NCBI GenBank assembly: GCA_020832515.1
Contig: JAFIEN010000001.1
Location: forward strand, 1-42,896
From: Rubellimicrobium sp.
GTDB taxonomy: Bacteria > Pseudomonadota > Alphaproteobacteria > Rhodobacterales > Rhodobacteraceae
Reading direction: 5' to 3'
Length of the DNA stretch: 42,896 bases
The position numbers were made by a program, and so were the translations under genes. Under the pieces are notes generated by a model. It was not told where the DNA came from and did not search any database. It saw nothing but the letters and a program-made list of their open reading frames with translations. Positions 1-42,896 of the stretch are shown piece by piece (positions within the stretch are counted from its first letter, which is position 1; the number at the start of each line of letters is the position of its first letter).

Positions 1-2267
1 GGTGTGGGGGGTTCGGGGAGCGAAACCCTATCGAGGTTTCGGCCCTGCGCGCCCGGGTGCCGGCACGGTCCGCATGCGGCCCTGGGGGGGTTGAGTGCCC
101 CCCCGCCTGCGGCTCCCCCCCGAGGATATTTGCAAACAAAAGAAGCGGCAGGATCTTTCCCTCTTTCCTCGGGGGAGGGCGGCAGGGAAGAGCCCGGCCC
201 GCCAGTAACCCGCCGGTGACCGTCGCGGAAATGACGGCCGGGGCCTGCCTCTTCCGGCTGCTTCTTTTGTTTGCAAATATCCTCGGGGGGACGGCGCGGA
301 ACGCGCCGCGGGGGGCCCCCAGCCCCCCGGCGCCGCCGGCCCCGTGGGCTCCCACTGCCGCCCCATACCCCGCTGGTCCAACCCGCGCGGCCCGGCCGCC
401 ACGGCCAGACCTCGATCACGAAGAACCGCTGCAGGGCGCGGGTGAAGACCTCCCAGACGGGGCGCTCGCCGACATCGATCTTTCCGAAGCCCGACAGATT
501 GGCCGCAAGCCGCCCCTCGGGATTGGGCAGTTCGACCAGCACCCGCACCACGAGACCGAAATCCACCGGTTCGGCCCGGGGTGCGATGGCGCTGACCGTG
601 CCGGGGATCGGGTCGTGCGGCGCGCTCCACAGGCGCAGTTCGACCGGTGCCCCGAGGGTGACCTCCTGGATCGCGATCTCGGGGATCATCAGCGCGGCCA
701 GCACGGTCCGGTTGTCCTCGATCTCGGCGAACAGCCCGCCGGCGGCAAGGCTGTGGCCCACGGGGACCTCGTGCATCGGGCTGACGATCTGGCCCGCGAC
801 GGGGGCGCGGATATAGGTGTAGTCCAGCATCCGCTCGGCGAAGGCCAGTTCCTCGGCATTGCGGGCGATGGTGGCCTCGATCATCGCGATCTCGCTGTCC
901 AGCGGGTCGGCCTGCACCAGCGCAAGCTGGGCTGCGGCCTGGTCGCGGGCGGCTTCGGCCAGAAGTGCTGCGCTGCGCGCATCCGAGACCACGGTGAAGG
1001 GGATCGTGCCGCTTTCGAACAATGTCTCCTGCCGGGCCAGATCCTGCCTGCGCATGTCGAGTTGCACCTCGGCCGCCGCCAGTGACTGTGCGGCCAGCGC
1101 GATCTCTTCGGGGCGGGGTCCGGCCAGAAGCGTGTCGAGCTGGGCCTGAAGCCGCGCGCCATCGGCCTGCAGGACCGCCACGTCGCGGCTCTGGTTCCAG
1201 TTCGACAGCACCGCCATCACCGTGCCCGCCTCGACCCGGTCGCCCTCGGAGACATGGAGTTCGGTGATCTCGCCGCTGGTGCGGGCGCGGACCTCGGCCC
1301 GGTCGAGCGGCTGGATGGTGAAATCGCCGCCCACCTCGAAGCGGTAGGGCTGGAAGGCCAGCCAGACGAGCCCGCCCAGGATTGCCAGCCAGACAAGCCG
1401 CACCACCCATTTGCGTGCCGGGCTCTGACGCGCGGCCTGCGATTGCAGCACGCGGTCGAGATCGTCCATGCCCCCCTGCCGCTTGCCCGCGCCGGTGCGC
1501 TCGATCCGGGGGCTGCGCTGGATCCGGGGGCCGGGCTCGGTGTCGGGCAGGACCTGATCGGGCGGCGCCGGCCGGCCTGCGGGCAGGATCGCCGGGCCGG
1601 CGCTCAGCAGATCGTCCAGCGGATCCTCCGGCCCGTCTGCGGGGATGTCCCCTGCGATCCCGGCCCCGTCGATCCCGGCCCCTGCATCGGCCGTCTGGCC
1701 CACCATCCCCTGGCCCACCATCCCCTGGCCCCCCGGTGCCCCGGCCGGCTCTCCGCGATCCCCGCCGGGCGGGGCGTCCTCGTCCTCGAGAGCGGCCAGG
1801 AGGCTGTCGAGCCCGTCTCCGGTCCGGTGGTCGGGGCCTGTGCCTGCGGTCAGAGCCGGGTGCAGGATGTCGTCCAGCGTGTCGCCGCCAGCGGATGCGT
1901 CGGTCCGGGCCTGACGGCGCGGTCCCGGACGGCCGCGGCGGGGGCGGTGTGCGGCCTCTCCGTCGGCGGTGGCCTGTTGTCCCTGCCCCTGTTGCCCCTG
2001 GCGGATATCGGCCAGCTGCACCACCCGGGCCCTCGCCGCCTCTTCGCCCGGATCGGGATCCTCCGCGTCGAGGAGCGCGCACAGAGCAGCGTCGAGTGTC
2101 CCGGCATCGGGATCCCCGTCGGGCCATGCCGCCGCGTCCCGGGGTGCGGGGGCATCGTCCCGGTCCGGATCGGTCCGCGCGTCGCGCGTATCGCGTGGCG
2201 GATCACCGGTCAGCATCCCGTCTCCCGTCTCTGCAGTCCGCTCCGGTCCGCGCCGCGGTCCTGCCAT
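1..2267 (-). CDS. HlyD-family membrane-fusion / periplasmic adaptor protein; the 3' end is not reached because the frame stays open to the window edge
   Basis: Absent from the ORF track because the frame has no stop inside the window. I translated the minus strand by hand (codon low coordinate = 0 mod 3) from ATG 2267. It reads MAGPRRGPERTAETGDG..., a long acidic/Pro-rich N-terminus. A TM segment KWVVRLVWLAILGGLVWLAF follows at about 1412-1350. HlyD hallmarks come next: EVRARTSGEITELHVSEGDRVEAGTVMAVL (barrel-sandwich), a coiled-coil stretch, YTYIRAPVAGQIV, and ...ALQRFFVIEVWPWR ending near 396. No in-frame minus-strand stop lies between 396 and position 1. Confidence 0.75.
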   Translation of the reverse strand, partial: MAGPRRGPERTAETGDGMLTGDPPRDTRDARTDPDRDDAPAPRDAAAWPDGDPDAGTLDAALCALLDAEDPDPGEEAARARVVQLADIRQGQQGQGQQATADGEAAHRPRRGRPGPRRQARTDASAGGDTLDDILHPALTAGTGPDHRTGDGLDSLLAALEDEDAPPGGDRGEPAGAPGGQGMVGQGMVGQTADAGAGIDGAGIAGDIPADGPEDPLDDLLSAGPAILPAGRPAPPDQVLPDTEPGPRIQRSPRIERTGAGKRQGGMDDLDRVLQSQAARQSPARKWVVRLVWLAILGGLVWLAFQPYRFEVGGDFTIQPLDRAEVRARTSGEITELHVSEGDRVEAGTVMAVLSNWNQSRDVAVLQADGARLQAQLDTLLAGPRPEEIALAAQSLAAAEVQLDMRRQDLARQETLFESGTIPFTVVSDARSAALLAEAARDQAAAQLALVQADPLDSEIAMIEATIARNAEELAFAERMLDYTYIRAPVAGQIVSPMHEVPVGHSLAAGGLFAEIEDNRTVLAALMIPEIAIQEVTLGAPVELRLWSAPHDPIPGTVSAIAPRAEPVDFGLVVRVLVELPNPEGRLAANLSGFGKIDVGERPVWEVFTRALQRFFVIEVWPWRPGRAGWTSGVWGGSGSPRGRRRRGAGGPPRRVPRRPPEDICKQKKQPEEAGPGRHFRDGHRRVTGGPGSSLPPSPEERGKDPAASFVCKYPRGGAAGGGALNPPRAACGPCRHPGAQGRNLDRVSLPEPPT
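116..290. repeat. 31-bp perfect inverted-repeat pair flanking a 113-bp spacer (MITE-like or long-hairpin element)
   Basis: Positions 116-146, ccccccgaggatatttgcaaacaaaagaagc, are the exact reverse complement of 260-290, gcttcttttgtttgcaaatatcctcgggggg. The arms have an AT-rich core in very GC-rich DNA. The spacer carries extra small stems (ccgtc/gacgg at 221-238; ggaagag 187-193 pairing with ctcttcc 249-255). Confidence 0.85.
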
Positions 2268-2305
2268 CCTGCCCGTTTCACCCTGCCTGCCCTCGCTCAC
2301 CCGCG

Positions 2306-3283
2306 TCACCTGCTCCGGCCCTGTCCCGCCTTGCGCCCGCCCCCCGTCCGTCTGCGTCCGCGCCGTCTTTCGAGAAAGCTTAGCAGAAAGACCACGAAAG
2401 CCGCCAGAAGAACGCCGAAGATCACCACACCGACCCCGCGCAGCCGTGCCTCGAGCACGAAGGCGATCGAGAAGACGATCGTCAGCACGATGAAGGCGGT
2501 GAATGCCAGCGAGGCCAGGGCATAAAGCACCAGAAGCCAGAATTCGCTGCGGGGCAGGTCGGCGGGGATCGGGCGGAAGGTCAGGATCATGCCCAGAAGC
2601 CTGAGCCCGTCCTGCCTGAGACGGGGCCGCTCGAGCCAGGCTGCCAGCCAGCGGTAGCCATCGGCGGGAAACAGCGGATTGGCGGTGAAGAGGAAGGACG
2701 ACAGCCCCACCACCGCCAGCGCAAGCCCCACATCGGCGACGCCCGAGCCCGAGCGGCGCAGGATCAGCCAGATCATCAGCCCCGCGACGAACATCCCCAG
2801 CCGGAACAGGAGCGGTGCGGCATAGCAGGCGCGCTGGCCGCGAAAATCGAGTTGCCGGATCGGCCCCTTGAAGAGATAGAACTTCGGGATCACCCCGAAG
2901 GCCAGGCGAAAGCCGAATTCGTCGCTGTCCGCGCCATGGCGCGCCATGGCCAGGCCCTGCGTCGCCTTGCCCAGAAGATTGGCGGTCAGCATCCCGATCA
3001 CCAGGTTCTGCGCGAAGGACAGCGTCAGCGCGATCCGCGTCATATGCGCCTCGAGCCCGAAGACGTTGAACAGCGCGCCATAGCCCGCCACCAGCCCCAG
3101 CGGCAGGATCAGGTGGCGCAGGTGCCGGAGCGGGGCCAGAAGATCGGCCAGCACCCGGAACACCCGGGTCGGGTTGCCGAAACGGATGCTGAGCGGCGGG
3201 CGCCCGCGCCAGGACCCCGGCGGGGGGGCGGGGCCGTCCATCTCGGGATCGTGGAACAGGCCGGGGCGGGGGGTGCCGGTCAT
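2306..3283 (-). CDS. Polytopic membrane protein related to the site-2 protease (M50) family, with the catalytic HExxH motif absent
   Basis: 325-aa ORF with several hydrophobic helices. It keeps the S2P NxxPxxxxDG-type motif (FTANPLFPADGYRWL). No HExxH occurs anywhere; the position where it would be expected reads ATQGLAMARHGADSDEFGF. The stop lies 38 bp upstream of the HlyD-like start, which is the recurrent M50-like plus HlyD gene pairing. Confidence 0.65.
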   Translation of the reverse strand: MTGTPRPGLFHDPEMDGPAPPPGSWRGRPPLSIRFGNPTRVFRVLADLLAPLRHLRHLILPLGLVAGYGALFNVFGLEAHMTRIALTLSFAQNLVIGMLTANLLGKATQGLAMARHGADSDEFGFRLAFGVIPKFYLFKGPIRQLDFRGQRACYAAPLLFRLGMFVAGLMIWLILRRSGSGVADVGLALAVVGLSSFLFTANPLFPADGYRWLAAWLERPRLRQDGLRLLGMILTFRPIPADLPRSEFWLLVLYALASLAFTAFIVLTIVFSIAFVLEARLRGVGVVIFGVLLAAFVVFLLSFLERRRGRRRTGGGRKAGQGRSR

Positions 3284-3307
3284 GATCGCGTCATCGTCCG
3301 GTCATCG

Positions 3308-3373
3308 CCCGGTATCCGGGGCCGGTATCCCGGGGCCGGTATCTGGCTCTGGTATCCGGGTCTGGCATCAGGG
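3308..3373. repeat. Five degenerate tandem copies of CYGGYATCYGGG (13-14 bp period) in a divergent control region
   Basis: The GGTATC cores start at 3311, 3324, 3338 and 3351, and a GGCATC core at 3364. The spacings are 13, 14, 13 and 13 bp. The array lies 25-90 bp upstream of the S2P-like start at 3283. Confidence 0.7.
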
Positions 3374-3548
3374 CAATGCCGGCGGGTCATCACCGGGCCG
3401 GGCGCGCGCCGGAGCAGGATCCGGGACAGGACCCGGCCTGTGCCCGTCGCGGTCCGGGACGGGGCGGAGCTGTTTCGGCATGGGTGTCGGCAAGATGGTG
3501 CTCTGTGGCTGGGGTCGGGGTGACATGACTTGCCGCCCTGTGACGGCA

Positions 3549-3578
3549 TTGATAACCTGCTACAGTATTTCAGATATT
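3549..3578 (+). promoter_or_regulatory. Candidate sigma70-type promoter for the P1/PKS operon (TTGATA-N18-GATATT)
   Basis: TTGATA lies at 3549-3554 and GATATT at 3573-3578, inside the only AT-rich tract of the 3284-3617 intergenic region. This is a pattern match only. Confidence 0.25.
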
Positions 3579-3581
3579 TTT

Positions 3582-3602
3582 GACACCAGCACTTGTGGTG
3601 TC
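3582..3602 (+). promoter_or_regulatory. 7-bp inverted repeat (GACACCA-N7-TGGTGTC) immediately upstream of the P1 Shine-Dalgarno; operator or 5'-UTR hairpin
   Basis: gacacca at 3582-3588 pairs with tggtgtc at 3596-3602 across the loop gcacttg. GGAGG follows at 3607-3611 and the ATG at 3618. Confidence 0.4.
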
Positions 3603-3617
3603 CTGATGGAGGACGCG

Positions 3618-4172
3618 ATGGCCAGGAAGGGCGAAACCGGGGGCGGCGATCCGGCACTGTCAGACGAAGAGCGCAAGGCCCGTCGCCGTGCCAGGCTGCG
3701 GACCCTGACGGGACAGGCGCCGGCCGGGGCCGCCGAAGCCTCAGGCGGGGCCGGTGATGCCGACGTGCTGGCCGCAATGGGTGGCGGAATGGGTGGCGGT
3801 GGAGCGGCGGGCGGGGCGCCCGAGATGCGCCGCAAGGCCGCGGCCCGGGTCTATCGCATGCTGACCAATACCCCGCCCGACGAGACGGGGATGGTCGAGG
3901 ACACCCCCTTCAGCAAGACCGGTGTGGCCCGCCTCATGGAGGGCCTGCGCGAGCGGGCCGCCAACGAGGGCCAGCCCGGCGCAAAGGTGGCGGCGGGCCT
4001 CTTGAACTTCCTCGCTCCGTCCGAGGGCGAGCCCGAGGTCCATGGCGCCAGCCTCGAGCGTCTTCAGCGTGTCGCCCGCATGGCCGGCACCCGGCTGGGT
4101 GGCGGGATGGGGGGTGGCATGGCCGGGCGGCGCCGTGGTGGTCTTGGCGGCGGGGGGCGCGGCGGTTTCTGA
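3618..4172 (+). CDS. Small unknown protein P1, with a conserved helical core and a Gly/Arg-rich C-terminal tail; paralog of 19795-20487
   Basis: This is the in-frame ATG at 3618 within track ORF 3174-4172, preceded by GGAGG 6 nt upstream. The core RVYRMLTNTPPDETGMVEDTPFSKTGVARLMEGLRERAANEGQPGAKVAAGLLNFLAPSEGEPEVHGASLERLQRVARMA aligns at roughly 40-45% identity (by eye) with P2. The tail is GGGMGGGMAGRRRGGLGGGGRGGF. Confidence 0.7.
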   Translation: MARKGETGGGDPALSDEERKARRRARLRTLTGQAPAGAAEASGGAGDADVLAAMGGGMGGGGAAGGAPEMRRKAAARVYRMLTNTPPDETGMVEDTPFSKTGVARLMEGLRERAANEGQPGAKVAAGLLNFLAPSEGEPEVHGASLERLQRVARMAGTRLGGGMGGGMAGRRRGGLGGGGRGGF

Positions 4173-4399
4173 GGGCTGTTGCCCGATCCAGGGCTCTTCG
4201 CCTCCGGTCGTCCTTCATGGGCGCCAGGGAATGTTTCTCGAGTGATGATTTCCGATCCGTGTCTTGCAGTGCTGTGCCTGTCCCGTCATCAATCCGGGCC
4301 CACTGTTGCAGAGTGCCTCTGTCAGGTTGCTGCGCGATGGAGCAGGATGGCGGGGGTGACGGTCCGGGCCGGGACAGGCCCTGACACGGCGGCGGTACA

Positions 4400-7300
4400 G
4401 TGCAGGAGATGGCAGTGACATCCGGTTTAGAATGCCTTGTGCTGGCGCCCGCAGGTCTGCCTGCCGCGCGTCTGGCTGTGGCCGCTGCCCGGGCCGGAGC
4501 GGTTCCTGTCCTGCCGGTCACGCCCGAGGGTATCGACAGCGCCCTGACCGGGGCGGCGGGGGCGGGGCGGTTCGGCCTGTCCCTGTCCGATCCGGCCCTG
4601 CTGGCCCTGCTGGCCGCCCGCGATGACCTGCCGCCCGCGCTGGCGCTGGTCATCGCCCCGCCCCCGGGTCTGGCCGAGGCCCCCGGGGCTCTTTCCGCCC
4701 AGCCCGCCCCCGGCCGGCGCCGTCTGTGCGAGGCGCGGCGCTGTTCGCAGGATGTGCTGGCGCTGGCCCCCCATATCGACGGCTATGTGCTCAAGGGCCA
4801 TGAATGCGGCGGTGTCGTCTCGGAACAGACGGGCTTCGTCCTGTTGCAGGAGTTTCGCCGCAAGACCGGCCTGCCGCTGTTCGTGCAGGGCGGCATCACG
4901 CCGGAAACGGCGGCCGCCGCGCATGTGGGCGGGGCTTCGGGCGTGGTGCTGGACGACCAGATCCTGCTTCTGGCCGAAAGCCCGCTGACGGACGCCCGCC
5001 TGCGCCGCCGGATCGAGGGGTTTTCCGGCAGCGAGACGCTGCAGGTCGAGGAGATGAGCCTCGGCCTCTATCTGCGCGGCCTCGATGCGCCGGGGGGCAA
5101 GCGTGCCGCCGAATTCGCCGTCCGGCTGCGCGAAAACCCTGCCGCGATCCATGACATCGCCGCGGGATTCTCGTGGCAGCCCGGTGCCGTCGCCCCCGCC
5201 GGTCAGGGGCTGGCGCTGGCCGCAGGGCTGGCGCGGCGCTACCGGACGCTGGGCCGGCTTGTCGGCGCGATTGCCCGCGCGGTCGGCACCCTGCCGGGGC
5301 AGGCCGCCTCGCGCGCGCTACTTGCCGAAGGGGCCCCGCTCGCCCAGAGCCTTGGCACGCGCTACCCGATCCTGCAGGGGCCGATGACGCGGGTCAGCGA
5401 CGTGTCGGATTTCTTCCTGCGCGTGGCCGAAGGTGGCGCACTGCCCTTTGCGGCCCTTGCCCTTCTGTCGGGGCCGCAGACTCAGACCCTGCTGGAGCAG
5501 ACCCGCGATCTTCTGGGGGGACGGCCCTGGGGCGTGGGGATGCTGGGCTTTGCCGACACGCGTGTCCTCGGGCCGCAGATGGAGGCGGTGGACAAGGTCC
5601 GCCCCGATTTCGCGATCATCGCGGGCGGGCGCATCAATCAGGTCATGGAGTTCGAGGGCAAGGGCATTCCCGCCTTCGTCCATGCCTCGACCGCAGGCAT
5701 CATCGCCCATTACCTTGACGAAGGGGTGCGGCGCTTCATCCTGGAAGGGCGCGAATGCGGCGGCCATGTCGGGCCGATGTCGAGCTTCACCCTCTGGGGT
5801 GCTGTGGTCGAGGCGCTGAAGACCCATCCCGTGATTCTGCGCGACGGCAAGCGCGTCCAGATCGTGCTGGCGGGCGGCATCCATGACGCGGCCTCGGCCG
5901 CCATGGCCGCGACCGTGGTCGAACCGCTGGCGGCACAGGCCGTGCAGATCGGCGTCCTGATGGGGACGGGATACCTCTTCACGCGCGAGATCGTGGAGTC
6001 CGGCGCCATCGTCCCCGACTATCAGCAGGTGGCACTCGACTGCGCCGAGACGCGCTGCCTTTGGGAAGGGCCCGGCTTCGCCAGCCGCTGCGCCATCACC
6101 CCCATCGTCGAGGAATTCGTCGAGGCCCGCGCCCGGCTCGAGGCAGACGGGGCCGGCGCGCGCGAGATCCGCGAGACGCTGGAGCATTTCTCGCTGGGCC
6201 GGCTGCGCATGGCGACCAAGGGTCTGGCGCGCACGGGGCCCGAGAAGGAACTGACCGAGATCGGCCCCGAGGAACGCCACCAGAAGGGCATGTACATGAT
6301 CGGCCAGGTGGCCGCGCTCCGCCACGAGGTGCGCAGCATCGCCGAATTTCATGCCGATGTCTCGGCGGGGTCGGTCGCGCATCTGCAGGCACTGGAACGG
6401 GCCGAACCGCTGACAGCTGCCGCACCGCCGCCCGCCGATATCGCCATCGTCGGCATGGCCACGCTCCTGCCCGGGGCGGATACGCTGTCCACCTACTGGC
6501 GGCGCATCCTGACCGGGGAAAGCGCCATCCGCGAGATCCCCGAAGACCGCTGGGACATTGCGGGCCATTTCGATGCCGACCGGACGGTGCGCGACAAGGT
6601 CTATTCCCGCTGGGGGGGCTTCCTCGAGGATGTGGCCTTCAATCCGCTTGATTACGGCATCCCGCCCGGCACGATCGACAGCGTCGATCCGATGCAGCTT
6701 CTGGCGCTCGAACTGGTGTCGGACGCGCTGAAGGATGCAGGCCAAGGTGCGCTCGAGGGGGTGGACCGGGCACGGACCTCGGTCGTCTTCGGCTTTTCGG
6801 GCGGCGTGGGCGAGAAGGGCGCGCAATATGTGGCGCGGTCCGAACTGCCCCGCCTTCTGGGCGAGGTGCCCGGGGATGTTCTCTCGCGCCTGCCGGAATG
6901 GACCGAGGACAGTTTCGCCGGCATCCTGCCCAATGTGGCGGCAGGCCGCGTGGCCAACCGGTTCGATCTGGGGGGGTCGAACATGGTGGTGGATGCGGCC
7001 TGCGCCTCGTCGCTTGCCGCCGTCTATGCCGGCGTGATGGAGCTGGAATCGGGCCGGGCCGACACGGTGATCGCAGGCGGCGTGGACACGCTGCAGGCGC
7101 CTTTCGGCTATCTGTGCTTTTCCAAGACGCAGGCGCTGAGCCCGCGCGGCATCTGCAACACCTTCGACAAGAAGGCCGACGGGATCGTCATTTCCGAAGG
7201 GCTGGCGGCGGTGGTGCTCAAGCGGCGGGCCGATGCCGAAGGCGACGGCGACCGGATCTACGGGGTGATCAAGGGGATCGGCGCCTCGTCCGACGGGCGG

Positions 7301-10300
7301 GCGAAGGGGCTGACGGCCCCCCTTCCCGCAGGCCAGAAACGCGCGCTGGAACGCGCCTATGCGCAGGCCCGCTTCACCCCCGACACGGTCGGGCTGTTCG
7401 AGGCGCATGGCACGGGCACGGTGGCGGGCGACCGGGCGGAACTGGAAACCGTCACCGGATCGCTGCGCGCGGCGGGTGCGGGGCCGCGCAACAGTGCCAT
7501 CGGATCGGTCAAGACGCTGATCGGCCATACCAAGGCCAGTGCGGGCATCGCGGGGCTGATCAAGGTGACGCTGGGCCTGCATCACAAGGTGCTGCCGCCC
7601 CATGCGCAGGTCTCCGATCCCAATGCCGTCTTCGAGGATCCCGAGGCGCCGCTGTATCTTGCGCAAAGCCCGCAGCCCTGGGTGCCCGCCCCGGGCCGTC
7701 CGCGCCGGGCAGGCGTCAGTTCCTTCGGCTTCGGGGGGACGAATTTCCATGTGGCGCTTGAGGAACATGCCGATCCGCATGCCGCAGCACCCCCCGCCGA
7801 TCCGGGGGTGGATGCCCTGCCCTTCGCCTTTGCCGCCGACAGCCGGGAGGCGCTGCTGAAACAGGTGGCCCGGCTCGATCCCGCTGCCGCCCCGGGGCTC
7901 AAAGGTCTCGCGCTGAAGGCGCTGGAGGGGGCGGGCGATGGCCCGGTGCGTCTGGCCTTCACCGCCCGCAGCCTTGACGAGGCGGGTGCCAAACTTGCCG
8001 AAGCGCGGGCCTTTCTCGAAGGCGATGCCCCTGCCCCGCCGCCGGGCCTGCATTATACGCAAGCTCCGCGTCTTGCCTCGGGCGGGCGGCTGGCCTTTCT
8101 CTTTCCCGGTCAGGGCTCGCAATATCCGGGCATGGCGCGGCAGGGGACGATGCTGCACCCGGCCATGCTGGCGGCGCTCGAGACCGCCGAGGCGGCGCTG
8201 GCCGATACGCCGACATTCGGGGGCGGTGGCCGGCGTCTGGCCCGGCTGATCTGGCCGGAAGAGGCCTTCACGCCCGAGGCGCGCAAGGCGCAGATGGCTG
8301 CCCTGACCGCGACCGAGGTGGCCCAGCCCGCGCTTGGCGCGATCGGGGCGGGGATGGCGGGGATGCTGGCCCGGCTGGGGGTGGTGCCCGACATGGTGGC
8401 GGGCCACAGCTATGGCGAATTCGTGGCCCTGCATGTGGCCGGTGCCTTCGATCTGGCCACGCTGATCCGCCTCTCCGAGGCGCGGGGCCGGGCCATGGTC
8501 GAGAATGGCGATCCCGACCGTCCCGGCGCGATGGCCGCCGTCGCCGCCGATGCCCAGACGGTGGAAGCCGCCATCGCGGGGCTGGCGGATGTGGTGCTGG
8601 CCAATCGCAACAGCCCGCGCCAGACGGTGATCGCGGGGCCGCGCGCGGCCATCACGCAGGCCATGGAGGCCGTGACGGCGGCGGGGCTGCAGGTCACCGC
8701 CGTGCCCGTCAGCCAGGCCTTCCATTCGCCGCTGATGGCGGCCGCGCGCGGGCAGTTCGACGCGGCCCTGGCGGCCGTCGACTGGCGCGCGACGCGGCTG
8801 CCCGTCTACAGCAACACGTCCGGGGCCGTGCACGAGGCCGATCCCGACGCGCAGCGCGCGGTCATGAGCGCGCATCTGGTCAGCCCGGTGGAATTCACCG
8901 GCATGATCCGGGCGATGGCAGCGGACGGTGCACGGGTCTTTGTCGAGGTCGGCCCGAAATCGGTGCTTTCGGGCCGGGTGCCGGAGATCCTCGGATCCGA
9001 GGCGGATGTCCGGGCCATCGCGCTCGACCGCGCCTCGGGCGATGCGGCGGCCCTTGCCGAGGGGCTGGCGCAGCTTTTCGTCGAAGGCGCGCGGGTCGAT
9101 CTGGCGGGCCTTGTCGCCGGGCTGGCCGAACCCCTGCCCCGCAGCGTCACCCATGCAGGCGCCGATCCGCGCCATCTGTGGCATCTGAACGGCGCCTATG
9201 CCCGCCGCGCCGATGCAGCCCGCCGCGACACGCGCCTGCCCGCTCCATCCACCCGTTCCCCCGGCCTTTCCCCCGGCCTTTCCCCCACCCTTTCCGCCGC
9301 CCCTTCACCCCTGACCACAGGCCCCGACATGCCCCCCCCTCCGGACGGTTCCGCCGTCCCGCCTGCCCTGCCACGCCTGCAAGAGGAGCTCGAATTCATG
9401 GAGATCCACGATCACGACCCGCCGCCCCCGCCCGGTGGCCCGCCCTCGATCCTGGGCGAGTATCACCGGATGATGCAGGAATTCCTGCGGGTGCAGGAAA
9501 ACGTCATGCTGGCCTATCTGGGCGGCAGTCCCCGGACCGCGCAACCGCTTGCTCCGGTGGCTTCCCCGGCGTTCGCCGCGCCCGCGCCCGTGCCGCGCAC
9601 GATACCCGCCTCCGTTGCGGCCCCTGTTGCGGCCCCCGCTGTCGCCCCTGTCGTTCAGGTCCCGACCCCCGCCCCGACGACCCTCGCCCCGACGACCCCC
9701 ACCATGCCCCCCGCACCCGCGCCGGCACCCGTGCCGGCACCTGTGGCAGCGGTCCCCGCCGGTGGCATCGACCTGATGGGGGCCTTCACCACCATCGTCG
9801 CGGAAAAGACCGGCTATCCCGAGGATGCGCTCGATCCCGATCAGGGGATGGAGGCGGATCTGGGCATCGATTCCATCAAGCGGATGGAGATCCTGGGTGC
9901 GGTGCAGAAGATCCTGCCCGAAACGGCCGCCGAGGCGATGCGCGCCGAGATGGACAGGATCGCGGAACTGTCCACGATCCGCGAGATCGTGGGGTTCATC
10001 GAGGGCCATATGGGTGGTGCGCCCACCACCGGATCACAGGCCACCGGACCACAGGCCACCGGAACGGGAGGGGCCGGGACGGGAGACACGCGCCCTTTTG
10101 ATCCGGCCGGGGAAGATCATGCGGTGACGGCCGTTCTTCCCCGGTACATCCAGGTGCCGTTCCATGAACCCGCCGACCATGTGACCGAGACCCTGCCCCA
10201 GGGCCTGCGCGTTCTGGTCACCGAGGCCGAGGACGGGTTTCATGATCACCTGGTCAGGGTGCTGGCCGATGCCGGGGCCGTGCCTGTCATCCTGCCCCGG

Positions 10301-17049: not shown

Positions 17050-18678
17050 ATGACGCGCACGCTTCTGATCGGCCTCGACGGGGCGACCTTTACCGTTCTT
17101 GGCCCCTTCCTTGACGGCACCGCCCCCGAAGGCGTGGTGATGCCCTTCCTCGCCCATCTGATCGAGACGGGCTATTCCGGCACGCTGGCCTCGACCGCCC
17201 ATCCGCTGACGCCCCCGGCCTGGACCTCGGTCATGACGGGGCGCAATCCGGGCCATCACGGCATCTACGATTTCGTCCGCTTCGAGGACATGGGGCACGA
17301 GGTCTTCTTCACCCTTTATGATGCCCGCGACATCCGCGCCGAGACGCTCTGGCAGGTTGCCAGCCGACAGGGGAAAAGTGTCGTCTCGCTGAACTTCCCG
17401 ATGATGGCGCCGCCGCCCGAGATCAACGGCGCGCTGGTGCCCGGGTTCGTGTCGTGGAAGCATCTGCGCCGCAACACCTGGCCCGGCGGGCTTTACGACC
17501 GCATCAAGGCGATCCCCGGCTTCGACCCCAAGGAACTGTCCTGGGATTTCGAGCGCGAGGGCCAGATCGGCGAATTGATGGAGGACGCAGAGCTTCACGC
17601 CTGGGTCGACAAGCACCTGCCGCGCGACCGGCAATGGTTCACCATCGGCCTGACCCTTCTGCAGGAAGACCGGCCCGATCTCTTCGCGCTGATGCTCGAC
17701 GGCACCGACAAGATCCAGCACCAGGCCTGGCACCGGCTGGATCCCGCGCTCTGGACCGGCGACGGCGATGCGGCGGCGCAGGCGGTGCGGCGGCTGGTGG
17801 TGGATTATTTCCGGGGCCTCGACGGCTATCTCAAGGCCCTGCACGAGGCCGCGCCCGAGGCGCAGATGATCATCGTCTCGGACCACGGCTTTGCCGGGGC
17901 CTGGACGGTGGTGCGGATCAACAACTACCTTGAAAGCCTGGGCCATCTGACCTGGCGCGCGAATGACGGCTCCGAAGCCGCACGGCGGCGGGACCTGTCG
18001 AATTTCGCCAATCTCGACTGGAGCCGGACCCAGGCCTTCTGTCCCACGCCCTCGTCGAACGGGATCGTCATCCGCAAGAAATCGCCCGCCTGCCCCGCGG
18101 GCGTGGACCCGGCCGATTACCCCGCCTTCCGCGCCCAGCTGATCGAGGATCTGCTGGCGCTGCGCGACCCCGAAACGGGCAAGCAGGTCATCGCCCGCGT
18201 GATGACGCGCGAAGAGGCCTTCCCCGGACAGGCGATGGACCAGGCCCCCGATCTGACCCTGTTTCTGGCCGATCACGGCTTCGTCTCGGTCAGGAACCGT
18301 GTCCCCCCGGTGGTGACGCGGCCCATACCCATGGGCACCCATCACCCCGACGGCATCTTCGTCATGGCCGGCCCCGGCGTGCGGGCGGCCAAGGGCGCGC
18401 GGCTGTCGATCGTCGATACCACGGCGATCGCGGCCCATAGCATTGGCCTGCCCGTGCCACAGGATTTCGAGGGGAAGGTGCCCGCGGACCTTTACGATCC
18501 AGACTGGCTGGCGCAGCATCCCGTCACCATCGGCCCGGCGACGCTTGCTGTCGCGGGGGCCGGAGAGGGGGCCACAGAGACGGCCAGCGAAACGGCCGGA
18601 ACGCAGGGGACCGAAGAGGATGAGCAGAGGGAAGAGGTGCTCGCCCAGCTTCGCCTGCTTGGCTATATCGAGGACTGA
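17050..18678 (+). CDS. Alkaline-phosphatase superfamily enzyme (type I phosphodiesterase / nucleotide pyrophosphatase-like)
   Basis: 542 aa. The N-terminal metal-site motif is LLIGLDGATFTVL. The nucleophile region is HPLTPPAWTSVMTGRNPGHHGIYDF. A later VSDHGF motif is typical of the AP/NPP fold. Confidence 0.8.
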   Translation: MTRTLLIGLDGATFTVLGPFLDGTAPEGVVMPFLAHLIETGYSGTLASTAHPLTPPAWTSVMTGRNPGHHGIYDFVRFEDMGHEVFFTLYDARDIRAETLWQVASRQGKSVVSLNFPMMAPPPEINGALVPGFVSWKHLRRNTWPGGLYDRIKAIPGFDPKELSWDFEREGQIGELMEDAELHAWVDKHLPRDRQWFTIGLTLLQEDRPDLFALMLDGTDKIQHQAWHRLDPALWTGDGDAAAQAVRRLVVDYFRGLDGYLKALHEAAPEAQMIIVSDHGFAGAWTVVRINNYLESLGHLTWRANDGSEAARRRDLSNFANLDWSRTQAFCPTPSSNGIVIRKKSPACPAGVDPADYPAFRAQLIEDLLALRDPETGKQVIARVMTREEAFPGQAMDQAPDLTLFLADHGFVSVRNRVPPVVTRPIPMGTHHPDGIFVMAGPGVRAAKGARLSIVDTTAIAAHSIGLPVPQDFEGKVPADLYDPDWLAQHPVTIGPATLAVAGAGEGATETASETAGTQGTEEDEQREEVLAQLRLLGYIED

Positions 18679-18702
18679 GGCCGGCCCCCCCGGCATGGTC
18701 CC

Positions 18703-18750
18703 GGCCAAGGTAACGGCCAAGGCCCCGGCCAAGGTCACGGCCAAACCCCC
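18703..18750. repeat. Four tandem copies of a 12-bp unit, GGCCAAGGTAAC / GGCCAAGGCCCC / GGCCAAGGTCAC / GGCCAAACCCCC
   Basis: GGCCAA cores start at 18703, 18715, 18727 and 18739, an exact 12-bp phase. The array lies in the 87-bp gap between the AP/NPP gene and the hydrolase gene. Confidence 0.9.
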
Positions 18751-18765
18751 GCCCCCGGCGCAGCG

Positions 18766-19788
18766 ATGAGCCGGATCACCGTCAACGGCGTCACGCTGAA
18801 CGTGACCGACCTGCCCGCGCGCCGCGCCGAGGCGCTGGTCCGGCGGCGGCTGGGTGCCGAAGGGCTGGCAGAGGAGTTTCCGGGGGGTCTTGGCCGCCTT
18901 GCCCGGCGGATCGGGGCGACGGACACGCCCATCGTGATGATCCACGGCCTCGCCGCCTCGCAGGCCTTCTGGTATGCGGCCGGTGCCCCCTTCCTGACCC
19001 TGCTCGGCCCCTGCCTGCTTTACGACCTGCGCGGGCATGGCAAGAGCGAGACCCCCCCCTCGGGCTATGGTGTCACCACCATGGCCGGGGATCTGGCCGC
19101 GCTAATGGAAGCGAAGGGCATTCATCGCGCCCATGTCGTGGCCCATTCCTTCGGCGGCATGATCGCCATCGCCCATGCGCTGGCCCGACCCGAGACGGTG
19201 GAAAGCCTGACCCTGGTCGATGTGCGGGTGCGCCCGATCCAGCAGAAGATCACCCTGCCCGTCCGCCCGCTGCCGCCTGCAGCCGAACGGCGGCTGGCGG
19301 CCCTTGGCCTCGATCTGGCCGAGGTGGCGCGGCAGGATGACGGGATCGGCTATCTGCGCACCGTCGCCCGGATCGAGGTCGAGGCGGGCGATGATGCCGG
19401 CGCACTGCTGTCCGCACTCTACCAGCATCCGCGCCTCTTCCGGTCACGGCGGGCGGCGGAACGCTGGATCGCGCTGACCGAGAAGGTCAGCCTGATCGCC
19501 GATCTGGACCGCGAGACGATCTTTTCCGCCGCCGACCTGCCACGCCTGACGATGCCGATGCTGGTGATGGCGGGGGGGCAGTCGGCGACCCTGCCTTCGG
19601 CGCGCGAACTGGCCCGGCTCTGCCCGCAGGCGATCTTTCACGAAGTGCCCGGCGTGGGGCATTTCTTCCCGATGTCGCAGCCGCGGCTGTTCCTGCGGCC
19701 CTGCCTGCGGTTCCTGCGGGCGGTCAACACCCCGCCGGGCCCCCCCCCCGCCGCGCGGGGCCGGCCTGAGACCTGGGATCGGACCTGA
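18766..19788 (+). CDS. Alpha/beta-fold hydrolase (candidate thioesterase/esterase of the PKS operon)
   Basis: 340 aa. It has the oxyanion-type IVMIHGLAAS, the nucleophile elbow VVAHSFGGMIA (GxSxG) and a C-terminal PGVGHFFP histidine region. Confidence 0.8.
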   Translation: MSRITVNGVTLNVTDLPARRAEALVRRRLGAEGLAEEFPGGLGRLARRIGATDTPIVMIHGLAASQAFWYAAGAPFLTLLGPCLLYDLRGHGKSETPPSGYGVTTMAGDLAALMEAKGIHRAHVVAHSFGGMIAIAHALARPETVESLTLVDVRVRPIQQKITLPVRPLPPAAERRLAALGLDLAEVARQDDGIGYLRTVARIEVEAGDDAGALLSALYQHPRLFRSRRAAERWIALTEKVSLIADLDRETIFSAADLPRLTMPMLVMAGGQSATLPSARELARLCPQAIFHEVPGVGHFFPMSQPRLFLRPCLRFLRAVNTPPGPPPAARGRPETWDRT

Positions 19789-19794
19789 AGCCGG

Positions 19795-20487
19795 TCAGAA
19801 CCGCCCGAAGCCGCGGCGTCCGGCGGTCCGGGCCCCGCCCGGCCGGCCCCGCATCGCCTCGGCCCGTTTGGCCAGGGTCTGGAGTTTCTCGACGCTGATC
19901 CCGCTTACGGCCGCCTCGCCCTCCTGCGCGGTCAGGAACTGCAGCGCCATGGCCGCAACCCTGGACCCCGGTGCCCCCGGATCCTCGGCGCGCTGGCCCA
20001 GCATCCCCACAAGCTGGGCGACGCCGTAGCGGGTGAAGGGGGTCCCGGGCACCGTCTCGGGATCGGTCGGCGGGATCTGGGTCAGGATGCGATAGACATG
20101 CATCACGATCTGGCGCTGCATCGGCTGCGCGCCCGAGGCGCTGCCGGCGAACTGCATCAGAAGATCGGGAATGCCCTTGCCGGCCTGGGCAAAGGGATCG
20201 CGTCCGGCCGCCTCGTCCACAGGGGGGACAGCTGTGGTGACAGTCGGGGTGACAGCTGTGGTGGGGGCGGGCCTGTCGGGGGTGGCGGCATCCTCGGCAT
20301 CGGGGCTCTGGCTGTCCGGGGATGGCTGGCTGTGCTGGGCCATGATCGCGCCCAGATCGCGCGGGACGGGATCGGCAATCTGCTGACGCCGTGCCTTGAG
20401 CGCATCGAGCCGTGCCTTGCGCTGCTGGAGGCCGCCCGAAGCCGGAAGGGCCTCGTCGGGGGACGTGCCCTGGTCGTCATTTGCCAT
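19795..20487 (-). CDS. Small unknown protein P2, paralog of P1
   Basis: This is the internal ATG at 20487 within track ORF 19795-20595, preceded by GGGGAG 6 nt upstream. The core HVYRILTQIPPTDPETVPGTPFTRYGVAQLVGMLGQRAEDPGAPGSRVAAMALQFLTAQEGEAAVSGISVEKLQTLAKRA aligns with P1. The tail is Gly/Arg-rich, ...RGRPGGARTAGRRGFGRF. Confidence 0.7.
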   Translation of the reverse strand: MANDDQGTSPDEALPASGGLQQRKARLDALKARRQQIADPVPRDLGAIMAQHSQPSPDSQSPDAEDAATPDRPAPTTAVTPTVTTAVPPVDEAAGRDPFAQAGKGIPDLLMQFAGSASGAQPMQRQIVMHVYRILTQIPPTDPETVPGTPFTRYGVAQLVGMLGQRAEDPGAPGSRVAAMALQFLTAQEGEAAVSGISVEKLQTLAKRAEAMRGRPGGARTAGRRGFGRF

Positions 20488-20591
20488 GAAAACTCCCCTC
20501 GCACCGCAATGCACTGATGTCGCGCGGACCTTAGACACTCGGCCCGGGTCAGGCAATCGGGCTTTCCCCGCCGGGTCCTGCGACAGGAAGG

Positions 20592-21701
20592 TCACGGGGA
20601 TACGAAGGTCACGGGGACCCGGCCCGCGCCGACACCTTCATGACCCAGGATCACGCCCGCGCCGGTCACCACCGCGACCCCGACCGAGCCCGCATCCCCG
20701 GGCAGGTCGGGGGATGGCAGATCCTCCCACCCGGCCGGCCCGGTCGCCCGGAAGATCCGCACCGGTCCCATGTAGTCAAGAAGATCGGGCAGGGCCCCGC
20801 GCCGGTCGGGCAGGCTCTCGCCCAGAAAGTCCTGCAGGACGGCGAAGGTTCCGGCCTGTCCCGTGGCGATGGCCTTGACGGCGGCATTTCCGGGCTGGCC
20901 GAAACCCGGCATCCGGCCCGACAGCGGCCGTTTGAGGCCTTGGGGCGTGAAACGGGGCTGGCCTGCCACGATCTCCCAACCGTCCCCGGGATCGAGGTGC
21001 AGGATCTCGGGGCCCCAGTCGCCGGCCTGGACGGGTCCGCCGGCCAGCGGCGCCGTGCCCAGAAGCAGCCCCCCCGCATCTTCGGACAGGGGGCTTGCGG
21101 CCGAAATCATCGCGTTCAGCGCGAATCTTTGCGCCCCGCGGTCAAGAACGGGTGCCAGAACGGGCTTCGTGGCATCGGCCCGGGTGCGGAAGACGGCAAA
21201 GCCCGCCGCCGGATCGGCGACGAAGACATGCAGCAGCCCCCCCGCAAGCACGAGACCCGTGACCATCCGCCCGCCCGACAGGGCCAGCGGCCCCAGATCG
21301 ATCGCCTTGGGGGCCGTCTGCCGCGCGGTCCCGGTCCTGACCCGCAACAGGCGCTGCGCGGCCCCGTCGTGGACATCCGGATCGCCGGTCAGCGCGAAAA
21401 GGACCGTGCCGTCGCCCGCCGCGGCCCGAAGCCCCTCGGGCGCGGCCTTGGCAAGGGCAGCGCCCGCGCGCGGGATCGCGGCCTCGGGAAACCGCAGGGC
21501 AAGGCCGGCAAGCGCCACCGGCATCCCCCCGTCGGGCAGGTCGGCCTCGCCCCCCTCGCCCCGCGCGTCGAGCCTGTACAGCCGCAGGCCGATCCTGCCG
21601 CTGTCCACATCCGTCTCTTCGACCAGCGCCAGAACGCCGTCACCCGCAGGGACAAGGTCGCGCACCACCGACAGGATGGTCTCGTCCGATGCTGTGGTCA
21701 T
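20592..21701 (-). CDS. Unknown protein, shorter paralog of the 506-aa propeller-like protein
   Basis: 369 aa. The start overlaps the ST1 stop as ATGA (21698-21701). The segment GPEILHLDPGDGWEIVAGQPRFTPQGLKRPLSGRMPGFGQPGN aligns with GPELIRIYEDGQWDLVVGYQRDTPEGMKIPLSGFAPGFDNPFN of ORF 24705-26225. Confidence 0.6.
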   Translation of the reverse strand: MTTASDETILSVVRDLVPAGDGVLALVEETDVDSGRIGLRLYRLDARGEGGEADLPDGGMPVALAGLALRFPEAAIPRAGAALAKAAPEGLRAAAGDGTVLFALTGDPDVHDGAAQRLLRVRTGTARQTAPKAIDLGPLALSGGRMVTGLVLAGGLLHVFVADPAAGFAVFRTRADATKPVLAPVLDRGAQRFALNAMISAASPLSEDAGGLLLGTAPLAGGPVQAGDWGPEILHLDPGDGWEIVAGQPRFTPQGLKRPLSGRMPGFGQPGNAAVKAIATGQAGTFAVLQDFLGESLPDRRGALPDLLDYMGPVRIFRATGPAGWEDLPSPDLPGDAGSVGVAVVTGAGVILGHEGVGAGRVPVTFVSP

Positions 21702-22672
21702 GTCCTGCCTCCGGCCCCCATCGCCTTGCCCCCCTCGCTTTGTCCCTGTTGCCTTGCCTGCCGCCCGTCATCCGCGCCGTCCTGTCCGTCATAGCCCAGG
21801 ATCGCGGCCAGAAGCCGCGTCTCGGAGCCGAAATGGACGACCCGGTCCTCGACCCATTCGAGCGGATCGTCGAGGGTCTCGGGCTTGATCTTGCCGATCC
21901 GGAGCGCGGGATTCGCCATGAAGCCGGGGTTGTTGCCGTTCTTCGCATTGTCCGGCCCCGGTCGGGCGAAGGGCGAATCCTCGGGGTGCAGCATCGCCCC
22001 GATCGCGGCCTCGGCGTCGTCGAGATCCATCCAGGCGCAGATCTGGCGCAGGATCGGGGCCGGATCCTCGAAGAAATCCTCGCCCCTGAGATACATGTAT
22101 TGCCCCGGCGCCAGACCGCGTCCGAAATCGAGCAATTCGCGATGCCGCCTGGTCCAGAGCATCTCGAGATCGGTCGTATCCATCTGACGCCCCCGCCGGT
22201 TGCGATAGGCCGCAGCCGCCCGCGACCGGCAGGTGGCGCGGGGGTGGCGGGCCAGATGCAGATACCAGGCATCGGGATAGGCGCGATGGAGCTGGCGCAG
22301 GGCCTTGCCTTGCGAATTGGTCGGGCTCTTGTCCACCAGCGCGCGGGGGGCGGCCATCTTGCGCAATTCCTCGAACATGCGCGCGCCGGTCCAGTCCTCA
22401 TGCCCGCGCAGCCAGTCGTTGACCTGGTTGACGGTTTCCTCGGTCTGCACCCCGAACATGAGTTCCGCCACCGCCCGGCGCAGCCCGGTCATCGCGCCGG
22501 GGATGCCGAAGAAGGGGATATCGGCATCCATCAGGTCGCGCACGGTGGGGGCGATGAAGAGATTGACCTCGGGCAGGCCGAACATCTGCGGATGCTGGCC
22601 AATCGCGGCGCAGACGACCGAGGAAAACGACCGGCCGGGGCAGAGGATGAACAGGGGCTGGCGCAGCGTCAT
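21698..22672 (-). CDS. Sulfotransferase-family protein ST1
   Basis: 324 aa. The N-terminal P-loop-like 5'-PSB region is PLFILCPGRSFSSVV. The 3'-PB-like region is WYLHLARHP. A later YLRGEDFFEDPAPILRQICAWMDL resembles the sulfotransferase C-terminal signature. It is a paralog of ST2 and ST3. The start overlaps the ST2 stop as ATGA. Confidence 0.7.
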   Translation of the reverse strand: MTLRQPLFILCPGRSFSSVVCAAIGQHPQMFGLPEVNLFIAPTVRDLMDADIPFFGIPGAMTGLRRAVAELMFGVQTEETVNQVNDWLRGHEDWTGARMFEELRKMAAPRALVDKSPTNSQGKALRQLHRAYPDAWYLHLARHPRATCRSRAAAAYRNRRGRQMDTTDLEMLWTRRHRELLDFGRGLAPGQYMYLRGEDFFEDPAPILRQICAWMDLDDAEAAIGAMLHPEDSPFARPGPDNAKNGNNPGFMANPALRIGKIKPETLDDPLEWVEDRVVHFGSETRLLAAILGYDGQDGADDGRQARQQGQSEGGKAMGAGGRT

Positions 22673-23622
22673 GGGGGGGTGGTTTCCTTGACCGGGTAAA
22701 GCGTCGTGGCCGCCTCGGGATAGCCCAGTTGCAGGGCAAGGGCGACGGTTGCGGGCGCGGGGCGGCGGCCCCCTTCCGTCCAGTCGAGGGGCGTGTCGAG
22801 TGCGGGCATCTCGATGGCACGGGGCGCATAGACGGGATTGCGCAGGAAGGCCGGATCATTGCCGAAGGGGGCCGATTCGGGGCCGACCCGCGCATAGGGC
22901 GAAGCCTCGGGATGGCGCATCGCGGCCAGATCTGCAGGGGTCGCCGGAATGTCCAGCCACTCGCAGATCTGGGCAAGGTAGCGGTCGGGATCGGTCAGCA
23001 GATCCTCGCCCCGGATCGCCATGAACCGGCCCGGCGCGATCCGGGGGGCAGCGTCCAGGATGGCGCTGTTGATCCGCAACCAGAGAAGCTCGGGATCGCG
23101 CCCGGAGGCCCGGGCACCCGGGCCGAACCCCTTGCCATGACCCGTGATCTTCGCGATCGAGGCCGTGGTCGCCACGGGATGGCGATAGAGATGCAGGAAC
23201 CGCGCCTCGGGGAAAAGCGCGATGGCGCAGGCGATCCGGTCGGGCTGCAGCACGGTGCTGGGGCTTTTCTCGACCAGCATGGCCGGGGCCGCCCGGGCGG
23301 CGAACCAGCCCATCAGGTCGGTCGGGCTCCAGTCGCGCCGCTCGGCCAGAAAGCGGCGGGCGCGGGCCAGGCCCTGTTCGGTCTGGGCCCCGTACTCCAG
23401 TTCGGCCACCGCCCGGTAGAGCCCGTCGAGCGTGCGCTTGCGGACCATCTGCAGAAGGTCGATCGCGGTGCCGAGGCGGGTGTCGATGAAGGGATTGACC
23501 TCGGGCAGGGCGTAAAGCGCCGGATGCTGCCCCAGCATGGAACTGACCAGCGAGGAATAGGATCGCATGCAGGTCAGGATGAACAGCGGCTGGTTCGGGA
23601 TCTGGGGCAAGGTCGGGGTCAC
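22669..23622 (-). CDS. Sulfotransferase-family protein ST2
   Basis: The track ORF runs to GTG 23676. I prefer GTG 23622 because GGAG lies 6 nt upstream. Motifs: PLFILTCMRSYSSLV, RFLHLYRHP, AIRGEDLLTDPDRYLAQICEWLDI. Confidence 0.7.
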   Translation of the reverse strand: MTPTLPQIPNQPLFILTCMRSYSSLVSSMLGQHPALYALPEVNPFIDTRLGTAIDLLQMVRKRTLDGLYRAVAELEYGAQTEQGLARARRFLAERRDWSPTDLMGWFAARAAPAMLVEKSPSTVLQPDRIACAIALFPEARFLHLYRHPVATTASIAKITGHGKGFGPGARASGRDPELLWLRINSAILDAAPRIAPGRFMAIRGEDLLTDPDRYLAQICEWLDIPATPADLAAMRHPEASPYARVGPESAPFGNDPAFLRNPVYAPRAIEMPALDTPLDWTEGGRRPAPATVALALQLGYPEAATTLYPVKETTPP

Positions 23623-23685
23623 ACTGGCTCCGTCATCGTGTCTTCTGGACCGGGCCGCGCATCCCCCGGGTGTCACACCCCGGTG

Positions 23686-24708
23686 TCACTGGGCCAGGAA
23701 GAACCGGGCGATATGCCCGGTCGCGTCGAAATGGGGCGAGACATAGACGTCGTTGCGCTCTTGCCAGCGGGCCGGGTCGATCCCGGGCCAGCCATGCCCG
23801 CCGCCCGAGACGGTGCAGAACTCGACCACCTCGCGGGTGCCGCAGGTCCTGATCTCGCAGGTCGTGTCCTGGGCGGGCTGGGTCACGGACGTGCCCAGCG
23901 TACACTGGTTGCGCTCCTGGAACAGCGCGATCCCGTTCAGGACGCTGGGATAATTGGCCCGGGCCGCCGACATGGTGCCGGCGCCGCCCTGCAGGGGCAC
24001 GTTCTGGTCGTTGCTGCCGTGGATATGCAGCAGGCTGACGCCGGTCGCCCCGATGCAGCGGTCCACCGCCATCGTGCCCGCGACCACGGCAATGGCCGAC
24101 AGCCGCTCGGGCATCTCGCAGGCCAGGCGATAGGCCATCATCCCCCCCGCCGAAAGCCCCGCGGCAAAGACGCGCGAGCGGTCGGCCGGATAGCGGGCCA
24201 GCACTTCATCGAGCATCGCGCCGACAAAGCCCGTGTCATCCACCCCGCTGCGCGCGGCAAAGCCCACGGGCGAGGCCCCCCCGGTATTCCACGATCCCCG
24301 GACCCCCTCGGGCACCACGAGCAGGAAGCCGTATCGGTCGGCCATCTCGACCAGGCCGGTGCGCGCGGCAAAGCTTTGCGGATCGCCGCCGCCGCCGTGA
24401 AAGGCCAGCATCACCGGCAAGGCCCCTGCCCCGCCTGCCGCAGGCTGATGGACGAAATAGCGCCGCGTCTCGCCGCCATGGGGCAGGGTGAAGGCGGTGA
24501 ACTGGCCCGAGGCCTCGGGCGCGGCCGAAATCGACTGGCGCTGGCGCTGGGTCTGCTGGCCGCCCTGCCGGTCGCGGTCCGCCCCCATCACCTCGCGCCA
24601 TTCGCGCACCGGGTTCACGCCGCCCGGCCCCCCCACGCAGGCCACGACCCAGACCGAAGCCGACAGCACAAGCCCCAGAACCAGAAGCGTGCGGGCGCGT
24701 TTTCTCAT
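23686..24708 (-). CDS. Secreted lipoprotein esterase of the PHB-depolymerase / LpqC (feruloyl-esterase-like) family
   Basis: 340 aa. The signal peptide has a lipobox (LVLSASVWVVAC). Family motifs are PVMLAFHGGGGD, VDDTGFV and the nucleophile elbow AAGLSAGGMMAY. The start overlaps the upstream stop as ATGA (24705-24708). Confidence 0.78.
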   Translation of the reverse strand: MRKRARTLLVLGLVLSASVWVVACVGGPGGVNPVREWREVMGADRDRQGGQQTQRQRQSISAAPEASGQFTAFTLPHGGETRRYFVHQPAAGGAGALPVMLAFHGGGGDPQSFAARTGLVEMADRYGFLLVVPEGVRGSWNTGGASPVGFAARSGVDDTGFVGAMLDEVLARYPADRSRVFAAGLSAGGMMAYRLACEMPERLSAIAVVAGTMAVDRCIGATGVSLLHIHGSNDQNVPLQGGAGTMSAARANYPSVLNGIALFQERNQCTLGTSVTQPAQDTTCEIRTCGTREVVEFCTVSGGGHGWPGIDPARWQERNDVYVSPHFDATGHIARFFLAQ

Positions 24709-26225
24709 GATGCGGGGTTCCTCTGCGATCCAAGCCAGATTTCCAGACCGCCATCGGGATTGGGGACATAGTCGAAGCGGCCGTCCTCGAGATCGACGCC
24801 GACGAAAGGACCGAAGGGATTGACGAACCCGGCGGCCAGCCCGTGCGGCGTCGATTGCAGGGTCCTTATGCCATAATTGTAGGGGTTACCGAAACCTTGC
24901 GTGGTGACGGGCAGCCAGTTTTCGCCGTCGCGGCTGCGATAAAGCTCGGCCCCGCCGCGCATCGCGATGAAGTTTTCCATCCCGTAGCGGTCGAGCATGG
25001 CGGTGAAGGGCTGCGGCCAGTTGGTCCGTTCCGAATAGCGCAGCATCACCGACCAGTCGAAAGTGCCAAGGTAGAGCCAGCCGTCATGGCTTTCCATCTG
25101 CCAGAAATAGCCGTTGAACGGATTGTCGAAACCCGGCGCAAAGCCCGAAAGCGGGATCTTCATGCCCTCGGGCGTGTCGCGCTGGTAGCCCACGACCAGA
25201 TCCCACTGACCGTCCTCGTAGATGCGGATCAGTTCGGGGCCGGCGGGGCCGATCCTGTTCACCCGGTCGATCCCGCCGTGCTGGATGCCGCTGCCCGCAT
25301 AGAGCAGGCCGTCATGGGCGGCGAAGGAGGCGACCCCCTGATTGAGCGCGCCCCGCCATGCGCCGTTCACGATCACGCGCTCCCAGTCGTAGGGGGCGCG
25401 GCCCTCGGCCCGGGTGCGCCAGATCTGGTAGCCCCGCCCGTTGCCGGTGCCCGCGTAAAGATAGTCACCGCAGGCCGCCATCTCGAAGACGCCCAGATTC
25501 TCGCGATCGCCGAAGCCGGGCGTGTTGACCAGTTCCCAGTTGCCGCCCGCGGGATCGCTTGACGCATAGACGATGGCATTGCCCGCGATATTGGGATTGC
25601 CGCCCGCCGTGCCGGTGGGGCTGGTGAAGAGGCGGCCCTTGAAGGGCACCAGAAGCCGCAGGGTGATGATCGACCGGTCGAAACCGGCAGGCATCGGGAT
25701 CTCGTCGAACTGCGCCCCGTCGGCCGAGCGCAGGATGCGTGTCCCCTGCCCGCGCGCGGGCGTGTAGGTGGCGACGTAAAGGTGGTCATGGGCGTCCGAG
25801 GCGCCCTTGAAGACGCACATCCCCCGATAGCCCAGTTCGCGCGGAAGCTGTTCGCCCTCGGCATCGATCCAGGGCGCCTGCGACACGAGGCTCCAGCCCG
25901 CGTTTTCCACCCCCGGCCGGGCGGCGGCCGGATCGAAGCTCCAGATCTGGGCGCGCATGTCCTGGTCATAGACGCGCTCGGGGCATTTGACGGGCCAGCG
26001 GTCCAGCTTCTTGGCGATCTTCGAAACCTTGAACAGGCACAGGTTGCTGCGTGTCGTGCCCACGATCAGCCGGTCGCGGAACCAGCCCATGGAATGGGGA
26101 TAGGAATTGAGCGCATCGCCGAAACCGTTCCGCGCGATCCGGGTGAAATCGCGCGGCCCAAGGCCCCGGCCCGGCCCCCAGCGCCCGTCCTGGCCGGCCG
26201 CCCCGACGCGGAACTGCCCGGTCAT
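24705..26225 (-). CDS. Unknown 506-aa protein, beta-propeller-like repeat architecture
   Basis: It contains repeated Gly/Trp/Tyr-rich strands (YLYAGTGNGRGYQIWR, LLYAGSGIQHGG, WLYLGTFDW, ELYRSRDGENW). I see no signal peptide. Its C-terminal part is paralogous to ORF 20592-21701. Confidence 0.6.
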   Translation of the reverse strand: MTGQFRVGAAGQDGRWGPGRGLGPRDFTRIARNGFGDALNSYPHSMGWFRDRLIVGTTRSNLCLFKVSKIAKKLDRWPVKCPERVYDQDMRAQIWSFDPAAARPGVENAGWSLVSQAPWIDAEGEQLPRELGYRGMCVFKGASDAHDHLYVATYTPARGQGTRILRSADGAQFDEIPMPAGFDRSIITLRLLVPFKGRLFTSPTGTAGGNPNIAGNAIVYASSDPAGGNWELVNTPGFGDRENLGVFEMAACGDYLYAGTGNGRGYQIWRTRAEGRAPYDWERVIVNGAWRGALNQGVASFAAHDGLLYAGSGIQHGGIDRVNRIGPAGPELIRIYEDGQWDLVVGYQRDTPEGMKIPLSGFAPGFDNPFNGYFWQMESHDGWLYLGTFDWSVMLRYSERTNWPQPFTAMLDRYGMENFIAMRGGAELYRSRDGENWLPVTTQGFGNPYNYGIRTLQSTPHGLAAGFVNPFGPFVGVDLEDGRFDYVPNPDGGLEIWLGSQRNPAS

Positions 26226-26244
26226 GCGGGCAAGGTCCCCGGCG

Positions 26245-26583
26245 TCACAGCAGGTCTTCCTGTTGCAGGGGCTGGGCAGGCTTCAGCCGGGCAAGTTCCT
26301 CCAGCACCTCCTCGAGCATGATCTCGAGCACATCGGCCCAGCGTTCGAGCTTGAGCCGGTATTGCTGGTCGTCCTCGCTTTCGGCCGGAAGCGCGGTGCC
26401 GTCGGCGGCGAACTGGCGGCGCGTCTCCTCATAGACCTCGCGGGCGAGATAGGCGAGTTTCGGATCGGCGAGGATGCGGAAGTAGTTCAGGCCGCGCGGC
26501 TCTCCTCCCTCCATCTCGAGGCCGAATTCGGCGCCCAGGGCCTCGCGGTGGTCGGGCGCGCGCAGCGGATGCAGGACAGCCAT
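26245..26583 (-). CDS. Small acidic hypothetical protein (112 aa)
   Basis: ATG 26583 lies 2 nt after the ST3 stop; the track lists a TTG start at 26589. The sequence looks helical and Glu/Leu-rich (WADVLEIMLEEVLEELARL). I recognise no family. Confidence 0.5.
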   Translation of the reverse strand: MAVLHPLRAPDHREALGAEFGLEMEGGEPRGLNYFRILADPKLAYLAREVYEETRRQFAADGTALPAESEDDQQYRLKLERWADVLEIMLEEVLEELARLKPAQPLQQEDLL

Positions 26584-26585
26584 CG

Positions 26586-27695
26586 TCAATACCCCAAGGC
26601 CCGGGCCAGATCCTGGACCCGGGGGTGCAGCGCCTCGCCATCCTTGCGCCAGGGCAGCGGCCGGTCGAGCGGCGGGATCGGGATGGGGTCCTCGCGCAGT
26701 TCGGGCGAGTTGAGGAAGTTCACGTCATTGCCCAGCGGCGCATTGGCCGGACCCATGCAGGAATAGGGCGACCGTTCGGGGTGGCGCATCTCGTCGATCG
26801 CCTCGGGCGCGTCGGAGATGCCCAGCCAGCGGCAGAGTTCCGGCAGATGGGTCTCCAGATCGCCGAGGAACGCCTCGCCGCGCAGCGTCACGAACTGCTC
26901 GTCGGGCAGGGTGTCGAGGAAGCGCAGGATCTGCACCTGCGCATTGTACCAGGCGATCTGCGGCTCGAGGGCCGCGACCTCGCCGCGCAGGTCGATGGAA
27001 TTGAGCGCCATCAGCACGCCGATCCCGCCCTTGGTCTTGAAGACCGATTGCCCCTGCGGGATCGGGTGGCGCACCAGATGGATGAACTTCGCCCCCGGAA
27101 AGGTCTCGAGCATCCGGTCGAGATAGGCGCGCTGGCGCAGCACGCCGGGGCTTTTCTCGACGATGCGGCGGGGGGCGACGGCCTCGGCCAGTTCGGTGAA
27201 GACCTCGCCCGAGGTCATGAGTTCGCGGTTCTTGAGCCAGCGTTCGGCCATGCGGATCGCCTCGGGCGTCTGCTCGCCGGCATGGATCTGGGCCACCGCC
27301 CGCAGAAGGCCGTGGCGCATCGACGCCCAGAAGGGCGATTTCTTGGTGCCGGCCGGCGTCAGCCCGGTGTTGAACTCCTCGATCAGGTCGCACTGGAACA
27401 GGTTCAGCTCGGGCATCCCGTAAAGTTCGGGATGCTGGCCGATCATCGCCGCCACAAGCGACGAGAAGGACCGCGGCGCGGCCAGGATGAAGACCGGATC
27501 GGCATGCAGCGGGGCGCGGTCGGGAACGGGGGCGGGCCGCAGCGCGGGTTCGGGCGCGGGAAAGGGGCCGGGGGCCTGATCGGCCTCGACCTTGATCTCG
27601 GTCTTGGGCCCGGTCTTGGTCCTGGGCTTGGCCTTTGCCTTCGGCTTGGCCTTGGTCTTGGTCTTGCGCCCGGAGGGCGGGGTCGTGTCGGTCAT
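26586..27695 (-). CDS. Sulfotransferase-family protein ST3 with a Lys/Ala/Pro/Thr-rich N-terminal extension
   Basis: The start is taken at ATG 27695, which overlaps the upstream stop as ATGA (27692-27695); the track ORF extends to 27782. The N-terminus is MTDTTPPSGRKTKTKAKPKAKAKPRTKTGPKTEIK. Catalytic-domain motifs are PVFILAAPRSFSSLV, KFIHLVRHP and TLRGEAFLGDLETHLPELCRWLGI. Confidence 0.7.
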   Translation of the reverse strand: MTDTTPPSGRKTKTKAKPKAKAKPRTKTGPKTEIKVEADQAPGPFPAPEPALRPAPVPDRAPLHADPVFILAAPRSFSSLVAAMIGQHPELYGMPELNLFQCDLIEEFNTGLTPAGTKKSPFWASMRHGLLRAVAQIHAGEQTPEAIRMAERWLKNRELMTSGEVFTELAEAVAPRRIVEKSPGVLRQRAYLDRMLETFPGAKFIHLVRHPIPQGQSVFKTKGGIGVLMALNSIDLRGEVAALEPQIAWYNAQVQILRFLDTLPDEQFVTLRGEAFLGDLETHLPELCRWLGISDAPEAIDEMRHPERSPYSCMGPANAPLGNDVNFLNSPELREDPIPIPPLDRPLPWRKDGEALHPRVQDLARALGY

Positions 27696-28582
27696 GGCTT
27701 CACCCCTTCGAGGAAGGGCACTTCGAAGACCTTCTCGTGCAGGATCGGCCCGTGGCCGAAGTAATCGCCCTCGCCGAAACATTCGCCATGGTCCGAGGCG
27801 ATGATGAAATGCGTGCCCCTGGGCGCCTTCGCGATCAGGGCGTCCAGCACGCGGTCGACATATTCGACGCAGCGGATCTGCTGTTCATGCAGCGCCGTCA
27901 TCGCCTCCTGGGTGAAGAACTCGGGCTCCTCCTCCCCGGCATCCACGGCACTCTCACCCTGCCGCGCGATGGCCCCGTCCATGCCCTTGACCACCCCGTG
28001 CACGCCCGAGATCACCGGCAGATCCCCGTCCTTGAGCATGTAGGGATAATGCGTCTCGCCCAGATTGAGGAAGTGGTAGCAGGGCTGGTCGGCGGAAAAG
28101 GCGATCTCGTCCACCATGCCCGCGAAATCGTTGTGATCCTTCATCAGCCGGTAGGTGTCGAAGAAGCGCGAAAACGCGGTCAGCGGATTCAGGACCGGCA
28201 TCGAGACCCGCGCCTCGGTCCGGTAGCCGCGCTTCTGCAGCACCTTGGCAAGGCTCAGTTCGGGCACGAAGGTCTTGAAGGACAGATCCGGCATGTCGAG
28301 CCGGTCCACCCACCGGGCATATTCCTTCTTGTAGACCTCGGAGGCCAGGACCCGCGTCGGGCTTTTATGCGCGACCTGCCCCATGAAGATCGAATGATGC
28401 GAGGGCGCCGTCCAGGACGCATAGCTGTAGCGCTGCTCTGCGGTGGCGATGCGGTCCATGTTGGGATGGCGCGCGCGGGCGTAGCTGTCGAAGCGGCAGC
28501 TGTCCATGATGATATAGACAAGATCACGCGGCATCAGGAATTCCGGGGCTTCGGCAGGGCATGATCGGGGCGGGAAAGGCAC
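27692..28582 (-). CDS. Small alkaline-phosphatase-superfamily (sulfatase/phosphotransferase-like) metalloenzyme
   Basis: 296 aa from GTG 28582; ATG 28534 is an alternative start. Motifs: IIMDSCRFDS (metal Asp), YASWTAPSHHSIFMG (candidate Ser/Thr nucleophile region) and IIASDHGECFGE (the DHG motif of the AP/sulfatase fold). Confidence 0.65.
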   Translation of the reverse strand: MPFPPRSCPAEAPEFLMPRDLVYIIMDSCRFDSYARARHPNMDRIATAEQRYSYASWTAPSHHSIFMGQVAHKSPTRVLASEVYKKEYARWVDRLDMPDLSFKTFVPELSLAKVLQKRGYRTEARVSMPVLNPLTAFSRFFDTYRLMKDHNDFAGMVDEIAFSADQPCYHFLNLGETHYPYMLKDGDLPVISGVHGVVKGMDGAIARQGESAVDAGEEEPEFFTQEAMTALHEQQIRCVEYVDRVLDALIAKAPRGTHFIIASDHGECFGEGDYFGHGPILHEKVFEVPFLEGVKP

Positions 28583-28627
28583 GGCAGGACAGGCGGCACC
28601 CGGGAAAGCACCTCGGGCAACCGGTCC

Positions 28628-29713
28628 TCAGTCCCGCCCTTTTTCTGCACGGCGGCTGCGGATCTCGGTGGCCAGCGCCTTGCGGGTATGCGCGCGCCAG
28701 AGCCGGGCGCCCTCCTGGGGTGTTGCGGCGCGGGCGGCCTCGGCCTCGGGCAGGGGATCGAGGCGGCCAAGGCGGCAGGCCTCGCGGTAATGGGTGATCG
28801 CGGCCTCGGGATCGTCGGATTTCAGCGCGATATCGCCCTCGAGCTTGGCCACGACGGGGCGCAGCACGGCCTGATCGCCCAGTTCCCCCATGATCTTGCG
28901 GGCCCGCTCGAATTCCCCCGCCCGGATCAGCGCGGTGATGTAGCGCAGCTTGTTGGCCGGGGTCGTCCGTCCCTCGGCCTCCATCCGCGCATATTCGGCA
29001 TCGGCATGATCGGTCTTGCCCGCCATTGCGCCCACCAGCGCAAGACGGCGCGCGCGGAAGCTGTCGTCGGGATGGGCCGCGGCATCGGCCCTGAGGAAAT
29101 CAAGCGCCTCGTCACTGCGGTCCTCGCGCTGCATCAGGCGCACATAGGCGCGCAGCACCCGGCGGTTCTCGGGGTTGGCCGCGATGATCCCCTTGAGTTC
29201 ATGGATGGCAAGATCGGTGCGCCCCTGCCGCATCTGGATCCGCGCGATCAGTTCGCGCGCGCGCTCGATCCCGGGATCGAGGTCGAGCACCTTTTCGCAC
29301 AAGGCCAGCGCATCCTCGTAGCTTTCATCGGCCATCTTGACGGCGGCGGCCCCCAGATGCGCGCGGGCCGAGCCGGAATCCAGCCGGATGGCGGCGGCAA
29401 AGGCCTCGGCCGCGGGGGCGGTGTCGCCCTTGCGGATGTTGATCAGGCCGGTGGCGATCAGCGGATCGGCTTCGAGCGGGGCCAGGCTGCGGGCCTTGGC
29501 GGCGGCGCGCAGGGCATCGTCGAACTTGCGCTGCTTGGCCAGAACCCGGGCAAGCGCCAGAAAGGCCTGCGGCGTCTGCGGCCCCTGACGCAGGTTCTCG
29601 ACAAGGGCGCGTTCGGCGGCCGGCAGGCCCTGGGTGCGTTCGATCTGCCGCACCTCGGCCAGCTTGCCACGCTGATTTGCGGCCGATCCGTCGGCGGGGG
29701 GGGAAACAGCCAC
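28628..29713 (-). CDS. Tetratricopeptide-repeat protein, first gene of the minus operon
   Basis: 361 aa. The GTG start at 29713 has GGAG 7 nt upstream. It contains repeated about-34-aa Ala/Leu-rich helical pairs (e.g. AFLALARVLAKQRKFDDALRAAAKARSLAP; YEDALALCEKVLDLDPG). Confidence 0.7.
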   Translation of the reverse strand: MAVSPPADGSAANQRGKLAEVRQIERTQGLPAAERALVENLRQGPQTPQAFLALARVLAKQRKFDDALRAAAKARSLAPLEADPLIATGLINIRKGDTAPAAEAFAAAIRLDSGSARAHLGAAAVKMADESYEDALALCEKVLDLDPGIERARELIARIQMRQGRTDLAIHELKGIIAANPENRRVLRAYVRLMQREDRSDEALDFLRADAAAHPDDSFRARRLALVGAMAGKTDHADAEYARMEAEGRTTPANKLRYITALIRAGEFERARKIMGELGDQAVLRPVVAKLEGDIALKSDDPEAAITHYREACRLGRLDPLPEAEAARAATPQEGARLWRAHTRKALATEIRSRRAEKGRD

Positions 29714-29751
29714 TGAATACTCCGTATTCCAAATGGGTGACCTGTCCCGAA

Positions 29752-29767
29752 AGGGCAGGGCCCTGCC
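29752..29767 (-). terminator. GC-rich 16-bp perfect palindrome, GGGCAGGGCCCTGCCC, downstream of rfbA; candidate terminator or attenuator
   Basis: The palindrome lies about 105 nt after the rfbA stop. On the minus strand it is followed only by TTTCGGG, a short T run. It sits between the rfb genes and the TPR gene. Confidence 0.35.
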
Positions 29768-29872
29768 CGGTCATGAAGACCAGGCGGACATGATCGTCGA
29801 TCGCGCGCGATGCTACAGGTTCTGGAACCCGGGTCAAGGCAAGCCCCGCGTCAGGACCGGCCCGGGCATCCC

Positions 29873-30781
29873 TCAGCCCCCCTCCCGCAGAAGGCCCTTG
29901 AGGTAATCGCCATAGCCGTTCTTGGCAAAGCGCGCGGCCGTTTCCAAAAGGCCCTCGCGACTGATCCAGCCCTGCTGATAGGCGATCTCGTCGGGGCTGC
30001 CGGTCTGCAGGCCCTGCCGGCTTTCCAGCGTGCGCACGAAATTGCCCGCGTCCAGCAGACTCGCATGCGTGCCGGTATCCAGCCAGGCATAGCCGCGCCC
30101 CATGCGTTTGACGCGGAGCAAGCCCTCGGCGAGGTAGCTTTGCAGAAGCGTCGTGATTTCCAGCTCGCCCCGGTCGGAGGGGCGCACCTCGGCGGCACGG
30201 TCGGGGGCGGTGCCGTCAAGGAAATAGAGGCCGGTGACGGCATAGCTCGAAGGCGGGACGGTGGGCTTCTCGATGATCTCGCGGACCCGGTCGGCGCTGT
30301 CGAAGGCCACCACGCCATAGCGTTCGGGATCGGCCACGTGATAGGCGAAGACGGTGCCGCCGGTGGTCTCGGCATCGGCCTCGCGCAGAAGATCGGGCAG
30401 GCGGTGGCCGAAGAAGATGTTGTCGCCCAGCACCATGGCCGAAGGCGCGCCATCAAGGAAATCGCGCGTCAGAAGATAGGCCTGGGCCAGCCCCTCGGGC
30501 CGGGGCTGGACGATATAGGTCAGCCGGATGCCCCATTGCGCCCCGTCGCCCAGCGTGCGGATGAACTGGGCCTGATCCTCGGGCGTGGTGATGATGGCGA
30601 TGTCGCGGATGCCGCCCAGCATGAGCGCGCTCAGCGGATAATAGATCATCGGCTTGTCATAGACCGGCAGAAGCTGTTTCGACACGCCCAGCGTGATCGG
30701 ATAAAGCCGCGTGCCGGAACCGCCGGCAAGGATGATGCCTTTTCGGCCAGTTGCCGTCGCTGTCGCTGTCGCTGTCGTCAT
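29873..30781 (-). CDS. rfbA: Glucose-1-phosphate thymidylyltransferase
   Basis: The motif GIILAGGSGTRLYPITLGVSKQLLPVYDKPMIYYPLS is diagnostic. The start overlaps the rfbD stop as ATGA. Confidence 0.93.
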   Translation of the reverse strand: MTTATATATATGRKGIILAGGSGTRLYPITLGVSKQLLPVYDKPMIYYPLSALMLGGIRDIAIITTPEDQAQFIRTLGDGAQWGIRLTYIVQPRPEGLAQAYLLTRDFLDGAPSAMVLGDNIFFGHRLPDLLREADAETTGGTVFAYHVADPERYGVVAFDSADRVREIIEKPTVPPSSYAVTGLYFLDGTAPDRAAEVRPSDRGELEITTLLQSYLAEGLLRVKRMGRGYAWLDTGTHASLLDAGNFVRTLESRQGLQTGSPDEIAYQQGWISREGLLETAARFAKNGYGDYLKGLLREGG

Positions 30782-31632
30782 GGGGTCACCTTCAGGTCGC
30801 GCAGGACAGCGCAGAGCCCCGCCTGCCAGTCGGGGCGGGGGATGGCGAAGTCGCGCAGAAGTGCGGAACAGTCCAGCCGGGAATTGGCGGGCCGCGCGGC
30901 GGGGGTGGGATAGGCGCTGGTCGGGATCTCCTCGACCTCTGCCGGAAGGTTCGCCGCCGTCATGATGGCGCGGGCGAAACCGGCCCAGCTTGTATCGGGG
31001 GTTCCGCTGAAATGATGGGTGCCGGACAACTCCGGCGCCTCCGTCAGGCGGCGGGCGAGGATCAGGCAGGCGTGCGCGATCTCGGCGGCAGGCGTGGGGC
31101 CGCCGATCTGATCGGCCACCACGCGCAAGACGGGGCGTTCCGCCCCCAGCCGCAGCATGGTCTTCACGAAATTCGCGCCATGGGCGGAAAACACCCAGGA
31201 GGTGCGCAGGATCACATGCGGGCCGCCCGCGGCGCGCACCGCCTTTTCGCCGGCAAGCTTGGTGCGGCCATAGGCCCCCAGCGGGCCGGTCGGAGCGTCG
31301 GGGGCCCAGGGTGCCGTGCCAGAGCCGTCGAAGACGTAATCGGTCGAGATATGGACGAAGGGGATGCCCAGATCGGCACAGGCGCGGGCCATGGCGCCGG
31401 GGGCCTTGGCGTTGACGACCGCTGCCTGCGCCTCCTCCGCCTCGGCGCGGTCGACGGCCGTGTAGGCGGCGGCATTGATGACCATCGCGGGCGCATGGGC
31501 ATGGATGGCTGCGGCACAGGCGGCGGGATCGGTCAGGTCCGCCCGATCGCGCCCCAGCGCCGTCACCGGGGCCTGCCGCTGCAATTCCTGCGCGACCTGC
31601 CCGGTCCGGCCGAAGACGAGGATGCCGCTCAC
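30778..31632 (-). CDS. rfbD: dTDP-4-dehydrorhamnose reductase
   Basis: The start is taken at GTG 31632, which overlaps the rfbB stop as GTGA; the track ORF extends to 31731. The N-terminus [14 protein letters not shown] is a Rossmann motif. Other matches are [14 protein letters not shown] and STDYVFDG. Confidence 0.88.
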
Positions 31633-32690
31633 CCGCCCTGCCCCTCTGTCACGGGCGCAACACCCAGCCGCTGCCCCACGCCGCCCCTGCCCTGCAGCGC
31701 GCGCCACCAGCCCTCGTTGTCGAGATACCATTGCACCGTCCGCTCAAGCCCCTCGTCCAGCGTGACCGAGGGCCGCCAGCCCAGTTCGCTGCGGATCCGG
31801 GTCGGGTCGATCGCATAGCGGGCGTCATGGCCGGGACGGTCGGTCACGAAACTGATCTGATCGGCATAAGGGTGGTTCGCCGGGCGCAGCCGGTCGAGGA
31901 TGGCGCAGAGCTTGCGGACAAGGTCGATGTTTCGCGCCTCGTTCTCGCCGCCGATGGTGTAGCTGCGGTGGTTGGCGCCCTTTTCCAGCACGCACAGAAG
32001 CGCATCGGCGTGATCCTCGACATACAGCCAGTCGCGCACATTCTCGCCCTTGCCATAGACCGGGATCGGCTTGCCCGACAGCGCGTTCAGGATCACCACG
32101 GGGATCAGCTTCTCGGGGAAATGGAAGGGGCCGTAGTTGTTCGAGCAATTGGTCAGGACATAAGGCAGCCCGTAGGTCTCGCCCCAGGCGCGCACCAGAT
32201 GGTCGGAGGCGGCTTTCGAGGCGGAATAGGGGCTGCGGGGATCATAGGGCGTGGTCTCGGTGAACATGCCGGTCGGCCCGAGCGAGCCGAAGACCTCGTC
32301 GGTCGAGACATGGTGGAAGCGGAAACCGGCGGGCCTGCCTTGCGCGGTCCAGTAGCTGCGGGCGGCTTCCAGAAGCGTGTAGGTGCCGGTGACATTGGTC
32401 GAGATGAAATCCCCCGGCCCGTCGATCGACCGGTCCACATGGCTTTCGGCGGCCAGATGCAGGATCGCATCGGGGCGGTGCGTGGCAAGGATCCGGTCCA
32501 TCGCGGCGCGGTCGCGGATATCGGCCTGTTCGAAGGTGTAGGCCGGGCTGTCCGCCACGCTGGCCACATTGTCCAGACAAGCGGCATAGGTCAGCGCATC
32601 GACATTGACGACCCCGTGCCCCCGCGCGACGGCCAGCCGCACGACCGCCGATCCGATGAAGCCCGCGCCGCCGGTAACCATGATCTTCAT
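31629..32690 (-). CDS. rfbB: dTDP-glucose 4,6-dehydratase
   Basis: Motifs: [27 protein letters not shown] and [16 protein letters not shown] (YxxxK). Confidence 0.93.
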
Positions 32691-32708
32691 GAAGAAACCC
32701 TGTTACTA

Positions 32709-33275
32709 CTATTTCTGCTCATAGCTGAACGGCGAGGCGAAATCGGCCATCAGCGGGGCGGCCGCATCCTTGGCCGAGAGGATGGGCATAGTGCCGACAT
32801 GCGGCCAGTCGATGGCAAGATCCGGGTCATCCCAGCGCACCGCCCCGTCGCAGTCGGGGGCGTAGAAATCGGAACATTTGTAGACGATTTCCGTATCGGG
32901 CGCGCAGGTCATGAAACCGTGCAGGAAACCCCTGGGGATCAGCAGCTGATGCCCGTTTTCGGCCGAAAGCTCATATCCCACCCATTTGCCATAGGTGGGA
33001 GAGCCGACACGGATATCGACCGCCACATCGAACAGCACCCCCCGCCCGCAGCGCACCAGCTTGTCCTGCGCATGGGGCGGCGACTGGAAATGCAGGCCGC
33101 GCATCGTGCCGGGGGTGGCCGAGAGGGAATGGTTGTCCTGCACGAAGTCGATGTCGATCCCCGCCTCGGCCAGGACGCGCCTGCTCCATGTCTCGGCAAA
33201 GAAGCCGCGGTCGTCGCCAAAGCGACGGGGCACCAGAAGCATGACGCCGGGAAGGGCCGTGGCGGTGATCTGCAT
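32709..33275 (-). CDS. rfbC: dTDP-4-dehydrorhamnose 3,5-epimerase
   Basis: 188 aa. Motifs: PRRFGDDRGFFAETW, QDNHSLS, RGLHFQ and KLVRCGRGVLFDVAVD. Confidence 0.92.
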   Translation of the reverse strand: MQITATALPGVMLLVPRRFGDDRGFFAETWSRRVLAEAGIDIDFVQDNHSLSATPGTMRGLHFQSPPHAQDKLVRCGRGVLFDVAVDIRVGSPTYGKWVGYELSAENGHQLLIPRGFLHGFMTCAPDTEIVYKCSDFYAPDCDGAVRWDDPDLAIDWPHVGTMPILSAKDAAAPLMADFASPFSYEQK

Positions 33276-33472
33276 GGGCGGCGCGGTCCTTTGGGGAAAC
33301 TCGGGGCCGTTTTCCCGCGAAAGCCCGTGCGAGGCAAGGGCGGCAGGACCGACCCCCGAAGGGACGCGGTTTCGCCGTCACAGCGCGCGGCCCGGTGAGG
33401 CGCCGTTAACCCTTCCGCCCGACCCTCGCGCCCGAGACCCTGTCCGACACCCGCCAGCGGAGCACCTGCCCC

Positions 33473-34525
33473 ATGTCCGAACTGTCCCCCCGCCTGTCCC
33501 TGCCCTTCCTGCAGCCCGCACAGGCGCAGAAACATGTCACCCATAACGAGGCGCTGGAGGTGCTGGACGGGGTGGTGCAGCTGTCGGTGGCAAGCCGGAC
33601 CGAAAGCACCCCCCCCGCCAGCCCCGGGCCGCTTGCCCGCCATATCGTGCCTGCGGGGGCCACGGGCAGCTGGGCCGGGCAGACGGGCCGGGTCGCGGTC
33701 TGGCAGCAGGGCGGCTGGGTGTTCCTTGCGCCCCGCACCGGCTGGCTGGCCTGGGTCGAGGACGAGGGGCAGCTTGTCGTGCGGCAAGGCGCGGACTGGG
33801 GGCCGGTGCCGGGCGCAGCGGGGGGCCAGGGCAGTTTCGAGACGCTGGGGGTGAATGCCGGCGCCGACAGCACCAATCGCCTGAGCGTTGCCGCCGAGGC
33901 CACGCTCCTGAACCATGCAGGTGCCGGCCATCAGCTCAAGATCAACAAGGCGGCAAGTGCCCAGACGGCCAGCCTTCTGTTCCAGAGCGGCTTTTCCGGC
34001 CGGGCCGAGATGGGGCTGGCGGGGAATGACGATTTCGCCATCAAGACCTCGTCCGACGGGACCGCCTTCCAGACCGCGCTCAGCGTGACGGCCGCAACCG
34101 GGGTGCCCGATCTGGCCGCAGGGGCGACGGTCGGGGGGCATGTCGCCTGTCACCGGGGCAATCTGCTGGGGACCGTGGGCCAGAGCGGCGGCCAGCCCAC
34201 GGGGGCGGTGATCGAAAGCGGCGGGGACGCGAACGGGCAGTTCCTGCGGCTGGCCGACGGCAGCCAGATCTGCTGGATCACCACGCTGTCGGCCGCCAAT
34301 GCCGCAACCGCGATGGGCGCGCTGTTCCGGTCGTCCGATGTGGGCTGGACCTTTCCGCAAGCCTTCGCGACCCCCCCGGTCGTGTCGGGCCAGACGGCGG
34401 ATACCGAGGTCTGGGTGACGGCGGCCACGCCTTCGGCCAGCGCCTGCAGCTTGCGCGCGGTGGCGGCGGTCTCGAAAGGGGCGGCGGTCGGGATCAGGGC
34501 GGTGGCGGTGGGGCGCTGGTTCTGA
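33473..34525 (+). CDS. DUF2793-type protein (phage tail-fibre-like)
   Basis: The N-terminus LSLPFLQPAQAQKHVTHNEALEVLD matches my memory of the DUF2793 signature. The middle segment FETLGVNAGADSTNRLSVAAEATLLNH...LKINKAASAQTASLLFQSGFSGRAEMGLAGNDDFAIK is typical of these alphaproteobacterial fibre-like proteins. Confidence 0.65.
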   Translation: MSELSPRLSLPFLQPAQAQKHVTHNEALEVLDGVVQLSVASRTESTPPASPGPLARHIVPAGATGSWAGQTGRVAVWQQGGWVFLAPRTGWLAWVEDEGQLVVRQGADWGPVPGAAGGQGSFETLGVNAGADSTNRLSVAAEATLLNHAGAGHQLKINKAASAQTASLLFQSGFSGRAEMGLAGNDDFAIKTSSDGTAFQTALSVTAATGVPDLAAGATVGGHVACHRGNLLGTVGQSGGQPTGAVIESGGDANGQFLRLADGSQICWITTLSAANAATAMGALFRSSDVGWTFPQAFATPPVVSGQTADTEVWVTAATPSASACSLRAVAAVSKGAAVGIRAVAVGRWF

Positions 34526-34615
34526 TCTGAAAGCCCTTGCAAACAAGGTCATACCGCGCATGGTGATCGTCAAGCTGGGACTTTGCAGATAACCAGACGG
34601 TCCTACTCGGGATCA

Positions 34616-34652
34616 GTCAAGATGCGATAAGATACGATTATCACATCTTGAC
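34616..34652. promoter_or_regulatory. AT-rich imperfect palindrome, GTCAAGATGCGATAA-GATACG-ATTATCACATCTTGAC; candidate recombinase core site or operator
   Basis: GTCAAGATG at 34616-34624 is the exact reverse complement of CATCTTGAC at 34644-34652. An inner GATAA/TTATC pair is also inverted. The site ends 33 bp upstream of the recombinase ATG. Confidence 0.5.
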
Positions 34653-34684
34653 GAAACGGACCTCCGACGGCCACTCTGGCGCCC

Positions 34685-35794
34685 ATGGCGCTGCCCTCCC
34701 CTGCCCTGCTGCCCCTCTCCTCGACGGCGCTTGACCCGGCCGACCGCGCGGGTCTCGAGGCGCTGCATCTGGCCGGCACGCCGGACAACACGCGCCGCGC
34801 CTATGCGCGCGATCTGGCCTATCTGGCCGCCTGGAAGGAGGCCGCCTTCGCCGCGCCCCTGATCTGGCCCGAGACCGAGGCGGTGGCGCTGCGGTTCCTG
34901 CTTGATCATGCGCGGGATCTGGAGACGGCCCCCCCCGAAGACCCGGCCCGGATCGTGGCCGAACGGATGGTCGCCCTGGGTCTGCGGCTCAGCCTCGCGC
35001 GGCCCGCCCCCGCGACGCTGGACCGGCGCATCGCCAGCTGGCGCGCCTTCCACCGGATGCGCAATCTGCCCAGCCCCTTCGAGGCCCCGCTCCTGCGCCA
35101 GACGCGGGCCAAGGCGCGCAAGGCATCCGGCCACCTGCCCCGGCCGAAATCCGCCCATCCGATCACCCGCGAGATCCTGATCGAGATGATCCGCGCCACC
35201 GGCCCCGGCCTTCGCGGCCTGCGCGACCGGGCGGTGCTCTGTCTGGGCTGGGCCTCGGGCGGGCGCAGGCGAAGCGAGATCGCGGGCCTCATGCGCGAGG
35301 ATCTGGACCTGACCGGGTTCGATGCCGAGGGGATCGTGCGGTTGCGGCTGGTGCGCACCAAGACGACCGGAACCGGAACCGCCCCCCGGCTGGTCCTCAA
35401 GGGGATGGCAGCGCGGGCGCTGGTGGCCTGGCTCGATGCAGGCCGCATCACCGAGGGGCCGGTCTTTCGCCGCATCACCCGGACGGGCACGGTGGGGGCC
35501 TGCGCGCTGTCGCCGGCGGGCGTGGGGCAGATCGTCAAGCGGCTGGTGGTGGCCACGGGGCGGGGGGGCGATTTCGCCTCGGCCCACGGGCTTCGGGCGG
35601 GGTTTCTCACCCAGGCGGCGCTGGACGGGGTGCCGGTGCAGGCGGCGATGCGGCTGTCGCTGCACCGCTCTGCCCTGCAGGCACAGAAATACTACGCCGA
35701 TGTCGAGATCGCGGCCAATCCCGCAGCCGATCTGCTGGAGCGCGGGACTGGCGAGGCAGGATCTGGCGAAACCGGGCCTCTCGCAGGGCTGTGA
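34685..35794 (+). CDS. Tyrosine site-specific recombinase (phage-integrase / Xer-like family)
   Basis: 369 aa. The N-terminal SAM-like region is TRRAYARDLAYLAAW. The catalytic region includes GGRRRSEI (Arg I), HGLRAGF (H-x-x-R) and LHRS...KYY (His and the Tyr nucleophile). Confidence 0.85.
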   Translation: MALPSPALLPLSSTALDPADRAGLEALHLAGTPDNTRRAYARDLAYLAAWKEAAFAAPLIWPETEAVALRFLLDHARDLETAPPEDPARIVAERMVALGLRLSLARPAPATLDRRIASWRAFHRMRNLPSPFEAPLLRQTRAKARKASGHLPRPKSAHPITREILIEMIRATGPGLRGLRDRAVLCLGWASGGRRRSEIAGLMREDLDLTGFDAEGIVRLRLVRTKTTGTGTAPRLVLKGMAARALVAWLDAGRITEGPVFRRITRTGTVGACALSPAGVGQIVKRLVVATGRGGDFASAHGLRAGFLTQAALDGVPVQAAMRLSLHRSALQAQKYYADVEIAANPAADLLERGTGEAGSGETGPLAGL

Positions 35795-35825
35795 GGGCTG
35801 TCGCGCTTGATTCCCGCCGCCCCGG

Positions 35826-36701
35826 ATGGGAATGTCGGACGCGAACGCCTGCCTTCGGGATCCCAGCTGCATGACCTCCCTGACCGATCCCCCGGACCAG
35901 CCGGACCAGCGCCGGCTGCGCTCGGTCCACAAGGTGGGCCGGCTGGCCACGGCCCGCACGGTCATGGCGCTGATCCTGCGCGAGATGACCTCGACCTATG
36001 GCCGCACGCCGGGGGGCTATCTGTGGACCGTGCTCGAGCCGGTGGCGGGGATCGCGGTGCTGACCATGATCTTCTCGCTGATGGTGCGCTCGCCCCCCGT
36101 GGGCAACAGTTTCGCGCTTTTCTATGCGACGGGGCTGCTGCCCCTGACGATGTTCATGACGATCAGCTCGAAGGTCGCGCAGTCGCTGGGCTATTCCAAG
36201 CAGCTTCTGGCCTATCCGCGGGTGACGATCATGGATGCGATCCTTGCGCGGCTGATCCTGAATGTGATGACCCAGCTTCTGGTCGGCTATATCGTGCTGA
36301 CCGGGATCGTGCTCCATGCCCAGCCGGACTTCCGGCTGATCTTTCCGCTGGCCGTTCTGTCCTATGCGATGGCTATCGCGGCCGGTCTGGGGATGGGCAT
36401 CATGAACTGCTACCTGTTCTACCAGTTCCCGCTCTGGCAAAGCTTCTGGACCATCATCACACGGCCGCTGTTTCTGGTGTCGGGCGTGATCTTCATCCCC
36501 GAACGCTTTCCCCCCGATATCCGCGACACGCTCTATTACAACCCGCTCGTCCATGTGACGGGCCAGATGCGGCGGGCCTTCTACCCCAGCTATCACGGGA
36601 CCTATGTCACGCCGGGCTATGTCTTTGCCGTGGCGCTAATCCTGGGCGTGATCGGGCTTCTGTTCCTGTGGCGCTATCACCGCGACATCCTGGAGCTTTA
36701 G
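35826..36701 (+). CDS. kpsM: ABC-2 type polysaccharide-export permease (KpsM/CtrC-like), with no partner ATPase in the window
   Basis: Motifs: LILREMTSTYGRTPGGYLWTVLEPVAGI, and YYNPLVHVTGQMR (compare E. coli KpsM, LWNPLVHV). It has six hydrophobic segments. ATG 35871 is an alternative start. Confidence 0.8.
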   Translation: MGMSDANACLRDPSCMTSLTDPPDQPDQRRLRSVHKVGRLATARTVMALILREMTSTYGRTPGGYLWTVLEPVAGIAVLTMIFSLMVRSPPVGNSFALFYATGLLPLTMFMTISSKVAQSLGYSKQLLAYPRVTIMDAILARLILNVMTQLLVGYIVLTGIVLHAQPDFRLIFPLAVLSYAMAIAAGLGMGIMNCYLFYQFPLWQSFWTIITRPLFLVSGVIFIPERFPPDIRDTLYYNPLVHVTGQMRRAFYPSYHGTYVTPGYVFAVALILGVIGLLFLWRYHRDILEL

Positions 36702-36724
36702 AGACCCCTTTCAGCCGGCGCCTT

Positions 36725-37762
36725 TCATCCCGCGCGCCCTGCCCGTTTCGCCAGCCAGCCCAGAAAGGCGCGGTCGGGCGCATGCAGCCGCGGGCAGCCC
36801 GAGGCCTGCCAGACGCCCTCCCATTCGGCGACGAGTGCGTGGATGTCCCAGCCGGGCAGGATCAGGCGCCCCTCATCCAGCGTCTCGGGCTTCAGTGGGG
36901 GCGCGGGCAGGGGCTCCAGAAGACCTGCCCGGGGGGCGAAGCGAATGATATCGCCGGGTTCTTCGGACATGAGGTAATCGGGCAGGGTGTCGGCCGCGAT
37001 CATGTCGCGCAGCATCTTGCGGAATACCCGGCGGGGCGAGGCCGAGCCCGATTTCTTGTGCAGAAGCTCGACCGAGATCCGCCAGCTTTCCTGTCTGCCG
37101 CAATGCTTGCGCGCCAGTTCATAGACCCGCCGCTCCAGGGGCTTGCGCAGGCGGAAGTAATCGCGGCTCAGCGTCAGGACCGATTTCGACAGGACCGCGC
37201 GGAAAAGCCAGTCCGACAGCGTGATCGAGACCGAGACCATCCGCCCGCCGCGCGCCTTGCGCAGGATCTGCCAGCTTTCGATCAGGCCGAAGCCGGTCGT
37301 GACCTCGACACCGCCGGTCGCGAAATTCGTGGTGATGCGCGTCCCCGCCAGCCGTTCGAGCGCGTCGCGCAAGCGCTGGTAGCCGTCTCCGGAGGTTTCG
37401 CGATTGGTCGCGACCAGCATGTCATGGGCGCGCATCTGCAGCGTGCGGCTGACATTGCGGCCGGCATTCAGCGCGGCCATGAGCTGGCTGATGCAATAGA
37501 TCAGCACATCCTTGTCATGGATCGTGGCGAGCCCCCGGACCGAGGGGGTGACCTCGATCCGCGTGCCGTTATGGTCATAGCGCAGGATGCGCAGGTCGGG
37601 CCGGGTGGCCAGCGAAAAGAGCGGATGCTCCATCGAGGCCATGTCGTCCTTGGGGATCGCGCCCAGGACATCGCAGAGGAAGAAATCCCCCTGCCGGTGC
37701 CTGTCGGGAGCCCATCCGGCCCGTCCCTGGACCCGTCCCTGCGGAATCCCCGCCTCTGCCAT
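36725..37762 (-). CDS. repA: Plasmid replication initiator, RPA (replication initiator protein A) family
   Basis: The segment DFFLCDVLGAIPKDDMASMEHPLFSLATRPDLRILRYDHNGTRIEVTPSVRGLATIHDKDVLIYCISQ matches the N-terminal signature of RPA-family initiators found on Rhodobacteraceae RepA-type plasmids. The gene is divergent from parAB, with the origin-like region between them. Confidence 0.8.
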   Translation of the reverse strand: MAEAGIPQGRVQGRAGWAPDRHRQGDFFLCDVLGAIPKDDMASMEHPLFSLATRPDLRILRYDHNGTRIEVTPSVRGLATIHDKDVLIYCISQLMAALNAGRNVSRTLQMRAHDMLVATNRETSGDGYQRLRDALERLAGTRITTNFATGGVEVTTGFGLIESWQILRKARGGRMVSVSITLSDWLFRAVLSKSVLTLSRDYFRLRKPLERRVYELARKHCGRQESWRISVELLHKKSGSASPRRVFRKMLRDMIAADTLPDYLMSEEPGDIIRFAPRAGLLEPLPAPPLKPETLDEGRLILPGWDIHALVAEWEGVWQASGCPRLHAPDRAFLGWLAKRAGRAG

Positions 37763-37867
37763 CGCTGTCCTGCCCAGCCCCGTTGCCCACGCTGGCGGCC
37801 GCCTTCTCGATGGGGTGCATTTCTCCCCGGGCGACTCGAACGTGGTTTCGATGACACCAGCCTAGAG

Positions 37868-37876
37868 TTATCCACA
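37868..37876 (+). promoter_or_regulatory. Perfect DnaA box, TTATCCACA
   Basis: It is an exact match to the consensus 9-mer and lies 106 bp upstream of the repA start. Confidence 0.7.
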
Positions 37877-37927
37877 GGACCGGTCCAGCGGCAGGTCGGA
37901 TCTGCGGAGATGAGCCGGCCGGACTTC

Positions 37928-37986
37928 GGGGGATCGGAATCGTTTCAACGGGGGATCGGAGTCACCCGATCGTGGGACCGGAATCG
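37928..37986. repeat. Three iteron-like direct repeats phased at 22 bp (GGGATCGGAATCG / GGGATCGGAGTCA / GGGACCGGAATCG)
   Basis: The GGG(A/-)(T/C)CGGA cores start at 37930, 37952 and 37974, an exact 22-bp spacing. They lie between the DnaA box and the AT-rich tract. Confidence 0.7.
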
Positions 37987-38019
37987 CACGACACCGCAGA
38001 AACCCAAAAGTCTTGTTTT

Positions 38020-38100
38020 ACTTCAAAGGCTTGAGGGAACCGGTCTAACCCTTAACATATCATCTAACCGCATTCTAACTCGAGAGAGGGCCGGAGCGAT
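38020..38100. promoter_or_regulatory. AT-rich tract with three TCTAAC motifs (candidate DNA-unwinding element and parA promoter)
   Basis: The sequence is gtcttgttttacttcaaagg...ggtctaacccttaacatatcatctaaccgcattctaactcg. TCTAAC occurs at 38044, 38063 and 38074. It is the most AT-rich stretch of the repA-parA intergenic region. Confidence 0.45.
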
Positions 38101-38241
38101 GCCGAAACCCCACAGGACAGCGTCCAAAATGCCTTGAAAAGGCCGGGGCATTGGTGGCGATGTTGCGAAAATCCTGTCATGTGCGGTCTTTTCGGGTATG
38201 CTGCGGAAAACACCGCACATGAGGCCAAAGCCGTGACAGAG

Positions 38242-39618
38242 ATGCAGGCGCCCCCGCCCTATTTCAACATCGACCCCGATCGCGCCCTGGCCGAGCTTGA
38301 TGCGCCTGCCACCACCGCCCGCTTTGCCGAGATCGCCGCCGCCTGCACGCGGGGGCGCGAGGATCTGGCCAGCCGGGGCCTGAACCCCGAGGGCCGGAAA
38401 GAGCTGCGGCTGTTCTCGACATGGGAGATCACGAAATACCTCATCCCCGTGGCGGTCGCCCATTTCCGGCGCGTGCTGAAGCAGAACCCGCATCTGCCGC
38501 AGGGCCGGGCCGAAACCGAAGGCGGCGCCAAATGGTTCACCTTCGAAGAGGTCCTGCTGCTGCGCGCGCATTTCGCCGGTGCAGGGTCCAAGGCCAAGGA
38601 ATACCGCCCCTACCGGCCCGCGGGGCTGCCCGCGAAATGCGTGGCGGTGGCGAATTTCAAGGGCGGGGTCGGCAAGACCTCGACCGCGGCGCACCTGGCG
38701 ATGTCGGCGGCCCTCGACGGCTACCGGGTGCTGGTGGTCGATCTCGACAGCCAGGGCTCGATGACCTCGATCTTCGCAGGGCGGGTGGCGGATGAATGGC
38801 AGACGGTCTTTCCGCTGCTCGCGCGCCATTACGCGGGCCACCTGCAGGCCGAGAACCGGGCCCGGATGGCCCGCGGCGACGATCCGCTGGCGCTGGACGA
38901 AACCCTGTCCGAGGCGCTCGAGGTGAAGGCGCAGGACCTGATCCAGCGCACCCATTGGCCGAACATCGACCTGATCGGGGCGCAGCTGAACCTCTACTGG
39001 TCGGAATTCCAGATCCCCGTCTGGCGGATGCAGGGCCGGTCGTGGAAGCTTTGGGACGCGCTCTCCGACATGCTGGAGGCCGACGGGGTGCTGGACGAGT
39101 ATGACATCGTCTTTCTCGATACGCCGCCCGCGCTGGGGTATCTGACGATCAACGGGCTGGCTGCGGCGGATATCCTGCTGGTGCCGCTTGGCGCCTCGTT
39201 CCTGGAATTCGATTCCACGGGGCGGTTCTTCGACATGCTTCATTCCACCTTCGCCTCGATCGAGCAGGGCGAGAACATGGCCGCCCGCGCGCTGGGGCAG
39301 CGGGGGCTCTCGTTCGAATGGGATGCGGTGCGCGCCATCGTCACCCGCTATGACCGGGGCCAGCAGGCGGAACTGGCGGCCCTGATGCAGGCCTATCTGG
39401 GCACGACGCTCTCGCCCCACCGGCAGGATTTCACCGCGCTGATCGGGCAGGCGGGCGAACAGGTGAACGGCATCTACGAGGCCGATTACCGCGACTTCAA
39501 CCGCGAGACCTATGCCCGCGGCCGCGAAACCTTCGACGAGACCTATGCCGCCTTCAAGCGCCTGCTCCTGGGCATCTGGCGACGCGAGGAACTGGCGCAG
39601 GCGCGGGCGGCGGGATGA
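38242..39618 (+). CDS. parA: Plasmid partition ATPase (ParA/RepA-type, with an N-terminal HTH extension)
   Basis: The deviant Walker A is VANFKGGVGKTSTAAHL, followed by VLVVDLDSQGS and IVFLDTPPALG. The start is taken at ATG 38242 within track ORF 38134-39618. Confidence 0.88.
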   Translation: MQAPPPYFNIDPDRALAELDAPATTARFAEIAAACTRGREDLASRGLNPEGRKELRLFSTWEITKYLIPVAVAHFRRVLKQNPHLPQGRAETEGGAKWFTFEEVLLLRAHFAGAGSKAKEYRPYRPAGLPAKCVAVANFKGGVGKTSTAAHLAMSAALDGYRVLVVDLDSQGSMTSIFAGRVADEWQTVFPLLARHYAGHLQAENRARMARGDDPLALDETLSEALEVKAQDLIQRTHWPNIDLIGAQLNLYWSEFQIPVWRMQGRSWKLWDALSDMLEADGVLDEYDIVFLDTPPALGYLTINGLAAADILLVPLGASFLEFDSTGRFFDMLHSTFASIEQGENMAARALGQRGLSFEWDAVRAIVTRYDRGQQAELAALMQAYLGTTLSPHRQDFTALIGQAGEQVNGIYEADYRDFNRETYARGRETFDETYAAFKRLLLGIWRREELAQARAAG

Positions 39619-39670
39619 GCGGATCAGTGTCTATGGGCCGCAACAGAGACTGTTTCAGGGAGGGTCAGGC

Positions 39671-40690
39671 ATGGCACGCAAACGGCTGAGCGGGCCCCTG
39701 CCCGATTACCTCGACGCCCCCCGGGAGGCGCCCGCTGCGGCACAGACACCCCCCCTGCCCCGCGCGCCCATCGCCCAGGTCGCGGGCGAAAGCGCGGCTC
39801 TGGCGGCTTTCGAGGCTGTCTCGGCCGAACTGACGGCGGCGCGGGAAGAGGGGCGGATGGTCCTGTCGCTGCCGCTTTCGGACCTTGCCGCCGATTACCT
39901 GATCCGCGACCGGATCGCGCCCGAACCGCAAGCGATGGCGGAACTGGTCGACAGCCTGCGCGCGCGCGGCCAGCAGGCCCCTGTCGAGGTGGTGGACCGG
40001 GGCGAGGGGGCCGTGCCCCGCTACGGCCTGATCTCGGGCTGGCGGCGGCTTCTGGCGCTCGAGGCGCTGCTGCGAGAGACGGGCGAGGACCGCTTCGCCC
40101 GGGTGCTGGCCCTGGTGCGGCAGCCAGAGGGCGGGGCGGATGCCTATGTCGCCATGGTCGAGGAGAACGAGATCCGGGCGGGGCTCTCGTTCTACGAACG
40201 CGCCCGGATCGTGATGCGCGCGGTCGAGGCCGGGGTCTATCCGACCGAGAAGGCCGCCCTTCAAGGCCTGTTCGCCACGGCGAGTTTCGCCAAGCGCTCG
40301 AAGGTCAAATCCTTCATCGGCGTGGTCGAGGCACTGGACGGGGCGCTGGCCTTTCCCGCGCGGATCCCCGAACGCACGGGGCTTGCGCTGGCCAAGGCGC
40401 TGTCCCTGGATCCCGGCTTTGCCCTGCGCGCCCGCGCGGCGCTATCGCCGCCCGCACCCACGCCCGAGGCCGAGGCGGCGGTTCTGGCGCGGCTTCTCAA
40501 GCGCCCCAGACCTGAACGACAAGACACTGAACCCGCCGAAACAGAGCCTGTTCTGGAAGAGATCCGCGAAGAGGTGCGGGTCACGGTCCGGGACGGGGAA
40601 ATCCTGCTGGCCGGCCCCGGTGCCGGGGCCGATCTTGCCCGGCGGCTGCGGCTCTGGCTGGCCGGACAGGGCTATCCCGGCCTGCGTTAA
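39671..40690 (+). CDS. parB: ParB-family partition / centromere-binding protein
   Basis: ATG 39671 is preceded by GGAGGG 6 nt upstream; the track ORF starts at 39512. The ParB N-terminal nuclease-like motif is PVEVVDRGEGAVPRYGLISGWRRLLALEAL. It follows parA by 52 bp. Confidence 0.82.
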   Translation: MARKRLSGPLPDYLDAPREAPAAAQTPPLPRAPIAQVAGESAALAAFEAVSAELTAAREEGRMVLSLPLSDLAADYLIRDRIAPEPQAMAELVDSLRARGQQAPVEVVDRGEGAVPRYGLISGWRRLLALEALLRETGEDRFARVLALVRQPEGGADAYVAMVEENEIRAGLSFYERARIVMRAVEAGVYPTEKAALQGLFATASFAKRSKVKSFIGVVEALDGALAFPARIPERTGLALAKALSLDPGFALRARAALSPPAPTPEAEAAVLARLLKRPRPERQDTEPAETEPVLEEIREEVRVTVRDGEILLAGPGAGADLARRLRLWLAGQGYPGLR

Positions 40691-40694
40691 CCTT

Positions 40695-40712
40695 TCTTTC
40701 GCATGCGAAAGA
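40695..40712. promoter_or_regulatory. 18-bp perfect palindrome, TCTTTCGCATGCGAAAGA; candidate parS
   Basis: It begins 5 nt after the parB stop. No T-run follows it, so a protein-binding site is more likely than a terminator. It is flanked by CGTTAACCTT direct repeats at 40685 and 40745. Confidence 0.45.
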
Positions 40713-40872
40713 GACGGACTTGTCCATCCGGGCGGCTCAAGCCCCGTTAACCTTGTGTTTTAGAAACTAGAATGCCTGTCAGAAAGCCCGCCTTCGGTCG
40801 GGTCGCGACAGTCCTTCGTTAAACCCCCTCCGTCATCCTGGTCCCGGGTGAAAACAGCTTTTGGGCTGGGGG

Positions 40873-42896
40873 ATGGTACAGGTGACATTCGACCGTCGGG
40901 TCGTGTTGCCCGGTGCGGATGACGTGTTTCTGACCGGGGTGACGGATCTGACATTCGTGGCGGGCTCGTCAGGGCCGGTTCTTTACGTGACATCGGGTCC
41001 GGGGGGCGGGGTCGCCTCCTTCCGGATGCAGGGCAACCAGCTTGTCCGCATCGATACCGCCAGCCTGCCCGGCCAGCAGGTGGCCGGCGTCGACAGCAGC
41101 TTCACACCGGTCACGCTGGGCGGCAGCGCCGTGGGCCTGATCACCGGGGTCGGGGCCACGGGCTATTGGGGGATGGGCTTCGGCGCGACCGGCAGCCTGG
41201 AAACAAGGGTCGATCTCGGGACCGGGCTGCCCGGCAACCTGATCGCGGCCGAGATGGTGCGCGTCGGCTCCACCGATTATCTCTATGGCCTGAGGCTGGG
41301 GTCGAACGCGCCCGCGGTCTGGCAGGTCACGGCCCAGGGCACGCTGGTCGCGGTCCAGATCCCCGGTTTCTCGGCCCCGCCCGCGGGCGGGCCGGTCCTG
41401 ACCGACATCACCAGCGTCACCCGCGCCGGCACGCCCTATCTTCTGGCCACCTCGCGCGAGGTGGACGGGCTGATCTCCTACCGGATCGGGCCGGATGGCG
41501 TGCCGGTCGAGGTGGACCGGGTCTGGTCGGCCACCGGCATCGGCATCAGCCAGCCCAGCACCGTGACCGCCTTCAACATGGACGGGCGGGCCTGGGCGGT
41601 GATGGGGGCATCGGGCTCGGGCACGCTGACCGTGGTCGAGGTGATGGCCGACGGCACGCTGGTGCCCACCGACCATATCCTCGACGACCGCGATACGCGG
41701 TTCCAGGGGGTGACCACGCTGGACAGCATCGTCATCAACGGGCGGGCCTATGTGGTCGCCGCCGGATCGGACGACGGGATCAGCCTGTTTCAGGTCCTGC
41801 CGGGCGGGCGGCTTCTGGAAATGGGGACGCTGGCCGACACGACCCAGACCACGCTGGCCAATGTCTCGGACGTGGCGCTTGCCAGCCAGGGCGGCAACCT
41901 GCAGATCATGGTGGCGTCCGGTTCGGAACCCGGGCTGACCTGGCTGACGGTCGATCTGGGGCCGCCGGGGCAGAACCTGACCGGTACCGCCGGGGACGAC
42001 ACGCTGACCGGCGGGACGGGCAACGACCGGCTGAACGGCGGGGCGGGCGACGATCGCCTCTTCGGGGGCGCCGGCGACGATATCATCCTGTCGGGGCGCG
42101 GCTCCAATGTGATGACCGGGGGGACGGGGGCCGATACCTTCGTCCTGTCGGCCAGCGGTCAGGTGAACACGATCACCGATTTCAACCCGGCCGAGGACCG
42201 GATCGACCTGTCGGGCTGGCCGATGCTGCGCAGTCCCCAGCAGCTGACAATCATCCCCACCGCCACCGGAGCCGAGATCCGCTACCAGTCCGAGGTGCTG
42301 CGGATCACCACCTGGAACAACCAGCCGATGACCGTGGCCCAGGTCCTGGCGCTCGACCTCATCAACGTCACGCGGCAGGATCCGGGCTGGACCGCACCGG
42401 TCCTTCCGCCACAGACCCTGTTCGGGGGGGGCGGAGCCGATACGCTGATCGGCGGCGACGGGGCGGATATCCTTCATGGCAACGGCGGCGACGACCGGCT
42501 CGAGGGGAACTGGGGCAACGACCGCCTTTACGGCGGGGCGGGCAATGACCGTCTGTTCGGCGGCGGCGGCGACGACACGCTCTGGGGCGGGACGGGGGCC
42601 GATCTGCTCTGGGGCGGTGAAGGCGACGACCGTCTCTATGGCGGTGATGACGACGACCGTATCTACGCCGGAAGCGGGAACAACACGCTCTGGGGGGACG
42701 ACGGCAACGACACGCTCTGGGGTGGGGTGGGCAATGACCGCCTTTACGGCGGGACCGGGGCCGATCTGCTCTGGGGGGACGACGGCAACGACACGCTCTG
42801 GGGGGGCCTGGGCAATGACCGCCTTTACGGCGGTCCGGGGGCCGATCAGCTCTATGGCGATGCCGGCAACGACACGCGCGAGGGCGCTGCGGGCAA
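40873..42896 (+). CDS. RTX-type calcium-binding protein with an N-terminal propeller-like domain; 3' end truncated by the window edge
   Basis: Absent from the track because it has no stop in the window. I translated by hand from ATG 40873 (frame 1 mod 3): MVQVTFDRRVVLPGADDVFLTGVTDLTFVAGSSGPVLYVTSGPGGG.... From about 41980 there are repeated GGxGxD nonamers (GTAGDDTLTGGTGNDRLNGGAGDDRLFGGAGDD; GNDRLYGGAGNDRLFGGGGDDTLWGGTGADLLWGG...). These continue to the last base. Confidence 0.85.
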   Translation, partial: MVQVTFDRRVVLPGADDVFLTGVTDLTFVAGSSGPVLYVTSGPGGGVASFRMQGNQLVRIDTASLPGQQVAGVDSSFTPVTLGGSAVGLITGVGATGYWGMGFGATGSLETRVDLGTGLPGNLIAAEMVRVGSTDYLYGLRLGSNAPAVWQVTAQGTLVAVQIPGFSAPPAGGPVLTDITSVTRAGTPYLLATSREVDGLISYRIGPDGVPVEVDRVWSATGIGISQPSTVTAFNMDGRAWAVMGASGSGTLTVVEVMADGTLVPTDHILDDRDTRFQGVTTLDSIVINGRAYVVAAGSDDGISLFQVLPGGRLLEMGTLADTTQTTLANVSDVALASQGGNLQIMVASGSEPGLTWLTVDLGPPGQNLTGTAGDDTLTGGTGNDRLNGGAGDDRLFGGAGDDIILSGRGSNVMTGGTGADTFVLSASGQVNTITDFNPAEDRIDLSGWPMLRSPQQLTIIPTATGAEIRYQSEVLRITTWNNQPMTVAQVLALDLINVTRQDPGWTAPVLPPQTLFGGGGADTLIGGDGADILHGNGGDDRLEGNWGNDRLYGGAGNDRLFGGGGDDTLWGGTGADLLWGGEGDDRLYGGDDDDRIYAGSGNNTLWGDDGNDTLWGGVGNDRLYGGTGADLLWGDDGNDTLWGGLGNDRLYGGPGADQLYGDAGNDTREGAAG

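Follow-up and report, generated by a model that had tools for sequence, protein, structure and literature searches.

A PfaA-like synthase cluster with accessory sulfotransferases on a probable Rhodobacteraceae plasmid and its relatives in several phyla

Two convergent operons in a 42,896-nucleotide stretch of Rubellimicrobium sp. DNA (hereafter the window) form one functional unit, a conclusion supported by gene linkage that persists through shuffling of gene order and across phyla and is therefore not accidental. The core of this unit consists of two synthase proteins (PKS1 and PKS2), a discrete acyl carrier protein (ACP), an NPP phosphodiesterase, an alpha/beta-hydrolase and a beta-propeller protein, often joined by a lipoprotein esterase and a HlyD-like protein. 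Sulfotransferases are an accessory layer and not part of the core. We give roughly an even chance to the view that this is one conserved unit for the biosynthesis of a "secondary lipid" that is exported and, in Proteobacteria, O-sulfated as a tailoring step.

Organization and conservation of the locus

The plus operon ends at 19788 and the minus operon at 19795. ORF and coordinate checks, together with pairwise alignments, placed every gene, the three paralogous families and all five ATGA overlaps (12643-46, 21698-701, 22669-72, 24705-08 and 27692-95) where the original prediction had put them. The call for the third sulfotransferase (ST3) needed refinement: a sulfotransferase is encoded there, but the real ST3 is a 369-aa protein and not a 398-aa ORF. 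Its start was confirmed and forms an ATGA overlap with the AP-like gene's stop. The features are as follows.

393-3283, minus: HlyD-like membrane-fusion protein with a large N-terminal membrane domain (tblastn with a 771-aa Rhodovulum ortholog)
3618-4172, plus: P1, 184 aa, Gly/Arg-rich tail, paralog of P2 (coding GC pattern by codon position; BLASTP)
4400-12646, plus: PKS1, PfaA-like iterative type I synthase, ER(FabK/NMO)-KS-AT-ACP-KR-DH (Pfam, NCBIfam)
12643-16530, plus: PKS2, KS-AT-(linker)-PPTase, the PPTase ACPS-type; start overlaps the PKS1 stop (ATGA)
16707-16982, plus: discrete ACP, 91 aa, FDSID motif (translation; tblastn)
17050-18678, plus: cytoplasmic NPP-clade phosphodiesterase/pyrophosphatase, alkaline-phosphatase (AP) superfamily (PF01663, E 2e-39)
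18766-19788, plus: alpha/beta-hydrolase (PF00561, PF12697)
19795-20595, minus: P2, 266 aa, paralog of P1 (BLASTP)
20592-21701, minus: 369-aa partial paralog of the 506-aa propeller (BLASTP E 2e-12)
21698-22672, minus: ST1, CurM/Ols-type sulfotransferase (PF13469, E 9e-23)
22669-23676, minus: ST2, sulfotransferase (PF13469, E 8e-26)
23686-24708, minus: lipoprotein esterase, PHB-depolymerase/feruloyl-esterase family (PF10503)
24705-26225, minus: 506-aa beta-propeller, cluster marker, unnamed conserved family (AF2)
26245-26583, minus: 112-aa acidic protein, no family match (gene call present in four independent assemblies)
26586-27695, minus: ST3, 369-aa sulfotransferase, Lys/Pro-rich N-terminal extension (PF13469, E 4e-24)
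27692-28582, minus: small cytoplasmic AP-superfamily enzyme, sulfatase/EptA-like fold (PF00884, E 2e-9)
28628-29713, minus: TPR protein, first gene of the tailoring operon (multiple TPR Pfam families)
29873-33275, minus: rmlA, rmlD, rmlB, rmlC (dTDP-rhamnose; Pfam), context genes whose membership in the cluster is not shown

A RepA-I-type initiator and ParA in the window support the predicted location on a Rhodobacteraceae plasmid. The absence of a transporter component, also predicted, holds between 3618 and 29713, but on the minus strand, at about 393-3283, a conserved HlyD-like gene lies just outside. It is divergent from P1 and upstream of it, so the cluster is wider than first stated.

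The propeller served as the marker for related loci. It has 1,599 homologs, every one labelled hypothetical. Of 53 loci with such a homolog, counted at species level, 50 have at least one partner gene adjoining. These loci occur in Alpha- and Gammaproteobacteria, Thauera (Betaproteobacteria), Myxococcota, Acidobacteriota, Nitrospiria and Planctomycetes. Where at least 8 kb was available on each side of the propeller (16 loci), 12 loci contained a PKS, 13 a sulfotransferase and 11 the NPP enzyme plus hydrolase. Loci in the order PKS1-PKS2-ACP-NPP-hydrolase-propeller(-esterase-HlyD) turn up repeatedly, in Chromatiales, Myxococcota, Nitrospiria, Pirellulaceae and Acidobacteriota, and the NPP gene is always followed by that of the hydrolase in related loci. 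The tailoring operon is upstream of PKS1 in Rhodovulum and Roseovarius, and convergent and downstream in the present locus. Counting against a single unit, one MAG has an NPP-hydrolase-propeller-esterase-ST-ST operon that lacks a PKS within 10 kb.

P1 and P2 share 42% identity over 132 aa (E 4e-25); P1, which had no Pfam match, also precedes PKS1 in Rhodovulum, Roseovarius and Celeribacter. The 506-aa propeller was modeled with high confidence (AF2 pLDDT 91.9), matched only generic propeller folds and had no match in Pfam or NCBIfam; the 369-aa paralog is 34% identical to it over 119 aa. Orthologs of this paralog, and of the 112-aa acidic protein, occur in Rhodobacterales loci, and the triad of TPR protein, AP-like enzyme and ST3 is conserved in Alphaproteobacteria and Thauera.

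The synthase and its core partners

By their domain content, PKS1 and PKS2 make up a self-activating Pfa-family iterative type I FAS/PKS. Between them they carry two KS domains, both predicted to be active, and two ATs, together with KR, DH, ER and a fused PPTase. Pfam and NCBIfam matches and intact catalytic motifs bore out the motif-level domain calls made originally: the active-site Cys is kept in both KS domains and GHSxG in both ATs, and YAAAN (KR), HxxxGxxxxP (DH) and WSVKEA (PPTase) are present, as is a FabK/NMO-type ER at PKS1 residues 314-657 (NCBIfam). PfaA (TIGR02813) was the best NCBIfam match for both proteins, PKS1 scoring 964 bits, under the cutoff of 1010. Distant orthologs of PKS2 have the arrangement KS-AT-DH-PPTase. 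The discrete ACP is conserved in 8 related loci (tblastn), with a faint PP-binding match in its ortholog.

Shulse and Allen typed secondary lipid synthase genes by KS phylogeny, left the product of their Type O unknown and listed Parvularcula bermudensis HTCC2503 as a Type O host (PMC3098273). The present synthase probably belongs to this "Type O secondary lipid synthase" (Shulse & Allen 2011), a placement made from architecture, PPTase motif and shared host, whereas Type O itself is defined by KS phylogeny. Both are Pfa-related iterative type I FAS/PKS systems of marine Alphaproteobacteria with an hShxH motif in the PPTase (here ISLSH); unlike the present cluster, Type O is described in that paper without mention of sulfotransferases or of NPP, propeller, esterase or HlyD-like partners. 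In P. bermudensis HTCC2503, a PKS1 homolog has as its neighbors genes for the propeller, esterase, sulfotransferase, AP-like enzyme and TPR protein. The claim that the locus has no characterised counterpart was thus overstated, since its synthase architecture was catalogued in 2011 as uncharacterised Pfa-like "Type O" and a host of that type has the propeller beside the PKS. No publication on the cluster as a whole emerged from our literature search, and our scans did not recover Dinoroseobacter.

The AF2 model of the NPP enzyme (pLDDT 88.8) most resembled ENPP1/3/5/6, Xac NPP and phosphonoacetate hydrolase, and the invariant NPP residues are D10, T54, D217, H224, D278, H279 and H431. The alpha/beta-hydrolase, whose PDB relatives are generic esterases, is a candidate for chain release or transfer. 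The smaller AP-like enzyme has Thr at the nucleophile position (motif WTAPSH) and gave a weak match to the STM4013 family (66 bits; cutoff 250).

Sulfotransferases and envelope genes

All three sulfotransferases match PF13469 and retain PAPS-type motifs in alignment (RSxS loop, catalytic PE, KSP and RHP), which settles in the affirmative whether they are sulfotransferases. They are 37-40% identical to one another. The only PDB matches of ST1 at E≤1 were 4GOX (3.5e-20) and 4GBM (1.9e-12), the sulfotransferase domains of Ols and CurM, respectively, and CurM/Ols are the only solved relatives of the three. Each of ST1, ST2 and ST3 has its own ortholog in related loci (54-69% identity, versus 33-39% to the other two paralogs), which points to three distinct jobs. 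No PAPS-synthesis genes were found within the window.

Sulfotransferases are almost confined to Proteobacteria. Clusters without any occur in Acidobacteriota, Nitrospiria, Myxococcota, Pirellulaceae and Chromatiales, and those of Acidobacteriota have methyltransferases and epimerase/reductase-family proteins in their place. Because these clusters retain PKS-ACP-NPP-hydrolase-propeller, sulfation looks like a swappable tailoring reaction and not a release step. The proposal of a sulfated or sulfonation-activated lipid keeps its enzymatic basis in true PAPS-type sulfotransferases, but these enzymes are accessory and absent from the clusters just named. Counting against sulfate as tailoring, the nearest characterised relatives use it as a leaving group and not as a final decoration.

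Two findings strengthen the suggested link to the envelope: the lipoprotein esterase is exported, and the HlyD-like gene is conserved. The esterase, alone among cluster proteins, has a signal peptide and lipobox (VVAC); its PDB relatives are a feruloyl esterase and a PHB-depolymerase-family esterase. The HlyD-like gene is present in at least 19 related loci, and its orthologs contain HlyD_D23 and HlyD_3 domains. Counting against an export step, the gene is disrupted here, being split over two frames (3175-2372 and 1637-393; 50% and 45% identity, respectively, to the Rhodovulum ortholog), and no ABC, RND or outer-membrane partner was found within the window.

Related systems and possible products

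Four known systems other than Type O resemble parts of the cluster. ArsA/ArsD, the type I FAS for Azotobacter phenolic lipids, comprises two Pfa-related proteins with an integrated PPTase and passes its long acyl chain straight to downstream enzymes. The present synthase shares this two-protein organization, but the cluster has no type III PKS partner and its downstream enzymes are wholly different; the ArsA/ArsD class is Type P (PMC3098273). The heterocyst glycolipid (hgl) island, with DevBCA/HgdD export, likewise combines a PfaA-like synthase, a long-chain envelope lipid and HlyD-family membrane-fusion export, whereas the window lacks a thioester-reductase (HglB-type) domain, glycosyltransferase and ABC partner, and sulfotransferases replace sugar transfer; one ortholog bears the annotation "putative glycolipid synthase". 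The sulfolipid-1 locus of M. tuberculosis (Pks2, Stf0, PapA1/2, MmpL8, Chp1, Sap; for Chp1 and Sap, PMC3318749) offers the same combination of PKS lipid, PAPS sulfotransferase, dedicated export and extracytoplasmic esterase-fold enzyme. Its protein families are unrelated, however (Stf0 versus PF13469/CurM-like sulfotransferases); its sulfate is on a sugar, and the present cluster has no trehalose, PapA or MmpL component. The ACP-ST-TE module of CurM/Ols has sulfotransferase domains homologous to ST1-3, with the same RSxS, PE, KSP and RHP motifs, and an ACP and alpha/beta-hydrolase are also present here. In contrast to that fused tridomain, the cluster proteins are discrete, and three sulfotransferase paralogs, dispensable across the cluster family, are encoded away from the ACP and a hydrolase that is not CurM-TE-like in PDB ranking.

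In the pathway that we favor, the synthase would build a long, largely reduced chain that retains hydroxyls, on its own or the discrete ACP, and the hydrolase would offload it, helped by the NPP enzyme and propeller. No hydroxylase is present in the cluster, so the retained hydroxyls must come from programmed skipping of dehydration, which is not visible in sequence. In Proteobacteria, the three non-redundant PAPS-dependent sulfotransferases of CurM/Ols lineage would O-sulfate these hydroxyls, assisted by the TPR protein and small AP-like enzyme. The anionic lipid may cross the inner membrane with the HlyD-like protein, after which the periplasmic lipoprotein esterase could trim or transfer it at the envelope.

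One or more of the sulfotransferases might instead activate the chain as in CurM/Ols, sulfonating a beta-hydroxyacyl group on the discrete ACP so that thioester cleavage by the hydrolase and decarboxylative loss of sulfate yield a terminal alkene, a long-chain hydrocarbon and no sulfolipid. The structural relatives of ST1, the invariance of the catalytic Glu and PAPS-binding residues, and the ACP and hydrolase in the same cluster all favor this route. We regard it as a serious but much less likely rival: the 3-4 non-redundant sulfotransferases per locus exceed the need of one elimination, their genes are in the other operon from the ACP and hydrolase, and an exported esterase is not obviously needed for a hydrocarbon. 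Moreover, CurM TE is absent from the hydrolase's 60 best PDB relatives, and the hydrolase is conserved in clusters without any sulfotransferase, which indicates that release is independent of sulfonation.

It is doubtful, too, that the PKS makes a lipid anchor and that the rhamnose-containing surface glycan attached to it (RkpA/capsule-like, or sulfated LPS/EPS) is what the sulfotransferases, the AP-like enzymes and the TPR protein modify. In favor of such a system, RepA-I plasmids of Rhodobacteraceae often bear rhamnose operons, the rml genes are directly upstream of the minus operon on the same strand, the cluster is bordered by sugar-nucleotide epimerase/dehydratase genes in Parvularcula and Acidobacteriota, and a lone ABC-2 permease is encoded at 35826-36701. 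The originally noted rfb connection is real here, but such adjacency was found only in this window and Rhodovulum (2 lineages among 53 loci). Neither the window's cluster nor the gene annotation of five related loci showed a glycosyltransferase, polymerase, flippase or Wzx/Wzy/Kps gene, and the sulfotransferases are of the acyl-ACP-acting CurM lineage, not the carbohydrate lineages NodH, Stf0 and Sulfotransfer_1. A canonical PUFA (EPA/DHA-type) synthase with irrelevant neighbors would explain the PfaA match but is very improbable given its subthreshold score, one ACP domain only, no FabA-type DH/isomerase or PfaC-like KS-CLF, and a PPTase motif that Shulse and Allen assigned to non-PUFA types M-T (PMC3098273). 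Finally, the window's integrase-like gene and plasmid replication module, and the finding of the cluster on no plasmid in PLSDB, would suit accidental neighbors on a mosaic plasmid. That explanation is effectively refuted by synteny: co-occurrence of PKS and minus-operon genes in relatives, proposed at the outset as a test of linkage, was seen in dozens of genomes, which represent several phyla and several gene orders.

Gene content of the cluster

Long spurious ORFs are common in DNA of ~70% G+C such as the window, and every reported gene was therefore checked by profile searches and by its codon-position GC pattern. These checks confirmed the predicted content of two convergent operons: a plus-strand operon that ends at 19788, and a minus-strand tailoring operon that is transcribed from the TPR gene towards P2 and ends, as predicted, at 19795.

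Features of the cluster and its surroundings (coordinates in the window, strand, description)
~393-3283, minus: HlyD-like gene, divergent from P1; HlyD_D23 and HlyD_3 domains
3618-4172, plus: P1; no family match (Pfam, NCBIfam)
4400-12646, plus: PKS1; FabK/NMO-type enoyl reductase (residues 314-657), KS, AT, one ACP, KR, PKS-type DH
12643-16530, plus: PKS2; KS, AT, ACPS-type PPTase
16707-16982, plus: discrete ACP, 91 aa
17050-18678, plus: NPP phosphodiesterase, 542 aa (PF01663)
18766-19788, plus: α/β-hydrolase
From 19795, minus: tailoring operon; from low to high coordinate, P2, 369-aa protein, sulfotransferases ST1 and ST2, esterase, 506-aa protein (propeller), 112-aa protein, sulfotransferase ST3, AP-like enzyme, TPR protein
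Directly upstream of the TPR gene, minus: rmlA, rmlD, rmlB, rmlC
33473-34525, plus: DUF2793 protein, between rmlC and the integrase-like gene
34685-42894: plasmid backbone; integrase-like gene, ABC-2 permease, replication initiator, ParA, RTX-repeat protein

All five ATGA overlaps lie where the original prediction had placed them, and the paralogies it proposed were borne out for P1 and P2 (E 4e-25), the 369-aa and 506-aa proteins (E 2e-12), and ST1-3 (37-40% mutual identity). The length first read for ST3 was corrected: its start is at the ATGA, giving 369 aa. The cluster, originally taken to begin at P1, extends further leftward to include the HlyD-like gene. Neither P2 nor the 369-aa, 506-aa and 112-aa proteins matched a Pfam or NCBIfam family. 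Conservation of the minus-strand 112-aa gene, and its being called in independent assemblies, led us to discard a plus-strand ORF at 26104-26766 as an antisense artefact. Several cluster proteins carry disordered basic segments: ST3 has a Lys/Pro-rich N-terminal extension of ~60 aa (27515-27695), and P1 (3618-4172) and P2 (19795-20595) have Gly/Arg-rich C-terminal tails (RGGF, GRF).

At least 19 related loci carry the HlyD-like gene, whose product has an uncharacterised N-terminal region of ~450 aa that appears by inspection to be membrane-embedded. The window copy is divided between two frames, with a low-complexity insert of ~240 aa (Ala-, Gly-, Pro- and Asp-rich) at the division, and its C-terminal frame reaches the left window edge without a stop codon. 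A pseudogene, a pair of separate genes and an assembly error are all conceivable explanations.

A conserved unit around a Pfa-family synthase

The propeller, our marker for the cluster, is ~55% identical between classes and has more than 1,500 homologs, every named one of which is annotated as hypothetical. Scanning one genome per species with a propeller-family alignment yielded 53 loci, from Proteobacteria (Rhodobacterales, Parvularculaceae, Rhodospirillales, Beijerinckiaceae, Competibacteraceae, Chromatiales) and from Myxococcota, Acidobacteriota, Nitrospiria, Pirellulaceae and Anaerolineae. When all window proteins were compared to these loci by tblastn, 50 of the 53 proved to have one or more partner genes within the flank available. 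Sixteen loci offered 8 kb or more on each side; a PKS was found in 12 of these, a sulfotransferase in 13, and NPP plus hydrolase in 11.

PKS and minus-operon genes thus co-occur in relatives, as expected from the original view of one cluster, and they do so in several gene orders. The most distant phyla show the arrangement PKS1-PKS2-ACP-NPP-hydrolase-propeller, and in Chromatiales the propeller is followed by the esterase and then an HlyD-family protein. The PKS genes of Thauera run directly into genes for TPR, AP-like, ST, propeller, propeller paralog, HlyD-like, P1-like, esterase and ST proteins. The tailoring operon of Rhodovulum and Roseovarius sits upstream of P1-PKS1 and a divergent HlyD-like gene. 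Their synthase operon ends after the hydrolase, followed by unrelated genes; these same two blocks are convergent in the window. Linkage that outlasts both rearrangement and phylum-level divergence effectively excludes an accidental neighbourhood of two operons. Together, the results show that the cluster genes form one biosynthetic unit, with a self-priming iterative Pfa-family synthase at its centre.

Both KS domains of the synthase keep the catalytic Cys and His, and neither is a CLF because both retain the Cys; GHSxG is present in both ATs, and KR, DH and PPTase likewise have intact motifs. The PfaA model TIGR02813 scored 964 bits against PKS1 and 524 bits against PKS2, both below its curated cutoff of 1010. 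PP-binding domains number one in PKS1 plus the discrete ACP, and the PKS-type PS-DH is the only dehydratase present. The sub-cutoff scores and the lack of tandem ACPs, of the FabA-like DH/isomerase expected of Pfa systems, and of a KS-CLF effectively exclude a canonical Pfa-type PUFA synthase (pfaABCDE).

Pfa-like "secondary lipid synthases" were catalogued by Shulse & Allen (2011, PMC3098273), who assigned the PPTase P1b' motif hShxH to types M-T. Hosts of their Type O, whose product is uncharacterised, are Dinoroseobacter shibae, Parvularcula bermudensis HTCC2503 and Gloeobacter violaceus (PMC3098273). The C-terminal region of PKS2 carries ISLSH, which fits this motif, and in P. bermudensis HTCC2503 the genes for a propeller, an esterase, a sulfotransferase, an AP-like enzyme and a TPR protein neighbour that of a PKS1 homolog (628 bits). 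On this synteny and the PPTase motif, the synthase is very probably of Type O, and the original prediction, which recognised no characterised counterpart, overstated its novelty. Dinoroseobacter was not among the best 120 matches to PKS2, and neither Dinoroseobacter nor Gloeobacter proteins were found among the matches listed. The full-text literature searched, PMC3098273 included, yielded no description of the partner genes or product and no paper describing the full cluster. Orthologs are named "type I polyketide synthase", "alkaline phosphatase family protein", "hypothetical protein" and, once, "putative glycolipid synthase".

Not all partners are equally constant. Compact clusters in Acidobacteriota, Nitrospiria, Myxococcota, Pirellulaceae and Chromatiales have no sulfotransferase, and the central role originally given to sulfation was thus overstated. 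These clusters keep NPP, hydrolase, propeller and ACP (the last detected in three). Only Alphaproteobacteria and Thauera have the TPR/AP-like/ST3 triad, the 112-aa protein and P1/P2. In the cluster from an Acidobacteriota MAG (L054), methyltransferases and epimerase/reductase-family proteins stand in place of the sulfotransferases, which suggests alternative tailoring of the same scaffold.

In detail, the L054 stretch 8280-15139 encodes a second propeller (weak PQQ_2 match), two epimerase/3beta-HSD/NAD_binding_4 proteins, one of them fused to a methyltransferase, and a further methyltransferase. A locus from a Gammaproteobacteria MAG (L062, 7465-15822; JACKNE010000017) carries an operon of NPP, hydrolase, propeller, esterase, two STs and a 412-aa unknown. 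No PKS lies within 10 kb of it, so linkage of the post-synthase module to the synthase is not obligatory.

Sulfotransferases, partner enzymes and the proposed product

The only PDB sequence relatives of ST1 at E≤1 were 4GOX, the ST domain of a cyanobacterial olefin synthase (3.5e-20), and 4GBM, that of CurM (1.9e-12). Aligning ST1-3 with both domains revealed an invariant phosphosulfate-binding RSxS loop, PE pair, KSP and RHP (residues R14, S15, S17, E35, K115, S116, P117, R142, H143 and P144); the Glu of the PE pair is presumably the catalytic base, as in work on CurM. Pfam assigned all three proteins to PF13469 only, apart from an additional weak PF00685 match in ST2. These matches and invariant motifs confirm the predicted sulfotransferase fold and make activity likely; as judged from sequence, the link to CurM/Ols is one of homology and not only of analogy. 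ST1, ST2 and ST3 are each 54-69% identical to their own ortholog in relatives and 33-39% identical to the other two paralogs, and are therefore functionally distinct.

The NPP (PF01663, E 2e-39) gave an AF2 model with pLDDT 88.8, whose closest folds are ENPP1/3/5/6, the Xanthomonas (Xac) NPP and phosphonoacetate hydrolase (PhnA). D10, T54 (the Thr nucleophile), D217, H224, D278, H279 and H431, the metal ligands and nucleophile, are invariant in 38 homologs. The enzyme is thereby confirmed as an NPP-clade phosphodiesterase/pyrophosphatase with a modelled bimetal site, the model giving the clade rather than a substrate; it has no signal peptide and is therefore cytoplasmic. The best PDB relatives of the hydrolase are generic esterases, PcaD-like enzymes and haloperoxidases, and the CurM TE was not among the 60 listed. 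The esterase, a lipoprotein of the PHB-depolymerase/feruloyl-esterase family, is the only secreted cluster protein. The AP-like enzyme, in which Thr occupies the nucleophile position, only weakly resembles sulfatases, EptA and the STM4013 family. The propeller was modelled as a beta-propeller (AlphaFold, pLDDT 91.9) and matched only generic propellers in the PDB (Bub3, lectins, lactonase-like proteins, glycosidases; TM≤0.47), so no function could be transferred.

Comparison with known systems places the locus as an orphan Pfa-type lipid cluster, in which the defined, widely conserved partner set and the proteobacterial layer of CurM-lineage sulfotransferases are new. The ST homologs share PAPS-binding and catalytic residues with CurM/Ols. 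In those systems, however, ACP, ST and TE are fused or contiguous at the end of the terminal module, whereas here the STs are discrete and lie in a convergent operon, and NPP stands between the ACP and the hydrolase. Unlike the hgl island (HglB-type thioester reductase, HglT glycosyltransferase), the cluster ORFs of the window had no NAD_binding_4/TER or glycosyltransferase match; unlike the mycobacterial sulfolipid-1 system (Stf0, PapA, MmpL), they have STs of PF13469 and no PapA or MmpL domain.

The core of the original prediction, a sulfated or sulfonation-activated, long-chain reduced polyketide lipid, is reasonable. We favour, with moderate confidence in the model as a whole, an exported long chain that is O-sulfated as tailoring in Proteobacteria. 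The synthase would make a long, largely reduced chain retaining some hydroxyl groups, which the hydrolase would offload, with NPP and propeller acting in an undefined step. In Proteobacteria the chain would be O-sulfated at up to three positions; it would be exported with the HlyD-like protein and then processed by the periplasmic esterase. We read the sulfate as a retained decoration because the release machinery persists where sulfotransferases are gained or lost, and because several non-redundant paralogs are encoded apart from the ACP and hydrolase genes.

The main rival, that the sulfotransferases activate the chain for CurM/Ols-type release as an alkene, is made a serious one by their homology to the corresponding ST domains, although we regard it as rather unlikely in view of that same distribution and placement. 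Modification of a glycan seems rather improbable: it is suggested by the adjacent rml genes, whose importance was overstated in the original prediction, but this adjacency occurs in only two lineages and no glycosyltransferase was found. A further-reaching and more tentative reading is possible though doubtful. The cluster may specify a widespread, previously unrecognised class of sulfated, polyketide-derived Gram-negative envelope lipid (a long-chain hydroxyacyl or alkyl polysulfate), in which CurM-lineage sulfotransferases would install permanent sulfate esters and not leaving groups. Release and maturation would involve novel chemistry, with the cytoplasmic NPP acting on a phosphopantetheine-, CoA- or PAPS-linked intermediate and the propeller representing a new beta-propeller enzyme family.

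Most types of secondary lipid synthase, catalogued since 2011, are still without a known product. One type now has a fixed, previously undescribed partner set (NPP, hydrolase, propeller, exported esterase and HlyD-like membrane protein) that ranges from marine roseobacters to wastewater Competibacter, Acidobacteriota and Nitrospiria, and that gains sulfotransferases of the rare CurM/Ols lineage in Proteobacteria. Identifying the product would give functions to four or more families still lacking a Pfam model, would test whether "activating" sulfotransferases can make stable sulfolipids, and could reveal a common, overlooked anionic envelope lipid in environmentally important bacteria. The pathway is a well-defined, experimentally tractable and broadly distributed orphan, and current expectations are not overturned.

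Replicon and transcriptional features

The prediction that the cluster is plasmid-borne is well supported: beside ParA, the replication initiator is of RepA-I type and 70-74% identical to RepA-I of Rhodobacteraceae plasmids, including a 153-kb Dinoroseobacter shibae plasmid. The ABC-2 permease of the backbone stands alone, without an ATPase partner, and the RTX-repeat protein runs off the window. In PLSDB, a 24-kb megablast query returned only trivial 40-80-bp Ralstonia matches and a tblastn search with the propeller returned no match, indicating that the cluster is absent from catalogued plasmids despite the RepA-I-type replicon.

An Rfam scan was empty. A tRNA-Ala(cgc) called by ARAGORN inside PKS1 (10963-11038, minus) was dismissed as almost certainly spurious, the coding DNA here being GC-rich. 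The promoter and terminator scan performed no better than on shuffled sequence; at this level, a sigma-70-like match at 29810-29837 (minus; TTGACC, 16 nt, TAGCAT), within the 159 nt that separate rmlA from the TPR gene, is a hint that the tailoring operon has its own promoter.

Follow-up and report, generated by a model that had tools for sequence, protein, structure and literature searches.

A new family of small basic proteins, P, encoded in a cluster of PKS, sulfotransferase and S2P-like/HlyD genes in Rubellimicrobium sp.

The window, that is the whole stretch of 42,896 nucleotides analysed here, encodes two small proteins, P1 and P2, one placed just before a polyketide synthase (PKS) gene and the other at the end of a sulfotransferase operon on the opposite strand, and the question is what such proteins do in a cluster of this kind. 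Their features are as follows.

3618..4172, + strand: P1, 184 aa, member of the new P family
3663..3710, + strand: N-terminal Arg-rich helix of P1, RRxRLxxL, residues 16-31 (AlphaFold2 and alignments)
3819..4100, + strand: four-helix core of P1, residues 68-161, with the loops GTPF[ST]xxGV and G[AV]S (pLDDT 80-94, per-column conservation)
4101..4169, + strand: Gly/Arg tail of P1 with terminal Phe, residues 162-184, predicted disordered
19795..20487, - strand: P2, 230 aa, paralogue of P1; its gene ends the sulfotransferase operon
20380..20427, - strand: N-terminal basic helix of P2, residues 21-36 (sequence and alignment)
19849..20118, - strand: conserved core of P2, residues about 124-213 (BLASTP and alignment)

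P1 and P2 are true paralogues, as an earlier note on this DNA had claimed, and their similarity is well above chance (42% identity over 132 aligned residues, BLASTP E 2e-25). A search of the window's own genome found exactly these two P copies. Both reading frames were confirmed and show coding-type GC3, and Shine-Dalgarno-like sequences precede both, GGAGG at 3609-3613 just 5' of the P1 ATG and GAGGGGAG about 7 nt upstream of 20487, the ATG of P2. The gene positions given in the earlier note also hold: P1 is the first gene upstream of PKS1, across a gap of 227 bp, and P2 ends the sulfotransferase operon of the minus strand, with its stop 7 bp from that of a convergent hydrolase gene. The basic N-terminal helix noticed in both proteins reads EERKARRRARLRTL in P1 and QQRKARLDALKARRQQ in P2; its residues R23, L27 and L30 are invariant in alignments of 7 and 12 P sequences, and AlphaFold2 modelled residues 16-31 of P1 as a helix (block pLDDT 81-85). 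The sequences of P1 and P2 have no signal peptide, and P is probably cytoplasmic.

The earlier note recognised no family for these proteins, and the searches agree with it. The Pfam scan at E <= 1 gave 0 families for P1 and P2 with a library that does detect PP-binding in PKS1, and neither protein had NCBIfam or PDB sequence matches. The AlphaFold2 and Foldseek check proposed in that note gave a four-helix core in a P1 model of moderate quality (mean pLDDT 72.9, pTM 0.51), and with this model Foldseek returned nothing at E <= 0.001 and the VIA fold search matched no known fold (best Z 4.9). An exhaustive HMM search collected 131 representative clusters of the P family, which is rare, being found in 0/300, 0/400, 0/400 and 1/150 sampled genomes. 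Judged by sequence, P1 and P2 belong to an undescribed family of small basic proteins.

In the common layout of the family, an Arg-rich helix (RRxRLxxL) stands at the N-terminus, and a Gly/Ala/Pro linker that is disordered leads from it to a core of four helices, about 95 aa long, which is followed by a short basic tail; the protein is basic throughout, and the core has an average net charge of +4. The best-conserved loops, GTPF[ST]xxGV and G[AV]S, lie where helices 2 and 4 begin, and in the P1 model DSSP assigned short bridges to the loops that precede these helices. The most conserved polar residues are T96 (98%), R113 (93%) and S145 (87%), and apart from these the conserved positions are mainly Gly or hydrophobic, which, together with the lack of Pfam, NCBIfam and PDB matches, suggests that P is most likely non-enzymatic. 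Two full P domains stand in tandem in six representatives, and P0023 has one and a half; given these members, P domains probably act in pairs. Distant members also have coiled-coil-like stretches, indicated solely by weak Pfam matches below the cut-off, and at the C-terminus an acidic motif, for example DDWFLEFLE. The Gly/Arg tail that ends in Phe, described earlier for both proteins, is real in P1 and P2 and does not extend to the family as a rule. Among 106 members the last residue is F in 11 and W in 2; F makes up just 2.6% of tail residues, so the terminal F is enriched, and it is found in several clades of the P tree. A basic tail, often Gly/Arg-rich, is the general trait (mean net charge +3.7 over the last 20 residues of the 106 members), and terminal Phe is the trait of a subset. 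The tails vary and the part upstream of them is conserved in the alignments; P0009 and the copy at L004 are almost tail-less.

The other genes of the cluster, and the repeats in front of P1, are listed below.

3..2309, - strand: periplasmic adaptor of the HlyD type, whose acidic N-terminal arm holds 4 LD-like motifs; ORF cut by the contig end
2306..3283, - strand: S2P-fold membrane protein, divergent from P1, in which MLTANLL replaces HExxH and NPLFPADGY is kept
3309..3360, no strand: about 4 tandem copies of CCGGTATCCGGGG, located between P1 and the S2P-like gene
4400..12646, + strand: PKS1, PfaA-like, with FabK-like ER, KS, AT, ACP, KR and DH, directly 3' of P1
12643..16530, + strand: PKS2, with KS, AT and a fused PPTase (Pfam)
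17050..18678, + strand: AP-superfamily phosphodiesterase-like enzyme (Pfam)
18766..19788, + strand: alpha/beta hydrolase, convergent with P2
20592..21701, - strand: 369-aa protein, family unassigned, directly 5' of P2, distant paralogue of the 506-aa protein
21698..23676, - strand: two Sulfotransfer_3 genes, 21698-22672 and 22669-23676 (Pfam)
23686..24708, - strand: esterase-like alpha/beta hydrolase (Pfam)
24705..26225, - strand: 506-aa protein, family unassigned, kept in every cluster copy seen
26245..26589, - strand: small ORF for an acidic product of 114 aa (net charge -11), with a conserved counterpart in G1197
26586..27782, - strand: third Sulfotransfer_3 gene (Pfam)
27692..28582, - strand: sulfatase-like AP-superfamily protein (Pfam and other loci)
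28628..29713, - strand: TPR protein, kept at the edge of the cluster in G1197 as well

The cluster thus combines an S2P-fold protein without HExxH and a HlyD protein, a PfaA-like PKS pair, three sulfotransferases, two AP-superfamily enzymes, two hydrolases and two uncharacterised paralogues. Whether P homologs co-occur with it, a check that the earlier note had called for, was read from 12 P genes with readable context (P1 and P2 of the window, L004, L013, L005-L011 and G1197), which were drawn from the family of 131 representatives, lack its distant subfamily and are not independent, several loci being closely related to the window. Examples are L009 and L011, which share its GC of about 70% and have neighbouring proteins 67-78% identical. 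Eleven of the 12 P genes adjoin genes of the same cluster. The gene is divergent from the S2P-like gene in 8/12 contexts, directly 5' of the PfaA-like PKS1 in 7/12, at a distance of 50-227 bp, and at the end of a sulfotransferase operon, after the 369-aa protein, in 2/12. The remaining gene, at L006, lies on a 2.7-kb contig next to a GcrA-like gene with no cluster genes in view, and the longest ORF there opens with a signal-peptide-like stretch. On the complete 3.86-Mb chromosome of G1197, the gene set found at 3 to 29713 of the window is kept as one block, with a single P flanked by PKS1 and by a gene in which the S2P-like and HlyD parts are fused, and in G301 the cluster is divided over two contigs with an own P in each part. 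This linkage, the rarity of the family and its lack of known relatives bear out the earlier proposal that the proteins are dedicated to the pathway.

The divergent neighbour of P1 is unusual in itself. Its model (pLDDT 88.4) was placed by VIA closest to RseP (Z 8.5), MjS2P (8.0) and SpoIVFB (8.0 and 7.5), the last including a complex with pro-sigmaK, its soluble substrate. An unrelated chain came next, at 4.8; the model therefore indicates that the 2306-3283 protein has the S2P membrane-core fold. HExxH is found in 0/38 of its homologues and is absent from the locus copies as well, MLTANLL or a variant sitting in the expected helix. The strict pattern NP[LIMV][WF]xADGY occurs in 24/38 homologues, and all 38 rows of the alignment have N202, P203, D208 and G209. 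The only family matches are to RiPP maturation proteases (daptide HExxH, E 1.8e-12; YydH/LiaK, 6e-4 for the L004 copy). The S2P-like and HlyD proteins are fused in three loci and otherwise translationally coupled, and the HlyD protein, which the earlier note had mentioned and which is encoded on the minus strand of the window, gives matches to DevB models at E 1.5e-10 and 5.6e-15, both below cut-off. The arm of the HlyD protein, which is the S2P-HlyD linker in the fused loci, is acidic, with a net charge of -3 to -85 across loci, and carries [LFIM][DE]x[LIV][LF] motifs 24 times in 1248 aa as against 8 times in 9245 aa of other window proteins, a number reached in 0/1000 shuffles. In the window this arm includes GLDSLLAAL, which matches LDxLLxxL. 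For the genes of the cluster, at 3 to 29713, Pfam detected neither an ABC transporter nor any other energiser.

The best explanation, although we hold it tentatively and at less than even chances, is that P is a dedicated non-enzymatic adaptor between the PKS and the exporter. P would dimerise, P1 pairing with P2 on this replicon, and would bridge the PKS, encoded just after it, and the S2P-like/HlyD exporter of the envelope, encoded divergently on its other side. Docking might use the basic helix, the tail or the core of P, and its target would be either the acidic LD-like repeats of the cytoplasmic arm of the exporter or the anionic sulfated product. The complementary charge of the basic P and the acidic exporter arm suggests such a contact. 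This adaptor reading is weakened because the signal-peptide-like stretch at L006 fits no cytoplasmic adaptor, because a regulator, too, could be small, basic and encoded at a divergent promoter, and because the fold searches give no functional lead and the P1 model is only moderate.

It is possible, if somewhat unlikely, that P1 and P2 regulate the cluster as a small basic dimer, the Arg-rich helix and RGG-like tail binding DNA or RNA to control the divergent S2P-like/HlyD and PKS operons. The basic character of the entire protein, its place at a divergent promoter region in most contexts, the one P for each sub-cluster in G301 and the tandem repeats upstream of P1 would fit this, and two-domain forms would suit a dimeric DNA binder. 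However, no HTH or other DNA-binding family was matched in Pfam at E <= 1 or in NCBIfam, regulators appeared in the fold searches at noise level only (TetR 2hyt_A, Z 3.5; Rex 5zz7_B, E 7.9), any 8-mer was common to at most 3/7 regions upstream of P genes, there was no Rfam match, the P1-PKS1 spacer had an ordinary RNA structure (z 0.15), and the first place in a very long operon is where a subunit would sooner be expected than a regulator. A clearly less probable reading is that of product-binding chaperones or of proteins for self-protection, which would bind the sulfate or phosphate groups of a polyketide lipid through a conserved pocket at two helix N-termini (T96, S145 and R113) and through the Arg-rich segments, and keep the lipid soluble or harmless until export. 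The three sulfotransferases lead us to expect an anionic product, the tails are basic, and two of the three best-conserved polar residues lie in the bridged loops just before helices 2 and 4, but no ligand-binding family or fold was matched by Pfam, Foldseek or VIA.

The earlier note had also considered P1 and P2 as substrates of the modifying enzymes in the manner of RaxX/RaxST, and this idea has lost ground: that they are ribosomal substrates which the S2P-like protein would recognise and HlyD would export, perhaps with sulfation or lipidation as well, now seems less probable again than chaperones. The protease matches and the SpoIVFB/pro-sigmaK likeness of the S2P-like protein speak for it, as do two precursor-like paralogues with variable tails, and the Sulfotransfer_3 family includes protein tyrosine sulfotransferases. 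On the other side stand the loss of HExxH, the lack of an energiser, of signal peptides in P1 and P2 and, in some members, of nearly the whole tail, and a conserved part that is a folded core and not a leader. The P1 tail has no Ser, Thr or Tyr and the P2 tail a single Thr. A RaxX-type Tyr-sulfated peptide is a poor fit, with no Tyr in either tail and with the sole Tyr of P1 and two of the three in P2 (Y132, Y154) in the conserved core, the Tyr of VYR in its predicted helix 1; a type I secretion substrate seems unlikely too, with no ABC ATPase found by Pfam in the cluster and no RTX repeats in P1 or P2. From the suggestion of an accessory, scaffold or carrier role, the dedicated family is supported and the phosphopantetheine-type carrier is unlikely. 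ACP-type carriers of the growing or finished chain are very improbable: the four-helix unit has an ACP-like size and a conserved loop immediately before helix 2, PKS2 has a fused PPTase, and one carrier protein was among the weak Foldseek rows (4h2u_D, E 7), but there was no PP-binding (PF00550) match, no carrier among the best 50 VIA rows, and no conserved phosphopantetheine Ser at the N-terminus of helix II, where the cap is Thr in 8/12 and Ser in 4/12 P sequences.

Among known systems, P resembles the MbtH-like and other stand-alone NRPS/PKS accessory proteins in being small, non-enzymatic, encoded beside a megasynthase gene within a biosynthetic cluster and often present as several paralogues. 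Unlike MbtH-like proteins, to which it has no sequence or fold relation (no PF03621 match for P1 or P2 at Pfam E <= 1), P combines an Arg-rich helix with a disordered linker and a basic tail, and is linked as tightly to the S2P-like/HlyD gene as to the PKS. The S2P-like neighbour shares its fold with site-2 proteases and its weak model matches with the RiPP HExxH membrane proteases, yet it differs from both in its missing HExxH and its fusion to or coupling with HlyD, and P is much larger and more conserved than RiPP precursors. The pairing of a PfaA-like synthase with an adaptor of the HlyD/DevB family recalls DevBCA, which exports the heterocyst glycolipids that PfaA-like synthases make, but DevA and DevC (ABC) genes were not found in the window, an S2P-like membrane domain takes their place, and sulfotransferases are present; we know of no P-like protein in the Dev system. 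In eukaryotes, the LD motifs of paxillin are bound by the four-helix FAT domain, and repeated acidic LDxLL-type motifs in a disordered HlyD arm beside a four-helix P may be seen as analogous, although there is no homology and an envelope exporter is set against a focal adhesion in unrelated organisms.

Rhomboid pseudoproteases act as receptors. A bolder version of the adaptor reading, which is improbable in its full detail, would make P a cytoplasmic client-adaptor of a new exporter type, a dead site-2 protease fused to a HlyD adaptor, in which the dead protease would serve as receptor, the multivalent LD-like motifs of the acidic arm would recruit four-helix P dimers, and P, whose gene opens the PKS operon, would hand a polysulfated polyketide lipid from the PKS to the exporter. 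For the family as a whole, P is most likely a core part, without enzymatic activity, of a single conserved gene cluster.

The small basic protein P, represented in the window by the paralogues P1 and P2, was present in every copy that we found of a cluster type combining a PfaA-like PKS, three sulfotransferases and an S2P-like/HlyD pair, and this uncharacterised cluster type occurs in several bacteria and metagenomes with GC contents of 57-70%. The window is an entire contig of 42.9 kb with about 70% GC, and its genes are arranged as follows:

3-2309, minus strand: HlyD-type adaptor, sharing 4 bp with the S2P-like gene and truncated at the contig edge
1410-2309, minus strand: acidic disordered N-terminal arm of HlyD, residues 1-300 (residues 1-440 in the HlyD of locus L004)
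2306-3283, minus strand: S2P-like membrane protein, left of P1
3618-4172, plus strand: P1, 184 aa
4400-12646, plus strand, right of P1: PKS1 with FabK-like ER, KS, AT, ACP, KR and DH
12643-16530, plus strand, right of P1: PKS2 with KS, AT and PPTase
right of P1, plus strand: phosphodiesterase-like enzyme, then alpha/beta hydrolase
convergent operon, minus strand, from its start: TPR protein, sulfatase-like protein, sulfotransferase, 114-aa acidic ORF, 506-aa unknown protein, esterase, two sulfotransferases, 369-aa unknown protein, P2
19795-20487, minus strand: P2, 230 aa
29873-42894: rmlA/D/B/C, DUF2793 protein, integrase-like gene, ABC-2 permease, RepA, ParA, RepB-like gene, and an incomplete RTX-repeat protein that reaches the contig edge

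The last of these stretches is a plasmid-like backbone, and the contig is probably a plasmid because genes for a RepA-type initiator, ParA and a RepB-like protein are present at 36.7-40.7 kb. The HlyD gene was placed on the minus strand by Pfam and NCBIfam matches, where the GC3 screen had listed antisense frames. Its ORF continues past the point where its homologues end (...WSWLP), through some 130 codons with weak coding character (3-415, minus strand), to the contig end, possibly through a lost stop, a frameshift or the assembly edge. The acidic ORF (26245-26589, minus strand; net charge -11) lies unannotated between a sulfotransferase and the 506-aa protein under an antisense 'ORF' at 26107-26766 (plus strand), and it has no Pfam match and 48% identity over 85 aa to its copy in the genome G1197. 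The 369-aa (20592-21701) and 506-aa (24705-26225) proteins, both on the minus strand, are distant paralogues of each other without a Pfam family. The sulfatase-like protein (27692-28582, minus strand) is 76% identical to L013 4282-5121 and to 29413-30252 of the G1197 region, far above most other cluster proteins (35-59%). The cluster of L004 has an additional, separate beta-propeller lipoprotein-like protein.

The translations of P1 and P2 in the earlier note agree with ours, as does the gene order it gave, with P1 directly before PKS1 and P2 last in the opposite operon, and its claim of paralogy was borne out by BLASTP (42% identity across 132 residues, E 2e-25). Both frames have coding-type GC3, a Shine-Dalgarno-like run precedes both ATG codons, and these are the only two copies in the 4.18-Mb assembly of the window. 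In the gene caller's version P1 is longer (P0006, 230 aa), its start lying upstream of ours; P0007, a homologue with 88% identity, shares its start Met with P1. A Tat signal was considered for the RR-containing N-terminus and ruled out on sequence, since P2 has no uncharged h-region and the Gly/Ala stretch of P1 contains Asp and Glu.

The earlier note also asked whether homologues always accompany the cluster, and this largely held: among the twelve P genes whose surroundings were read (P1, P2, L004-L011, L013 and G1197), which are not independent of each other, eleven have cluster genes beside them. Eight are divergent from the S2P-like gene (P1, L004, L005, L007, L008, L009, L010, G1197), seven are directly upstream of PKS1 (P1, L007, L008, L009, L010, L013, G1197), and two (P2, L011) follow the 369-aa protein and are convergent with the hydrolase. 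The exception is L006, a 2.7-kb contig with a GcrA-like gene adjoining and no cluster gene in view. The longest P ORF of this contig (249-779) opens with a signal-peptide-like hydrophobic stretch and may be a secreted variant or a mis-called start. The loci L009 and L011 are near to the window (about 70% GC, neighbouring proteins 67-78% identical), and L007, L008, L004/L013 and G1197 have 57-64% GC and neighbouring proteins 35-76% identical. The complete 3.86-Mb chromosome of G1197 carries the whole gene set of 3-29713 in one block with a single P gene, and the genome G301 carries it on two contigs with one P gene each.

The P family is new, even though a small cluster accessory is an already known kind of protein. 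In line with the earlier note, which recognised no family, searches of Pfam, NCBIfam and PDB sequences gave no match for P1 or P2, and ten family proteins looked up as cluster members were named only 'hypothetical protein'. With a word-indexed search just 3 and 4 relatives came to light; an exhaustive profile search through 1.84 billion representatives yielded 131 (E <= 0.001), of which 97 reached <= 1e-10 and 32 reached <= 1e-30. The family is rare among the sampled genomes: a P match was found in 0 of 300 from other genera of the window's family, in the one genome of the same genus not at all, in 1 of 150 from the order of G301, and in 0 of 400 from each of the classes of G000 and G301, two samples that may be the same 400 genomes, so that the total would be 400 fewer. 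The scan of the genome collection, based on one peptide pattern, detected one locus; it was narrow, since the P gene in G1197 came up in a different search. The broad alignments A2 and A3 have no conserved stretch of 7-10 columns, and the metagenome scan used the 12-row alignment A4. P1 and the S2P-like protein had no tblastn match in 72,556 plasmids. The ESM Atlas returned no usable match for P2, and for the family member P0009 best scores of 0.87, all to unnamed clusters.

The AlphaFold2 model of P1 (94-row alignment; mean pLDDT 72.9, pTM 0.51) has a helix at 16-31, disorder at 37-63, a block of four helices between 68 and 161 (pLDDT 80-94) and a disordered tail. In the N-terminal helix R23, L27 and L30 are invariant in close members, and the RRxRLxxL pattern is also found at the N-termini of distant ones. 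Conservation in the core is highest at T96 (98%), G102 (98%), L110 (97%), G143 (94%) and L149 (94%), followed by F98 (93%), R113 (93%) and S145 (87%). Two of these residues, T96 and S145, occupy the loops that immediately precede helices 2 and 4; DSSP assigns short bridges to these loops in the model, and they could form a small putative binding site. The tail is basic (mean +3.7 across the last 20 residues), and its terminal Phe, which had been described for P1 and P2, does recur but does not define the family: of 106 members, 11 have Phe as the last residue and 2 have Trp (Phe being 2.6% of tail residues), and further loci also have aromatic ends (L008 ...GGAF, L013 ...QSW, G1197 ...KARW). 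A terminal aromatic residue is a recurrent trait of a subset whose members are spread over several clades of the tree. Distant members (P0120-P0127, P0130, P0131, P0138) have coiled-coil-like stretches, and their C-terminus is not a basic tail but an acidic, aromatic motif (...DDWFLEFLE, ...DWVDDFVEDR). Six representatives are tandem forms with two full P domains, and P0023 adds a seventh with one and a half; in the FastTree domain tree, read for topology only, P1 and P2 are placed in separate clades. The fold comparison proposed earlier gave no Foldseek match of the P1 model in the PDB at E <= 0.001, and the best of 48,161 chains in VIA-align, an L27 domain at Z 4.9, is at noise level for helical bundles.

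The neighbour that faces P1 has a recognisable fold. The model of the S2P-like protein (pLDDT 88.4, pTM 0.81) had only site-2 proteases as its top VIA-align matches (RseP Z 8.5, MjS2P Z 8.0, SpoIVFB Z 8.0 and 7.5; next chain Z 4.8), and MjS2P and SpoIVFB took the first Foldseek ranks. The catalytic HExxH motif was found in 0 of 38 homologues and is also absent from the locus copies; MLTANLL or a variant occupies the corresponding helix, and N202, P203, D208 and G209 of NPLFPADGY are invariant in the homologues. The S2P-like/HlyD pair (3-3283, minus strand, in the window; also L024:113-2509) is translationally coupled in the window and L004, and it is a single ORF in L007, L009 and G1197, and in L008 as far as the contig reaches. 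The S2P-like protein may act in export as an intramembrane pseudoprotease. The acidic segment between its domain and the HlyD transmembrane helix holds 24 LD-like motifs of the pattern [LFIM][DE]x[LIV][LF] in 1248 aa over five loci (for example TLDDIL, GLDSLLAAL, PLDDLL and MDDLDRVL), compared with 8 in 9245 aa of the other window proteins; composition-preserving shuffles average 0.38, and 0 of 1000 reach 24. The positive-inside rule would place this arm in the cytoplasm.

The interval between the S2P-like gene and P1 contains CCGGTATCCGGGG repeated about four times in tandem at 3309-3360, with no equivalent found in six other loci, and it has one promoter-like site, at 3549-3578. No terminator-like site was found, and Rfam matches in 3000-4600 stayed at noise level; the predicted folding of the P1-PKS1 spacer does not exceed that of its shuffles (z 0.15), and no 8-mer is common to more than three of seven regions upstream of P genes.

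We tentatively favour P as a dedicated adaptor, because it has no enzyme-like signature, always forms part of the cluster and is encoded between synthase and exporter, because it occurs as paralogue pairs and tandem fusions with a basic P beside the acidic, motif-rich exporter arm, and because the cluster product is expected to be anionic while P is basic. Paxillin LD motifs pair with the FAT domain, and the LD-like arm and P might be paired by analogy; the complex prediction of P1 (alignment A2) with HlyD residues 125-300 scored 0.00 against a mark of 0.32, which gives no verdict on binding in either direction. A regulator is a serious though less probable reading, and a chaperone that binds the product is rather unlikely. 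That P is a processed or modified substrate is slightly more doubtful again: the loss of HExxH makes cleavage by the S2P-like neighbour less likely and leaves recognition by it unaffected. A carrier protein is very improbable. Among known roles, those of MbtH-like and similar cluster accessory proteins come nearest; P is related to these proteins in neither sequence nor fold.

In the accessible portions of the literature on sulfotransferase/PfaA/HlyD polyketide or secondary-lipid clusters nothing relevant to this cluster type was found, nor was a report found that joins site-2 proteases or pseudoproteases to HlyD; an S2P fold that lacks the catalytic motif and is fused to HlyD would be a bacterial intramembrane pseudoprotease serving export, perhaps the first of its kind to be reported. 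The P family profile (alignments A2 and A4) serves as a genome-mining marker of the cluster type. If P is an adaptor or a product handler, it would represent a new class of accessory proteins in PUFA-synthase-like lipid pathways and would offer a way to study the delivery of such lipids to an exporter.
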